From: Puniceicoccaceae bacterium
GTDB lineage: Bacteria; Verrucomicrobiota; Verrucomicrobiia; Opitutales; Oceanipulchritudinaceae
Reading direction: 5' to 3'
NCBI GenBank assembly: GCA_040830765.1
Contig: JBFOMH010000019.1
Span: 96,001 to 160,000, forward strand
DNA: 64,000 nucleotides
In this document: piece after piece, positions 1 through 64,000 of the stretch
Layout: every line of letters begins with the position of its first letter
Position numbering within the stretch: position 1 is the first letter of the stretch
Position numbers and translations under genes: made by a program
The notes under the pieces: model-generated
What the model was told of the DNA's origin: nothing
Database searches by the model: none
Seen by the model: only the letters and a program-made list of their open reading frames with translations

Positions 1-1
1 T

Positions 2-2029
2 GTCGATGGGGTCGACCTGAAGGACCTGATCACGGGAAGAGTGGAGCAACTCGCCCCTCGTCCCCTGTTCTGGTTTTTCCCGAAGTACGCCGGCTGGAAC
101 AAGAAATCCGAGTTATGGCGCGACGAATGGCGCAACGTCATCCTGGATGGCGGATACAAACTGATTGAATACAGGGAAACCGGCCGGGTGGAACTGTTTA
201 ATCTACAGGAAGATCCCTTTGAGACAAAGGAATTGAGCGATGCGGAGCCGGAGAAGGCAAAGGAACTGCAACAAAAACTGGCCAACTGGAAACAATCCGT
301 CGGAGCCCCGCCAGAAGTGCCGAACCCCGGCTACACCGGCCCTCTGGAAGTTGACGAATTGATGGCCTACGAGGTCGATGCCTCGGTGGAGCTTCCCACG
401 GCCTCGCGGGCAGCCCATGAAGCCTGGAAGGACCAGCGCTTCGGCATGTTCATCCACTGGGGACCCATTTCCCAGATGGGCAAGCAACTGAGCCACTCGC
501 GCAAAAGTCCCAGCCATCGCACTGGCGGGCGCCCCTACAAGACCGCCCCGATCCCTCCGGAAGTCTATGATGTCCAGTACAAGACGTTCAATCCGGTCAA
601 CTTTGATCCGGATGCCATGATGAAGATGGCCCGTGCCGCCGGAGTGGAGTACGTCGTCTTCACCGCCAAGCACCACGCCGGCTTTTCCATGTTCGATTCC
701 GCAGTGACCGAATACGATATTCTGTCTACCCCCTACGGAAAGGACATCACCCGTGAGCTCGCGGATGCCGCCCGGAACAACGGAATTGATTTCGGATTTT
801 ACTATTCCCCGCGCGACTGGTATCATCCCGATTGTGATTCTGAGAGTCACCACCAGCGCTACATCGAGCAATTCTACAAACCCCAAATGACCGAGCTCCT
901 TGAGAACTACGGCCCGATTCATTCCATCTTTTTCGATGGATTGGGACCGGGAGACTGGGGCGACACCTCTGCAGAAGTCATGAAAATGATCCGGGATCGC
1001 CACCCGGATGCCATGGTCAATGACCGCGGCGGCGCCGGGGCCGACTATTACACGCCAGAACATTACATAAGTTACTTCAACAATGACGTCTCCTGGGAGG
1101 CCTGTCACACCACGACCGGACAATGGGGCTACAATCCGGATGTCGGGGCCAAGTCGCTGCCTGATTTAATGGAGATTCTCCTTTATACATGGGGTGGCGA
1201 CGGCAACATCCTGCTTAACATAGGTCCCATGGGGGATGGCTCAGTCAATCCGGTGGAACAGGAACGCTTCGGGCAACTGGCCGATTGGTGGCGCGTGCAT
1301 GGTGAGGTCAGTATCCGCGGAACACGAGGTGGCCCCTACATTCCTGGTCCATGGGGCGTATCCACCCGCAAGGATAACCAAATCTTCCTGCACATCTTCC
1401 GCTGGGGAGAAGGCGGAACGCTCTCCTTCCCGGCGTTCGAAGGGATGAAACTCAAGACTGCCCGGCGGCTTGACGGAGGTCCGGTCAGCGCCAGCGAATC
1501 CAATGGCCACTACCAGGTGCAGATTGATCCGAAAAGCCGCAATGACATTGTCACTACAGTTGAGTTGTCGTTCGACAAGCCAGTTTCCGGACTGGAACCC
1601 CTCCAACGCATCCAAAGCCTGACAATTTCAGCTGTTCTTGATAGCTCCCACAACCGGAAAGAACTACCCTTCCTGCGCGACCAGGATGTCCATACGGAAT
1701 GGTACGCTTACCTGCAACCTGAGGATAACAAGGAACTCTGGCTGGAGGCCCGCTTTAAGGAACCGGTAACCATCGGCGCATTCAGCGGTGCCCGCGGCGA
1801 GCACTGGGCACCCCAGCACCGGGCGGATCTACAGGTCCTGAATGAAAGCGGTGATTGGGAAACCGTCTCCGGCAAGTTTAACCGCTTCCGCTTCACTACC
1901 ATGAATTGCCTTCCCCAGCCGGTCACGACCGACCGGGTGCGCCTGCGGATCCAGAGGATCCGCAGCTATTCCAACCCCCAACACTTCGTCCTGGCGGAAT
2001 GGGAGCTCTTTCCGCCGATTGAGAATTAA
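2..2029 (+). CDS. Sulfatase C-terminal region fused to GH29 alpha-L-fucosidase with C-terminal F5/8-type-C-like domain (5' partial)
   Basis: The frame is open from base 2 (VDGVDLKDLITG...), so the gene starts upstream. It has a sulfatase tail (DGVDL, YKLI, ELFNLQEDPFE), then GH29 motifs RFGMFIHWG, FTAKHHAGF, FGFYYSPRDW, FFDG (nucleophile region), VNDR, WEACHT, LLNIGP. It ends in a discoidin-like PVTTDRVRLRI...LAEWELF. Confidence 0.9.
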   Translation, partial: VDGVDLKDLITGRVEQLAPRPLFWFFPKYAGWNKKSELWRDEWRNVILDGGYKLIEYRETGRVELFNLQEDPFETKELSDAEPEKAKELQQKLANWKQSVGAPPEVPNPGYTGPLEVDELMAYEVDASVELPTASRAAHEAWKDQRFGMFIHWGPISQMGKQLSHSRKSPSHRTGGRPYKTAPIPPEVYDVQYKTFNPVNFDPDAMMKMARAAGVEYVVFTAKHHAGFSMFDSAVTEYDILSTPYGKDITRELADAARNNGIDFGFYYSPRDWYHPDCDSESHHQRYIEQFYKPQMTELLENYGPIHSIFFDGLGPGDWGDTSAEVMKMIRDRHPDAMVNDRGGAGADYYTPEHYISYFNNDVSWEACHTTTGQWGYNPDVGAKSLPDLMEILLYTWGGDGNILLNIGPMGDGSVNPVEQERFGQLADWWRVHGEVSIRGTRGGPYIPGPWGVSTRKDNQIFLHIFRWGEGGTLSFPAFEGMKLKTARRLDGGPVSASESNGHYQVQIDPKSRNDIVTTVELSFDKPVSGLEPLQRIQSLTISAVLDSSHNRKELPFLRDQDVHTEWYAYLQPEDNKELWLEARFKEPVTIGAFSGARGEHWAPQHRADLQVLNESGDWETVSGKFNRFRFTTMNCLPQPVTTDRVRLRIQRIRSYSNPQHFVLAEWELFPPIEN

Positions 2030-2056
2030 CAAAATAACTACCAAACCACGCTAAAT

Positions 2057-5000
2057 ATGAAACTCCACAAATACATACTACCACTACTCGTTCCGTTGAC
2101 GCCTGTTTTTGCACAGACCGAAGAAGGAACCGCTGAAGAAGAAGTATTCGAACTCTCCCCCTTCGTCGTCGATGCCGGGGAAGATACCGGATACTACGCC
2201 TCCCAGACCCTTGCCGGAACCCGCTTGAAGACCAATGTCCAGGACGTCGGATCCTCCATCCAGATCCTTACCGAGGACTTCCTTGATGACGTTGGGGCGG
2301 ATGACGTCAACGACCTCTTCCTCTACACCACCAATACGGAAGCCGCTGGACTGAACGGGAATTTCACGGACTACACCACCGGAGAAACCTCCCTTGGAGA
2401 TGAGGCTTTCAGAATTGATCCCCAAGGTGCGCAGCGGGTCCGTGGTCTCTCCCGGGCGGACCTGACCCGGAACTACTTCCTCACCCGCCTGCCCAGCGAC
2501 CGCTACAACACCGAGCGGGTGGAAATCAACCGTGGAGCCAATTCCATTCTCTTCGGTCTCGGCAGCCCTGCCGGTATCGCCAACACCTCCCTCAAGCAGG
2601 CCCGCTATTCCGACTTTGGGGAAATCCGTTACCGTCTCGATGGCGAAGGGACCCACCGCGGAGAACTGGACTACAATACCGAAGTCATCGACGGCAAACT
2701 GGCCGTCCGCTTCGGAGTCCTTGTTGATCGTACCAAGTACCGCCAGGAGCCCGCCTTTGAGGATGACGACCGTTTTTATGTCAACCTCAACGCCCGCCCC
2801 TGGAAGGGTGCGGCCGTACGTGCATGGGCGGAAACCGGCAAGCGCAAGGCCAACCGGCCCAGTCTCATCTTCCCGGCCAGCACAATCAAGTTCTGGTTTG
2901 ATGCTTCCCCGGAGGTCAACGGCCAAATCCAGGATATTTTGGATGAGAATGGCGTGCTCAACATCAGCGGCAATCCGCTGACTGTGCCATCTACCAACCG
3001 AATCGCCTATGATCCGGACCTTTATGATAAGTGGGCCCGGAATATAAACAACATCATCAATGCCGATGATGTGAACCTCGATGGCGTGGTAGATGGAGCT
3101 GATGACACGGCCCGCATCATGGCCCTTCAGAATGCCATAGTATTTCCCCAGAACAATGCCGACCGCTATGTGAAGCATCCCAATGCCTCCCGCCAGTTGT
3201 TGAAAGTATTCAACTATAATCAAGCAGTGGCCGGCGGCGCACCCTACGGCGTCGACACCATTCAGAGCAACCTGAACTCCGCTCAGTGGCGACCCAAGCT
3301 GAAAGGCGGCGTCCCACCGGAAACCGACTTGAGCGGTAATGGACGGTTTTCCTACAACTACAATTCGTCCATCCAGCCATGGCGCGACCGCGATCCGGTT
3401 CTCGTTCCGGAAAGTATTGATGACCTGGCTATCTACGACTTCACGGAGAACCTGCTCTCCGGTGACTCCGCCTTCCAGAATGATGACTTCGACCAATACA
3501 ACATCGCCTTCGAGCAGTTGCTGTTTGAAGAAAAATTCGGCATCGAGATTGCCTATGACAAGCAATCCTACGAAAGGGAAACATTTGTTCCCTTCCAAGG
3601 CTTCACTGGCGTCTTTGTCGACACCATGCCATCCTACCTCGGGGCACCGAATCCGAATTACGGCCGGGCATTTGTCCAGGCCCGTACCAATAAGATCGAT
3701 ATCACCGATGACCGGGATTCTTTCCGTGCGACCGCCTTCTTCCGCTTCAATCCAGCGGAGATATGGGAGGACTCCCGCATCGCCGCATGGCTCGGGGAGC
3801 ACACCTTCACCGGCCTCTATAATGATTATTCGCAGTCGTTTACGCGATCGGCCTTCAATCAGTACTACACCGACCAGTATGCCGGTTCGACACTCCGGGA
3901 CAACGATACCCAGATCGCAGACAGCAATCGCCGGTTCAACTACATCGTCTACATCGGCGACCAGAACCTCTACGATGTCGGTACGTATGACGAAGTCCGC
4001 CTCCACCGCATGACCGACCAGCAGTTGTGGAATCCCGGGCAAACCGCTACCTTCACCGATATTGATCCGGTTACAGGCGAGTTAATGGAGACAACGATTA
4101 CCTCGGAAGTATTCATGGATAACTACACCCTGGAGACACTGGACAATGAGTCTTATGCTGCCATCTGGAATGGTCATTTCTTCAATGGGAACCTGATTGG
4201 TCTCGTTGGCTGGCGTCAGGACGAGGTCTATGCAGTCAACTATGATGCCGATATCGATCCGGACACGGCCCTGGCGCATCCGGACCGGCTCCTGATCAAT
4301 GGTATTGATGACCGCAAGGTGGAAAGCCTCAGTTGGTCAGTGGTCGCTCATGTACCTGACCGGTGGATGCCACAGGGTACCGGAGTCACCCTTCATTACG
4401 GTTACTCGGAAAACTTCCAGCTGGGAACGACCGGTGTGGACCTCTACGGCAACCAGGTTGCCCCGCCAGCCGGAGAAACCAAGGAATACGGGATCACCGC
4501 TTCCCTCTTCGATGGAAAGCTCTATGCCCGTCTGAACTGGTACGAGACGAGCCTCCTAAACCGTCCCTTGGAAGGCAGCGCCAACCTCTACGATACCTTC
4601 ATCGACCGGATCCTGTTGCACACCTATGCCAACCTCAAGGAATCACAGGTCGCCGGTCCGCAAGATCCTGTAATCGACCCGGATACCGGAGAACCCGACC
4701 CGAATTCCGGAACGGAAAACTTCGATCTCGGCATGGCTGCCCTCGCCGGGCTTGAGCCCCTGATTCCGCAATCCGCACTGGAGGCCGCGAACCTGGTTGG
4801 CATTGATGGCACCGGTAATGTCGCCACCAACCGCCGCGACCTTAACTGGGCCGACACAGAGGACGTCACTGCGGAGGGCTTCGAAGTGGAACTTACCTAC
4901 AACCCGACTCGCAGTTGGCGGATCTCGCTCAACGTAGCCCAGCAGGAAACCGTTACCAGCAACTACTCGCCACGATTGGCAGCATTGCTTGAGCTGACGG

Positions 5001-5575
5001 ATCCCTGGCTCAACAGCGCCACCGGCTCCATCAAGGACCTCCGCTTCTTCCCCAATTACGACAACGATCCTATCCAGTGGATGACCGGGCCTTTCGTTGA
5101 TACCAATGAGATTGGCGAACGCAGCGAGCTGCTGGTCTATGATGAGTACCGCAATGCCGTCGCCCAGCAGGGCAAGGTATCCGCGGAGCAACGCGAGTGG
5201 CGGGTCAACCTGATCACCAATTACAACTTCCGTGACGGCCGCCTCAAGGGCTTTGGTATCGGGGGTGCCCTGCGCTGGCAGGACGGAGCGGTCATCGGTT
5301 ACCCGACCGAATTGATTGACGGCCAATTCATCTCGGATATCGACAATCCACACGTTGCGCCAAGTGAAACCACGGTCGATGCCTGGATCCGCTACCGTAC
5401 CAAGATCTTCAAGGGGAAGGTTGACTGGCAGATCGAATTGCGCGTCCAGAACCTCAATACCGACGCGGATGACTTGATCCCGGTGGTGGCCAAGAACTCC
5501 CAGGAGTACGAGGTCGCTGTCTGGCGCTCCGGCCCTCCGCGGGTCTTCCGCCTGACCAATACCTTCAAGTTCTAG
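2057..5575 (+). CDS. TonB-dependent outer-membrane receptor (verrucomicrobial type)
   Basis: Signal peptide, ELSPFVV...GYYASQTLAGTRLKT plug signature, RVEINRGANSILFG, and a C-terminal beta-strand ending in F (RLTNTFKF). Confidence 0.93.
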   Translation: MKLHKYILPLLVPLTPVFAQTEEGTAEEEVFELSPFVVDAGEDTGYYASQTLAGTRLKTNVQDVGSSIQILTEDFLDDVGADDVNDLFLYTTNTEAAGLNGNFTDYTTGETSLGDEAFRIDPQGAQRVRGLSRADLTRNYFLTRLPSDRYNTERVEINRGANSILFGLGSPAGIANTSLKQARYSDFGEIRYRLDGEGTHRGELDYNTEVIDGKLAVRFGVLVDRTKYRQEPAFEDDDRFYVNLNARPWKGAAVRAWAETGKRKANRPSLIFPASTIKFWFDASPEVNGQIQDILDENGVLNISGNPLTVPSTNRIAYDPDLYDKWARNINNIINADDVNLDGVVDGADDTARIMALQNAIVFPQNNADRYVKHPNASRQLLKVFNYNQAVAGGAPYGVDTIQSNLNSAQWRPKLKGGVPPETDLSGNGRFSYNYNSSIQPWRDRDPVLVPESIDDLAIYDFTENLLSGDSAFQNDDFDQYNIAFEQLLFEEKFGIEIAYDKQSYERETFVPFQGFTGVFVDTMPSYLGAPNPNYGRAFVQARTNKIDITDDRDSFRATAFFRFNPAEIWEDSRIAAWLGEHTFTGLYNDYSQSFTRSAFNQYYTDQYAGSTLRDNDTQIADSNRRFNYIVYIGDQNLYDVGTYDEVRLHRMTDQQLWNPGQTATFTDIDPVTGELMETTITSEVFMDNYTLETLDNESYAAIWNGHFFNGNLIGLVGWRQDEVYAVNYDADIDPDTALAHPDRLLINGIDDRKVESLSWSVVAHVPDRWMPQGTGVTLHYGYSENFQLGTTGVDLYGNQVAPPAGETKEYGITASLFDGKLYARLNWYETSLLNRPLEGSANLYDTFIDRILLHTYANLKESQVAGPQDPVIDPDTGEPDPNSGTENFDLGMAALAGLEPLIPQSALEAANLVGIDGTGNVATNRRDLNWADTEDVTAEGFEVELTYNPTRSWRISLNVAQQETVTSNYSPRLAALLELTDPWLNSATGSIKDLRFFPNYDNDPIQWMTGPFVDTNEIGERSELLVYDEYRNAVAQQGKVSAEQREWRVNLITNYNFRDGRLKGFGIGGALRWQDGAVIGYPTELIDGQFISDIDNPHVAPSETTVDAWIRYRTKIFKGKVDWQIELRVQNLNTDADDLIPVVAKNSQEYEVAVWRSGPPRVFRLTNTFKF

Positions 5576-5592
5576 GGTTATCATATTCACGC

Positions 5593-5622
5593 ATGCGGGC
5601 CTGGCTCAACCCGGGCCCGCAT
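5593..5622 (+). promoter_or_regulatory. Intergenic GC-rich stem-loop (possible mRNA-stabilising or attenuating hairpin)
   Basis: atgcgggcctgg-ctcaac-ccgggcccgcat forms a 12-bp stem with one G-U pair and has no clear U-tract. It lies just after the TonB receptor stop. Confidence 0.5.
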
Positions 5623-5649
5623 TCCCCAACCATTTATCCTGCTTTAATT

Positions 5650-8085
5650 GTGGAATACGGATACTTTGACGACGCCTCGCGCGAATACGTGATCACCCGC
5701 CCGGACACCCCTCTGCCCTGGCTCAATTACCTCGGGCAGGACGATTTCTTCGGGCTCTGTACCAACACTGGCGGCGGCTATCACTTCTACCGCGATGCCA
5801 AGCTGCGGCGGGTCACGCGCTACCGCTACAACACTGTCCCGCTGGACGAAAGCGGCCGCTATCTCTATCTCAAGGATGGCGAAACGGTCTGGAGCCCGGC
5901 ATGGAAGCCCGCGCGCACGGAACTGGACCGCTACGAATGCCGCCATGGGACCGGTTACACCCGCTTTCTTTCGGAAAAGGACGGCCTCTCGGCCGACCTG
6001 CGCTTCTTTATTCCGCGCAATGACCCGGTGGAGATCTGGACCCTGAAGTTAAGCAATGAAACGGGTTCGGCAAAGGAACTGACCCTCACCTCCTACCTCG
6101 AATTCTGCTTCTACGAGGCCTTGAATGATGCCACCAACTACCAGCGCACATGGTCCATTGGCGAGGTCGAGGTCCACGGGGGCAGCATCTATCACAAGAC
6201 GGAGTACCGTGAGCGACGCAGTCACTACACGGTCTTTCATTCCTACGAGCCGGTGGATGGATTCGACACGGATCAGTTTTCCTTCCTTGGCAGCACCCGG
6301 GGCATCAGCAATCCGGTGACCGTCGAAAGGGGTCAGGCCGGTAACAGCATTGCGTCCGGATGGAATCCGATTGGCTCCCATTGTATCAAGGTAAAACTGG
6401 AGCCGGGTGAAGAAAGAGAGCTGACCTTTCTTCTCACCTACGTGGAGGTCCCCGAAGAGGCCAAATGGAACAAGGACGGCTCCATCAACCGTGGCCCGGC
6501 GGAGGAAGTCATTGCCCGCTATGGCGATTCCGCGGCCGTGGAGAACGCGTTTGACGGACTGCGGGAGGACTGGGAAGCCCTCCTCGGTAATTTTCAACTG
6601 GAGACCCCTTGCCCGGTCATGAACCGCATGGGCAATACCTGGAACCAGATCCAATGCATGGCCACCTTCAACCTGAGCCGCTCCGCCAGTCTCTTTGAAA
6701 CGGGCATTGGCCGTGGCATGGGCTACCGCGACAGCAATCAGGACCTGCTTGGCTTTGTCCACATGGTGCCGGAAAAGGCGCGTCAGCGGATCCTCGATAT
6801 TGCCGCCACCCAGCTACAAAGCGGCCTCTGTTACCACCAGTACCAGCCCCTGACCAAGCAGGGCAATGCCGACATCGGCGGGGAATTCATGGACGACCAC
6901 CTCTGGCTCATCCTCTCCACCACCGCCTACATCAAGGAAACCGGAGACTTCTCCATCCTTTCAGAAAACATTGGCTACGCCGATAAACAGGAAAAGGAAG
7001 GCACCCTCGCTGACCACCTCTGGACCAGCTTCCGCTATACTTTAGACAACCTGGGTCCAACAGGTTTCCCCCTTATCGGCCATGCCGACTGGAATGACTG
7101 CCTCAACCTGAATTGCTTTTCCACCGAGCCGAACGAGTCCTTCCAGACCGCGCCCCACCGGACGGATGGCAAGGTAGCCGAGTCGCTCATGATTGCGGGC
7201 CTCTTCCTTGCCGCCTGCCGTGAACTGGAAGGTCTGTATCGAAATACCGGTGACAACGAACAGGCCGAATCCGTCGCCATGGCCAGCCGGGACATGCTCA
7301 AGATGGTCGAGGAGAAGGGCTGGGACGGCGAGTGGTACCTGCGGGCCTTTGATGCCCATGGCAATTCGGTCGGCTCCGCGCAGAACACATTCGGAAAAAT
7401 CTACATCGAGAGCCAAGGCTGGCTCCTTCTCGGTGGGGCCGGTCAGGAAAATGGCCGGGCCAGGCAGGCACTGGAAAGCGTCCATGAGCACCTCTTCACC
7501 GACTATGGCTGCGTCATCCTCGACCCACCCTACCGGCGGTACCAGGTCGAGTTGGGCGAAGTCTCCAGCTATCCGCCGGGCTACAAAGAGAACGGGGGAA
7601 TATTCTGCCACAATAACCCGTGGATTCACCTTGCACTGCTCAACGCAGGCATGGGCGACCGCGCCTACGCCTACTACAAGAGCATTTGTCCGGCCGCCCA
7701 AGCGGATCTTTCCCTCTACAAGTCGGAGCCCTATGTCTATTCCCAGATGATAGCCGGTAAAGCCGCCCTCAACCACGGGGAGGCCAAGAATGCCTGGCTC
7801 ACCGGGACCGCGGCATGGACCCTCCTCACCGTCATGCAGGGCTTTGCCGGGCTGAAACCGGATTTCGACGGGCTGGAACTGGATCCGTGTATCCCTTCCG
7901 ATTGGCCGGAAATCAAACTTACCCGCAAGATCCGCGGAACGACCTATAAGATCCATGTTCGCAACCCGGATGGGGTCTGCAAGGGCATCAAGCGCCTGGA
8001 AGTCGACGGGCAGTCCATTGAAGGTAATCGTATTCCCTATCTTTCGAACAATGACGTGGTGGAAGTTGTCGCACAATTAGGATAA
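5650..8085 (+). CDS. GH94 glycoside phosphorylase, cellobiose phosphorylase-like
   Basis: Likely start GTG 5650 (MEYGYFDD..REYVITRPDTP.PW.NYLG). Motifs GRGMGYRDSNQD, YHQYQPL, ADWNDCLNLNCFS..P.ESFQT (catalytic Asp), YPPGYKENGGIFCHNNPW, WLTGTAAW. Confidence 0.92.
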   Translation: MEYGYFDDASREYVITRPDTPLPWLNYLGQDDFFGLCTNTGGGYHFYRDAKLRRVTRYRYNTVPLDESGRYLYLKDGETVWSPAWKPARTELDRYECRHGTGYTRFLSEKDGLSADLRFFIPRNDPVEIWTLKLSNETGSAKELTLTSYLEFCFYEALNDATNYQRTWSIGEVEVHGGSIYHKTEYRERRSHYTVFHSYEPVDGFDTDQFSFLGSTRGISNPVTVERGQAGNSIASGWNPIGSHCIKVKLEPGEERELTFLLTYVEVPEEAKWNKDGSINRGPAEEVIARYGDSAAVENAFDGLREDWEALLGNFQLETPCPVMNRMGNTWNQIQCMATFNLSRSASLFETGIGRGMGYRDSNQDLLGFVHMVPEKARQRILDIAATQLQSGLCYHQYQPLTKQGNADIGGEFMDDHLWLILSTTAYIKETGDFSILSENIGYADKQEKEGTLADHLWTSFRYTLDNLGPTGFPLIGHADWNDCLNLNCFSTEPNESFQTAPHRTDGKVAESLMIAGLFLAACRELEGLYRNTGDNEQAESVAMASRDMLKMVEEKGWDGEWYLRAFDAHGNSVGSAQNTFGKIYIESQGWLLLGGAGQENGRARQALESVHEHLFTDYGCVILDPPYRRYQVELGEVSSYPPGYKENGGIFCHNNPWIHLALLNAGMGDRAYAYYKSICPAAQADLSLYKSEPYVYSQMIAGKAALNHGEAKNAWLTGTAAWTLLTVMQGFAGLKPDFDGLELDPCIPSDWPEIKLTRKIRGTTYKIHVRNPDGVCKGIKRLEVDGQSIEGNRIPYLSNNDVVEVVAQLG

Positions 8086-8088
8086 GCC

Positions 8089-9672
8089 ATGAAGAAATTG
8101 ATGAACCAGACCTGCAGACTGGCACATTGCCTGAAGGGGGCCTTCCTCCTATTCGGATTGTTCGTGGCCCTTCTTGGCTCGATCCACGCCGGGGAACGTC
8201 CGAATATCCTGATGATCGTTGTCGATGACCTGAAGCCAAACATCGGCAGCTTTGGGGACGCACAAGCCATTACCCCGGCGTTGGACAAGCTTTCCGCCCG
8301 CGGTACCGTATTCCTCAACAGCCACTGCCAGCAGGCGGTCTGCGGGGCTTCACGTGCCAGTGCCCTCACCGGCCTGCGTCCGGACACCGTGCAGGTCTGG
8401 GACTTTCAGTCACGCATGCGCGATGCCTTGCCGGATCTGGTGACCCTGCCACAGTATTTCAAGAATTCCGGTTACCACACCGCCTCCATCGGAAAGATCT
8501 TCGATTTCCGCTGTTGTGACGGCCGCGAAACCAATGATGTCGCCTCATGGAGTCAGCCGCACACGACCATGCATGCCCCGCATCTGGCAAAAAGTTATTA
8601 CGGGGATCCGGAAACCATCCGCAGACTCGAGGAAGGCGAATCGAAAGCCCGCGCAGCGGGCAAAACCACCCAAGGCGAGATCCGCCAGTTCACCCAGTTC
8701 TTTCCGACAACCGAATGCCTTCCGGAGAATGTGCCGGACAACTTCTACGAGGACGGCATGCGGACCGATCATGCTGTTGACCTGATGAAGGATCTGGCCG
8801 CTTCCGATAATCCCTTTTTCCTGGCAGTCGGTTACAAGAAGCCTCACCTGCCCTTTGTCGCTCCAAAAAAGTACTGGGACATTTATGATCCGCAGGATCT
8901 CTCCCTGGCTGCGTATCAACAGATGCCGGAAGGGGCACCTGAGTACCACTTCCAGGACTCCTGGGAACTGCGCGGGGGCTACGCGCCCATACCGGAAGGC
9001 CGCCTGCCGGATGCCATGCAGAGGCACATGATCCACGGCTACTACGCCTGTGTCTCCTACATCGACAAACAGGTGGAGAAACTGATGGAGGCACTCGAGG
9101 AAAACGGGATTTCGGAAAACACCATTGTCATCCTCTGGGGCGACCACGGTTGGCACCTTGGCGACCATGGCATGTGGTGCAAGCATACCAACTACGAGCA
9201 GGCCACCCGCTCTCCCCTTCTCATTGTCGATCCGCGGATGGCTTACCAGACCCGGACAACCATGAAACCGGTGGAGTTCCTCGACATGGCCCCCACTCTC
9301 GCAGAGCTAGCGGGCTTGCCGGTTCCCGAGGCCTTTGAAGGTCGCAGCCTCGTTCCCCTGCTGGAGTGCCCCGACTCGAACATCAAGCCATTCGCCGTCA
9401 GCCAGTTTGCCCGTTCACAGGGCGCTCCCAACAATCTCATGGGCTACGCCTTCCGCGATGAGCAACATCGCCTTATCCTCTGGCTGAAAATGGATTACAA
9501 GGGCGGCCAGCGGCAGGGTAAGTTGATCGATAAAGAACTCTATGACTATGCTGAGGATCCCCTTGAAACCCGCAACCTCGCCGTGGACCCGGAGCATTCT
9601 GATTTGCTCAGCGAGATGATGGACGCGGCCGCCGCCTTTGCTGCCGAACAGATGACCATCTCATGGAAATAA
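8089..9672 (+). CDS. Secreted Cys-type (S1) sulfatase, iduronate-2-sulfatase-like
   Basis: Signal peptide, PNILMIVVDDL, FGly motif CGASRASALTG, GKIF, KPHLPFVAPK, WGDHGWHLGDHG. Confidence 0.92.
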   Translation: MKKLMNQTCRLAHCLKGAFLLFGLFVALLGSIHAGERPNILMIVVDDLKPNIGSFGDAQAITPALDKLSARGTVFLNSHCQQAVCGASRASALTGLRPDTVQVWDFQSRMRDALPDLVTLPQYFKNSGYHTASIGKIFDFRCCDGRETNDVASWSQPHTTMHAPHLAKSYYGDPETIRRLEEGESKARAAGKTTQGEIRQFTQFFPTTECLPENVPDNFYEDGMRTDHAVDLMKDLAASDNPFFLAVGYKKPHLPFVAPKKYWDIYDPQDLSLAAYQQMPEGAPEYHFQDSWELRGGYAPIPEGRLPDAMQRHMIHGYYACVSYIDKQVEKLMEALEENGISENTIVILWGDHGWHLGDHGMWCKHTNYEQATRSPLLIVDPRMAYQTRTTMKPVEFLDMAPTLAELAGLPVPEAFEGRSLVPLLECPDSNIKPFAVSQFARSQGAPNNLMGYAFRDEQHRLILWLKMDYKGGQRQGKLIDKELYDYAEDPLETRNLAVDPEHSDLLSEMMDAAAAFAAEQMTISWK

Positions 9673-9706
9673 ACCAGGAATCCTTTCACCCCCAAAACAC
9701 ATCCCG

Positions 9707-11275
9707 ATGAAGAACAAGACAATCCCGGCCGGTCTGGCCCTGCTGTTGGCCCATGGCCTCCTCGCCGTTGGTCAGCCGAACATTATTTTCATCATTACCG
9801 ATGACATGTACCCCTGGCAGATGAACTTCATGCCGGAGGGGGAAGGACAAAACTACTCACCCAATCTCGACCGCCTGGCCAACGAGGGAACGGTCATGCG
9901 CAACCAGTACGTCTCATCGACCGTCTGCACACCTAGCCGCTACAGTTGCATGACCGGACGCTACGCCAGCCGTTCGCAGGATCCGGCCTTCACGCGTGTG
10001 ACGGAAGAACTCGGGCAGTCACACATTCAGTGGAATTCCTTTGCCGACCCGACACGGGAAAAGACCATCGCCCATCACCTGCGCGATGCCGGTTACCGGA
10101 CCGGCTTTGTCGGCAAGGACCATGTCATCCTGACCCCGGGGCGGAAGCATCTCAAGTTGTCGGATGATGCCGATGATCCGCGGGTGAAGAAGATCATGAA
10201 ACAGAACGCCACAGCCAGCAAGGCGGCCTACGCCCGGGCGGGCTTTGAGTACGCCGAGCGCATCTACCACAACAACCCGGATTTCAACGGAAGCCGGCAA
10301 TTGGCGGTGCACAACCAGGACTGGATCACCGAGGGGGCCCTTGAGTTTCTCGGCAAGGATGACGAACGGCCCTTCTTCCTCTACTTTGCAACGACCATCC
10401 CCCATGGACCCACCGAGGAAGATCGCTCATGGAACGCTGATCGCCGGGCCACCCCGGAAGGATGGCTGGAACATCCCCCAAAGGTCCAGCCCGATGCCGT
10501 TTCCATTGTCCGGCGCTCCATCAAGAACAAGGTCGAGGGCAAGGAAACGATTATCTGGATCGATGACGCCATCGGGGAATTGCTTAAAAAGCTCGAGGAA
10601 ACCGGCGAGCTCGAGAACACCATCATTTTCTTCTTCAATGATCACGGTCAATCCGCCAAGGGATCCGTGTATCAGGGCGGTGCCTACAATCCCAGTGTCG
10701 TCTGGAAGAAAGGCGGCTGGCCGGTCGGCAGCGATGCCCATGCCCTCGTATCAAATATCGACTTTGTCCCCACCATCCTCGACATGGCCGGTGCCCCCGC
10801 ACCCGACAATGTCGATGGCGTCAGCTTCCTGCCCGTCCTGGAGGATGAAACCGACTCCATTCGCGACTCCCTTTTCTTTGAAATGGGCTATACCCGCGCT
10901 GTGTTGAAGGACGGAGTCAAGTACATCGCCCTGCGCTATCCACCCAGTATCGCCAACATGACACGGGAGCAGCGCCAGGCAAAGCTGGACTGGATGAATA
11001 ATAACCTGCGCGACCGCGGTCGACCAGTACATACTGAAGATCCCATGGCCCCCTTTGGCCATTTGATGGAAGTCCCGGGTGGACATGATGCCGAGCAGGG
11101 TGCAGTCCGCTCATACCCGCATTATTACGAACCGGACCAGCTCTACGACATAGGGCTTGATCCGAACGAGCGCAACAACCTGATCAACGACCCCAAGTAC
11201 CTCGAGAAGGCAGTGGATCTGAAGCGCACCCTGCAAACCTATCTCGATACCCTGCCAGGAGACTTTCCCTTGTAA
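9707..11275 (+). CDS. Secreted Cys-type (S1) sulfatase
   Basis: Signal peptide, PNIIFIITDD, CTPSRYSCMTG, GYRTGFVGKDH, FNDHG, DGVSF, QLYDIGLDPNE. Confidence 0.92.
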   Translation: MKNKTIPAGLALLLAHGLLAVGQPNIIFIITDDMYPWQMNFMPEGEGQNYSPNLDRLANEGTVMRNQYVSSTVCTPSRYSCMTGRYASRSQDPAFTRVTEELGQSHIQWNSFADPTREKTIAHHLRDAGYRTGFVGKDHVILTPGRKHLKLSDDADDPRVKKIMKQNATASKAAYARAGFEYAERIYHNNPDFNGSRQLAVHNQDWITEGALEFLGKDDERPFFLYFATTIPHGPTEEDRSWNADRRATPEGWLEHPPKVQPDAVSIVRRSIKNKVEGKETIIWIDDAIGELLKKLEETGELENTIIFFFNDHGQSAKGSVYQGGAYNPSVVWKKGGWPVGSDAHALVSNIDFVPTILDMAGAPAPDNVDGVSFLPVLEDETDSIRDSLFFEMGYTRAVLKDGVKYIALRYPPSIANMTREQRQAKLDWMNNNLRDRGRPVHTEDPMAPFGHLMEVPGGHDAEQGAVRSYPHYYEPDQLYDIGLDPNERNNLINDPKYLEKAVDLKRTLQTYLDTLPGDFPL

Positions 11276-11292
11276 CTCAACTCGTCAACGCC

Positions 11293-12375
11293 ATGGAAAA
11301 GCCAGTCAAGCGGATCACCGTACGTGACATTGCCAAAGTGGCCGGAGTCAGCCACTCGACGGTCAGTCGTGCCCTGCAGGGTTCCCCCCTCGTCCGCAAA
11401 GGAACCCGGGACAGACTGGTCAAACTTGCCGAGGACATGGGCTACCGGCCAGATCCGATGCTCTCCGCCCTCACAGCATACCGGTCCCGGGTCAAGTTGA
11501 GGAAGCAGCGGAGTGCGATTGCCTTTATCATCGGGCCTTACATCGCCGACAGTTGGAAGGATATCATCGAGAGTGCCCATCAACGGGCCGAGAAACTTGG
11601 ATTTGATCTCCAGAAATATATCTGGAGGGAGGACATGTCTCCGGTCCGGCAATCGGAAATTCTCCGCTCTCGCGGTATTCGCGGAATCATCGTGGGGCCA
11701 CTGACCAAGGAGAATCACCTTATCGAGCTACCCTTGCGGACGAATTACTTCAGCCTGGTTGCTATAGGTCGTTTTATCTCCACCCCCCGTATCAATACCG
11801 TCACCCCCAACCACTTTGGCTCTGTCCGCCAAGCCATCGAAAACCTGCGGGCCAAGGGATACAAACGTGTCGGCCTGGCTCTCCTCGATCGACTTAATGC
11901 CCATGTGGATGACCGGATCCGGACGGCCTATCTCGGTTGCCAATCAAACCTGCCTGAGAACGAACAGGTCCCGGTGTGCCTCGCGACCAGTGAAGAGTGC
12001 GAGACGGAACAGATTGTCAGTTGGATTGAAAAGGAAAAGCCGGATGCGGTGATATCCTACAACCACATCCATGAGCATCTCATCGATGCCGGTTTGCGCA
12101 TCCCGGAAGACATTGCCTTTGCCTCGCTCAACCTGAACCGCCGTTACGAGGGACAGTTGGCCGGTACCAATGTCAACGACCGCATGGTCGGCCAAGTCGC
12201 AGTCAACCTGATTAACGGCCAATTGCTTATCGGAGAAATCGGGGCTCCGGAAATCCGCCAGACCCTGATCGTCGACACCTTCTGGGAAGATGGAGCAACG
12301 GCTCCGGGCAAGACCGAGGATTCCTCCTTTCAGAATGTCCTACCAGCCTACTCATCAAATGAAATACCTCATTAG
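11293..12375 (+). CDS. LacI-family transcriptional regulator
   Basis: N-terminal HTH ITVRDIAKVAGVSHSTVSRAL, GYRPDP hinge, and a periplasmic-binding-type C-domain with GLRIPEDIA. Confidence 0.93.
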   Translation: MEKPVKRITVRDIAKVAGVSHSTVSRALQGSPLVRKGTRDRLVKLAEDMGYRPDPMLSALTAYRSRVKLRKQRSAIAFIIGPYIADSWKDIIESAHQRAEKLGFDLQKYIWREDMSPVRQSEILRSRGIRGIIVGPLTKENHLIELPLRTNYFSLVAIGRFISTPRINTVTPNHFGSVRQAIENLRAKGYKRVGLALLDRLNAHVDDRIRTAYLGCQSNLPENEQVPVCLATSEECETEQIVSWIEKEKPDAVISYNHIHEHLIDAGLRIPEDIAFASLNLNRRYEGQLAGTNVNDRMVGQVAVNLINGQLLIGEIGAPEIRQTLIVDTFWEDGATAPGKTEDSSFQNVLPAYSSNEIPH

Positions 12376-13216
12376 CTTCGCTATCTTCCTTTGCCTAACC
12401 GCGGGCACTCTTGAATCGGCCCAGTCCAATACCAAGGTCTTTGACAGCTACCGTCTCGATTCAAAGCACAGTGACGACATCAACTATCCCGTTGTCGGAA
12501 TTGGGGAAAGAACGCCCCTTATCCTCAAGAATGGCCAGGTCATCGAAGGCGGACGGCACTTTATCCGTCTCAAGCCAAAGACACAGGTCAATGACGAATC
12601 CATTGAAGTCCTGTCCATGGACCAAAAGAGGAACGAGAAGGCAATCATCATCAAGGCCACCTTGAAAAGCAGCGTGCCCATGGAACGGCCCTTCGCGCTC
12701 GTCATCTACGAGGTCCCCGGAAAGGGTGACATGCGGTGCAAGTTCTCCAAACTGCCAAAAATGACCGGTGAGCCCCAACAGGTCACGATGCGCTTCAATG
12801 CCAACGGTGTCCCCGAAAAGGGATGGACCCTGCGCTTTTTCAATGGTCAGGATGAAGTCTATACTGACCAGATCCCCGATCTGCGCGACGCCAAGCCCAT
12901 CGAGGCGTTTGTGCTTCATCTTGGCCGGCACATGAACAAGGTTGGCCTCGGCGACGCCGGCCCAGCGCCGTATTATGTACCCGTCAGCAAGCCAGGTCCG
13001 GAATTGCTTCCCGAAGGGGACGAACCGGTGATGATACGGGTCAAAATGACCATCAAGGAAGACGGCCGCGTTGGCGAATTCTCTTTTCCGGACGAACTGG
13101 ATGCGGAATTGGAAAAGCATATCTCCACCAGCATCCGGCAATGGCTACTCTTTCCCCGGATCAAAAACGGGCAACGGTTGGAAACAACAGTTGTATTTCC
13201 TCTGCAACTACGCTGA
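12359..13216 (+). CDS. Exported protein with C-terminal TonB-C-like domain
   Basis: Likely start ATG 12359 (MKYLISFAIFLCLTAG signal peptide), overlapping the LacI stop. The C-terminus IRVKMTIKEDGRV...SIRQWLLFPRIKNGQRLETTVVFP resembles the TonB C-terminal fold. Confidence 0.65.
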   Translation: MKYLISFAIFLCLTAGTLESAQSNTKVFDSYRLDSKHSDDINYPVVGIGERTPLILKNGQVIEGGRHFIRLKPKTQVNDESIEVLSMDQKRNEKAIIIKATLKSSVPMERPFALVIYEVPGKGDMRCKFSKLPKMTGEPQQVTMRFNANGVPEKGWTLRFFNGQDEVYTDQIPDLRDAKPIEAFVLHLGRHMNKVGLGDAGPAPYYVPVSKPGPELLPEGDEPVMIRVKMTIKEDGRVGEFSFPDELDAELEKHISTSIRQWLLFPRIKNGQRLETTVVFPLQLR

Positions 13217-13252
13217 TTCTTCCCAATCACGATCTACAGGAATCGAAAACCT

Positions 13253-14719
13253 ATGAAAAAAGTTTACTACATGGTCCTGTGCCTGCTTGCGGCAAAAGCT
13301 CTGTGCGCTGCGGACAGGCCAAACATACTCCTCATCGGCATCGATGACCTGCGTCCCGAGCTGGGCTGCTACGGGGCCAACCACATGGTCACGCCCAACT
13401 TGGATAACCTGGCCACCGAGAGCATTCGCTTTGACCGGGCCTATACCCAGCAGGCGGTCTGCCTGCCGGCACGGATCAGCCTCTACAGTGGGCAGTATCC
13501 GCAGACCACAGGGGTGACCACCCTGCAGGACAAGTTCTGGCAACTACATGACAATCCCCTCACCCTGATGCGTTACCTTCGTGAAAACGGCTATCACGCC
13601 ATTGGAATGGGTAAGATCCTCCACGATGAGCAGTGGAAGGAATGGGACGACTGGACGGAGATGATGAACCTCTCCGAGATCTACAAGTCCCGTTATACAT
13701 CCCAGGAAAGCCTCGTCGAGCTGGAACAGCTCAAGAAGGAGGCACGGGCCAAGGGCCTCAAGGGCAAGGCCTATCGGCAGTACGTCAAGCTCGGCCCCAC
13801 TGAGCAGACCTTTGGTCCGGATGAGAATTACCATGACTATGCCCTGACCAACCTCGCTATCAGGAAACTGCGGCAACACAAGAACGGCGACAAACCGTTC
13901 TTTCTCAATATCGGCTATCGCAAGCCGCACCTGCCGTTTGTCGCGCCGAAGCGCTATTGGGACCTCTACGACCGTGATCAACTGCACCTGGCCGCCAATC
14001 AGCAGGCCCCGGAAGGCGCGCCGGACATTGCCTTGATGACATGGGGGGAGCTGCGGGCTTACAAGGGTGTTCCAGCAAAGGGTCCGGTGACGGATGAAAT
14101 GGCCCTGGAGTTAATCCATGGCTACTATGCCTGTGTCAGTTTTGTCGATGACCAGATTGGCCGGCTGCTCCAGGCCCTCGATGCCGAAGGCCTGCGCGAA
14201 AACACCCTTGTCATCGTGTGGAGCGACCATGGCTGGAAGCTTGGCGAGCATGGCATGTGGTGCAAGCATACCAACTACGAAATCGATACCCGTATTCCTC
14301 TTTTTATTCGCCTGCCCGATGGCCGCCAAGCCGGATCAACCGCCGGAGAACTGACCGAGCTCATCGACCTCTACCCGACCCTTTGTGATTACCTCGGACT
14401 CCCCATCCCGGAGCACTGTGAAGGAAAGAGCATCACTTACCTATTTGAGGATGCCGGGCAAGTTAAGGCGGAGGCCGCCTACAGCGAATTCCAGCGCCAT
14501 GCCGGCATTACCGGATTCACCATGAAGTCAGGAAATCTTCGCTACACGGAATGGATCCACTTGCAGAGTGGCGAAGTTAAGGATCGCGAGCTTTACGACC
14601 ATACGGTCGATCCGGATGAAAACCGCAATCGGATCAATGACCCGGCCTTTGCGGAAAAGCTTCCCCTACTCGCCCAGCGCCTCCACAAGGGTCCCGCCGG
14701 GCGCTACATCAAGAACTAG
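13253..14719 (+). CDS. Secreted Cys-type (S1) sulfatase, iduronate-2-sulfatase-like
   Basis: Signal peptide, PNILLIGIDDL, CLPARISLYSG, KPHLPFVAPK, WSDHGWKLGEHG. Confidence 0.92.
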   Translation: MKKVYYMVLCLLAAKALCAADRPNILLIGIDDLRPELGCYGANHMVTPNLDNLATESIRFDRAYTQQAVCLPARISLYSGQYPQTTGVTTLQDKFWQLHDNPLTLMRYLRENGYHAIGMGKILHDEQWKEWDDWTEMMNLSEIYKSRYTSQESLVELEQLKKEARAKGLKGKAYRQYVKLGPTEQTFGPDENYHDYALTNLAIRKLRQHKNGDKPFFLNIGYRKPHLPFVAPKRYWDLYDRDQLHLAANQQAPEGAPDIALMTWGELRAYKGVPAKGPVTDEMALELIHGYYACVSFVDDQIGRLLQALDAEGLRENTLVIVWSDHGWKLGEHGMWCKHTNYEIDTRIPLFIRLPDGRQAGSTAGELTELIDLYPTLCDYLGLPIPEHCEGKSITYLFEDAGQVKAEAAYSEFQRHAGITGFTMKSGNLRYTEWIHLQSGEVKDRELYDHTVDPDENRNRINDPAFAEKLPLLAQRLHKGPAGRYIKN

Positions 14720-14733
14720 GGCGCGGGAGCCGC

Positions 14734-16134
14734 TTACTTCAAGCTCCGTTGCAGGAGTTTCCAGCCAGTTGAGCTGGCGTGGAGTTCCCTGGACAATTCC
14801 TCGACCACATCGGCGTAGGCCTTCTTGCCAGCCAGGTTTTCCTTGCCGAAGGGATCCTTCTCGAAGTCGAAGAGATCCCGCCCGACGACCTTTGCGGTCT
14901 TGGTATGGATCCATTCAATATACCGGTACCGGGGACTCCTCACCGAGTAGCCGTAGGCTCCACGGCTCTTGTAAATGGCCGTGCTGACCTTGCGGGGGAA
15001 AGCCATGTCACTCTCGAGACAGGCGGCAAGGCTCACGCCCTGCAATTGACTTGGGGTGGTTAATCCCGCCAGCTCGCACAGCGTCGGAAAGACATCTGTG
15101 AACTCCACCGGGGCCTTGGTCACTATCTCGGTTCCCTTTCTCGGATCGACAATGATCAATGGAGCCCGCACGGCCTCCTCAAAGGCGGTATGCTTGCCCC
15201 AGAGGCCGTGATCGCCAAGGTGGAATCCATGGTCCCCCCAGAGGACAATGATCGTGTTATCTGCCTCCCCAAGGGCATCCAGCTCATCGAGCAGGCTTCC
15301 GATCAGGAAGTCTACCCAGGAGACGCAGGCAAGATAGCCATGAATCATGTTGCGTTGCACCTCCTCCGGGATGTCACCCTCATCCGGAACACCATCATAT
15401 CCCCGGGTTTCATTTGAATTCCAATATCCGTAACCGGAATTGCCCCTGGCTTTCTCCTGGAAGACCGCCAACTCGATTGCCGCGGGATCGTAAAGGTCCC
15501 AAAAGCGTTTGGGGGCAACGAATGGCAAGTGTGGCTTCTTGAATCCAACGGCTAGGAAGAATGGTTTCTCTGAACCTGAAACTTCCCTGAGCCGCTCAAG
15601 ACCACCCTTGAGGATGCGTCCATCGGGAAAGGCCTCATCGGGCAGGTTATGAGCTGCCGTCACCTGCCGGCTCTTGGGCATCAGGGGAACATCACTAGGC
15701 GGTGCTTCCATGTAGGGAAGCGTCCACGAAGGAGCATCCCCCTGCTGGCGACCGTCAACGCAACGGGGATCATAAATCTTACCCACCCCGGCGGTAATGT
15801 AGCCGTTGTTCTTGAAATGTTGCGGCAGGGTCAGGACATCCGGATTCACGTCCCTCATCTTTGTCTTTAGGTTGAGGACTCCTGTTGTCTCGGGCCGAAG
15901 CCCCGTGAGGATGCTGGCCCGCGAGGGTCCGCAAACAGGAAACTGGCAGGCGGCATTCAGGAAGGTGGTCCCTTCGCTGGCCAGTTTGTCTATACGCGGT
16001 GATTGCACTTCCGCGTATCCGTAATTCCCGAGCAACGGCTTGAGGTCATCAACGGCGATAAACAGTACATTGGGCCGGTTGCCGAGTACCGTGCAGGCGC
16101 AGGTAAGGAAGGTTAATAGAATCAGGCGTTTCAT
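14734..16134 (-). CDS. Secreted Cys-type (S1) sulfatase, iduronate-2-sulfatase-like
   Basis: Signal peptide, PNVLFIAVDDL, CGPSRASILTG, KPHLPFVAPK, WGDHGFHLGDHG. Confidence 0.92.
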   Translation of the reverse strand: MKRLILLTFLTCACTVLGNRPNVLFIAVDDLKPLLGNYGYAEVQSPRIDKLASEGTTFLNAACQFPVCGPSRASILTGLRPETTGVLNLKTKMRDVNPDVLTLPQHFKNNGYITAGVGKIYDPRCVDGRQQGDAPSWTLPYMEAPPSDVPLMPKSRQVTAAHNLPDEAFPDGRILKGGLERLREVSGSEKPFFLAVGFKKPHLPFVAPKRFWDLYDPAAIELAVFQEKARGNSGYGYWNSNETRGYDGVPDEGDIPEEVQRNMIHGYLACVSWVDFLIGSLLDELDALGEADNTIIVLWGDHGFHLGDHGLWGKHTAFEEAVRAPLIIVDPRKGTEIVTKAPVEFTDVFPTLCELAGLTTPSQLQGVSLAACLESDMAFPRKVSTAIYKSRGAYGYSVRSPRYRYIEWIHTKTAKVVGRDLFDFEKDPFGKENLAGKKAYADVVEELSRELHASSTGWKLLQRSLK

Positions 16135-16161
16135 GAATAATCCCGTGTAGAGGTAAATGGA

Positions 16162-17562
16162 CTACCGTTTCTGCTTGCGGTCGCGGACGTTCATTTCCGC
16201 TTTCCAGGCCTTCAACTCCTTGTAAAGGGCCTTTTCGATCTTGGGCAGCTTGCCGGCAAGGTTGGACTTCTCACCCGGGTCGGCCTCCAGATCATAAACT
16301 TCGATTCGCTTCTGGTCGAAAAACTCAAGGAGCTTGTAGGGCCCGCGGCGTATGACCGCTGCATTGTAATCCCCTGTGTTATGCCGTCGACCCACATCGG
16401 AATACCAGAAAAAGCTGCGATCGGCATTTAGATTGTCATTCCCCTTCAAGCCATCGACAAAGCTGACGCCATCCACATGATCATCCGGTTGCAGCGGTAG
16501 ACCCAGCATTTCAAGAATGGTCGGGTAATAGTCCATCCCGGTGATCGGGAAGTGGCCCGTCGAACCGGCCTTCACTGCACCGGGCCAATAGACCACTACC
16601 GGGATGCGGATACCCCCCTCGTACATGTGACCCTTCCCTGCCCGCAGGGGAAGATTTGTGGTCGCGAGCTCCCGTTTGTTGTCCGGGCCTGAATTAGATA
16701 GACCACCGTGATCGGAGGTCAGGATGATGATTGTGTCCTCAAACAGGTTGTGGCGCTTGAGGGCATCGATAACGGTTTTCAAGCTTTCATCCACGCTCTC
16801 CACCATGGCCGCGTACCCGGCGTTCGTCGGGTGGCGCAGGTGGCGTCCGTCGGGGCCGATCTCATATTCCGGGCCGTCAAATTCGATCCCCCCTATCTTC
16901 TCATTATAGCGAGCCGTCTTGTCCGGCTTTCCCTGAATAGGCGTGTGGACCGCGTAGTGGGACAAGTAGATAAAGAACGGGTCGCCCTTGTTTGCATCGA
17001 TGAACTCCACAGTCTTCCGGGTCAGGTGGTCGGTCAGGTATTCGCCCTCGTCCGGCTCCAGGGTGTCCGTACCGGTAAGATTTTTCTCGCTCCCGTATGG
17101 GGGAAAATAAGCACCTGGCGCTCCTGCGCTGCCGCCCCCTATGTTGATGTCAAAGCCCTGCGCATCGGGATAGCGCTCCGGACTTTTGCCCAGATGCCAC
17201 TTTCCGGTAAAGAATGTCTTGTAGCCATGGACCTTGAGGGCTTCCGCCATCGTCACATGGGAGGGATCCATGTCCGTCAAACGCTCCCCCTTGCCCTCGG
17301 CGCGACTGGGATGAACCCCTGTTATCATGGCAAAGCGCGAGGGAACACAACGGGGATAGGCCGCGTAGGCCTTCTTGAGGAGCATGCCTTGCCTGGCCAG
17401 ATCGTCGATGGCCGGTGTCTCATAGACGGGTGATCCGGTTAGGGACAAATCGTGATACCCGAAATCATCAACGAGGAAGAAGACGACGTTGGGCCGGGTA
17501 GCCGCGGAAACAGTCGCCGCCGCGACAAGGCAAGACAGGATTAAGGGCTGGATGATTTTCAT
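16162..17562 (-). CDS. Secreted Cys-type (S1) sulfatase, arylsulfatase A-like
   Basis: Signal peptide, PNVVFFLVDD, CVPSRFAMITG, GKWHLG, TSDHGG, RAGKGHMYEGGIRIP. Confidence 0.92.
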   Translation of the reverse strand: MKIIQPLILSCLVAAATVSAATRPNVVFFLVDDFGYHDLSLTGSPVYETPAIDDLARQGMLLKKAYAAYPRCVPSRFAMITGVHPSRAEGKGERLTDMDPSHVTMAEALKVHGYKTFFTGKWHLGKSPERYPDAQGFDINIGGGSAGAPGAYFPPYGSEKNLTGTDTLEPDEGEYLTDHLTRKTVEFIDANKGDPFFIYLSHYAVHTPIQGKPDKTARYNEKIGGIEFDGPEYEIGPDGRHLRHPTNAGYAAMVESVDESLKTVIDALKRHNLFEDTIIILTSDHGGLSNSGPDNKRELATTNLPLRAGKGHMYEGGIRIPVVVYWPGAVKAGSTGHFPITGMDYYPTILEMLGLPLQPDDHVDGVSFVDGLKGNDNLNADRSFFWYSDVGRRHNTGDYNAAVIRRGPYKLLEFFDQKRIEVYDLEADPGEKSNLAGKLPKIEKALYKELKAWKAEMNVRDRKQKR

Positions 17563-17683
17563 GCTGGGGTAGAATTAAGCTAACGAATACTTGAAGGTGA
17601 CACAAGTCTGCCGACAACCAAATACACCAGTGTGCAAAAGTCTTCCCATTGCCAAGAGAGGTGGAAGCCTGTAAGAGAGAGGC

Positions 17684-19528
17684 ATGAGAACAGGAAGAGC
17701 GAGAACAGGCAGGAGTTGGAGACTGGTACTGGCCCTGGCAACGGGCCTTGCGGGCTCAGGACTAGCGGGAGCCATGGAATGGCAGGCGGTGGACGCCAGC
17801 GGCAAGCCAACGGGGGATCTTGCTCCGGACGGACGGCTTGAACTCAGCTGGCAGGAAGACACCGGCGTCCCTTGGGCGACCGGGCCAGCCTGGCGGACAG
17901 CGGTTGATATTAAGCCGGAGGCGAAAGCGCTGCAAATCCGCTTTCAAGCCCGGTCAACTGCCGGCGAGTCCGGCAGACTGGACCATGCCATGAAGCTGCA
18001 TGTCTTGAAAGCCCTTGGGGAGCGTCCTTTTTTTCGCTGTGGTCCCCACCTCCGCAACGAATGGGAACAATTCGAAGTCACCCTTGGCCTTCCGGGGGAT
18101 TTGAAGAAAGGGCGCATCTTCATCTTCCTGGCCTATGGCTGGGGAAGCTCAGCGATTGAGGTGCAGGCAGTTGAATGCCATCAATTGACCGATCCTCCAC
18201 CCGCGCAGGACTGGCGCAGGATGGGCAGCTGGTACGATGGGCAGGCAATGAATGCCCCCTGGCGGGCCAAGGCAGAGGAAATGATCGAGCAGCACCGGAA
18301 AGCGGATGTCACGGTCCAGGTAGTCGATCTTGCCGGCCAGCCGGTGGAGAATGCCATGGTTGTCCTTGAACAGCAAAGCCATGCCTACCAGTTCGGAACG
18401 GCAGTGGCGACCCAGCAATATCGCTGGATGCGGAAAACGGGGGCCAATCCCTCCCGTGAATCCTCACTTGTCGCTCTTGACATTCCCGGGAATCCGCTCG
18501 ACCGCGAAAAGGCTGTCGCGGATGCCCGGCGCTACTTCTCGGAAATTGTCGCGAACTTTAACTACTTCGTGACCGAAAACGGGCTTAAGGCGCAGGCTTG
18601 GGCCGGTGATTGGGCGGGCTTCAGGCTGGAAGACACCTTTGGGGCGATCCAGTACCTGACGGACCAGGGACTTGAGGCCAAGGGGCATGTCCTGGTTTGG
18701 CCGGGCTGGAAAAACGCCCCCCTTTACATGAAGGAGCACGGAACGGATCCAGCCGTCCTCGACCGACTGGTCAAGGCCCACATTGTCGATATTGGGAGCA
18801 CCATGAATGGCAAGGTCGGCAGTTTTGATGTCATGAATGAGGCCTTCAATAACAACGATTTCATGGAGATTATCGGCAATCAGGTCATGACAGAGTGGTT
18901 CAAGCTGGCCGATCAGGTCCTGCCGGATGCACGTCTGTGCGTGAATGATTTTCTTCTCATCGCCAACGGGGGCCGCTACACCGAAAAGCTCGACTTCTAT
19001 GAGGACCTGGTGGGGCAACTGCTAGAGGAAGGGGCGCCCCTTGATGTCATTGGATTTCAGCACCATTACCGGCACACTTTCCTGACCTCCCCGGAAAGGG
19101 TCTGGGAGCTGTGTGATCGCTACAGCCGCTTCAACCTGCCGCTGGAATGCAGCGAATTCGATGTCAGCATTGAGGATGAACAGCTTCAGGCGGACTTCAC
19201 GCGGGATCTCCTGACGGCCTGGTTCGCGCATCCATCCACCCGGGCCTTCCTGTTCTGGGGATTTTGGGAGGAGGCGCACTGGCTCCCGGATGCCGCGCTG
19301 ATTACAAGGGACTGGCGAAAGAAGCCCAACTACCATGCCTACCGGGACCTTGTCTTCAATAAATGGTGGTCCGGTTGGGAGGAGAGCCGCACTGGTAGCG
19401 ATGGTCTAACGACAAGCCGCGTCTTCCACGGGACCTACACGGTTACCATCATCAGGGACGGCATGACCCAGACCCTTCAGGGCGTGGAGGTTGGTCATGG
19501 CGGATCAGCGTTAATCGTCCGCCTATGA
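17684..19528 (+). CDS. GH10 family glycoside hydrolase (endo-1,4-beta-xylanase-like) with N-terminal CBM-like domain
   Basis: Signal peptide, then TENGLK, KGHVLVWP, FDVMNE (acid/base), IGFQHH, SEFDV (nucleophile), FLFWGFWE. Confidence 0.85.
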   Translation: MRTGRARTGRSWRLVLALATGLAGSGLAGAMEWQAVDASGKPTGDLAPDGRLELSWQEDTGVPWATGPAWRTAVDIKPEAKALQIRFQARSTAGESGRLDHAMKLHVLKALGERPFFRCGPHLRNEWEQFEVTLGLPGDLKKGRIFIFLAYGWGSSAIEVQAVECHQLTDPPPAQDWRRMGSWYDGQAMNAPWRAKAEEMIEQHRKADVTVQVVDLAGQPVENAMVVLEQQSHAYQFGTAVATQQYRWMRKTGANPSRESSLVALDIPGNPLDREKAVADARRYFSEIVANFNYFVTENGLKAQAWAGDWAGFRLEDTFGAIQYLTDQGLEAKGHVLVWPGWKNAPLYMKEHGTDPAVLDRLVKAHIVDIGSTMNGKVGSFDVMNEAFNNNDFMEIIGNQVMTEWFKLADQVLPDARLCVNDFLLIANGGRYTEKLDFYEDLVGQLLEEGAPLDVIGFQHHYRHTFLTSPERVWELCDRYSRFNLPLECSEFDVSIEDEQLQADFTRDLLTAWFAHPSTRAFLFWGFWEEAHWLPDAALITRDWRKKPNYHAYRDLVFNKWWSGWEESRTGSDGLTTSRVFHGTYTVTIIRDGMTQTLQGVEVGHGGSALIVRL

Positions 19529-19529
19529 C

Positions 19530-20726
19530 TCAAGCGTGATCGTCGATGTGGCGGTATTTTTGCCGGTACTCCCGCGGCGACATGTGCGTGTCCTTCTTGA
19601 AGGCACAACTAAGATTGGAACTGTTGCTGTAGCCGCAGCACAGGGCAATGTACTCGACCTTGTCATCGGTCTCGGTCAGGAGGCGCTTGGCATTCTGGAT
19701 GCGTAAGCGGCGCAACTCGGACGCCGGCGACCGGCTGAGGTGCTTGTGAAAGGCCTTCTCCAGACCACGTTTGGAAAGGCCGGTGTATTCGCAAATGTCC
19801 TCGATGGTGATGGGCTGTCCGAAATTTTCCCGGATGAAGCGGATCGCATTGACCACCGCCGGATGGGTAACCGCCAGGGAATCCGTGCTTTGCCGCCGCA
19901 CCACGCTGTGGGGAGGAATCCGCTTGAGAGGCTCTTCACTTGTTATCTCTCCGCGCATGAGGCGGTCCAGTTGCTGGGCAGCCTGGTAACCCACTTCTGT
20001 CAGGTTGGTCCGGATACTGGACAAGGGTACTACCGCACTCTCACAAAGCAGTTCAATGTTGTCGACGCCAAGCACGGCAACTTCCTCGGGAACATGGATG
20101 CCATTACGGACGCAGATTTCAATCAAGGTCGCCCCCAGGTTGTCCTGGCCGGCAAAGACGGCCAGCGGCCGGGGCAGATCGCTGATTTTCTGGAAGATAT
20201 CGGCCTCATGCTTGTGCCAGTCGCCAATCATTTCCGGCGGTGACTGCTTGATCTCGTAGAGGTGTTCCGGAGATACCCCGCGCTTGATAAGGCCTTTGAA
20301 AAAAGACTCCCGCCGGACCTTGTTTACGGTCACCTCCGCCCATGCGTAATAAGCATAGTGCGTGTAGCCACGGGAATGGAAATGCTCGGCGGCCAATTCG
20401 CCTATTTGCTCGTTGTCGACGACGACCTGGGGGACCTTGCGAGGCATGTCCTCAATCGTCACATCGACGGTTGGAATGTCCAAGTGGTCGATGAATTCCT
20501 TCAGGCTCGGACCATAGCAAGTGATGGCTCCATCCCCGGGCCAGCCTTTGGGAATAAATCGATCCGATATCATGTAGGGAGACATGTGCCAACCGGCCTC
20601 CTTGGCATAGTTGAAGACACCGCGGTAGAGCCGCTCGTCAAACCAGTCGAAGGCCAGGATGATACTGGGTTGGCTGAGCTCGGCACGCTCGGAGGGAATG
20701 ACAAATGTCTTCTTTTTTTCAGCCAT
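19530..20726 (-). CDS. XylR-type regulator (sugar-binding domain plus C-terminal AraC HTH)
   Basis: VPEEVAVLGVDN...LSSI, VVRRQSTD, then an AraC HTH (GLSKRGLEKAF...IALCCGYSNSSNLSCAFKK...SPREYR). Confidence 0.9.
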   Translation of the reverse strand: MAEKKKTFVIPSERAELSQPSIILAFDWFDERLYRGVFNYAKEAGWHMSPYMISDRFIPKGWPGDGAITCYGPSLKEFIDHLDIPTVDVTIEDMPRKVPQVVVDNEQIGELAAEHFHSRGYTHYAYYAWAEVTVNKVRRESFFKGLIKRGVSPEHLYEIKQSPPEMIGDWHKHEADIFQKISDLPRPLAVFAGQDNLGATLIEICVRNGIHVPEEVAVLGVDNIELLCESAVVPLSSIRTNLTEVGYQAAQQLDRLMRGEITSEEPLKRIPPHSVVRRQSTDSLAVTHPAVVNAIRFIRENFGQPITIEDICEYTGLSKRGLEKAFHKHLSRSPASELRRLRIQNAKRLLTETDDKVEYIALCCGYSNSSNLSCAFKKDTHMSPREYRQKYRHIDDHA

Positions 20727-20897
20727 ATGGGGAGTAAAGGAATGAAAAGGGGAATAGACTAGAATCAGGAATAGTTCATTTTTTCAGCAATATGACGAGC
20801 TTTTTCAATGACATAATACCTTGTGGAAGTGCAAGGGCGGCAAAGAATTGGGAACAAGAAGATAAGACAATTCCGTTTTATTAGCGCCTTAACTCTG

Positions 20898-23348
20898 ATG
20901 CAATACGGTCACTTCGACGACGCCGCCAAGGAATATGTAATCACCAATCCCCGCACACCGGTGAAGTGGATTAACTACATCGGAAAGATTGGATTTGGAG
21001 GATTCGTTGACCATACAGGAGGAGCTATTCTTTGTGCCGGTGACCCGGCGCTGAACCGCATCCTGAAGTACATCCCGCAGCTGCCGGCCTCTGACCCGCG
21101 CGGCGAGACGCTATACCTGCGCATCAAGACGAAAAGCGGATACAAACTGCTTTCTCCCTACTACACCCCGACCCTGCAGGACGTGGAAGAATTCCTCAGC
21201 CACGTCGGGCTTGGCTACCAGCGGATTGTTTCGGTCGTGGACGGTATCCGCACGGAGGTTTTGATTTTCATCCCCAATGACACGCCAGTGGAGATCCGGG
21301 ATATCCGGGTGACCAATGAATCCGGCAAAGCACTGGAAATCGATGTCATTCCCGTGGTCGAGTACACCCATTTTGAGGCCTTGAAGCAGTTCACCAACGC
21401 CGACTGGGTTCCCCAGACGATGATGTCGGAAGCACAGAGGGAGGAAAACGGCCTTCTGGTTTTGCGGCAGTTTCCCTTCATGCGGAAGGAAACGAAGCAC
21501 AACTTCTTCACCTCCAACCAGCCGGTTGATTCATTTGAAAGCGACCGGTCCCGTTTCCTGGGCCGCAAGGAATATGCCACCTGGCAAGACCCTCAAGCCC
21601 TGGACGAGGAAAGGTTTTCCAATTATGAGGCGCTGAGGGGAGATAACATCGGTGCCCTCCTTCACAAGCTTGGGACGGTTCAACCTGGCGAAACACGCCG
21701 CCTCATCACCCAACTCGGCCAGGCCACCGTCGAAGAGGTACCCCTTCTTGTCCAAAAGTACCGCGATGAGGCTGCGGTGGACATGGCCTTTGCCGATTTG
21801 GCCGGCTTCTGGGAGGATTACCTGTCCCGCTTCTCCTGTGAAACGCCGGATCCCGCCTTTAATTCAACGGTCAATGTGCACAACCCCCGCCAGTGCTACA
21901 TCACCATGAACTGGTCCCGCTATCTCTCCATGTATCAGTTGGGGCTGGGCTCCCGCGGCTTGGGCTTTCGCGACAGTTCCCAGGACACGATGGGTGCGGT
22001 CATGGGAGCTCCGGGCGAAGTGAAGGAACTCCTTCGCAAACTGATCAGTGTCCAGAATCCCGATGGCTCCGCCATGCACCAGTTCTATCCTCTGTCCATG
22101 GAAGCAAATGAGGGCGACGCCCGGGAAGAGGGTGAAAAACTGGTCTACGGGGATGACCACCTGTGGGCGGTCCTGGCCGTTTGTGCCTATATCAAGGAAA
22201 CGGGTGACTTTGCTTTTCTCGATGAACAGATAAGTTTCTACAGCAAGAAGCTGCCGCTGGAAGAGAGGGAAAAGGCCCATGTGCTGGATCACCTCATGCG
22301 GGCCTTGGAATATACCCGTTCCCATACAGGACGCCACGGCCTGCCGCTGTTGGGCTTTGCCGACTGGAACGACACCGTTAATCTCAAGGGCGATGCGGAA
22401 AGCCTTTTCAACGCCCACCTCTATGGATGGGGTCTGCTCGAGATGGTAGACCTGATGCACCACCTCGACAGGGAGGAATCCGCTGAGGTATACATGGCAT
22501 GGCATGCCGAGATGAAAGAGCGGGTCAATGAGCACGCATGGGATGGCGATTGGTGGGTCCGCTATTTCACCGAGGAGGGAGAAGCGCTTGGATCGAAAAA
22601 GAACAGCGAGGGAAAGATATTCACCAACGCCCAGTCATGGGCAGTCCTATCCGGATTCGCTGACAAGGAACGGGCCACCCTGTCACTGGATGCGGTGGAA
22701 AAGCACTTGAACACGGCCTGCGGAATCAAGCTCAGCTGGCCAGGTTATAGCCGATACGACAAGAGGATTGGCGGCGTTTCCACCTATCCTCCCGGCGCCA
22801 AGGAAAATGGTGGTATCTTCCTCCACTCCAATCCATGGGTCATGATTGCTGAAAGCAGGCTCGGCAACGGCAACCGCGCTTTCCAGTATTTCAATCAGAT
22901 TAATCCAGCTGCCAAGAATGAGGAAATCGATACATACGAGATTGAACCCTATGTTTTTGCCCAGAACATCCTCGGCGATGAACATCCCCAGTTCGGACTT
23001 GGGCGTAATAGCTGGCTTTCTGGAACCGCTTCATGGACCTACCAGGCAGCGACACAGTATATCCTAGGAATCCAGCCGGTGTTCGACGGATTGCGGATTG
23101 ACCCTTGTATCCCGGACCAGTGGGACGGTTTCACAGTAAAGCGTCGATTCCGGGATGTCCTTTACCGGATTCGCGTCGAGAATCCACACCATGTCTCCAA
23201 GGGGGTGACCGCCATCACCGTCGATGGCGAGACACTACCCAGCAACACCCTTCCAATAATGGAGCCTGGTGCCACTTGTGATGTTGTGGTCAAAATGGGA
23301 TCTGTCGAAGCGGCGACCAAGCCCGGTCCTGCAGTTGCTTTCGGATAA
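20898..23348 (+). CDS. GH94 glycoside phosphorylase, second and divergent copy (substrate uncertain)
   Basis: Likely start ATG 20898 (MQYGHFDD..KEYVITNP). Motifs RGLGFRDSSQD, GDDHLW, FADWNDTVNL, YPPGAKENGGIFLHSNPW, SWLSGTASW. Confidence 0.9.
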   Translation: MQYGHFDDAAKEYVITNPRTPVKWINYIGKIGFGGFVDHTGGAILCAGDPALNRILKYIPQLPASDPRGETLYLRIKTKSGYKLLSPYYTPTLQDVEEFLSHVGLGYQRIVSVVDGIRTEVLIFIPNDTPVEIRDIRVTNESGKALEIDVIPVVEYTHFEALKQFTNADWVPQTMMSEAQREENGLLVLRQFPFMRKETKHNFFTSNQPVDSFESDRSRFLGRKEYATWQDPQALDEERFSNYEALRGDNIGALLHKLGTVQPGETRRLITQLGQATVEEVPLLVQKYRDEAAVDMAFADLAGFWEDYLSRFSCETPDPAFNSTVNVHNPRQCYITMNWSRYLSMYQLGLGSRGLGFRDSSQDTMGAVMGAPGEVKELLRKLISVQNPDGSAMHQFYPLSMEANEGDAREEGEKLVYGDDHLWAVLAVCAYIKETGDFAFLDEQISFYSKKLPLEEREKAHVLDHLMRALEYTRSHTGRHGLPLLGFADWNDTVNLKGDAESLFNAHLYGWGLLEMVDLMHHLDREESAEVYMAWHAEMKERVNEHAWDGDWWVRYFTEEGEALGSKKNSEGKIFTNAQSWAVLSGFADKERATLSLDAVEKHLNTACGIKLSWPGYSRYDKRIGGVSTYPPGAKENGGIFLHSNPWVMIAESRLGNGNRAFQYFNQINPAAKNEEIDTYEIEPYVFAQNILGDEHPQFGLGRNSWLSGTASWTYQAATQYILGIQPVFDGLRIDPCIPDQWDGFTVKRRFRDVLYRIRVENPHHVSKGVTAITVDGETLPSNTLPIMEPGATCDVVVKMGSVEAATKPGPAVAFG

Positions 23349-23373
23349 GAATACCCTCCAGACTGATTCACTC

Positions 23374-23409
23374 GAAAAGAAAGGCCGCTCCCGATCAGGA
23401 AGCGGCCTT
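23374..23409 (-). terminator. Intrinsic terminator between convergent genes
   Basis: Stem aaggccgct (23381-23389) pairs with agcggcctt (23401-23409). On the minus strand it is followed by TCTTTT. Confidence 0.7.
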
Positions 23410-23435
23410 GATGTTATGACAAAGAAAAAGGGAGG

Positions 23436-24422
23436 TTAACGAAGCACGTAGACCCATGCACCGCCTTCACCGGATTGCTCAGTGGAAATGTACATCCAAC
23501 TGGCAAAAGGCACAGAGTAAATCCACGGATCCTCGATGACATTGACCCAGCCCAGCCAACCGCCGGTATCTACATAGCCAGCGTCACCAACAGGATATCC
23601 CTTCCAGGTGTTGCCACCACTTCCGGCGACCTCAGCAATGGCAACCCCGGTTAAGCTACCCCGGTTCTTGCCCAGATTGGCTTCGTCAAATGTGAAGTCA
23701 TAGCTGCTCGCAAAGCTGGTGCCACTGGTCAGGGCACTGCAATTCAGGCGCACACCCGGAAGGTAGGCCGGAGGCTCAGCACCATCGTCAACATTTGACC
23801 AGTCAACGATCGCGGTGTTGGAAGTAATCGCTCCTTTTTGGGCACTGGCAGCTTCGATCACGGCGACGTCATCATACTCTGTATCCCATGTATAGCCGAG
23901 GCTGAGGGGAATGCTCTCGTCACCACTCCATTCAACGGCATCCGCATCCAGGAAAACCAGCTCGCCGCTGTCTGCACGGACTATGTAGAGCATGGCTCCA
24001 CATGTGTTGTTGGCAGAGGCGGTGGCGGTAAAGTCGTAAGTTCCTCCCGTTGGAATCTCCGCATAGCCAACCCAACTGGTGGGATTGGGATCGGTACCTC
24101 CAAGCAAGGTTCCCGCGTCCAAGGCAGTGAAAACAATCTCAGTCACGACGGTGCCATAATCTGTGATGTTATTGTCTACATCAACGACAACGGTACCGGC
24201 GACCGATGCACCGAATGACATTGTCATGACAGAAAGCTTCTTGTTGGTGGCGACCGACCAGACGACCATGTCGCCGGCCTGTACCTCAACCGAAGGTATG
24301 ACTTGGCCCGGGGCAGGTGAGCTGAGGCCCAGGCGATCATAAGCGGTAATGGAAACAGCCGCACTCAAGGATCCGCAAAGGGAAGCCAAGAGTACCGCGG
24401 TAAGTGCATTCTTGTATTTCAT
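23436..24422 (-). CDS. Secreted hypothetical protein with Trp/Gly-rich C-terminal domain
   Basis: Likely start ATG 24422 (MKYKNALTAVLLASLCGSLSA signal peptide). Acidic beta-rich body, a GSGG linker, then TWKGYPV...DTGGWLGWVNV..PWIYS...WMY...GAWVY. Confidence 0.8.
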   Translation of the reverse strand: MKYKNALTAVLLASLCGSLSAAVSITAYDRLGLSSPAPGQVIPSVEVQAGDMVVWSVATNKKLSVMTMSFGASVAGTVVVDVDNNITDYGTVVTEIVFTALDAGTLLGGTDPNPTSWVGYAEIPTGGTYDFTATASANNTCGAMLYIVRADSGELVFLDADAVEWSGDESIPLSLGYTWDTEYDDVAVIEAASAQKGAITSNTAIVDWSNVDDGAEPPAYLPGVRLNCSALTSGTSFASSYDFTFDEANLGKNRGSLTGVAIAEVAGSGGNTWKGYPVGDAGYVDTGGWLGWVNVIEDPWIYSVPFASWMYISTEQSGEGGAWVYVLR

Positions 24423-24741
24423 TGGTTTATGAATTTTGGGGTTCGAGTATTGCAGAGGCGTTGATGTGACAATGTTCACTTATTGATCGGAAAGGTTCAA
24501 AGGCTAGTGTAAGTGAAAAAAGACCGTTAAAGGATGAATATGCGTACATATTAATCGGAGCAGTCCAAATTCATGCGCATACTCAGGGAAAGAGAATGCT
24601 AATTCACTGACTGAATCCCTTGTGAAAATCAGAAAAAGGGCAGATCCTGTGCAAAACAAACCATCACCTTCCCTTCCACAGGGTACATGTCACCGCTCCA
24701 TCGCCATGATTGGCGAAGCACAAACACAAAATACAAAACAC

Positions 24742-25056
24742 ATGAATATCACTACCAACAAGATGATCGCCACTATCCTCATCAGCGGCCTTCTGGCCAC
24801 CCCCCTCCTGGCCGGCAAGGCGGATGCCGACCAGAAGGCAGCCGAGCGCAAGGCCAAGACATTCCTCAAATGGGATGAAGACGGTGACCAGCAGCTAAAC
24901 AAGGAGGAATTCTGCAAGATGCACACCTCCTGGATGGAGAAGAGTGGCAAGGAAGCCAAGCAGAAGGAACTGGACAATCGCTTCAAGAACAAGGATGCCA
25001 ATGGCGACGGCCAAGTCACCTTTGAGGAGCACTTCGGCATGCCCCTGCCAAAGTAG
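24742..25056 (+). CDS. Small secreted EF-hand calcium-binding protein
   Basis: Signal peptide and two EF-hand loops, DEDGDQQLNKEE and DANGDGQVTFEE. Confidence 0.85.
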   Translation: MNITTNKMIATILISGLLATPLLAGKADADQKAAERKAKTFLKWDEDGDQQLNKEEFCKMHTSWMEKSGKEAKQKELDNRFKNKDANGDGQVTFEEHFGMPLPK

Positions 25057-25102
25057 GCAGAGTTCTTCCCAAGCTTCAGCCAATCAACGCCTTGCAACCC
25101 CC

Positions 25103-26383
25103 TCAAGCCGGCTTGGGAAGACGCTTTTGCTTGATCAGCTGCATCACCCCGGCGGGTGACTGCCTCTGGTGATAGAGGCCGGCCATGGCCTTCATGTAGG
25201 GATCCATCTTGGTGAAGATGAACTTGTATCCCGAACAGAGGTAATGCAGTCCGGGCTCGTCGTCCGGCGTCAGGATGAACCGCTGCTTGGGGCAGCCCCC
25301 ATTGCAGGCAAAGCGGACTTCGCAGTCACGGCAGTACTGCGGCAGCGACGACTTTTTGGCCCGGCCAAAGGCCTTTTGCTGATCGCTTTCCACCAGTTCC
25401 GTCATCGACTGCCCGTTGATGTTGCCCAACTTGAATTCCGGATAAACGTAGTGATCACATGAATACAGGCTGCCGTCGTGCTCAATAGCCATAGCCCGGC
25501 CACATTCCTCCTCAAAGACGCACAGACCGCCGGGCACATTGGCCCACTTTCCCAGTGCCACGTCGAAAAGCTGGACATAGATCCTCCCGACATCGTGCTG
25601 CACCCAGCGCTTGAAGATGCTCCACATGAAGCGCCCATAGGCCTTCGGCTGGACGCTCCACTCCGTGACCGGGGCATTGAGGTTGTCATCCTCCTCGGAA
25701 AACCTGGGCGGGGTCGAATACCAGAGCCCGAGCCGCTTGGCCTCCTCATCCGGCAAGCGTTCGACAATGGGAATGAACTGCAGGTAGCGCGACCCGATCC
25801 CCTTGAGAAAGGCATAGACTTCCGGTCCTTTGTCCTGGTTGGCCCGGTTGACGCAAGTCAGCGTATTGAAATCCACCTTGTGCTTCTTGAGGAATTCGAG
25901 GCCGCGCATCACCTCGTCGAATGTGCCCCGACCTTTGCGGTCAACCCTGTAGGCATCATGCAGCTCCCGAGGCCCGTCAATACTGAGCCCGACCAGGAAT
26001 TTTTCCCGCTTGAGGAAGCTGCACCATTCGTCATCCAACAGGGTCCCGTTGGTCTGAAAGGCATTGTCGATTTGACGCCCCTGCCCGTACTGCTTCTGCC
26101 AGCGGACCACCTTTTCAAAGAAGTCGACTCCGCACAGGGTCGGTTCCCCGCCCTGCCAGGCAAAGGTAATGGGATCGGCCGGCTGGGCCTCGATGTAGCG
26201 CTTGATGTAGGCCTCGAGCGTGGCATCGTTCATCTTCCACCGCTCGCCGTCCCCGAAGAGCATCTCCTTCTCGAGATAAAAACAGTACTGGCAATCCAGA
26301 TTGCACTTCGGCCCGATCGGTTTGGTCATGATGTGGAAGGGCTGGCTGGCCCGCTGTTCCACGATGTCGACTCCCTTTGCCAT
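25103..26383 (-). CDS. Anaerobic sulfatase-maturating enzyme (radical SAM/SPASM)
   Basis: KPIGPKCNLDCQYCFYL (CxxxCxxC), WQGGEPTL, QTNGTLL, and SPASM cysteines (CVFEEECG, YSCDHYV, CRDC...CNGGCPK). Start at 26383 or 26404. Confidence 0.93.
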   Translation of the reverse strand: MAKGVDIVEQRASQPFHIMTKPIGPKCNLDCQYCFYLEKEMLFGDGERWKMNDATLEAYIKRYIEAQPADPITFAWQGGEPTLCGVDFFEKVVRWQKQYGQGRQIDNAFQTNGTLLDDEWCSFLKREKFLVGLSIDGPRELHDAYRVDRKGRGTFDEVMRGLEFLKKHKVDFNTLTCVNRANQDKGPEVYAFLKGIGSRYLQFIPIVERLPDEEAKRLGLWYSTPPRFSEEDDNLNAPVTEWSVQPKAYGRFMWSIFKRWVQHDVGRIYVQLFDVALGKWANVPGGLCVFEEECGRAMAIEHDGSLYSCDHYVYPEFKLGNINGQSMTELVESDQQKAFGRAKKSSLPQYCRDCEVRFACNGGCPKQRFILTPDDEPGLHYLCSGYKFIFTKMDPYMKAMAGLYHQRQSPAGVMQLIKQKRLPKPA

Positions 26384-26483
26384 ATGGCTGCAAATGCTGC
26401 CCATCCACTACCTGTTGACAATTATTATTTCCCTTTGACAGGGCAACCGGAGAGCTAACGCTTTTAAAATAAGCTAAATTTCC

Positions 26484-27179
26484 ATGTCCACCTTCCGCAA
26501 TATTCCGCTTGGGGAACGTCCCCAGGAACGCCTCCAGTCCAAGGGACCTACCGCCCTCTCCGATGCCGAGCTTCTGGCGGTTGTGCTGCGCAACGGGACC
26601 CGCGGCCACGACGTCATGCACCTCTCCAACGCAATCTTGCACAGCATTGGCTCCTTGCGGGGTCTCCTCCGCATGTCGGCCAGCGACCTGCAGGCCTACC
26701 CGGGTGTGGGAGAGGTCAAGGCCCTGCAACTGCAGGCGGTCATCGAGATTGCCCGGCGCATCCTTTCCAGCGGGGAAGCGGCTCCCCTCATGGATTCCCC
26801 GTCGAAGATCTACCACTGGCTGCTGCCGATGGCGGATGGCGAGCCGGTGGAGAAATTCTGGGTCCTCTCACTGAACCGCAAGAACCGGCTCCTGCGCTGC
26901 GAAGCGGTCACTTCCGGCACGGCGACGGCCAGCCTGGTCCATCCGCGGGAAGTATTTCGCGAGGCCATCCGCAACAGTGCCTCGGCACTGGTCTGTGCCC
27001 ACAACCATCCGAGCGGGGATCCCTCCCCCAGCCAGGCAGACATCCGGGCCACCCGGCAATTGCGCGAAGCGGCCAAAGTAGTCCAGCTGGACCTGCTCGA
27101 CCATGTCATCATCGGCCAGGCCGAACACGATCCCGCCGGCACCGGCTATTACTCATTCGCCGAATCCGGGCTGCTGTGA
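26484..27179 (+). CDS. radC: RadC/UPF0758 JAB-domain protein
   Basis: ERPQERL...LSDAELLA, HhH region, VHPREVF, HNHPSGDPSPSQAD, LLDHVII. Confidence 0.95.
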   Translation: MSTFRNIPLGERPQERLQSKGPTALSDAELLAVVLRNGTRGHDVMHLSNAILHSIGSLRGLLRMSASDLQAYPGVGEVKALQLQAVIEIARRILSSGEAAPLMDSPSKIYHWLLPMADGEPVEKFWVLSLNRKNRLLRCEAVTSGTATASLVHPREVFREAIRNSASALVCAHNHPSGDPSPSQADIRATRQLREAAKVVQLDLLDHVIIGQAEHDPAGTGYYSFAESGLL

Positions 27180-27187
27180 ATATTTAA

Positions 27188-27649
27188 CTACGAAATACGC
27201 GAACCGATTTCACTGCAAATAGCCGTGAGTTCAACTTCGTCGACGGGGTCAAAAGCAGCAGGGTCATCGGAGTCGATGTCGAGTACGGCTCGGAGGGTTC
27301 CGGACTTGTCGAAGACCGGAAGGACAATTTCCGATTGGGTGGTGCTGGAGCAGGCGATGTGATCGGGAAAGGCATGCACATCATCCAGGCGGAGGAGCTG
27401 GCCGGTCTGCGCCACATGACCACAGACTCCCTTACCAAAAGGGATCACCAGACAACCGTGTCCGCCCTGATAGGGACCAACTTTCAACAGGCCCGGCTCC
27501 ACCACTCGATAGAAGCCAGTCCAGTGGAAGGCCTCGAAGGCCAGATGCAACTCACAGGCGACCGTTGCCAGGATGGCGATTTCATCGGTCTCCCCCTCGA
27601 GGAGCGCCCAGATCCGGGCCCGGACTTCCCTGTATCTATCTTCCTTCAT
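27188..27649 (-). CDS. msrC: GAF-domain free methionine-(R)-sulfoxide reductase-like protein
   Basis: WTGFY, GPYQGGHGC, GKGVCG, HIAC, SEIVLP, VLDIDS. Confidence 0.8.
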   Translation of the reverse strand: MKEDRYREVRARIWALLEGETDEIAILATVACELHLAFEAFHWTGFYRVVEPGLLKVGPYQGGHGCLVIPFGKGVCGHVAQTGQLLRLDDVHAFPDHIACSSTTQSEIVLPVFDKSGTLRAVLDIDSDDPAAFDPVDEVELTAICSEIGSRIS

Positions 27650-27728
27650 GACCAGTCAAATACGTGTGTTTCCGAGAAAACCCGAAATCCCTTGCATGGC
27701 AAGACATCGGTCTCCACGGTCCAGCATT

Positions 27729-28208
27729 ATGCAGATTACATCCAATCAAGTCGTCACGATGCATTACACCCTGACCAACCCGGCTGGCGAAGTCATCGAC
27801 TCCAGCGAAGGCAAGGCCCCATTGGCCTACCTTCATGGTCACGGAAACATCATTCCCGGGCTGGAAAAGCAGCTTGAGGGCAAGGTCGTCGGCGACAAGT
27901 TGAAGGCAGAGGTCCCGGCCGCCGAAGGCTATGGCGAACGGAATGAGGAGATGGTCGTCGAGGCCCAGCGCTCCCAGTTCCCCGAGGGTGTCAACCTTGA
28001 GGCCGGCATGCGCTTCCAGGCACAGACCCCTGCCGGTCCCCGGATCGCCGAGATCAAGAAGGTCGAGGGCGACACCGTTACCGTCGATACCAATCACCCG
28101 CTTGCCGGAGTCGACCTCACCTTCGATGTGGAAATCATGGAAATCCGTGAAGCCTCCGCCGAGGAAATCGACCACGGCCATGTCCATACCGGCGAAGGCG
28201 GCCATTGA
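27729..28208 (+). CDS. slyD: FKBP-type peptidyl-prolyl isomerase SlyD
   Basis: Start ATG 27729 (MQITSNQVVTMHYTL). YLHGHGNIIPGLE, DTNHPLAG..LTFDVE, short His tail HGHVH. Confidence 0.93.
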   Translation: MQITSNQVVTMHYTLTNPAGEVIDSSEGKAPLAYLHGHGNIIPGLEKQLEGKVVGDKLKAEVPAAEGYGERNEEMVVEAQRSQFPEGVNLEAGMRFQAQTPAGPRIAEIKKVEGDTVTVDTNHPLAGVDLTFDVEIMEIREASAEEIDHGHVHTGEGGH

Positions 28209-28215
28209 TTTCCCA

Positions 28216-28351
28216 GACGAAGGACGAAAGACTCGGGACAAAGGCCTGATGGGAAAGGCTTGATTTGAAAGACCGAATCAGCCTAATTGTTCTCTTTAGG
28301 ATACGATCCATAGGACAAGAGACATTCGTCATTAGTCCTTTGTCGTTTGTC
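28216..28351. repeat. Two inverted arrays of four degenerate heptamers
   Basis: gacgaag-gacgaaa-gactcgg-gacaaag at 28216-28243, and attcgtc-attagtc-ctttgtc-gtttgtc at 28324-28351 in the opposite orientation. Confidence 0.6.
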
Positions 28352-28360
28352 CAATCCGCC

Positions 28361-28450
28361 GGTGGGATGTATGAGTGGCCGAAAGCGGCGGTCTTGAACA
28401 CCGTTAGGCCGGAAACGGTCTCGGGGGTTCGAATCCCTCTCCCACCGCCA
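28361..28450 (+). tRNA. tRNA-Ser (anticodon TGA), atypical D-stem, possibly a decaying copy
   Basis: Acceptor GGTGGGA/TCCCACC with G73 and CCA. Anticodon arm GCGGT-CTTGAAC-ACCGT, long variable arm AGGCCG-GAAA-CGGTCT, T-arm GGGGG-TTCGAAT-CCCTC. Confidence 0.88.
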
Positions 28451-28502
28451 CTCGACAAGCTCGTGGCAGGCCAAGCGAGAGCTTGGACTGACGCGAGCGC
28501 AG

Positions 28503-28552
28503 GCGAGTGCCCTGAGCGAGCGTAGCGAGTGCCCTGAGCGAGCGTAGCGAGT
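28503..28552 (+). repeat. Perfect 22-bp tandem repeat (2 copies plus 6 bp) in a REP-like element after the tRNA
   Basis: gcgagtgccctgagcgagcgta x2 followed by gcgagt. Nearby hairpin ccaagc-gaga-gcttgg at 28471-28486. Confidence 0.85.
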
Positions 28553-28573
28553 CGATGGGCTAAACCAACCCGA

Positions 28574-31500
28574 TCAGTCGAGGGAATTGAAATCGAGCAT
28601 ATCCTCTTCGTCCTCAATCAGGGAAGTTTCCTCAGGAATCACCGGGAACAGATTGGAAAAGCTGCCCAGGCGGGAATCCAGTTCAAACAGGGAACCGGAA
28701 TAGGAAGCCACCGGGACAGGCTCCACCATGACGACCTGGCGACTGGTGGCCTCTTCAGCATGACCGGACTCGCCAGGAAGTGCTTCTGACGTGACTCTGT
28801 ATGACAGTGCATCCACTCGGATAGAATTCGGGGCGTACAATGGCTCAGTTACTGTTGATGAATCCACAGGATTGCTCATCCCGACTGCCAAAGCCTGATC
28901 AATAAGAGGCTTTCCGCTAAAATCCGATTGATGAGTGAGGTCTGTCCCATCGGAATGCAGTTCCTCAATTGATACCGTGCTTGTGCTTGAATTTGGATCA
29001 AAGTCGTTGATCTCAAAGAACCTCGGTGGTTGAGGGCCGACTTCCCTTTGCAGCTCAGTCGACTTTAAGAGGAGAGTGACGACAGTCACTTGCAGATCAT
29101 CCACCTCCCAAGGCCCGTCGTCATTTACTGCTATGACAGAGATCGAATAATTCCCTGTCATCGAATAGGTGTGCGTAGCAGTAACTCTTGCAAGGCCATT
29201 GCTGGGTGAAAATGGTCCGGTTATCGTTTTAAGATTCCCATCACCCCAATCGATTTCCACGGACTCAACAAAATCGTCACCCTCGTCCAAGATATCGAGG
29301 AAAAGAACATATTCATCACTGAGAGAGAGAACATCTGGTCCGGTAACCTGGAGTGCAGGCGCAAAGTCCATAACAGTCACAGCAGGTCCATTGGCCATCC
29401 AAGTCCCGTCATCATCGGTCACAGAAACGGAAATCGAATAGGCATTGGGACCATCGGAATATACGTGTTCCACAACACCATTCCCAGGGAAGTCTTGAGC
29501 GGGATAGGTATCAATAACACCGTCGCCCCAATCTACCTCAATCGAAAGGATTGCATCCTCTCCCGGGTTGTTTACACCGATCTCCAAGGAGTACAGACTG
29601 CCCTCAAATACCTGGCTGATACCTAAGGCAACAATTGTCGGAGGAATATTGTCGACCTGAATAGGTAAGGGACCGGCCAAATGATACTCATGCTCTAAAG
29701 AGTCTTCATCCTTAACGGAAACATTGATTGAGTAACTGTTGAAGCCATCCTTGTAGGTGTGGAAAAAGGCGCCATCGACAGGTAATTCCGAAAAGGAATC
29801 CACAATCCCGTCGCCCCAGTCGATAATCACTTCCAGCACTTCGTCATCTCCCGGGTCCGTCACCTCGACAATCAACCGGAATGGGTCACCTTCAGAAACA
29901 TTCGGGACCCCGGACAAGCCAATAACCGGATCCAGATTGTCGACAAAGACTTTCTGCTGTGCCGTATAATTACCTTGGTCGGCTGTGATTTGTAACTCAA
30001 TTTCATAAACACCGTCATCTGGCGGGATGAAGATGGCCTCCCCGGCGTTGCTGGTCAGGAAATCGCCTGCAAGCGGATTCTCGCTTCCCACCAGCCGGAC
30101 GGACCATGCGTATTGAGGATTCGAGAGCAATGGATGACTGGCGGAAATGTTTATTGTTTCGCCCTCATCAACGGATCCGGAAAGGGGATTCCCCTGGCTA
30201 AATGCATCAATCCAAACAGCTGACTGAAGGTGGAAACCGAGTCTCCAGAGGCTTGCTCCGGATTCATTGGCTCGGTTAGCCAGGAAGTACAATTGGTTGT
30301 TGAATTGAGTTAGTGATATCGGAACTGAGCCAGACACTCCCGGATTGATGTCCGCAACCAACTCTGTTTTGGATCCATCTGTTCGCCACAGCTCATACCC
30401 ATGATCTGCATCTGCGGCGCGGAAATACAGCCAGTTCCTCGCCCCGTCAAAGAACTGTTTCAATTCAAACGGGTAAGAATTAAATGGTCCGGGATTGATA
30501 TCTGTGACCAGCATGAAACTTGATCCATCCGTGCGCCAGAGTTCCGCCCCATTTTCCGGATCGACTGCCCTGAAATATAGCCAGTTCTGTGTTCCGTCAT
30601 CAAAGTTCGTCAAATCAAAGACAAGGCCCGACGGGCCAAGATCCAAATCAGTGGCTAAAACGGGCTGTGAGCCATCAGTCCGCCAAAGTTTTGAGATTGA
30701 ATTGGAGTCCGTTACCCGGAAATACAACCAGTGGTTTTCTCCGTCCGTGAAAGGCGTCAAATTCGAAAGGCTTGCACCCTGAGGACCATCGAAAATTTCC
30801 CCGACTAGCTGCGGGGCTGACCCATCTGTACGCCAGAGCTCCCTGCCGGATTCCGGGGTTTCTGCCACAAAGTAAAGCCATTGAGATGTCTCGTCCGAAA
30901 CGGGAGTTAAGTCAGACAAATATTCATAGACACCAGATACGGGTTCTGTCGTGAATCCGTCAGTGCGCCAGAGCTCAGGTGGGCCGTTATCGATGCCCGC
31001 ACTGAAATAGAGCCAATTCTTCGAACCATCATGGAAGGCGGTAAACTCACCGTATATTGTATGACCACCTCCCTCTGTGACATCCTTGACCAGTTCCGGT
31101 TTCGAGCCATCAGTTCGCCAGAGTTCCGTACCGGTCGAAATCGTGTATCCAGAGAAGTACAGCCAATCCTTCTGGCCGTCATGGAAAAAGGTCAGGTTTA
31201 AAGGAGTCGAACTGAAATTGCCCTCCAAGAGGTCAAAAACCAACTCAGTTGTCTCACCGTCGGTCCTCCAGAGCTCGGCACCATGTGTTCCGTCTTTGGC
31301 CGTAAAATACAGCCAATCCTGGGTCCCATCATTTGAAATAGTGAAACCCATTGGATACGAGCCGCTCCTCGAAGGATCGGACTCAACAACCAATGGATTG
31401 ATTCCGGTAGTACTGCCCTCCGGAGACACGAGTTCGACAACAACCCCATTTGTACGCCATAGCTCCCGTCCGTAGAATACATCGTTCACAATATGATCCG

Positions 31501-34500
31501 CACTAAAGTACAACCAGTCGTTGAACTGGATAAAGTCTCGGGCGTAGGGGAGGTCTGAGACTTCAACAAGCGATAGGAACGCCAACCGGTTGGAATCCGG
31601 TCCGTCCAATGCTCCTGACACGATATAATTTTCCAGACCCAGTAAGGCAACCAGCGGCTTACTGTCATTTGGGATATTGCTGAAAGCAAAGGCTCCCTTA
31701 AAGTTGGTTATGGTGATCTGCTCATTCGCTTCGTATTGACCATTTCGATTGTCATCCAGATAGACCAGCAATCCTTCCCTGCCATCCTCGGTAACTTGCC
31801 TGATTCCATCGCCATTGAGGTCGTTCCAGATCGTGTCATACACGGCACTGACACCGAAACTTACCGCAAAGGTTGAGATATCCGTCCTGCCAGATAACTC
31901 CCTGTCGTAACCAATAACAGTAATACGGGCCGATCCGGTATATCCCGGTAAACTCGAAATCTGGAGTTCATCATTTTCCGTTATCCATGCCAATACTGCG
32001 GGGTTATCAGTGAAAGCCCTGAAAGTTATGGAATCCCCTTCAGGATCGATAGTTGCAACACCAATGGCTGGGAGATCTAAATTCAGGATCTCATCCGGTT
32101 GCGCGAAGATGTGTGGGAAATCGTCAAGCTGGGGCGACTGGAGGTTATCATCAAAATGCACTTCCTCAGCATTTATTGTTTCGACCAGGGTTTGGGCATG
32201 GTCGTCAAGCGGGTTCCCCCTGAGGTCTACAGACTGGAGGTTTTCCAGCCAAGGATCGGCCGGTTTAACACGAACACTATCTGCGGCGAAACTTCCGTTT
32301 CCACTATTGTCCAGAGTGACCGTAAGGATACCCGAATAGATCGCGACCGTATCAAGCAGCTCCCATTTGCGCCCGTTGAAGTCATCACTGCCCGGCTCGA
32401 AACCTTGATTGACAACGTGTTGCCCAAGGGGCTTTTCATCACCATCCAGTGAGACGGACCCAATGGAGTAGCGCGAATCGATACTGCGGCTCTCATGAGA
32501 CGGCCATGTTACGTAAATGGAATATTCCCCGGAAGGTAGTCCTTCAAATGACCAGGTTGCCATATGCTCACCCGTCAGTTCCGCATCCGGAACTAAGCGG
32601 TAGCTGCCGCCATAAGCTCCCGGATGGTCCCCGCCCGACCAGCCATCACCCGTTTCGCTGTATTCCGTGTCCCCATTGTCGGCGATGAATTGTCCGATCA
32701 AAACATCCACCTCGCTGACACGATTGTCCTGTAAATTTAGAACTTCCAGCTTGTCCAATCCAGCCAATGCAGAAATGTCGATGATTCCGTTTCCACGAGC
32801 ACTCAGGGTGACCAGTTGCTCGAGCTCGCCTATTGATGATAGACCAGCTTCAAGGAGACTAATCTGGTGAAGCTCCCCTAGATCCGGCACATACAGGCGC
32901 CCAGTGGAGGAGATATCAAAATACCAATTTGCATACGTCTCCTGCGCACTTGTGGAGGTGACATGAACAACTGGACCTTGGTCCGCAACCAAACCGTCTT
33001 CAGAATCGACTGTCCCCTGACGGAACACAACCCCACCACTGTCCAGGACATTCAGGAAGTACATTGAACCGTCCGGCCCAAAGTTCAGGTCATAAATAAA
33101 GTTCGCCGTTTCAGAAAATACCTCAGCGCTGGCGTTGTTCGCCAATGACTTGCCAGGTCCGGGGAACCGTATCACGCGGAGATCATTTCCTTGGGCTGCA
33201 TACAAATTGCCGTCGGGACCGAACACCAATCCAGTAAATCCGGATGCTCCCCCGCTCAACAGTGTCCCGTCAATGCTCAATTGGTTGAGAATAGTTCCGG
33301 AGAATGGAGAAATGACAAAAACCCGGGGATTCGAACCGTCGGAGGCATAGATCGAACCATCCGGTCCGACTGCTAGATCCCTGAGGAACACACCCTCAAC
33401 AGAACTGAATACCGATCCATTCGGGTCTTCATTTGGCCCGGGAAGCGGCTCACTCGTTATTCCATCGAACCTGTAGATTTTGTTTAAGTGCGTTTCCCCA
33501 TCAAACGATGTGCTGATGAAGTAAACCTTTCCATCCGCTCCAAAAACGGGTGGCGTACCAATAAAGTAATCCCCAATTGGCAATTCCGCGAAGTTGTTAA
33601 AGACCCCTGTTCCTTCGTCATAGACCAGAATCTGGGCGTTTCCAGTCGGTAACCTGTGAAGCACGAAAAGTCTGCCATCCGGGCTAATCGCAGAGCTGAT
33701 AACTTCATTCAACAAACCATCATCAAATACCTTCTTAGCAAACACGCCATTGTCATCCAGGCTCAGCCATTCGAGTGCCCGTAGATTCCTCAACACGTCG
33801 ATATTGGTCAGGAGGTTCGAGTCGACACTAAGCATTTTCAGCTCTGACAATTCCTCCAGTGCATCAATCGTTCGGATTTGATTGAAGTCCAAGACAAGGG
33901 TGTTCAACGAACGAGTATATTCCAATCCCGAGAGATTCCTTATATAGCGCTCCTGGGTTAGCTTGAAACCGCTGGCGACAAGATGTTTGAAACCGATCAG
34001 ATCGCTCACATGTATCGGTGACCGGAACACTGGCAACCCGTCCCAACCTTCCGTCACCGGAAGTCCCAGTTCGGTCGCTATGGCTGCCCGCAGATTGCGG
34101 TCCGGAATATCCACCTCAGGATCGCGTTCCCGGATCGCACTGTCGATGATGGACTCTCCAGCAAGCGGTTGAACCGTCAGTTCCTCACCATTGATGGCAT
34201 CGTTCGCCCGATCCCGGATTTCAACCGGTTCACCAACAAAAACATCCAGTCCGCTTTCCCCGAACAAACGGTCCCGATTCTCATTTCCGTCCAGTATATC
34301 CTCACCTTCCCCGCCATAGATGACATCATTGTCAAACCGAGTCGGGGGCACTTCTCCCCGCTTGGGAGCTTCGATGGAAAAGGTGATCTCTACCTCGTCG
34401 GCGGGCGGCAAGTAATCCTCTGCAAATCCCTCGCGGAGGACGAGTTCGGTCATGGAACCATTGGTTCTCCATAGCTCTAATCCGTTGATTCCATCATTGG

Positions 34501-37500
34501 CCTTGAAATATGTCCACCCGTTTAGCGGGGTAAACTCAAAGTCATACCCATCCCATGCCACACTGCCGCTGCCAAAGGAGATGCCCCCAAAGGAGCCAAG
34601 GGGAGAGACAAGCTCGGTAATATCTCCATCCGTACGCCAAATTTCTTCACCGAACCGGGGGATATCAAAACCTGCATCGACATCATACAGGTCGCTGTCC
34701 GCTCCAAAGTAGAGCCACCCGTTAGACTCAGTGAATCCCCAGGGAGTATTCAGTTGCCAGGGAATGTTGGTCTCTGGATTGAGAGCAAAAACCCGCTCTA
34801 TTCCATCAGCTGTCGTCCGGTGGATATGGTTATCAAGATCCTGGCCCCGGAAATACAGTTGGTTATTGAACAAGGCAAAATCGTCGGGATTGTAAATGTA
34901 GGCTCCTTGTATCTGGACAGCTTCGAGAGTGATGTTCTCCGGATCAGATATTTGACCAACAGTGTGCCACAAAACATAGTCACCCTCATTGTCATCGTAT
35001 ACCCGCATGTAAATACGATCCGCGTTCCCATCATTGAAAATAAAGTATTCATCGATATCAATTAACTCGAGGGGCTTGGTGGTAGACAAGGGGCGCGTTT
35101 CGATACCGTCTGTGCGCCACAGGGGAAGACTCCCGTTCCCGTCTTCAGCCAAAAAGTAAAGGACGCCATCAAACTCCATGAATTTCGTTGGGAAAGAGCC
35201 TCCTGCAGGATTAATATCAAGAAAGGGATCAACGGGAGCAGTAAGTCCATCCGTACGCCAGAGTTCCCTGCCGGATTCGCCATCGTCAGCAGTGAAATAA
35301 AGGAATCCATTATACGGGTGAAGATTTAGTGGACCGCTGAGCAAGCCAAAGCCAATGTTAATGTCAGTGAATGGCTGTGTTGGCACAGAACTGCCATCGA
35401 TCCGCCAAAGTTGAGGTCCGTTCATGCCGTCGTCGGCGGTGAAGAACAAGAATCCATTGAATTCGGTGAACCGTCGAGGTGTTGAACTATCAAGCCCCTG
35501 GTTGATGTCGGCATACAATTCAGTGATTTCTCCATTGGTTCTCCACAGCTCGTTCCCGCTACTGTAACTGCTCGCTGAGAAATACAGCCAGCCATCGAAC
35601 AGTACGAATCCCGACGGGTTCGAGTCGGCGACACCCGGATTAATGTCACGGACTAATTCTGTTACCGACCCATTTGTACGCCAAAGCTCGCGACCATTTC
35701 TGCCATCCTCCGCCGAGAAATAGAGCCATCCATTGAACTCAAAAAGGTCCAGTGGTTCTGATGGAGCGGGACCAGGGTTTATCCCGCCGCTGATGATTTC
35801 AGGTTCTGCACGAAAAACCCGCAGGAAATAGTGTCCGGCTTCCAGCCCTGCCAGGCTTATCTCTGCCTGGGAGGCGGCAATCAAGTCCCCGGTATCCGAA
35901 TAGAGATCGGCCAGAAGTCCCGGCCGGGACGAAATATCTGCCGACAATCCAGTTTTCGAAAAAGCACTAATCCCCCTGGCCTCATGATACGGTAGTGCTA
36001 TGATGTCGCCAGACCCTCCCCCGAATTCGATTTCGAATACTATCCGTGTCCTTCCACCTTCTATGAAGGAACGGATGTGTTCAGTTGGCACTTCAAACAA
36101 CGTCGGCCCGCCGCGAATCGTATAATCTCCAAGATGCGTGCGGGATGATTGCACATCGAGAGAGGCTGTACCATCGCCTTCAACTGCAAGAGCGTAGAGC
36201 TCAATCTGACTTGTAGCCACCCCTGCCACGATGAATTGAAACGATTGCGCGAATTCAATCACCAGATTAATTGTACCTATTCTACTCTCCTCGCCGTCTG
36301 AGAAATACGGCAGTAGCGGTGACAGATCAAATTCGAAACGAGTCGCACCGCGGCCTGCCTCATTTGAAATTCCATTGAAGGATATGCTGTTCGCGGGGTC
36401 GTGGGCCGGACTAATCGAAATTCTGTCTTGAGCGCCTCCGTCTCCTAAAGTCGTGAATTGGTACCAACCCTCTGATTGATTCTCTGTCAGAATCCCCTTG
36501 GGCAAGGGCCTGCTATCTTCTATCAGGAATTCGCCACTCCCGGAGACGGAAAGATTGGATAGCGTATCCGCTGGAGGCGTACTTTCAAATCCCTTCAAGC
36601 GCTCTCCAGGAAGCAAATAGATGGCCCCGGCGTTTATTACCTCGCTTGAATCATATCCAGCCGCCCCAATTAGCAGATCATCGATTCCATCGCCGTCAAC
36701 ATCACCAACCGGTGCAAGCGGCATCGTGCCAAATAGCGGAGCATAAGATGTGCCCCTCAGGATGGGTTCTTGTAATGATAGGGTGTGGATCCCCTGAGAG
36801 GTTGTCTCATCAAGATGGAAAATGTAAACACTGCCATTCGAGTCACTTACAGATTGGTCCGGGCCAACATATATTCTATTCCGAGGCTCTCCAATGGCCA
36901 AGTCGATGTATCCATCGGCATTGAAGTCGCCTGCAGATACGCTAAGAGCGCCCTTTGGCAAGCCTCCCTGTTCCCAGCCGATCCGGATACCTTGAACAGG
37001 ATAACTGCTTAAGAACGGATCCCCAGGGTATTGGGGATCAGCCCTCAAATCCTGCGCCCCATAGATGATAAACGCACCGCCGATGAAGCCGTCTTCGTAT
37101 ACGAAGTGGTTCAAGTCATGCTGATGAGCAACCGCGAAATCATCGTAACCGTCCTTGTTTATGTCACCCAATCCGTAGATTCGCGGCTCTATGAAAGGAG
37201 TACTAAACAATTCACTTTGCCAGACCTCAACCCCGGATGTATTGGGATTCAGTTCCAGCAAGTTGCCAGATTCCCCCTCTGCATTGCCGTAAACCAGGTA
37301 GCCACGATTAATTGCGGAATCTATAAAGAAGACATCCTCAAGGCCATCCCCATTAACGTCCCCAACATTACTCGATGACAAGGATGAAGAGCCATATTGG
37401 CGATAGATCGAGTCGCCCGAAATCCTTGCAAGCAGATTTCCCGGGTCGTTAAGGATATATTCTGTGAATTCGAATGTTCCGATTCTCGATACTTCATCTC

Positions 37501-40500
37501 CCGAAAATACGATGGCAGCAGTTTCTGTGATCGAGAAGTCATCAAATCGAACCAGGGGTTGACCATCGGGATCCGGCTCATTGTTCGGACCTGTTCTAAA
37601 GTAATAATCAGCCAAAAGGCTGATTGTTGATGCCTGACTTGTCGCAAGGAATGTTGCCTCAAAGTACCCACTGTGGAAGCCTACAACTTCTAAATTCCCC
37701 GTTACAGCAACTGTCCATGGCTGAAGAGGATTCAAATTTTCCACATAACCCGTTATTGTATAGACCCTACCAGGTATTGTATCAAACTGTTGGTAGAAAC
37801 CACCCCAGTTGTTATTCAGTTGGGTTCTTGCAAGCCCATAACCCTCCGAGTATTCAGCATCCCCCTGCAAAAACCATCCACCTCCGTCTGGAAGGAAACC
37901 ACCATTTTCAAGCCGTTCGACAGCACGTTGATAAGTAAGCAGCAGATCTTCGTCCGAATCACCATTCCAGTTCACAGCTTGGATGCTTACTTCCTCGGGA
38001 GCAGTAACATTCTGAATTTGATAGATCCTATCATCCGGCAAATCCAAAATTGTTAGAGCTGACAGGTCACGGGGCCATGCGGATCCATCACCCCGGATAA
38101 TCGTAATAACGCCAATATCTTTGGAGTATGCATTAAGAAAAATGAGGTCGTCTATTCCGTCACCATCAACATCTCCCATGTGCTCGGAAGGGACGCCGAT
38201 ACTGCCAATATCAACAATAATGTCCGCAGTGTCTGCTATTGCAGGTGAATTTTGCGATTCCAATGGGCCAAAGAGGATATAGGCAAATTGTTCGCTTTGG
38301 TCTCTTGCATTGGGGTCCTCCCTAAACATGAAGTCGTCGTAGGAATCCCCGTTGATATCGCCGATGTTATAAGATATCGTCAAACTTCCACGAGCAGTTC
38401 CACCTTCCGCGAAGGGGAGATTGTCTTCGTTACCGGCCAGAATGTTCAATGGAGTGGCAGGACTAAATTCAATGAATTCAGGATCTCCGTCCCCTCCACC
38501 TGCAAGGTCGGTTCCAAAAACCCCCGAATCGAAGTTAAAGGAAATGCTGTATGTCCCCATCGCCGGTTCTAGCAGCCTGTTAGTCTGCCCGGATGTGAAA
38601 CCAAATTCAGGGTTAACCTGTCCTGCTTCGTCGATGGGCATCACAACCACCTCTTCGAAGGCAGCGACAGCATCATAATAATCGATTTCTGTCTGGAGCA
38701 GTAAAAAAGTAACCTCTCCCTCTGCGACAAATGAACCATAGAATTTCCCAGAACTATGATCCCAATCGATCACGGACTTACCTGTTGAAAAATCCGGATT
38801 TGCAAAGTCGAATTCTGTAGTCTGGGCAACCCGATGAAGCGCAGAAATTGTCCAAACCTCTGCAAATACTGCATAAGTTCGACCAGGAATCGTCTCCAGT
38901 CTCTGGACAATTGTCCCTCGTTCGGGATTTCGCGTACTAAAGGCCCCATCGGAACGTACATATGCAGTCCCGAGATCAATTGAGGATTTCTCATTACCCA
39001 ACCATGGGGATGACGGTTCCTCGGTTATTGGGAGGGAAATGAGCGTGGAGCTCACCGGTTGTTCAGCGGGGCTACCATCAGCAAAAAATGAACCTTCCCG
39101 GACAATATTGCCGGAACCCATGCTTATTCGCAGGCGACTCCCGTCCAAAGGGAATAGACCAATTTTATTTCCATACCGATAGGCAAAAACATCTTTATAA
39201 TCACCAATAGTAATGGAGAAGTCGTCCCTCCAATCCGTATCCTGCAAACTGGCATTAAGAAGATCAATGCGCCCATCAATGGTTGTGGTGCTGAAGTTAA
39301 AAGCATTTGGATCGATGAGGACCGGCCGGCTTTCCTCAACCCTTATATCACCACCCCCTTCAGTCAGGAAAAGCACGAGTCGTTCATTAATCTCACCATC
39401 GATTTGGATTTCAGCCCCAGTCAACCCGAAGGTGGCCACATTTCTTACCCGCACAAGGAAGTATTCAGGGGATGCGACAGTATCCGTGGATAATTGAACA
39501 ATTCCGTCCTGATAGGTGGCAGCATAGACGTCAATGAGCAAATTGGCAATTTCCTCCTGTTCAAAGATTCCCTGTTCAGCAGCTCCTTTAAAGACAACTG
39601 TAATTGCACCCTGAACTCCCGCCTTAGCCGCCTGAAGACTCATTTGCTCAAGGTGAGGGGGTGTCCTTATGAGATACCAGTCAGCTCCATCCCCAGCGTT
39701 AAAGGTAGCATAAATCGGGGAGTCGGCGGTGAAGTCTTCAAGTTTGGCAGCAAATTCAAGTTCATCATTTGAACCGATGACGCCGTTCCGCAGAACCCAT
39801 TCATAGGGGTCTTCCTGTTGACTGTTTCCTGATACCAAATCATCGCCCGGTCCGCCAAACAACTCATCGCTACCCTCACCCCCTGCGATATAGTCATTTC
39901 CATCACCTCCGTCAATGAAGTCGTCTTCCGCCCCACCGAAGAGGAGATCGTTTCCGTCGCCACCGAGGATCGTAAGCGCTGCGATGGTCGCGCCTTGAGG
40001 CCGGGCCTGCGGGGCAATCCCCCATTCGCTGCCATTGAGAATGTAACCCGGGTTGCCGTGGACAACATCATCCCCGGCCCGAGTGTCGATGACCGTGCTT
40101 TCAATATTGACGGCTTGATAAAATGCATAGTGCTGAGCATATTGCTCTCCGCCCCCGAATGCTGGTTCGGTCACGAATCTATGGTTCGCCAAATCCCACA
40201 AGAGGGCGGTCAGTTCGTAACGATGCAGTACCGTGTTATAGCGAATCGCAACATGGTCGGGAACGGGTTGGCCAAAGCGATCATAATCACCACCAAGGAA
40301 AAGAACCTGATCCTCCCCATCACCGCCATCCAGTCGGTCGACCAGCGTTGGAACGAAAGTTCCACCAGTAGGGTTCAACCCGCGACCCGCACTTTCAACC
40401 AAGGGGAGCTGGTCTAGAATGATTTGAAAGATATCATCGCCGCTCCCACCCCATAGGATATCGCTGGCTTGGTTGTCATACCCTCCCGACAACACGTCAT

Positions 40501-43500
40501 TCCCGTCGCCCCCGAAAATCCAGTCTTCGTAGGCACCTCCAATGAGCACATCGTTCCCGTTGCCGCCCAGAAGTACATCTTGCCGGACAACCTGAAGCGA
40601 TGGGGCTAGATCCTGAATCTCAAAGGCTGAAAGGTCCTCAGTATCAATTCCACTTCTCCCGATACTTGTGAGCAGTTCATAGCGTCCGGGGTTACCGCTA
40701 ACGAGCAAGTAATAGCGCCCCGGATCCAGATTCGACAAATTGAGTTCGCTGCCTGTCCCAACTGAGGGTATGGCTTCCTGGAACTCATTGAAGAGGGCCA
40801 AGGTCAATCCGGAATCGTTCAAATCCACCAACTTGACCAATTGGTCGGGCAGACGCTGGGCCTGGATGCCCTGTTCCGGGATATCAAACCAGAACCAATC
40901 CGCATCCTGCTCGGCACTGTCATGAAGATTTAATCCTGCAATTCGCTCTTTGAATTCAATATCTGCAATTTCATGGGCACTGGAGAACTCATTATTGGAT
41001 GCACTCAGGTCCACGGCGTCCGGTGTGGCAATCAGATCGAACAGGATTTCATAGCGTGTGGGTGTCCTGTTCGATGTAACCTGCAGCAGGTACTCCCCTT
41101 CAGGGTTGATAATCGGTGTGCCCTCCTGGTACAGGTCAATGCGTCCATCACTGGTCGATTCCCCTCCGGTGACCGCCGTCCAGTCAGTACCAGTCCATTC
41201 GAATAGTTTGAAGTGGATTTGATCCGTTATTGAAAGGCTGTTGATAACGATAGCATCCCCAGGATTCAGTACAATGCCGTCTGCGATGCTGAACAGGTAA
41301 TTGTCTTTATCATCGGGATTATCAATCGTGAGTCCACTGAAGGCAGTACTCCCTTTAATCCCGTCAGACAGTTCATAGGCAGTCGTCAACTGGATAGTTG
41401 TGCCACCGGTACTAACGGCCACAAATGGTTCGTCGTTTCGAAGTTCAAGGCGCGTTTCATCAGGGAGTTCAAATACTTGTTTCTCAGTCTTATCGATAAG
41501 GATCGGCGTACCTGAATTGATCAGGATCACGTCATCCCCATCGCCTCCGTCAACCCAGACTGTCTTGGTGACCGTTGGCCCGACAACCACTTCATCATTT
41601 CCATCCAATGCATCGATCAGGATGGCCAGAAAATCAGCTTCGGGAGGAAGCAAACTGTTGACCAGGTCCCGGGCCTCCCGACGGTCAGCTTCCGACTTCC
41701 TTGATTCTGAATCGGCGGCAGCCAGGGCTATTCCGCGTGTTTCGGCATCACTACTTTCGATGCCGGAGAATCCAAACAAGGTATCATATTGATCCCAGAT
41801 CCTGTTGCCGTCGGCGTCGGTGGCGAAAAAGCTCAACTGTACTTCAGCATCGAAAGTGAAGTTTCCGTTGTTCTCCGTCAGCCGCGTGATCAAGTGGTGT
41901 TCCCCGATAAGGCCGGGTTCGGTGACATAATCCACCCGAATCACATCAGGGAGATTAGTACCACTGTAGTACCAGACCTGATCCGTGGACTTGGCATAGA
42001 GCTTCCACTCATCGCCCCTTTCATTGAACTGGCTTTCGACATTTTCGAAAGCGACCCCATCACGGGTGTAGAGGGTGTCATCCCCTCCATTGCCGTACAT
42101 AAAGTCCAGACCAGTCCCGCCGTAAAGTTTGTCATTCCCCTTACCGCCCAGCATTCTATTCAATCCCGTGTCTTCAAGCACAGGTTTTCCGGATTGTTCA
42201 TCGATCAGGATTTCTCCCGTTTGCTCATCGACAAGAAAGATTCCAAACGGTTCGGTATGCGGATTCCTGCTCCATGCGTACAGTTCATTGGTACCACTGC
42301 CACCGATCAGGTCGTCATTGCCCGGACCCGCGTAAAGGATATCATGGTCATCGGATGCGGTGGTCTCACCGCCCCATAATCGGTCATTGCCGGCCAGGCC
42401 ATACAAGGTGTCGCTCCCCTCTCCTCCATCAATCCGGTCCCGGCCTGAGGTGCCCGTCAGCGTGTCATCTCCCGACCCGCCGTCGATGACCCCGATGAAA
42501 TCCTTAACATTGGCCCCGCGGTTGGCGAGCTGGCCAATATCAAGAGGATGAAAATCTCCGGGTTCATCAACGAACTCAATGATGTCATCGCCACTGAGCC
42601 CGGCGATCCGGAATTGCTCAACCAAAGGATTACCGCTGCTGTCCTTCCATTCAGCAATTACCTCAAGGGAGAATAACGATGCCTCCCCGGATGCGGAAAT
42701 CCCAGAGTCTGGAGCTGTGCTGGATTCCGCCTTAACGACGGTCAGAATCTGTACTACCAAGCGATTATCATCCTGGGAGACTTGACCGATCCGAATGGTA
42801 TCGTCGTACGCCGTTCCTCTAATTTGCAGGATATCGGTGGCGTTATCATCCGGGACATCGTTCTCGGAGGCGTTTCCAAAGTGTCCATCAAAGGTTCCCC
42901 CTTCACTTGTATAATCGAACTCGGTATCCAGGACCAGTATATCGATCCAGGCCCCGCCGTACAAGTTATCCAGGCCATTCTGTCCCTCCAGCCAATCGGA
43001 ATCCGCACCACCCCAGAGCGTATCATTGCCGCCACCTCCATAGAGTTGGTCCTCTCCTGTACCGCCAAACAGCCTGTCATCCCCACCGGAAATACTGGCA
43101 TCCCTGTTCCGCTCATAAACGGGTCCAGCCAAGTAATCCCCATGGATATAGTCATTACCGCCTCCACCATCGATAACGTCCTGGCGAAGGTTGCCGTAAA
43201 GCCAGTCTCCGTCCGAACCACCGAAGAGTTGTTCCCCTTCCAGAAGTATTTCCCGGGCTGGATCGATACTTGCCGCCCATGCATAAAGATAGTCGATCCC
43301 GCTTCCCCCGAACAACCGCTGTCCCCGGGTAGCTCCGGTAGTCTCGTCACCAGCGTCCCCATACAGGAAGTCAGCCCCAGGGTCACCAATGAGTTGGTCT
43401 ATCCCCGCATCCCCGTGCAGTATGTCACTGTTCAGACCGCCACGAATGATGTCGTCTCCACCTCCGCCTGAAATCTCGTCATTTCCGGCACCGCCATCGA

Positions 43501-46500
43501 TATAGTCGTCCCCCTCTCCTCCAAACAATGTATCAACACTGCCACCACCGAAGATCCAATCCGTACCGGTACCACCATCTATGGAGTCCTGACCATCCAT
43601 AAAGTAACCGCCCAAGGATACCTGCAGGACTGCCACTGGCATGATCAACGGGGCATCGTAACCGGTGGGGAAACGGGCCTCTGCTTCCAGGGACTCTCTT
43701 GGTAGTTCAAAGGCTATCGATTCCGGAGTGCTCTCGAAGTCTTCCCGTTGCAAATCGGCAAATCCGCCCCAAATGACATCCGACCCAATGCCACCGCTCA
43801 ACCGGTCATCGCCAATCTCACCGGCCAGGAAATCGTCTCCGGTCTCACCCAGGACAAGGTCGTCTCCGGAACCTGCAAAGACAGAATCCCTGCCAGAGCC
43901 GGCCACAATCGTGTCGTCTCCCCGGCCAGCCAAAACTAAATCGTCTCCCTGCAAGGCATACACCATGTCATCTCCAAACCCGGCAAATATCATGTCATCA
44001 CCGGAGTCGCCAAAGATGGTGTCACTATGCTCTGTCGGCATACCTCCCGGGTCGGCACTGTTTTCAAGGTCACCGTATATAGTGTTCCCGGTATCAACCC
44101 CCGAGCCCTTGCCATCATTACCGGCATATATCGTGTCAGCTCCGGCACCACCGATAATCCGATCACTGCCGGCCCCAACAGAAGCCACCGCATATTGACC
44201 AATATCAACACCGCCAAAAATCCGATCATTCCCGGCCCCGCCATAAATGATGTCATTTCCCCGGCCACCCCAGATGATGTCATCTCCACCGTTGACTTCG
44301 TCATCCGGCTCATCCCCCCAGATTGTATCAAAATCCCGACCTCCAAACAGGTAGTCGTTACCCAACCCGCCAATTAGTTGGTCATTGTTCTCATCACCCT
44401 GCAAGTCGTCATCTCCAGGCCCACCGTCAAGGCGGTCATTGCCCCGGTTGCCTATCAGGATGTCATTGCCAGCACCACCCAGTAAATCATCATTGCCCAA
44501 AGAGCCGACCAGGGAATCGTCACCATCCCCTCCATCAAGCCAATCATCGCCAAAGCCACCCTCAAGGCGGTCTATTCCGGCAAGGCCCCGCAACGTATCG
44601 TTGCCTGCCCCACCCTCAAGATTATCATTTCCGGGCCCGCCAATAAGGAGGTCATTCCCACCGTTCCCTGACAGGTCATCGTTTCCGCCTCCACCGTCGA
44701 GATAATCGGCTGCAATCCCGCCAAGGAGGACATCAACTCCTTCGTCCCCATAAAGCGAGGCATTGCCTCCCCCGGCTGTCAATTGGTCATTCCCCGGTCC
44801 CCCATGGAGCACCACGGGAATGACAACTCCCGGATCGATGTAAATGGAATCATTCCCCTGGCCTGCCCGGGCAACGATTCTCGAAACCCCGGAATAGGAC
44901 TGTTCAACACCAAACGCCCTGACAATGACGGAATCCGGTGTCGCGCCGGGAAGCACGCGGAAATTCTCATCACCATCTTTGGCGTCGACCACAGCATTTC
45001 CAGCACCACCCGGTTTGCGTCGAGCGGCTGATTCCCCTATGTGAAGTGTTAGGACACCTTCATTGTTTGAAGCTAGGACCGGAGTTGTGTTTGGTCGCGG
45101 GATATTCCAGTTAATGATTGTCGCGGAGTAACGGAGGGACTCTTCATAAATCGTTATGAACTTGATGAAGGTTTCGTACCCAATCTTGAGATAGGCAAAG
45201 ACATCGAAGGTAATGGCACCAGAAACGTCAAATATCCAGAGTGGACCAACGGCCAGATTACGTTCCAGCTCGGACCAGCGAACACGTCCGTCTCCATCTG
45301 GATCGTTCAAGTTGAGATCGATATTCGAAAAGATGCCGCCTCCCACGCCGGCAGCCGCAACGAATATGTTTACTTCAGCCGTAGCGGCAAAGCCTGCAGT
45401 TAGGCCGAATTCAGGCCGATCCTTTCCATTCTCGTCCAAATCACCAATATAAAGACCATCGAGAATGTCCGCTGGATCACTGGCCCCGTTCTCGATATAG
45501 GTTCGTATGCCCTTGGTATCAAATCCGAAGGAAAGATCCGCAAAAGCCCCAACGTGGGCAGTCATTCTCAGGAAAACCGGCCACGGCGGGAATATGGGAA
45601 TCCACGGTTGTAGTTCCCAGGGGAAATTGATGGCAAATTTAGGCAAGTCGAGGACAACAAGATCAACGTTCTTGCCCATCAACAATTGAAAGGCCAGTGC
45701 CGGCGTCTCGAATAGCGGAAATAGGAATTTCAATGATTCACTCTTTTCCAGGTCTTTCCCTGCTCCCTTGCCCAGTAACTCGTTTAACTTTGAACCGCCA
45801 GACTTGGCATTTTCGGGATTCAACTTGCCGGACATTTGCCCATCGAGTGCATGGTTTCCATCAATCGTGAAGTCCGGTGAACTTGGATCTGAATCACCCA
45901 TTTTAATCCATCCATCACGTTCACTGGAGGCGGAAAGGCTGTCAGCCAATTCCGCCAATTCAACAACTGACCGGATGAAATTGATGGTTCCCTCGTATTC
46001 CGTATCTTCACCAAAAATACTGGCGATATCCAGAATACTGAGTCGCAGACCAAGCTGATCGAGCGCCGGTAGCGGATTGGTAAGAAACTTCAAGGGTTCC
46101 CTGACAGGATCCAGAAAGGCATCGATATCCTCCAGAAGGGGTCCGAAAAGATCGTTGAAAAATGACCCAGCATTGATGGCCACATTATTAAACTCGATGA
46201 TGGGCACACTGCCGGGCAAGCGACCGTTTTCATCCCCCTCGAAGTCCCAGTAGACGCTGAGGTCGGTGCGCAGCGAAGGGAAACGCGGGTTTCCTGCGAA
46301 ACTGGTCAGCAGGTGGAGTTCAATCTCAGCTTCCACGCTGAGATCGGCAGAAAACAGTTGGCCATTTGAATTAGCCAGTTCGGATAAATACAATCGCCCG
46401 TCGCCGTCCCCTCCATCCTTCAGGTCAATATTAATATGGCCAGATACCTCAGTACCGTTGTCCGCTACATCCAACTCCAGGAACAAAAGTGTTCCTCTCG

Positions 46501-49500
46501 CTGACAAGTCCGGCAGGGCAGCCTCAAGCTGTATGGACAGTTCATTCGTCCGATTTGTCCCAAAGTAAAATCCCTTGTTTTTATTGATCCCGAAGGTCAG
46601 GAAGAACTCGAAGGCCAGCTCCAATTGGACAGATCCATCAATGTCGAGGCCCAGTCCCGGCAAACCAAGGTCGACATTAATCGGAGTGTCATTCGGATCG
46701 ATAATTTCCAATGACTTCCCGAGCAACAGGTTGAATTCCAGATTTTCGGCGTTAGTATTTTCGGCCACCACTAGGATATCGTCGAGATCGACATCAAAGT
46801 CACCATCACTGTCCTTGAGCAGATTCAGGTTATCCGGACCGAGGGCCTCGAGTAGGCGTTCTTTAAGTTGGTCTCTAGTACCAGGCTCTCCGAGACCTTT
46901 CATTGCCGATCGAAGGTCAGATAAGAATGGCGAGGCCTCCTTCAGTTGGTCACCGATCAACGGAATCTCAATGCCGAAAATTTCACGATCAACAGCATCC
47001 TCAAGGAAGGCCAGAAAGGCATCCCATCCCCCGGTGATTGACCCCCACGCGTTTGTAAAATCTCCCAGGAATTCATCCAGTGCGCCTTGGAAGTCAGGCA
47101 GACTGTAGGTATACTGACCATCTACACCGGATTGCAACGGTACGTTGTCATCGAAAAGAGCGACAAAGAATGCTTCCAGTGAAGGAACCTCCAGTTCAAA
47201 ACTGCCGATAGGATTGGTTTTAGTAGGCGAAAACGTTGGCAGACTTGCTGACAGTCGGCCGGAAAGTGTCTGCTTCAAATCTACTTCTGAATCCATCTCT
47301 ACCAAGAGGTGATAGAGACTATCAGAAGTCTCACCGGTATTCCCAAGGTCGAAGGACCCGCGATTCAAGGTCAACTCCCATGTGGCCAGGTCATCCTCCG
47401 GGTTTTGTGGATTCGGATTGGACAGTTGAACAGAACCACCCACGATATGGACGCCAAGCCCGCCAAAACCAGCACTGAAATCAAGGTTGTCCGTGTCCAG
47501 TTTCGTGCCAACGGTAACTTGACTGGAATCCCTCAAATAGAATTGCGGTGAGAGTGGATCCGATAGTTCGATTGCAAAGTCGAAATCCAGGTCAATGAGG
47601 TGCGCAAGGGTGAGATCACCGCCTGCACTTATCAGGCTTGAGGGGATATTTCCCAGCTCCAGCGGAGCCAGATTGAAGTTCAATGGCAGCTCCTGACTTC
47701 CCCTGTCTCTAAAGTCAAATTCCACTTGCAGGAGATTATCCTCGAAGCTAACCGACCGGCTTTGAACAATGAGCCCATCGATGACTCCAGCAAATCCCGC
47801 TGTTGCCCGTATGGTTAGATTCGCCGCATCCTGGCCCTGCTCCCAGACGACCTTGTAGCGACCGGGGAGATCCTCATTTGCCTGCAGGATCACCAAGTCC
47901 TCCTGACCCTCAAGCACATTCTCCAAAACCAGTTGGCCAACATCGCCATTTCGCTCCAACAGTTCAAATTCGATAAAATAAGAGTTCCCCGCAACGAGAG
48001 GTGACTCGCTGTCCACTTCAAAAACCAGCGTATTGGTGGGATTTCCCGGAGATCCTAGAGCAACCATCTCCCCATCGTCTTCACCACGGACACGAATCGT
48101 ATTTTCATCAACAATGACGGCTGTGTACGGCTTCCCATCTTCCAATCCGGTGACATCGCTACTCCCGAACGTCCTGACGAAGACGATCCTGTCCCCTTCT
48201 GACAGATTATGCGGCGTTCCGAATTGGATTGTGTTGTTAGCCGCATCCACGTCAGTCAGTGGATCAAAAGCCAGGGATACCGGGATAAATCCCGGATCCT
48301 CAATGCCTTCGACAATCACAAATTCAGTGACAGCACCGAAGGTTGATTCCGTGCCTGAGATCGACCAGCCGCCGTTGAGCACCGGTGGACCGGCCAGCAG
48401 GCCGGAGGATCGCTCTTTTCCGTTGGAAATCTCAAACAAGGCATTGGAGAGGACCCGTTCCAGATCCGCGATGGTCAAGATTCCCGAACCTTCAATTTGA
48501 TCGACGATTCCCCCGAATACATCCGACAGGTCGACCAAATCGTTGATACTTTTCTCCAGCAATATGATCTCCTGAGAAAATAAGTCATTGTTCTCAAACT
48601 CATCGATTGATGCCTGGAGTTCCCTCAGCCCTTGAACAATTTTCTGAAAAGCTAGTTCCTTTAATTTGTCCAGCTCGGGAAAGTCCTCCAAAGTGACGGA
48701 AAGAGAGGCAACATCGAAGATATCGGTCCAGCTCACAACGATGAGCGGTTCGGTTCCTTCTTTTACCAAAGCATTGTGCAGGCTCGCGGGTCTCAACCGG
48801 ACAGGCAGTTCAATATTCAGGGTGCCGGAGGGTCTGGCTTGGAATTCCGTTTTCCCTGGGTCGGTATAACTGCCTACTTCAAATAACGCTTCCTCAGGTT
48901 TGGAAACACTTTCCCAGATTTCCTTGAAGGTCATTTCTCGAGATGGATCCTTGGCCTTGATCACCAGAGTCGCTCGACCACTGCCCGATCCATCCTGAAT
49001 GCCAACATTGAAGAACTGCAAATCGGCCAAGGCATCCACATCTGATGCCTGAAAACCAAACTCAGCAGATAATTCGAAGTCCCTGATGAAGAAATTCTCC
49101 GAAAGGGAATTGGACAGAAGCGGGGCACCCGTAATCAATCCATCCCTATCGTTGTCGGTTGAGAGGATGCCCAGCCCAAACCCAGGAGCCCCGGCGGTTG
49201 AGCCATTGAGGGCGATGATGGAGAAGGTTCCGGCACCATCCGTTAAATCCTGAAACGCCAAATTGTTGGAGTCACCTGAGAGCCGCACTGAAATATTTTG
49301 TCCTACATGCAGCGTGTCTGTTGCTGGTCCTGAACTCGAGGAAACCTTGAGGTTGTATGCCAATCCAGCGTCACCGCCATACACGCGCAGGAAATAATCA
49401 CCGGGCTCTAACTCCCTCAAGTCAATCTCTGGCAAATCCCCGGAGGTTAAGCGAATCGTATCCCCTGCATTGTCGATCAATTCAATAATCAACTCAGACA

Positions 49501-52500
49501 GCCCGAACCCCTCCAACGTGAGGCTATCTCCGGACTCCCCGGGCTCCTCAAGCGTGAACCGGAGCCAGTGTTCATCCTGACCGGACCGGAAAACCAGGCC
49601 GGTTACCTGATCAAGAAGACTAAACCGGTTCAAATCAAGCGCGTCATCTCGACTGTCATACAAGCTCTCAGCTAAAGCGGGAACAAATTGCCCCTCGGCC
49701 TGAAGGATTGAATCCACAACCGCTCCAATAGTCGAAAGCCCATCCAGGCTGATCGGAAAGACGGTACCATCAGCCAATTGGAATCCAATGTCATCAAGCC
49801 CCGGAACCACTCCCCTCACCCCGTTATCATTATTCAGTTCGGATAGCGCTGTCCCGGATGTTAATTCCCGCCGCGACTCAGGAATACGAATTCCGAACAC
49901 GAAGTTGGTCGCCAGTTCCGGCACAATCGACAAAGTCCCATCCGTGCTGATATTGACCAAATCTCCAAGGCCTTCCGAGAAATCAAGTTCAGCGGTTAAT
50001 GCTTCGAATGTGTGCCTGAAATCGATCTGGAAGGTCAACACTCCGGACGGCATGTCGAAATCGATCGCACTAAAGGCCGGAAAATCCAATTGGATGCCCT
50101 GGAGACTGTCGAAACCCGGTGAGCCCAGTTCGAGCTTCAGACCGTCGAAGAGTTCCCCGATGTAACGGAAAAAGTCCAACAGTTTATCAAGTGAAACATC
50201 GGGTAAAGTTATATCCCCAAGGTCCGGTAAACGGAGATTCTTGAGAAACGAAAAGTCAAATCCACTGAAGGCGGGCCCTTGTCCGAATTGGGTAAACCAG
50301 CCACTCAACTGGTCAAAGAGCCCGAGAAGATCAAACCCATCGAACAGGCTGAAGCGTCCAAAATCAAAACTGCCAGATCCCGGGTCTCCAGACTTCAGGC
50401 CATCAAACTTGAGCCAATCCGGGTTGAACTGGAAATCGAAGAATGTGTCCGGATCGATACACAAGTCGGTATCAATGCTCGTTGAAAACCCGTCCAGCTT
50501 TCGCTCATATCTTCCGATTTTCACGATTAGGGGCAGGTTCAGATCAAACCGGACATCGCCGCAGTCCATGGCAATGAGTTCATCAAGCGATGAAGCAAGC
50601 ATTTCAGCCACTGTAACCCGCCCATCTGAATTGGGATCAACGAAATTGAGCTCTGTTGTCAGAAGGAAATCAAGCGTGGCATTTGCACTGTCGACCTGGG
50701 TTTTGAGCTCTCCAAGACGCGCTGTCACGTCAATGGGATTGCTATCCGGGCCGGCAACCGCCTTGGCAGAAAGACTCAGCAGGGGTAGAACCGCTCCCTC
50801 AGAATTCCGGGCACTAGAAATGAAGAATGCATTGGAAGAAACCTGGTCAACAGAGAGGTCTATGCCGAAGGTAAACGCCAGTTCCAGCGCGAGTTCAAGA
50901 TCGACCGTTGTGTTGGAATCCAAGTCCAGTCCGATGTTCAGGTTATCCGCTGCATCTCCCAGATCGAGTGCGGCGTCCAGCGTCCTTTGCCCCTTGAAGA
51001 CGATATTCTGGAATAGGATTTCATTGCCACCTTCAATGACTATTTCAAAGTTCTCATCCAGGATGGGTGACCACTCCATGCCGTCGTGAATGAACGACTG
51101 CTTTTTTAATGTTTCGATCAGTCCAAAGCGGGTCGGTGCAGTGTCACCACTGAAGTAATTCTCAATCGGCTGAATCAGCGATTCATTGAGTTTGTCATAG
51201 ATCTCGATAAGGTCGTAAATGGAACGAGCTGCTTTGGCCAATTCCCCGTTATCCCGCTGTATCAACTCAACCAATCCCGGAATTTCCTTGGCGAGTTCGC
51301 TGGCGGCAATGTTCTCCGAGAGCACCCGGACCAGGGCCCTGATTCCATCAAGGATGGTGGCCTGCAGTGGTTCGGACAGTATCTCTGTGGCAGGAGGGGG
51401 AGTGAAGTTGACCTGATAAATTCCCCAGTTGGTTTCCCGGTAGTCTATAGTGAGGCCGTCTACAGCCAACGATTCCCCCTCCCAGAATCGCGGGTCGTTG
51501 AAGTAAATGCTGTCAATGGAAGCCGGGCTGGAAGCCGCGGCATCCCTCAGGGCAACAAACTGGGTCCTTATCCAGGATGAGTCGTATTTATCGGCGTCGA
51601 TAAGCAAATCCGCAATCTCCCAAAGGATGATCTCACTGTAAAATGCCTCCCGCGCTTGAAGAGCCGTACTCCAATCAAATCCTGCTACGCTTGAATCAGC
51701 TGCCCGGTATGAACCGTCAGGATTTTCAACGATGACGAAACTGTCACCCCCCGGCGCCGCGACGTAAGTCATCAGCTGCCCGGTGCTATCCGATTCAAGA
51801 ACGCCAAAGAAAGGGGTGTAGGTTCGGCTGCCGTCCGTTCTCAGGTTACCATTCTCATCGAAGGGCCGATTGCTGACCTCAATGAACGTAATCGGCGTAT
51901 TGTCCGGGACCTCGAAGTCTATTTGCAGGCCCAATTCGTGGAGGTCGTCCTGATCGTCAGGAGGACCATGCAAGGGCGTGTCCCCACCCTGCCTCAAACT
52001 GGCACTACGCAACTCCAATGCTGGCCCGGCTGATTCCAGCAGGTTAGCAGCCCGGTAGATTATTTCCGCAGCCCAGCTGGTTCCCCAATCCTCAAGCTGG
52101 GCCTTGCCATCTACACCCATCTGGACATCGAGCCCTTCCGATTGATTGTCAGAGAATTGTTCCCACCCGGGTGCATTGGGATCGTTAAGCCACGTCGGTA
52201 GTAATTCATTACTGGGGGTGTGCTCAATTGCCGCGGAGGCAGAGGTCTTGAACGAAACCGCCCCGTTAAACAGTCCAATTGCATGAGCAGTCCCGCTTCC
52301 AATCTGCCCGGATAAGGGCAACTCATTTCCTAAAGCACTGGGAAATCCCAGGAAATTGAGCCGCTGCTGAACACGTAAGACATTCAAGGCGTCCGTCCCA
52401 GCCTGGACGGCGAATTCCCCTGTTTGTGAGTAGCCTCTGTCCACTTGAATCGTGAACGACCTCGCTGCTCCTCCGTTGACCCGGTAATTGCCGGTCAGGA

Positions 52501-55009
52501 ATCCTTGAAATCCCCGGCTGGCGGGATCGACATCGGTAACTCCCAATGCCGTGCTGGGGGCGAAATGGAATATTCCTGTCGATGCGAATGTCCCTGTTGG
52601 AGAGTTGTCGTATTCAAATTCTGTAAACAGGGTCCCGATCAATTCAGTCCCATCGTAAATCGCCCAACTTCCTGATGGATTTTCCTGCGTTGTGTATCCA
52701 TCAAACCCAACCAGTTCATAGGTCGAGCCCGACGGCTGTTGCCCGCCAAGGTTGACCTCAATGAAATCTCCTGTCCGTCCTTCAGTGAAAACGCCCCCCC
52801 CGAGACTGACATTGTCCAAATGCACCTCGGCCTGGATGGCGTTGTCACTACCTCCATCAAGTGAGACCTCGAGCCGATAGATCTCCCTACCTGCAAAGCC
52901 TGCCGGCAGATTAAGACGAAGTGACCGGAAAGCCCCATCCTGGGCAACAAGAGAAACCGAGGGCAAATGGATCACCGCTGAGTTGTCCGATGGTAAAAGG
53001 GCAATATTCAGGACATCATCTTGCGACGGACTGACTACTTGCAGATCCACGTGTAGTTCCGTGGCAAAACTGGGAATGTAGAACCAATTGTGGACCCTTG
53101 TCGCTGAGGCTTCATTGAGAATCAGGAAGTGGTTATTGCCGCGACCAAGACCAACACGGGCAGTCTCTCCACCACCGTGGTGGGACCAGCCAGGTTCGAT
53201 ATTAGTCGAATTGGAACTTTCCGGTTCTAAAGGTGGGGTCTCGAAATCACCATGCACAATCTCCAAAGGATCCCATTGAGGCGCCCAACGGACCTCGGTG
53301 AACTGCTGTTCCGACAATCCCAAAACGCGGAGTGCGTCTATGGCAGCAGAACCATCATCGTTTACCAGTTGGTCGGGGGTATTGTCGTGGTTCTGGGGAT
53401 TTGAACTTGCGTTGACATCGCCGAAGAAAACCGGATCCGGCCGCACAGCTGTGCTGGGCATGCTGTCCAATGACTTCGCCGCGGTGCTGTAGGCATATCC
53501 AGTATTGGAAAAAATAGGATTCAAGTCTGTCTCGGGCAAAATCGCACCTTTAGGAATCGTCCCCTGGATAGTCGCCATGTAAAATGTCGACCAGACCCAG
53601 CTGTGGTCGCCCCCAAAATCCTTAGCTAACAATTCGTACTTTTCAGGGAGATAGGGATCGACCAGGAAATTGTAAGCTCCTGGTATTGGCCGGCCTCCTG
53701 GTACTGCAATGCCTCCGATACTATTCTTGTTCTCAGTCTGGTAGTAGACGTCAGCGAATTCGACATTATCCCAAATGGTTGCCCCATACCCGTTTTGGAT
53801 CTGGAAAGTATCGTAGAGAATGGTGTTGAATTGCGGCAGCCCGATCCCAGATTGCCCCTGCAGTTCGTCAATAGGAATCAGGATCTGGTCGAAGTCATGA
53901 GGATCCAGGAAGGTAACGTGGTCGACAGGAACATCATACCGGGCAAGGCGCTCTACAGCTTCACTTGTGACTGCTGAGCCAAAACTGTGCGCGATGAAGT
54001 GCAGTGGAATGTCGTTGGCAGCTCCCAACTCAGGTTCTACCAAGCCCAGCCCGGTTAGCATTGAAAAAAGCGCATCGCCTGCTGCCTCCGTCCATCCGGA
54101 GGTGGGCTCATTTGACTCAACCGCCCAATCAAACAGGAGTATGAGGTGTCCAGATTGACCAACATCCAGAACTGGGTCCGGCAGAATACTTGAATTCACC
54201 TCAGTGCTCGATCGATCAAATCCTCCCGCACCTCCTTGGTCGACTAAATCATAATCCAGCAACCAGGCTTTCTGTACGGTATCACCATTTGAGGTTATTC
54301 TCTGGTGTATTGCCTGGGCCAACTTCCAGAGCGCATCCCCGGATTCTGCCCCATAGTCTTCCAACGCAGCTCGAAGTGAAGGCGTAAGTTCAGGATAGGA
54401 TTTTAGGATGAGATCTATCGTTCCCTCAAATCCCATTTGGAATCCGTGGGTAATCACGGTCACTCCCGTGATGACCAAGTCTTTTAGCTGAGTCGCAATC
54501 TCTTGCAACGACAATAAGGATTGGTCCACTGACTCGAATACTGGTCCATTGTATTGTTCGGATGGAGGCGCCCTCGGCATCAACGATCCAGAAGTTGACT
54601 GATCGGACAAATTTGTCCTGTCCGTTTGATCTCCGGATATACTGCCTGCAGCAGCTGAGTAACTGGTAGTATCCGACAAGAGGAATTGCTCTATGGCTTG
54701 CCCATCAAGTAGTTCAAGGCTCAATTCGGGACCGATCGCATTACCCTCGCTGGAAGTGTCAAAATTCTCCTTTTCCCCGAGAAGTTCCTGGTCTTCCACG
54801 TCGAAAATTCCGTGCTTGTGGGTATCAGACCCATTACCTGCAACGGATATTTCACTCTCAATATCTGCGCTAAATACCTCACTTGTTTGTGCCTGATCTT
54901 CGAAGATATCCTCTTGATAGCCAACAGGCATACCTTCTCCAGAAAGCAAGAGCCGGGGCTCAAGCCTCTCCAAATCGAAACTTCGTCGAGCTGGAATTTT
55001 CTTTGGCAC
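28574..55009 (-). CDS. Giant (8811 aa) LEPR-XLL/RTX-repeat surface protein with hydrolase, PG-binding, FG-GAP, ELWxxDGT, LRR, propeller and PKD-like modules
   Basis: Uninterrupted 26.4-kb ORF. N-terminal FDLERLEPRLLLSG, no Sec signal, many GGxGxDxL nonapeptides, GDINGDSYDDF-type FG-GAP repeats, many ELWRT[DN]G repeats, LRRs, and IDWGDG PKD-like repeats. Confidence 0.93.
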   Translation of the reverse strand: MPKKIPARRSFDLERLEPRLLLSGEGMPVGYQEDIFEDQAQTSEVFSADIESEISVAGNGSDTHKHGIFDVEDQELLGEKENFDTSSEGNAIGPELSLELLDGQAIEQFLLSDTTSYSAAAGSISGDQTDRTNLSDQSTSGSLMPRAPPSEQYNGPVFESVDQSLLSLQEIATQLKDLVITGVTVITHGFQMGFEGTIDLILKSYPELTPSLRAALEDYGAESGDALWKLAQAIHQRITSNGDTVQKAWLLDYDLVDQGGAGGFDRSSTEVNSSILPDPVLDVGQSGHLILLFDWAVESNEPTSGWTEAAGDALFSMLTGLGLVEPELGAANDIPLHFIAHSFGSAVTSEAVERLARYDVPVDHVTFLDPHDFDQILIPIDELQGQSGIGLPQFNTILYDTFQIQNGYGATIWDNVEFADVYYQTENKNSIGGIAVPGGRPIPGAYNFLVDPYLPEKYELLAKDFGGDHSWVWSTFYMATIQGTIPKGAILPETDLNPIFSNTGYAYSTAAKSLDSMPSTAVRPDPVFFGDVNASSNPQNHDNTPDQLVNDDGSAAIDALRVLGLSEQQFTEVRWAPQWDPLEIVHGDFETPPLEPESSNSTNIEPGWSHHGGGETARVGLGRGNNHFLILNEASATRVHNWFYIPSFATELHVDLQVVSPSQDDVLNIALLPSDNSAVIHLPSVSLVAQDGAFRSLRLNLPAGFAGREIYRLEVSLDGGSDNAIQAEVHLDNVSLGGGVFTEGRTGDFIEVNLGGQQPSGSTYELVGFDGYTTQENPSGSWAIYDGTELIGTLFTEFEYDNSPTGTFASTGIFHFAPSTALGVTDVDPASRGFQGFLTGNYRVNGGAARSFTIQVDRGYSQTGEFAVQAGTDALNVLRVQQRLNFLGFPSALGNELPLSGQIGSGTAHAIGLFNGAVSFKTSASAAIEHTPSNELLPTWLNDPNAPGWEQFSDNQSEGLDVQMGVDGKAQLEDWGTSWAAEIIYRAANLLESAGPALELRSASLRQGGDTPLHGPPDDQDDLHELGLQIDFEVPDNTPITFIEVSNRPFDENGNLRTDGSRTYTPFFGVLESDSTGQLMTYVAAPGGDSFVIVENPDGSYRAADSSVAGFDWSTALQAREAFYSEIILWEIADLLIDADKYDSSWIRTQFVALRDAAASSPASIDSIYFNDPRFWEGESLAVDGLTIDYRETNWGIYQVNFTPPPATEILSEPLQATILDGIRALVRVLSENIAASELAKEIPGLVELIQRDNGELAKAARSIYDLIEIYDKLNESLIQPIENYFSGDTAPTRFGLIETLKKQSFIHDGMEWSPILDENFEIVIEGGNEILFQNIVFKGQRTLDAALDLGDAADNLNIGLDLDSNTTVDLELALELAFTFGIDLSVDQVSSNAFFISSARNSEGAVLPLLSLSAKAVAGPDSNPIDVTARLGELKTQVDSANATLDFLLTTELNFVDPNSDGRVTVAEMLASSLDELIAMDCGDVRFDLNLPLIVKIGRYERKLDGFSTSIDTDLCIDPDTFFDFQFNPDWLKFDGLKSGDPGSGSFDFGRFSLFDGFDLLGLFDQLSGWFTQFGQGPAFSGFDFSFLKNLRLPDLGDITLPDVSLDKLLDFFRYIGELFDGLKLELGSPGFDSLQGIQLDFPAFSAIDFDMPSGVLTFQIDFRHTFEALTAELDFSEGLGDLVNISTDGTLSIVPELATNFVFGIRIPESRRELTSGTALSELNNDNGVRGVVPGLDDIGFQLADGTVFPISLDGLSTIGAVVDSILQAEGQFVPALAESLYDSRDDALDLNRFSLLDQVTGLVFRSGQDEHWLRFTLEEPGESGDSLTLEGFGLSELIIELIDNAGDTIRLTSGDLPEIDLRELEPGDYFLRVYGGDAGLAYNLKVSSSSGPATDTLHVGQNISVRLSGDSNNLAFQDLTDGAGTFSIIALNGSTAGAPGFGLGILSTDNDRDGLITGAPLLSNSLSENFFIRDFELSAEFGFQASDVDALADLQFFNVGIQDGSGSGRATLVIKAKDPSREMTFKEIWESVSKPEEALFEVGSYTDPGKTEFQARPSGTLNIELPVRLRPASLHNALVKEGTEPLIVVSWTDIFDVASLSVTLEDFPELDKLKELAFQKIVQGLRELQASIDEFENNDLFSQEIILLEKSINDLVDLSDVFGGIVDQIEGSGILTIADLERVLSNALFEISNGKERSSGLLAGPPVLNGGWSISGTESTFGAVTEFVIVEGIEDPGFIPVSLAFDPLTDVDAANNTIQFGTPHNLSEGDRIVFVRTFGSSDVTGLEDGKPYTAVIVDENTIRVRGEDDGEMVALGSPGNPTNTLVFEVDSESPLVAGNSYFIEFELLERNGDVGQLVLENVLEGQEDLVILQANEDLPGRYKVVWEQGQDAANLTIRATAGFAGVIDGLIVQSRSVSFEDNLLQVEFDFRDRGSQELPLNFNLAPLELGNIPSSLISAGGDLTLAHLIDLDFDFAIELSDPLSPQFYLRDSSQVTVGTKLDTDNLDFSAGFGGLGVHIVGGSVQLSNPNPQNPEDDLATWELTLNRGSFDLGNTGETSDSLYHLLVEMDSEVDLKQTLSGRLSASLPTFSPTKTNPIGSFELEVPSLEAFFVALFDDNVPLQSGVDGQYTYSLPDFQGALDEFLGDFTNAWGSITGGWDAFLAFLEDAVDREIFGIEIPLIGDQLKEASPFLSDLRSAMKGLGEPGTRDQLKERLLEALGPDNLNLLKDSDGDFDVDLDDILVVAENTNAENLEFNLLLGKSLEIIDPNDTPINVDLGLPGLGLDIDGSVQLELAFEFFLTFGINKNKGFYFGTNRTNELSIQLEAALPDLSARGTLLFLELDVADNGTEVSGHINIDLKDGGDGDGRLYLSELANSNGQLFSADLSVEAEIELHLLTSFAGNPRFPSLRTDLSVYWDFEGDENGRLPGSVPIIEFNNVAINAGSFFNDLFGPLLEDIDAFLDPVREPLKFLTNPLPALDQLGLRLSILDIASIFGEDTEYEGTINFIRSVVELAELADSLSASSERDGWIKMGDSDPSSPDFTIDGNHALDGQMSGKLNPENAKSGGSKLNELLGKGAGKDLEKSESLKFLFPLFETPALAFQLLMGKNVDLVVLDLPKFAINFPWELQPWIPIFPPWPVFLRMTAHVGAFADLSFGFDTKGIRTYIENGASDPADILDGLYIGDLDENGKDRPEFGLTAGFAATAEVNIFVAAAGVGGGIFSNIDLNLNDPDGDGRVRWSELERNLAVGPLWIFDVSGAITFDVFAYLKIGYETFIKFITIYEESLRYSATIINWNIPRPNTTPVLASNNEGVLTLHIGESAARRKPGGAGNAVVDAKDGDENFRVLPGATPDSVIVRAFGVEQSYSGVSRIVARAGQGNDSIYIDPGVVIPVVLHGGPGNDQLTAGGGNASLYGDEGVDVLLGGIAADYLDGGGGNDDLSGNGGNDLLIGGPGNDNLEGGAGNDTLRGLAGIDRLEGGFGDDWLDGGDGDDSLVGSLGNDDLLGGAGNDILIGNRGNDRLDGGPGDDDLQGDENNDQLIGGLGNDYLFGGRDFDTIWGDEPDDEVNGGDDIIWGGRGNDIIYGGAGNDRIFGGVDIGQYAVASVGAGSDRIIGGAGADTIYAGNDGKGSGVDTGNTIYGDLENSADPGGMPTEHSDTIFGDSGDDMIFAGFGDDMVYALQGDDLVLAGRGDDTIVAGSGRDSVFAGSGDDLVLGETGDDFLAGEIGDDRLSGGIGSDVIWGGFADLQREDFESTPESIAFELPRESLEAEARFPTGYDAPLIMPVAVLQVSLGGYFMDGQDSIDGGTGTDWIFGGGSVDTLFGGEGDDYIDGGAGNDEISGGGGDDIIRGGLNSDILHGDAGIDQLIGDPGADFLYGDAGDETTGATRGQRLFGGSGIDYLYAWAASIDPAREILLEGEQLFGGSDGDWLYGNLRQDVIDGGGGNDYIHGDYLAGPVYERNRDASISGGDDRLFGGTGEDQLYGGGGNDTLWGGADSDWLEGQNGLDNLYGGAWIDILVLDTEFDYTSEGGTFDGHFGNASENDVPDDNATDILQIRGTAYDDTIRIGQVSQDDNRLVVQILTVVKAESSTAPDSGISASGEASLFSLEVIAEWKDSSGNPLVEQFRIAGLSGDDIIEFVDEPGDFHPLDIGQLANRGANVKDFIGVIDGGSGDDTLTGTSGRDRIDGGEGSDTLYGLAGNDRLWGGETTASDDHDILYAGPGNDDLIGGSGTNELYAWSRNPHTEPFGIFLVDEQTGEILIDEQSGKPVLEDTGLNRMLGGKGNDKLYGGTGLDFMYGNGGDDTLYTRDGVAFENVESQFNERGDEWKLYAKSTDQVWYYSGTNLPDVIRVDYVTEPGLIGEHHLITRLTENNGNFTFDAEVQLSFFATDADGNRIWDQYDTLFGFSGIESSDAETRGIALAAADSESRKSEADRREARDLVNSLLPPEADFLAILIDALDGNDEVVVGPTVTKTVWVDGGDGDDVILINSGTPILIDKTEKQVFELPDETRLELRNDEPFVAVSTGGTTIQLTTAYELSDGIKGSTAFSGLTIDNPDDKDNYLFSIADGIVLNPGDAIVINSLSITDQIHFKLFEWTGTDWTAVTGGESTSDGRIDLYQEGTPIINPEGEYLLQVTSNRTPTRYEILFDLIATPDAVDLSASNNEFSSAHEIADIEFKERIAGLNLHDSAEQDADWFWFDIPEQGIQAQRLPDQLVKLVDLNDSGLTLALFNEFQEAIPSVGTGSELNLSNLDPGRYYLLVSGNPGRYELLTSIGRSGIDTEDLSAFEIQDLAPSLQVVRQDVLLGGNGNDVLIGGAYEDWIFGGDGNDVLSGGYDNQASDILWGGSGDDIFQIILDQLPLVESAGRGLNPTGGTFVPTLVDRLDGGDGEDQVLFLGGDYDRFGQPVPDHVAIRYNTVLHRYELTALLWDLANHRFVTEPAFGGGEQYAQHYAFYQAVNIESTVIDTRAGDDVVHGNPGYILNGSEWGIAPQARPQGATIAALTILGGDGNDLLFGGAEDDFIDGGDGNDYIAGGEGSDELFGGPGDDLVSGNSQQEDPYEWVLRNGVIGSNDELEFAAKLEDFTADSPIYATFNAGDGADWYLIRTPPHLEQMSLQAAKAGVQGAITVVFKGAAEQGIFEQEEIANLLIDVYAATYQDGIVQLSTDTVASPEYFLVRVRNVATFGLTGAEIQIDGEINERLVLFLTEGGGDIRVEESRPVLIDPNAFNFSTTTIDGRIDLLNASLQDTDWRDDFSITIGDYKDVFAYRYGNKIGLFPLDGSRLRISMGSGNIVREGSFFADGSPAEQPVSSTLISLPITEEPSSPWLGNEKSSIDLGTAYVRSDGAFSTRNPERGTIVQRLETIPGRTYAVFAEVWTISALHRVAQTTEFDFANPDFSTGKSVIDWDHSSGKFYGSFVAEGEVTFLLLQTEIDYYDAVAAFEEVVVMPIDEAGQVNPEFGFTSGQTNRLLEPAMGTYSISFNFDSGVFGTDLAGGGDGDPEFIEFSPATPLNILAGNEDNLPFAEGGTARGSLTISYNIGDINGDSYDDFMFREDPNARDQSEQFAYILFGPLESQNSPAIADTADIIVDIGSIGVPSEHMGDVDGDGIDDLIFLNAYSKDIGVITIIRGDGSAWPRDLSALTILDLPDDRIYQIQNVTAPEEVSIQAVNWNGDSDEDLLLTYQRAVERLENGGFLPDGGGWFLQGDAEYSEGYGLARTQLNNNWGGFYQQFDTIPGRVYTITGYVENLNPLQPWTVAVTGNLEVVGFHSGYFEATFLATSQASTISLLADYYFRTGPNNEPDPDGQPLVRFDDFSITETAAIVFSGDEVSRIGTFEFTEYILNDPGNLLARISGDSIYRQYGSSSLSSSNVGDVNGDGLEDVFFIDSAINRGYLVYGNAEGESGNLLELNPNTSGVEVWQSELFSTPFIEPRIYGLGDINKDGYDDFAVAHQHDLNHFVYEDGFIGGAFIIYGAQDLRADPQYPGDPFLSSYPVQGIRIGWEQGGLPKGALSVSAGDFNADGYIDLAIGEPRNRIYVGPDQSVSDSNGSVYIFHLDETTSQGIHTLSLQEPILRGTSYAPLFGTMPLAPVGDVDGDGIDDLLIGAAGYDSSEVINAGAIYLLPGERLKGFESTPPADTLSNLSVSGSGEFLIEDSRPLPKGILTENQSEGWYQFTTLGDGGAQDRISISPAHDPANSISFNGISNEAGRGATRFEFDLSPLLPYFSDGEESRIGTINLVIEFAQSFQFIVAGVATSQIELYALAVEGDGTASLDVQSSRTHLGDYTIRGGPTLFEVPTEHIRSFIEGGRTRIVFEIEFGGGSGDIIALPYHEARGISAFSKTGLSADISSRPGLLADLYSDTGDLIAASQAEISLAGLEAGHYFLRVFRAEPEIISGGINPGPAPSEPLDLFEFNGWLYFSAEDGRNGRELWRTNGSVTELVRDINPGVADSNPSGFVLFDGWLYFSASSYSSGNELWRTNGEITELYADINQGLDSSTPRRFTEFNGFLFFTADDGMNGPQLWRIDGSSVPTQPFTDINIGFGLLSGPLNLHPYNGFLYFTADDGESGRELWRTDGLTAPVDPFLDINPAGGSFPTKFMEFDGVLYFLAEDGNGSLPLWRTDGIETRPLSTTKPLELIDIDEYFIFNDGNADRIYMRVYDDNEGDYVLWHTVGQISDPENITLEAVQIQGAYIYNPDDFALFNNQLYFRGQDLDNHIHRTTADGIERVFALNPETNIPWQLNTPWGFTESNGWLYFGADSDLYDVDAGFDIPRFGEEIWRTDGDITELVSPLGSFGGISFGSGSVAWDGYDFEFTPLNGWTYFKANDGINGLELWRTNGSMTELVLREGFAEDYLPPADEVEITFSIEAPKRGEVPPTRFDNDVIYGGEGEDILDGNENRDRLFGESGLDVFVGEPVEIRDRANDAINGEELTVQPLAGESIIDSAIRERDPEVDIPDRNLRAAIATELGLPVTEGWDGLPVFRSPIHVSDLIGFKHLVASGFKLTQERYIRNLSGLEYTRSLNTLVLDFNQIRTIDALEELSELKMLSVDSNLLTNIDVLRNLRALEWLSLDDNGVFAKKVFDDGLLNEVISSAISPDGRLFVLHRLPTGNAQILVYDEGTGVFNNFAELPIGDYFIGTPPVFGADGKVYFISTSFDGETHLNKIYRFDGITSEPLPGPNEDPNGSVFSSVEGVFLRDLAVGPDGSIYASDGSNPRVFVISPFSGTILNQLSIDGTLLSGGASGFTGLVFGPDGNLYAAQGNDLRVIRFPGPGKSLANNASAEVFSETANFIYDLNFGPDGSMYFLNVLDSGGVVFRQGTVDSEDGLVADQGPVVHVTSTSAQETYANWYFDISSTGRLYVPDLGELHQISLLEAGLSSIGELEQLVTLSARGNGIIDISALAGLDKLEVLNLQDNRVSEVDVLIGQFIADNGDTEYSETGDGWSGGDHPGAYGGSYRLVPDAELTGEHMATWSFEGLPSGEYSIYVTWPSHESRSIDSRYSIGSVSLDGDEKPLGQHVVNQGFEPGSDDFNGRKWELLDTVAIYSGILTVTLDNSGNGSFAADSVRVKPADPWLENLQSVDLRGNPLDDHAQTLVETINAEEVHFDDNLQSPQLDDFPHIFAQPDEILNLDLPAIGVATIDPEGDSITFRAFTDNPAVLAWITENDELQISSLPGYTGSARITVIGYDRELSGRTDISTFAVSFGVSAVYDTIWNDLNGDGIRQVTEDGREGLLVYLDDNRNGQYEANEQITITNFKGAFAFSNIPNDSKPLVALLGLENYIVSGALDGPDSNRLAFLSLVEVSDLPYARDFIQFNDWLYFSADHIVNDVFYGRELWRTNGVVVELVSPEGSTTGINPLVVESDPSRSGSYPMGFTISNDGTQDWLYFTAKDGTHGAELWRTDGETTELVFDLLEGNFSSTPLNLTFFHDGQKDWLYFSGYTISTGTELWRTDGSKPELVKDVTEGGGHTIYGEFTAFHDGSKNWLYFSAGIDNGPPELWRTDGFTTEPVSGVYEYLSDLTPVSDETSQWLYFVAETPESGRELWRTDGSAPQLVGEIFDGPQGASLSNLTPFTDGENHWLYFRVTDSNSISKLWRTDGSQPVLATDLDLGPSGLVFDLTNFDDGTQNWLYFRAVDPENGAELWRTDGSSFMLVTDINPGPFNSYPFELKQFFDGARNWLYFRAADADHGYELWRTDGSKTELVADINPGVSGSVPISLTQFNNQLYFLANRANESGASLWRLGFHLQSAVWIDAFSQGNPLSGSVDEGETINISASHPLLSNPQYAWSVRLVGSENPLAGDFLTSNAGEAIFIPPDDGVYEIELQITADQGNYTAQQKVFVDNLDPVIGLSGVPNVSEGDPFRLIVEVTDPGDDEVLEVIIDWGDGIVDSFSELPVDGAFFHTYKDGFNSYSINVSVKDEDSLEHEYHLAGPLPIQVDNIPPTIVALGISQVFEGSLYSLEIGVNNPGEDAILSIEVDWGDGVIDTYPAQDFPGNGVVEHVYSDGPNAYSISVSVTDDDGTWMANGPAVTVMDFAPALQVTGPDVLSLSDEYVLFLDILDEGDDFVESVEIDWGDGNLKTITGPFSPSNGLARVTATHTYSMTGNYSISVIAVNDDGPWEVDDLQVTVVTLLLKSTELQREVGPQPPRFFEINDFDPNSSTSTVSIEELHSDGTDLTHQSDFSGKPLIDQALAVGMSNPVDSSTVTEPLYAPNSIRVDALSYRVTSEALPGESGHAEEATSRQVVMVEPVPVASYSGSLFELDSRLGSFSNLFPVIPEETSLIEDEEDMLDFNSLD
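30230..31530 (-). repeat. ELWxxDGT-type repeat block 2 (about 48-aa period) in the giant protein
   Basis: Recurring WLYFxAxDxxxGxELWRTDG units. Limits approximate. Confidence 0.85.
34450..35760 (-). repeat. ELWxxDGT-type repeat block 1 in the giant protein
   Basis: Recurring FNGWLYFSA..GRELWRTNG units. Limits approximate. Confidence 0.85.
39800..44900 (-). repeat. Hemolysin-type Ca-binding RTX repeat region of the giant protein
   Basis: Dense GGxGNDxLxG nonapeptides, densest at about 42950-44820. Limits approximate. Confidence 0.9.
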
Positions 55010-55236
55010 TGAAGGTCACGGAGAGCTACGCTTAGACCCTGTAAGGTCGCGAACAATACTTTCATATCAGCTCACCTCCAGTGGTCAAGAATTTACATTA
55101 ATACTATCTATTAAAATCGCTAATACTTAGGGCCTCCGCTTATCCCGACATCGTTGACTTTAGATGAGTCTTGGAGGAACCGATACGCCCCTCTTTCGAG
55201 GCCTCCAGGCAAGGTGAGCCGGTTAACCAAACCGGA

Positions 55237-58200
55237 TCAGTCGAGGGAATCGAATCCGAGGATATCCCCGTCACCCTCAATTGAATTAGAATCCTCCTCA
55301 ATTACGGGGAAGAGGTTGCTGAAGCTGCCGAGACGGGAATCCAGTGCGAAAAGTGAGCCGGTGAACGAGGTTACGGAGACGGGCTCCAGGGATGCGGACT
55401 GGCGGGCAGCAGCCTCTTCTGCAGAAATAGTCCTTGCGGCAATCATGAAGGAGGGTTGGGGCTCGGCGATCTGTGGCGTGGCTTCCGACTCAGAACTGAT
55501 GATCTCGGAATCCGGGGCATAATGGGTATAAACGAGGGAAACCGGCGTCGGCCCGTCACCGGTTGGCACCGGCTCAGAGCTGGATTCGTAGGCTGGATCA
55601 TCGGTTTGGAACATCACCGTATCATAGGCAGTATCCCCACTGGCCCCGATAAGGCCGTAACCACCATCAGTAACGACCGCATTAAAGGCATGGCCGAGAA
55701 CCAGCTGGTCCTTCCACATGACACTGACCGTGGAGCCCTTGAAGGTAACCTCAATATCCTGCGCACCGCCCTGCATAATCAAGTCATTCTGGAAGGCCGT
55801 ATCAATGACAATGCCCTTGCCGGTGCGGTGTCCAATGACGACCTCACCGGTCTCGGTGTTGACGGTGGCAAACTTGTATTGCTTGGGCCCGTAGTAATCG
55901 AAGACGAAACCGCCCTCACCGCCTGTTGTCAGAGTTCCGGCAAGCCGGATTAATGAGGTGTAATCGACGTCCACGCTCATGAGGTTGATAGCCGCATCGG
56001 CAATCGCGGTTCCTGAGTAGCTGCCGTTAGCCAGCACCCAGGCACCTGTTTCAGGAGCATCGAGCAGGTCGGTGAGGGAGGCATCAAAATTATCTGTCTT
56101 GGTCAGGGTCAATTCCGGGGCAAGACGCTGGACAATGACATTGTCGATGGCCGCCTTGGAATTATCCCCACCCAAGCCAACCATGCCTTCATTAAGGGCG
56201 TGGCTGATTCCGTATTGATCGATGACGACCGGGAAGGTGTGGGTCAGGGAAGTCCGGTTGTTGACAAGAAGCGTGGCAACCGTGCCATTAACCGAGAGGA
56301 GAACATTGTAATTGGTATTGGACTTCAGGGAACCGGTGTAAACACCTTGGACATCAACGATCCAACCTTCGGCCGTCCGGTGGCCGATTTCCAGCTTGTT
56401 GGTTGAGACATTGATACCGGCAAACTTGAAATCGAGCTCGCTCTTGTAGTCAAAGACCACGTAGGCATTACTCTTGTAACCGGAGGTTGGCTTTACCGGG
56501 CGAAGGACAGCCCGCATCTCGAAGTAAGTCGGGACATAATCGTTGACAAGGAAGACACTCAGGGCATCCCCACCGCGGAACTCAGGCTCAACATAGTAAC
56601 TGCCGCTCTGGACACTCCAGACTCCACTATCGATGAAGAATCCCTGTGCGCTGTTGCCATCGTTGAAGCCGACTGAGCGGAGGACATCCCGCTTGCCGCC
56701 CGGGATATTGCCGGCCTGCGGATCATCCGGGGCACCGGTCTGTGCCTTCCACCATGGATCCTGTTGCAGGACAAGGCCCAGCTCGCCGTAGGGCTCACCA
56801 TTGCGCTCAACCTCGGCGGCGATACCGACATCGCCCGGGCGTGTCGGATCTGCGCCATCGCTTTCGGAGAGGTCATAGAGGTAATCTTGCAGTTGCGGCT
56901 GCAAAGTGCGGCTGATAGTGGCAGCGCCAAACGGTGCGAACGGCACGAGATAGCTGTTGAATTCGCCGACCCAGTCGATGAGGCGGTCGCCACCGGTGTT
57001 GCCGATGAGGACATCCCGGCCGGCTCCGCCGTAGGCGATATCCTGGTAACTATAAGCGGTATCCGGTGTATTGTTGCCAATCGGATCGATGACCTTCTTC
57101 ACCGGCTGGGCAACACTGTCATGGTCGTCGTCAGCATTGAGCAAGTCATTACCAAATCCACCATAGACGCGGTCCTGACCGGTACCACCGACAATCCAGT
57201 CGTTGCCGAGGTCGCCGAAAATACGGTCGTTGCCATCCGTGTAGACAGCGGTAGTCGTTTCATCGATAAATCCATACTGCGGACCTTCGGAGGCATAGAA
57301 GTTGCCGAAGAACTGGCCGCCGTTATCGAGGAAGATCTTCCGCAGCGGGTTGTATTCATCATAGGCGGCGAACTCTTCGGCCTTGCGGGCCTCGAAGCCA
57401 AGGACGTTACCGGGGTTGTAGGGCAGCGTGTAATCGGAACGCATCGGGGTGCCGGTGCGATCGCCATCGGGGTCAGTGTACGAGGTAAATTCCTCGAACC
57501 AGCCCATGGTGGTTGGGTCGGATTCCAGGCCAGGCATCGCTTCGGTACCGGAAATAAAGTCGTCACCGGCTCCACCGTGGAGGGAGTCGTCACCCAGGCC
57601 GCCGAAGATGATGTCATCCGCGTATTCCGGATCAAAGTTCGGTGTCTGGTCGTTTTCAATGCCACCACCAATGCTGTCGAGGTAGAACGGTGTCAGGTTG
57701 ACGGTCTTCTTGAGCTCGTAGCGCTTGTTGATAACGGCTTGCTGCAGGTTACCCGGAGTGGAAATCGGATCGTCAAACTGGTTGTTTTCGAATCCGGCGA
57801 TTCCAAAGAGTGGCTCACCGGCGAGAGTATTGCGACTGGTGTAGATACGACCGTCGTCACCGAGGGCACCGTCATTGCCGGTTCCGCCGGAAATCCAGTC
57901 ATGGCCCCAGCCACCGATGAGGTTGTCATCGCCGGCCTCACCATAAAGGACATCGTTGCCGACCATGCCGTAGATTTCATCATCACCGGACTCACCGTGG
58001 ATTTCGTCCCGGGCACCGTTGTCACCGCCATCAGTGTTCTCTTCCGGATTATCCGGAACGAGGTCACGACCGCCAGGCGTGTAGTCAACCAGTTCAACCG
58101 CCCGCGGAATGAGCTTCAGGTTGTTATCGTAGCTAGTAAGGACGTCATCGATTTCGTCATCGCCGGCCCAGTTGGTGTTAAAGGTCTCGTTGTCGTAGTT

Positions 58201-61200
58201 GAAGCTGAGGTAGCCGAGGAAGGTCGCAATGTCGCCATCAGCTATGGAGCCATGGCCATCGACATTGGCAATCTCAACGCCGGAATCGGTCGTTACTCCG
58301 ACCAGGCGATAGATATTGGCATTGTCACCGGTAATGGTGTCAGCATCGCGGGCGTGGAGGAGATCGCCGTAGGTATTGCGGGCGAGGTCATTGGCATCGG
58401 CGTTATCCGGGCCGCCGGCGCCACCGAAGATAATATCGGTGCCATCCGGACGCAGGGCTTCGTCGCCTGCAAGGCCGAACATGGTTGAGCTGCCACCAAC
58501 GATGTCGTCCTGGCCGAGGTTGCCGAAGATGACATCCTGGCCGCCATTACCCTCGATGTAGTCGTCACCATCGGTGGTCAGTTCGATGGACGGAGAGACG
58601 AGAAGCGGCATCAGGGGATCCCAGGAGAATGGTGTGGAGGAATCCCAAGTACCGATAACAGAGCGTCCTGCGCCCACGTCTGCGAAGAGGTCGGCCGCCG
58701 CCTTTTCAACGATCCAGCCATCACCATCAAACTCGTGATCGGCCATCCAGCCGTCGCCCTGGAGACGATCATTGCCGAGCTGGCCGAAGATCATGTCGTT
58801 GTCCGGACCGCCGGCGATGTAGTCATTGCCATGGCTGTTCGGATGGGTCGTATTGGCGTGGTCGTAGAGGACGATGTCGCGGGCATCCTTGCCAGTGCCG
58901 CTCGGGTTGGACTGGTGGACACCGGTGACAAGGGCCGCACCGTCGGTGTAGCCGTTATTGGAGTCACCGTAGATAAATGTACTGTCGAGGACGCGCATCC
59001 GCGGGTCGGTGGCATCGCCACGGCGCAAGATGCTGGCATTGTCACCGGCAATGACATCGACATCGCGCTCACCAATAGATTGACCCGGCAGGTTGGGCTG
59101 ACCCGGCAGGGCGGAGATGCCACTGGCACCACCGGCACGGTCGGAACCACCATCGATGCGGTCGTTGCCGTCCTGGCCGAAGGCAACATTGTGACCGCCA
59201 ATGAGATCGTCACTGTCATTGCCACCGTAGATGACATCGTGGCCTTGGCCACCGATGATGATATCTTCGCCATCTTCACCGAAGATGATGTCATCACCGT
59301 TTTCAACATAGGTGGAGTAATCCGGATTGGTGTCGATTTCCGTGTGGGCGTCGATGTCAACAATCTGGGTATCGATGGAGAAGAAGGTGAACGGATCCTG
59401 CAGACCGGTAAGGCCGAAGAAGTCGAGACCAAGGTAGCTGTCACCACCAATGAGCGGCAGGGCCTGTGCGACAACGCCGCCTGCAATGGCACCGTGGTCG
59501 ACTGCGTCGAGGCGACCATGGTCACCGAAGACAAGGTCATTGCCGGCGCCGGAGCGGATTTCGTCATCACCGGTACCGCCGAAGATAAAGTCATAGCCTG
59601 CACCGCTCTGGATTTCGTCGTTACCGCCGTTGTTCGGGTCAGTGGTGCGGATGCGGTCAATGTCGGAGGCGTTGGTATCGTCGCCGTGGCCGAATCCGGT
59701 ATCGGAAAGGTAGCTGCGTTCCGCGGCGGTGTAGTCGATGAATCCATTGTCACCAAGGATGATATTATCGAGGTCGCGCGGATTGCCGCTGGTCGGATTA
59801 TACGGATCGTAAGCCGACTCGGTATCGCGGTCGTAGTTTTCGCCGAAGTTGGCGATGATGTCGTCCTGCCCAAGGCCACCGAAGATGATGTCGTAGCCAA
59901 GACCGGTGGTGATGATGTCGTAGCCACCGAGGGTTGGGCTGATGGTTGTCAGGAGACCCAAGGTGATCGGCTGGGTACCGAACTGCGGCGCATCTTCACC
60001 GGCGGCAACGATTTCCGCATTGTCACCGAAGACAATGTTGTCGCCCTGGCCGGCATTGATGGTGTCACCTTCCGGATTGTCCTCGCCGGAGACGGACTGG
60101 GCAACCTTGACGATGCCTTCAATGATGACGTCAGTGACGATTTCGCCGTCTTCACCGCCAATGATAATGTCATCGCCGTCACCCGTGGTAATGGTATCGG
60201 AACCACCATGGCTCGGGGCGAGGGTGAAGATACGGTCGATGTCGAACGGATTTGCATCGTCACCCGGCAGCAATCCAGTGGACGGCGTATTGGTGTCGGC
60301 ATAGAGGCGGCCCTCGTCATCGGCGGTCCAGTCGATGTAACCGGAGTCCCCGAGGACGATGTTATTGGCGTCCGCGCCGTTGCTATCGGTGTACTCGCCA
60401 TCATTGGCAGTGATGATGTCGGCATCGATACCACCGATGATGATGTCACGGCCAACACCAGAGGTGATTTCGTCGGAGCCACCGATAAGGGACTCAATGC
60501 TTTCGACCAGACCAAGGGTCAACTCGATGGAACCGAAGCGGTTCAGGTCGGATGCGGCAGCGGTGATCTGGCCATTGTCACCGAAGATGATATTATCACC
60601 ATGGCCGGCATTGATGATGTCGCCAGCGTCGTCTCCGTCACCAGCAGCGACAACGTCGCGGTCAAAGTCAGAGGAGATGACCACTCCGTCACCATCCGGG
60701 ATGGTCGCATCGATGACGTTTTCGCCATCCTCACCACCGATGATGATATCGGTACCGTCACCCGTGGTGATAGTGTCACTGCCACCATGGTCCGGATTGG
60801 TGCTGAAGATGCGGTCGATGTCGCTGGCATCCGTATCGTCACCGGGAAGCGTGCCTGCCGGATAGGTTTCACCACCAACGCTGTAGGAACGGACGATGTC
60901 GGCATCCTCAATGCCGATGCCGTCTGCAGCGGTCCAGTCAATATAACCGGAGTCGCCAAGAACCACGTTGTTACCATGGCCGGCATCGATGACATCGCCA
61001 TCGATACCACCAAAGATAAAGTCATCACCGTCACCTGTCGTGATAGAATCGGCGCCACCAATGAGGGAATCGAGCGTCTCAGCAAGTCCGACTGTCATGA
61101 CAACTTCCAGACCGATTGTACTGGTGCTGGAGAAGAAGCGGTCGGCATCGGAATCTGCAGCCACCACACGGCCATTGTCACCGAATACGATGTTACGGCC

Positions 61201-63999
61201 GTTACCGGTAACAACGATGTCACCGTCCTCCTCGTCCTGCTGGACGGAACGGGAAATGCGGACCGGGCTGATCCAACCGGCATTAATCATGAACTCGCCG
61301 TCTTCACCGGCAAAGATGATATTGTCGCCGTTACCCACCAGGATCCAATCGTTGCCCCCGACATCAAGGTCAGTCGATTCAGCAACATCTATATCCGTAT
61401 TGTCACCGTCATGGATGATGTAGTCGATACGGCCCATATCGCCAAAGACGATATTGTTGCCTTCTCCACCGTCGATGAAGTCGCCGACGAAGGACTGCCC
61501 ATCGATATCCAGTTCGGTGCCGTCGTTGACGCCACCAAAGATGAGGTCATCGCCAAGTCCACCAAAGATGATGTCGTTGCCACCAATCAGCGGATATTGG
61601 GTAAAGATTTCATCCGGGTTCCTGACAGTGCTGTCGAGCTTGTCTCCGGGGCCTCCATTACCGAGGACAACAACCGCCACGACGACCTGGACGCCTGCAT
61701 CCTCGTCGTTGTAGTAGACGACCTGCCCGCGGTCACCGAAGATGATGTCGTCCGCATCGCCGCCAACAATCTCATCGGAACCCTGGCCACCGAAGATGAT
61801 CAACGGGAGCGTCGAGGAATAAGTACCCCACTCGGCATCGCCGGTACCGGAGGCAAAGACATGGTCGTTATCACTGATATCGAGGTAATCGTTCCACGGG
61901 CCCTGGGTGTTGAGGACAAAGAAGCCGTCAGAGACATCGGCTCCACTGTTGTTGTTTTCGGTAGCGTCGAGGTCGATATAAATCCAGTCGTCGCCAAGGC
62001 CAGTGTTGAGGCTGGTGATGGTCCGGATTCCGGCGCGATAATGAGTGCCGTCGATACGAATGGTATCGGCTCCGAAACCGGTCCAGATAGTGATACCCTC
62101 GGCAAAGTCATTGCCCGTTCCCGTGTCAGCCCAGAAGGTGATATTACCCTCGTAAAGGTCGGCCCAGCCAAAGGCATCATCGCCGCCACCGAGGCCGCGG
62201 ATGACGATTTCCGCATCCGTGGGCTCGTCGCCAGACGGCTTGTCCGTGATGACGATATTATCGTTATCCAGCGTACTGGCTTCGCCACTGACCATGAGGA
62301 GATGGCTGCCCGTACCGGCATCGATATTGAGGTCACCATTGATGAAGTGGAGGTGGCCGGTCAGGAAGTCGATATTGCTGTCTTGGGTTTCGTCAGCGGT
62401 TGAGGAAATGTAGATTCGCTCGTCACCGTCTCCGAGGAAGAGGTTTGTTTCGGCAGTTGTGCCACGGATATTGAGGACATCATCACCGGAACCGAAGCCG
62501 ATGTTGAGCTCATCGATGAAGTAGTAGTTAATGCCATCAATCCGGGTCAGGTAGGTTGCAGCATGGGCCTCGACATCATCGTCCGTGCGCTCGTTGGTCG
62601 AATCCGGTGTGTCGCTGATGTCGTCGAGGACATAGAAGCGGGTCGTGAAGACATTTCCGGCGATGTTCTCGATGGTCAGGACGCCGTTCAGGCTGCTGGC
62701 GCGGAATTCCGGCAGGCCCCATTCGTTGATCAGGTCGGCCAGCTTGCGGGCGACCGATGCATGGGTGTCACCGGCTTCGGCGATCACCTTGAAGGTCAGG
62801 ACGCCCGCTGCGCCAGTCGTTGTGGAAACGGCATCCAGACTGGTGGCGGTATCCAATGTAACAGTGATGTCCAGGCTGTAGACGCTCTCAAGGGTCACCT
62901 GCCAGACTTCACCAGCTTCCGGCTGACCGGCCGCCTCGATGGTGGTGGTGGCGGAGAAGAGCGTGCCGTCGGTGCGGCTGATGAGGACCACGTATCCTTC
63001 AACGGCGACGGAGTAGTCATTACCGGTGCCGTTCAGGCCGTTCAGGTCTTCGGCCAGCTCGGCGGCGATGATTTCCAATGTATCATCAGCGAGGACGGTG
63101 TAGCTGAAGGTGTGGGAGGTGATGCCATCGGTGACGGTAATGCTCCAGACTTCGTCGATTGCCGGTGTGCCCAGCAGGGTGACACTGGATTCCGTCGGCG
63201 TGGTGCGGTCAATTTCCACCTTGCTGAGGTCCGCCTCGGTGCTGCCGTAGTAAACCTCGGTTGAGAAGAGGTCGCCGTTGCGGTGGAAGATGACGAGCTT
63301 TCCGCCATCACCGACAGCCGTGAAGATGTCAGGACCGTTTTCATTGATCTCTTCGGCGAAGGCGGCGGCCAGTCCGGCGTAGGAGGCCGTGTCATCAACT
63401 GCCACTGTAAAGGTATGGGTAATGCCACGGATGGTGATTGTCAGGGTCCACATCGAGTTGAGATCGAACGGCTTACCACCGGCAATAAAGTCAACCAAAG
63501 TGGCACGCGGGATGCGGATATCCGTGATGCCTTCACCTTCTGTTCCACCCAGGGTGACTTCTGTTACCAGAGCCTCGTATTCATCGGCGCCGGCGGAATT
63601 CTCCTCGGTAGTGAGACCGCTGGCGTCGAGGTCATGGATGGTCAGGTCCCGGTGCTCGCCCTGGAAGGTGATGATGAAGGTGCGCTCACCGACCTTGCGG
63701 ATGGCGAAGTTGTCCGTGTAGGGCTTCCAAGTTGTACGGGTGGCAAAGTCAAACTCCGGATCAATGTCGATTGTCGAACCATTCGGGTTGAGGATCGGGC
63801 TGATGGCCTTGTAGAGGTCGAGGGCGGAGGCGTTGTAGTCGATCAGGCCGGTGGTGAAGAGCTCAAATTCGCCGAGCTCGTTTTCGATCCGGAAGGTCAG
63901 GGTGAAGGAACCACCGGTTACATTCGGATTAATGGTAATGACCTGGATATTGTTGATACCTTCATTGACGGTCGATCCGTCGCGGATAGTGCTGATCTC
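55237..63999 (-). CDS. Second giant RTX-repeat protein (5' partial, over 2900 aa visible) with C-terminal tandem beta-sandwich (ConA/LamG-like) domains
   Basis: The frame stays open from the right window edge (EISTIRDGSTVNEGINNIQVITI...) through 63498, so the track start is not the true start. Abundant GGxDxIxGGxGDDIIFGD repeats, and two similar VFDY..YKFA.(I/V)N....(L/V).IGHRT domains near the C-terminus. Confidence 0.92.
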   Translation of the reverse strand, partial: EISTIRDGSTVNEGINNIQVITINPNVTGGSFTLTFRIENELGEFELFTTGLIDYNASALDLYKAISPILNPNGSTIDIDPEFDFATRTTWKPYTDNFAIRKVGERTFIITFQGEHRDLTIHDLDASGLTTEENSAGADEYEALVTEVTLGGTEGEGITDIRIPRATLVDFIAGGKPFDLNSMWTLTITIRGITHTFTVAVDDTASYAGLAAAFAEEINENGPDIFTAVGDGGKLVIFHRNGDLFSTEVYYGSTEADLSKVEIDRTTPTESSVTLLGTPAIDEVWSITVTDGITSHTFSYTVLADDTLEIIAAELAEDLNGLNGTGNDYSVAVEGYVVLISRTDGTLFSATTTIEAAGQPEAGEVWQVTLESVYSLDITVTLDTATSLDAVSTTTGAAGVLTFKVIAEAGDTHASVARKLADLINEWGLPEFRASSLNGVLTIENIAGNVFTTRFYVLDDISDTPDSTNERTDDDVEAHAATYLTRIDGINYYFIDELNIGFGSGDDVLNIRGTTAETNLFLGDGDERIYISSTADETQDSNIDFLTGHLHFINGDLNIDAGTGSHLLMVSGEASTLDNDNIVITDKPSGDEPTDAEIVIRGLGGGDDAFGWADLYEGNITFWADTGTGNDFAEGITIWTGFGADTIRIDGTHYRAGIRTITSLNTGLGDDWIYIDLDATENNNSGADVSDGFFVLNTQGPWNDYLDISDNDHVFASGTGDAEWGTYSSTLPLIIFGGQGSDEIVGGDADDIIFGDRGQVVYYNDEDAGVQVVVAVVVLGNGGPGDKLDSTVRNPDEIFTQYPLIGGNDIIFGGLGDDLIFGGVNDGTELDIDGQSFVGDFIDGGEGNNIVFGDMGRIDYIIHDGDNTDIDVAESTDLDVGGNDWILVGNGDNIIFAGEDGEFMINAGWISPVRISRSVQQDEEDGDIVVTGNGRNIVFGDNGRVVAADSDADRFFSSTSTIGLEVVMTVGLAETLDSLIGGADSITTGDGDDFIFGGIDGDVIDAGHGNNVVLGDSGYIDWTAADGIGIEDADIVRSYSVGGETYPAGTLPGDDTDASDIDRIFSTNPDHGGSDTITTGDGTDIIIGGEDGENVIDATIPDGDGVVISSDFDRDVVAAGDGDDAGDIINAGHGDNIIFGDNGQITAAASDLNRFGSIELTLGLVESIESLIGGSDEITSGVGRDIIIGGIDADIITANDGEYTDSNGADANNIVLGDSGYIDWTADDEGRLYADTNTPSTGLLPGDDANPFDIDRIFTLAPSHGGSDTITTGDGDDIIIGGEDGEIVTDVIIEGIVKVAQSVSGEDNPEGDTINAGQGDNIVFGDNAEIVAAGEDAPQFGTQPITLGLLTTISPTLGGYDIITTGLGYDIIFGGLGQDDIIANFGENYDRDTESAYDPYNPTSGNPRDLDNIILGDNGFIDYTAAERSYLSDTGFGHGDDTNASDIDRIRTTDPNNGGNDEIQSGAGYDFIFGGTGDDEIRSGAGNDLVFGDHGRLDAVDHGAIAGGVVAQALPLIGGDSYLGLDFFGLTGLQDPFTFFSIDTQIVDIDAHTEIDTNPDYSTYVENGDDIIFGEDGEDIIIGGQGHDVIYGGNDSDDLIGGHNVAFGQDGNDRIDGGSDRAGGASGISALPGQPNLPGQSIGERDVDVIAGDNASILRRGDATDPRMRVLDSTFIYGDSNNGYTDGAALVTGVHQSNPSGTGKDARDIVLYDHANTTHPNSHGNDYIAGGPDNDMIFGQLGNDRLQGDGWMADHEFDGDGWIVEKAAADLFADVGAGRSVIGTWDSSTPFSWDPLMPLLVSPSIELTTDGDDYIEGNGGQDVIFGNLGQDDIVGGSSTMFGLAGDEALRPDGTDIIFGGAGGPDNADANDLARNTYGDLLHARDADTITGDNANIYRLVGVTTDSGVEIANVDGHGSIADGDIATFLGYLSFNYDNETFNTNWAGDDEIDDVLTSYDNNLKLIPRAVELVDYTPGGRDLVPDNPEENTDGGDNGARDEIHGESGDDEIYGMVGNDVLYGEAGDDNLIGGWGHDWISGGTGNDGALGDDGRIYTSRNTLAGEPLFGIAGFENNQFDDPISTPGNLQQAVINKRYELKKTVNLTPFYLDSIGGGIENDQTPNFDPEYADDIIFGGLGDDSLHGGAGDDFISGTEAMPGLESDPTTMGWFEEFTSYTDPDGDRTGTPMRSDYTLPYNPGNVLGFEARKAEEFAAYDEYNPLRKIFLDNGGQFFGNFYASEGPQYGFIDETTTAVYTDGNDRIFGDLGNDWIVGGTGQDRVYGGFGNDLLNADDDHDSVAQPVKKVIDPIGNNTPDTAYSYQDIAYGGAGRDVLIGNTGGDRLIDWVGEFNSYLVPFAPFGAATISRTLQPQLQDYLYDLSESDGADPTRPGDVGIAAEVERNGEPYGELGLVLQQDPWWKAQTGAPDDPQAGNIPGGKRDVLRSVGFNDGNSAQGFFIDSGVWSVQSGSYYVEPEFRGGDALSVFLVNDYVPTYFEMRAVLRPVKPTSGYKSNAYVVFDYKSELDFKFAGINVSTNKLEIGHRTAEGWIVDVQGVYTGSLKSNTNYNVLLSVNGTVATLLVNNRTSLTHTFPVVIDQYGISHALNEGMVGLGGDNSKAAIDNVIVQRLAPELTLTKTDNFDASLTDLLDAPETGAWVLANGSYSGTAIADAAINLMSVDVDYTSLIRLAGTLTTGGEGGFVFDYYGPKQYKFATVNTETGEVVIGHRTGKGIVIDTAFQNDLIMQGGAQDIEVTFKGSTVSVMWKDQLVLGHAFNAVVTDGGYGLIGASGDTAYDTVMFQTDDPAYESSSEPVPTGDGPTPVSLVYTHYAPDSEIISSESEATPQIAEPQPSFMIAARTISAEEAAARQSASLEPVSVTSFTGSLFALDSRLGSFSNLFPVIEEDSNSIEGDGDILGFDSLD

Positions 64000-64000
64000 G

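Follow-up and report, generated by a model that had tools for sequence, protein, structure and literature searches.

Do two neighbouring giant proteins that end alike carry a signal for a dedicated export machine? The question is raised by a 64,000-nucleotide stretch of Puniceicoccaceae DNA (positions 96,001 to 160,000 of contig JBFOMH010000019.1, here contig C19; the whole stretch is called the window), in which two giant genes, A and B, close with a similar 61-residue tail (Table 1). A first-pass annotation had proposed that this tail is an undescribed, sequence-specific signal for a family of giants.

Table 1. Features of the giant-gene cluster, in positions of the window
Feature	Position	Strand	Remark
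Giant A, 8,811 aa	28574..55009	-	LEPR-XLL start, RTX repeats, predicted disordered tail
N-terminal LEPR-XLL tag, giant A	54926..54973	-	NF012209, at or over cut-off
Last PKD domains, giant A	29114..29647	-	paralogous to end of C8+C33 giant
61-aa tail, giant A	28577..28759	-	acidic patch, then FNSLD at end
18 non-coding bases 3' of giant A stop	28556..28573	-	12/18 match giant B flank
3' end, giant B	55237..64000	-	frame continues past the window as far as the contig C19 end
Last folded domain, giant B (ConA-like / CBM66-like beta-sandwich)	55594..56112	-	predicted structure
Pro/Ser/Thr/Glu-rich spacer, giant B, last domain to tail	55423..55593	-	low model confidence
61-aa tail, giant B	55240..55422	-	acidic patch, then FDSLD; orthologous tail in P0001
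18 non-coding bases 3' of giant B stop	55219..55236	-	match giant A flank
tRNA-Ser(TGA)	28361..28450	+	closes giant-gene cluster

The two giants and their shared tail

Besides its LEPR-XLL tag (residues 13-28; 22.5-24.3 bits, NF012209 cut-off 17), giant A carries ELWxxDGT and FG-GAP repeats and LRR, Golvesin-C-like, SdrD-B-like and PKD domains. Giant B, first taken for a protein of 2,753 aa, is an open frame of no fewer than 18,661 aa, cut by the end of contig C19, on which its N-terminus is not assembled. Read contigs show several collapsed repeat copies at this contig end, and an open LEPR frame on another contig (C7:2-7948) ends in a repeat like that of giant B (55-60% at the amino acid level, 89-92% at the nucleotide level); an exact overlap of C7 and C19 was not found. 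Giant B may have a LEPR start and lie behind the C7 operon described below. RNA contigs cover parts of its gene, a coverage that cannot show transcription. RTX repeats (PF00353; 35 in giant A and 22 in giant B by pattern) are present in both proteins, the last of them 1,913 residues (giant A) and 597 residues (giant B) from the C-terminal end.

The tails of A and B align without gaps with 39 of 61 residues identical, including an identical 15-mer (tblastn E about 5e-20), and the source genome holds exactly two copies. Neither tail has a match among Pfam or NCBIfam families. As the first-pass annotation had stated, shared residues are differently encoded (17 of the 39 differ in codon) and the preceding domains differ, being PKD in giant A by Pfam and a ConA-like sandwich in giant B by AlphaFold and Foldseek (pLDDT >90 over 168 residues; best match CBM66, E 8e-9). 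The same annotation called the giants unrelated, which does not hold: the genes stand in tandem, giant B upstream, with 227 bp between them, the proteins share 10 further local alignments (26-53%), and the likeness of the tails extends beyond the 61-mer both ways, fading out upstream by about residue -94 and continuing for 18 bases beyond the stop codon. The tail is modelled as disordered; a single-sequence fold gave a pLDDT of 31 and was unusable.

Three other sources of the match or roles of the tail were ruled out: an assembly artefact, with 58 of 183 bases differing; an integration-site repeat, the match lying in coding sequence saturated at third positions; and a C-terminal membrane anchor, the 19-residue hydropathy maxima in the last 150 residues of all seven giant ends being 0.58-1.11.

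Selection on the tail and its origin

Identity between the two tails by codon position is 47, 48 and 30 of 61, and dN/dS, a check proposed with the first-pass annotation, is 0.23 (bootstrap 0.01-0.45), which indicates some purifying selection, although this value is biased low because the stretch had been chosen for identity. A 20-codon core reaches about 0.04 (dN 0.07, dS about 2). These values bear on the explanation that the tail is a duplication relic under loose compositional constraint, a disordered acidic end lacking any specific partner, whose A-B likeness would be recent copying and whose last residues would reflect shared ancestry or a guard against tail-specific proteases. The non-coding flank, about as alike as the third codon positions (12/18 against 30/61), and the biased choice of stretch favour such a relic, and dN/dS below 1 in 1000/1000 bootstraps (Fisher p 6e-6) speaks against it.

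A third copy of the tail was found in P0001, an orthologue of giant B by 74% identity, the basis on which orthology rests since P0001 comes without DNA or context. Tail identity is 39/61 for A-B, 28/61 for B-P0001 and 23/61 for A-P0001, and 52-54 of 61 residues are identical between B and P0001 in the preceding domain. The three tails align ungapped over 61 residues with 19 invariant columns; the 15-mer described as invariant is so between A and B, and P0001 retains 6/15 of it. Between the orthologues the tail is the least conserved stretch, which contradicts a conserved family signal and is a further point for the duplication relic.

Between B and P0001 the C-terminal region changes fastest in the tail (46% against 85-89%), so giant A probably acquired its tail by graft. 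Giant A tracks the C33 sequence to about residue -120 and giant B from about -100 on, and the C8+C33 giant has a PKD end paralogous to that of giant A, yet a different tail. It is well supported by these alignments that giant A is a chimera, with a body that ends like the C8+C33 giant and a tail from the giant B lineage. The last 60-95 residues and some 3' DNA would have been copied from the upstream neighbour giant B, after the split from the lineage of the organism encoding P0001, and the matching 18-bp flanks would be the edge of the duplicated DNA.

Distribution of the 61-residue tail

Among the seven complete giant ends of the source genome, the 61-mer is on two and absent from five. It gave chance matches only in 40 relatives (E 0.24 or worse), none in 36 family genomes, 0/54 among candidate longer proteins (up to 2,000 residues) and 0/67 in a single-sequence metagenome scan. 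A search of 1.84 billion representatives returned 0 matches, the tail itself included, a weak blank as the library probably lacks these giants. All searches together gave three copies, each at the C-terminus and never internal, as the first-pass annotation predicted.

That annotation regarded the whole 61-mer, with its 15-mer core, as the sequence-specific signal of a dedicated machine for a giant family. A probable machine for giants is indeed encoded in the genome (see below); the tail as its family-wide signal is largely refuted by the distribution just given. In favour of this reading are the lack of gaps across the copies, their constant place at the C-terminus of two different protein bodies, the invariant columns and the low dN/dS of the core; the low copy number, the decay of the 15-mer in P0001, the absence of a second machine next to the A/B pair and the absence of the 61-mer from the ends seen in genomes of the same genus whose machine is 74-87% identical stand against it, and we hold it to be very unlikely.

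The export machine and the N-terminal tag

Contig C7 carries at positions 24196-32759 an operon of TolC, three adaptors (an adaptor, a GAF-adaptor and an M50-adaptor) and truncated SecA, with no ABC transporter, and two LEPR giants lie directly behind it; a probable dedicated machine for giant proteins, as had been suggested, is present in the source genome. What the giants share is the N-terminal LEPR-XLL tag, found by NF012209 at 6/6 giant starts of this genome; it occurs in 33/36 genomes with M50-adaptor against 1/9 without, among the matches listed. Adjacency and co-occurrence suggest that this machine exports giants A and B. A predicted complex of the first 350 residues of the GAF-adaptor with the tail scored 0.01 against a mark of 0.32, which is evidence neither way.

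The premise of type I export fared less well: in a genome that is 97% complete, canonical type I ABC and HlyD profiles (TIGR01842, TIGR03375, TIGR01846, TIGR01843) stay far under cut-off, so the machine present differs from a canonical type I system. A C-terminal signal of type I style, in which the giants leave C-terminus first and the acidic, hydrophobic-ended last 60 residues are read while the sequence drifts by lineage, would agree with the C-terminal signal, some 60 residues long and left uncleaved, given for RTX proteins in the available text of PMC3034196, with the RTX repeats of both giants, with TolC and HlyD-like adaptors in the genome, with the acidic, K/R-poor composition of all 16 same-genus ends and with C-first export of Chlorobium LEPR giants, proposed in the accessible part of a preprint (10.64898/2026.03.19.712371). 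Against it are the missing ABC component, the remoteness of the RTX repeats from the C-terminus, seven ends with differing tails for one machine (three without the terminal motif described below), giants of other genera that end in different sequences or directly after a folded domain, and an N-terminal tag that tracks the machine. We regard this explanation as doubtful.

Private tail families inside single genomes are common (G004 40%, G271 74%, G120 96%), which again favours a duplication relic. Among distant giant ends, 20/62 have machine genes within 10 kb and none of these 20 has the terminal motif; one of the giants with machine genes within 10 kb (L230) has no tail at all. Candidate C-terminal motifs of other lineages are W-x-V-E-V or W-x-x-D-F...N-P-N.

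A five-residue terminal motif

What recurs among the ends is an acidic patch followed by hydrophobic-x-[S/Y]-L-[Y/D] at the C-terminus. This motif was defined on a first set of ends, with Asp put into the pattern to accommodate giants A and B, and then met in later ends (G008, P0001-P0004, L091, L092); the final residue is Asp in A, B and P0001 and Tyr in the others. It is present on 10/16 same-genus giant ends and absent from 6/16, against 0/21 from other genera, a set in which G137 is frameshifted (its true end was read), some bases of G356 are masked and frameshifts may have truncated others. In the source genome 3/7 giant ends lack it, and the pattern, fitted post hoc, is found in 4/2,717 crude ORFs, all giants; at internal giant positions it occurs 25 times per 42,500. 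Of the 59 LEPR frames outside the source genome, 35 were retrieved (27 read, 8 extending past the end of their contig) and the other 24 set aside as short or open; 8/80 metagenome loci and 3/65 genome loci were left out for a missing stop, and one motif end from the distant-giant survey, which may repeat a genome already counted, is not included.

The genomes bearing the motif fall within a single clade of eight members in the GAF-adaptor tree (support 100/100), inside which the motif is absent from the three ends seen in G007 and G137. These ends are not independent, because most share ancestry and follow the same domain. The acidic-patch criterion is weakened because the giants are acidic along their whole length (12-20% of 25-residue windows with at least six D/E), and P0004 has the motif with three acidic residues only. 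P0002 joins a giant B-type spacer to a YLY end. The absence of indels across 61 residues in three copies is more than a bare five-residue motif requires.

A DNA or RNA element behind the motif was ruled out, the codons varying between copies and no promoter or terminator matching. A DNA pattern for the motif is useless as a finder because its reversed control matches as often (9 matches in five genomes against 11).

The last five residues stay similar where the preceding spacer is unalignable, and the motif also closes a dockerin-type giant; both observations count against the duplication relic, which, with the points in its favour given above, we think improbable. A five-residue motif confined to one clade is what, from these comparisons, survives of the sorting-signal idea. 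In the literature searched, which includes few subscription journals, nothing was found on C-terminal motifs of LEPR giants.

Comparison with known systems

The secondary SecA_DEAD / type-I-related locus of Kamneva, Poudel and Ward 2015 (PMC4452313) has the same composition as the C7 operon: truncated SecA, M50-HlyD, GAF-HlyD, a further adaptor, TolC and no ABC. Its available text names no cargo and no signal, whereas here LEPR giants lie behind the operon and a clade-specific C-terminal motif is seen. Six giant starts of the source genome, that of giant A among them, resemble the LEPR-XLL giants in scoring over the model cut-off; NF012209 covers 24 N-terminal residues and is silent on C-termini, and the start of giant B is not assembled. 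The tail is like the type I RTX signal, as the accessible text of PMC3034196 presents it, in being of about 60 residues, C-terminal, loosely conserved and on RTX-bearing proteins. Unlike type I RTX systems there is no HlyB/PrtD/LssB-type ABC, the RTX block lies 600-1,900 residues from the end and not just before the tail, and many cargoes of the same machine lack such a tail.

A role in retention would be borrowed from LapA, a giant adhesin that is tethered in a TolC-like pore by a terminal segment remaining there (10.1101/198937, in the part available). By the same source LapA has this module at the N-terminus, where it is folded, cleaved by LapG and served by an ABC system, whereas the tail of giants A and B is C-terminal, modelled as disordered and without sequence match.

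Proposed role of the tail

We propose that giants A and B are cargo of the ABC-less machine of contig C7, which most likely selects them by the N-terminal LEPR-XLL tag. They would be threaded N-terminus first, so that the tail leaves last. The tail itself would be a disordered acidic spacer and a short linear motif whose carboxyl end is free; the central part of the 61-mer, including the 15-mer, would reflect recent descent and moderate constraint and would not be a recognised sequence. From the sequence comparisons, the five-residue end is best read as an optional motif for last-out docking or retention, peculiar to one clade of the machine, a putative handle held in a protein pocket of machine or envelope that may keep the giant tethered or mark the end of export. 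That all parts hold jointly, graft origin, N-first export by the LEPR tag and the optional clade-specific C-terminal docking handle, has in our judgement about an even chance. It is unlikely, in our estimate, that cargo is addressed to the machine at each of its two ends, by a universal LEPR-XLL entry tag and a clade-specific C-terminal stop-and-hold motif read by a co-diverging subunit.

The 61-residue tail as such, a local duplication, matters little; it suggests that cargo ends get exchanged between neighbouring giant genes, and the five-residue end of one machine clade is a small and cheap target for mutation. The wider question touched here is how proteins of 5,000-20,000 residues are exported and held without a type I ABC pump. 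If two-ended addressing were true, proteins of 1-2 MDa would be tethered in this way, and the A/B pair would record a swap of the handle onto a new giant.

Giants A and B and their surroundings

Giant A (8,811 aa; window 28574-55009, minus strand), which carries the N-terminal LEPR-XLL tag (NF012209), and giant B, the next gene upstream (stop at 55237), lie in tandem with 227 bp between them and have 10 local alignments in common besides their tails; judging by these alignments the two proteins, called unrelated in the first-pass annotation, are not unrelated. Giant B comprises at least 18,661 aa, its open frame leaving contig C19, and the best named matches to its end are records titled Oceanipulchritudo sp. 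and Opitutales bacterium. At one end of contig C7 an open LEPR frame breaks off in the same repeat that opens the frame of giant B, so that giant B is most likely its continuation; attempts to close this join gave no junction. At the C19 end, repeats of about 165 aa within giant B form a collapsed array; with these repeats counted, giant B may extend beyond 21,000 aa. The genome encodes six LEPR starts and seven complete giant ends, one obtained by joining contigs C8 and C33 through an exact 126-base overlap.

The GTG start of giant A has no Shine-Dalgarno site comparable to that of the short frame overlapping it, and one C7 giant likewise has no ATG start; translational control or start-site erosion is possible. 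Other features are listed in the table.

Coordinates of features at the giant genes and elsewhere
Feature	Location	Strand	Description
Polysaccharide-use cluster	window 41-23348		fucosidase, TonB-dependent receptor, two GH94, five sulfatases, GH10, LacI and AraC regulators
Repeat units, which we take to be REP-like	window 28488-28552		22-bp unit, 2.9 copies, between giant A stop and tRNA-Ser
Start region of 114-aa frame	window 55009-55080	-	strong Shine-Dalgarno and ATG at 55065; overlaps giant A start out of frame
Giant without ATG start	C7:2-7948
C19 end	G000:C19:206500-207223 (L011:7500-8224)		read depth 4-6 times higher, several variant copies
Small gene right behind dockerin-type LEPR giant	G000:C6:13721-14494		signal-peptide-like start, cohesin-like domain
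Small gene right behind dockerin-type LEPR giant	G000:C6:68655-69452		signal-peptide-like start, cohesin-like domain
Small gene right behind dockerin-type LEPR giant	L078:488-1294		signal-peptide-like start, cohesin-like domain

The 61-residue tail

The last 61 residues of giants A and B align, as first described, without gaps and with 39/61 identities around a fully identical 15-mer. The tblastn E value is about 5e-20, and the codons differ at 17 of the 39 identical residues. The preceding domains do differ: PKD domains end giant A (Pfam), and the last domain of giant B is a ConA-like sandwich, nearest to CBM66 by structure model and structural comparison, beyond which 115 residues were modelled without structure, the alignment being thin there. 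Neither tail matched a family in Pfam or NCBIfam, and no membrane segment was found in the tail. By the Nei-Gojobori method, dS is 1.19 and dN 0.27, a ratio of 0.23 (bootstrap 0.01-0.45); choosing the stretch for its identity biases this value downwards. That the tail is a relic seems unlikely.

A tblastn search of the genome gave no third copy, nor did a two-sequence profile run against its 31,150 frames. The 61-mer is present on two of the seven complete giant ends: the 5,302-aa giant of C7 has the last domain of giant B (49%) and the C33 giant that of giant A (34%), yet both are without it. It was absent from 40 relatives and 36 family genomes searched, and from 27 fetched LEPR ends, 72 metagenome ends and 65 genome ends. 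One homologous protein, P0001, carries a further copy, ungapped at its C-terminus (E 2e-17). The proposed sequence-specific signal for a family of giants is therefore C-terminal in every copy, as expected, but not family-wide, and that the full 61-mer is a signal seems very improbable. It is common for a genome to have a tail family of its own (G004, G120, G271).

P0001 is 74% identical to the last 350 residues of giant B. Counted by 61-residue block, their identities are 52-54 in the domain and drop over the three final blocks to 47, 37 and 28, which marks the tail, on this alignment, as the fastest-changing part between giant B and its orthologue; the 15-mer, described as invariant, keeps 6 of 15 residues in P0001. 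With tail identities of 39 (A-B), 28 (B-P0001) and 23 (A-P0001), giant A is closer to giant B than giant B is to its orthologue. Since, moreover, giant A tracks the C33 giant up to about residue -120 and giant B from about -100, and the A/B DNA match extends 18 bases beyond the stop, giant A very probably received its tail from giant B by duplication or conversion.

A recurring terminal motif

Same-genus giants aligned at the stop show an acidic patch followed by hydrophobic-x-[S/Y]-[L/V]-Y, the last residue being Asp in giants A, B and P0001. The motif was defined from the first set of fetched LEPR ends, with Asp put in to accommodate giants A and B and an acidic-patch criterion applied to proteins acidic along their entire length, and was checked on ends read afterwards: G008, P0001-P0004 and, out of 72 metagenome ends, the two with the highest scores have it, and two G007 ends and P0020, from close relatives, do not. 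P0002, with the spacer of giant B and a YLY end, connects the A/B tail with the wider motif. In total 10/16 same-genus, 0/21 other-genus and 0/70 more distant metagenome ends bear it, the positive ends being mostly from one ancestor and not independent. The five motif-bearing genomes group in a single well-supported clade of the GAF-adaptor tree; of its 8 members, G007 and G137 are without the motif. The fitted pattern occurs in 4 of 2,717 crude ORFs of the genome, every one a giant, and at 25 of 42,500 internal positions.

The motif is missing from three of the seven giant ends of the genome. Among 62 giants of other phyla that end in the same domain type, 20 have genes of the putative export machine described below within 10 kb, and none of these 20 has the motif; several have other short motifs in common and one ends directly after the domain. 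These comparisons argue that the tail is optional. Distant giants with this domain (L091-L170, L206-L270, P0001-P0064) bear other short lineage motifs, including W-x-V-E-V at the very end (10/131 ends) and W-x-x-D/E-F...N-P-N (12/131), each found in 0/2,717 ORFs of the genome, and a Mesorhizobium group ends in W...KGLLSRL. The ConA-like end domain was also found in records titled archaea and Actinomycetota (L210, L228, L245, L251, L252), in which a TolC machine is not expected; some may be mis-binned.

Three dockerin-type LEPR giants are directly followed by a small cohesin-like gene, likely forming a dockerin-cohesin surface anchor (dockerin over cut-off in one of three giants, cohesin under cut-off in one of three small genes). 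Two of the three giants, which would have this other anchor, lack the motif; on such small numbers, this fits a handle role for it.

The putative export machine and a possible role for the tail

Upstream of the two C7 giants, an operon encodes TolC, a short adaptor, a GAF-HlyD protein, an M50-adaptor fusion and a 676-aa SecA in which only the DEAD, cross-linking and P-loop domains matched. It corresponds to the locus described by Kamneva et al. 2015 (PMC4452313), for which the part of that paper available proposes a secretion role and names no cargo. Neither an ABC transporter nor an HlyD of the canonical type I system reached its cut-off in the genome. Of 401 genomes in the order, 56 contain a match to the M50-adaptor, a strong one in 44, and the LEPR tag was found in 33/36 genomes picked for a strong match versus 1/9 without a listed match, kin not being independent. 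A genome from another family (G137:C3, L067-L068) has the same machine clade (71-74% identity), lying downstream of a LEPR giant with a frameshift; lateral transfer is likely. On a 2.5-kb contig (G008:C404, L052), the end of a SecA-like gene lies together with a 110-aa LEPR frame and a 384-aa giant end, the giant here being collapsed or internally deleted.

The LEPR-XLL tag, which co-occurs with the machine, would be the entry signal, and a SecA-type motor with a cargo of 1-2 MDa argues for threading N-terminus first. The tail would exit last, as a tether or end-of-export signal, since a disordered spacer of 60-200 residues before a short conserved free end resembles a docking handle. This predicted role would be like LapA retention with reversed polarity, as far as the available part of that source goes (10.1101/198937). 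C-first export is argued for Chlorobium giants in the part available of a preprint (10.64898/2026.03.19.712371); that the tail is such a signal is doubtful here, the RTX repeats ending 597 (B) and 1,913 (A) residues before the C-terminus, unlike type I cargo as described in the portion available (PMC3034196). We hold the handle role to have slightly less than an even chance, and graft plus handle as an overall explanation to be evenly balanced. A literature search found no published description of C-terminal motifs of LEPR giants. Descriptions of the machine from genomes date back to 2015; the end motif specific to one clade and the graft of the tail appear to be new, as a variant within a known kind.
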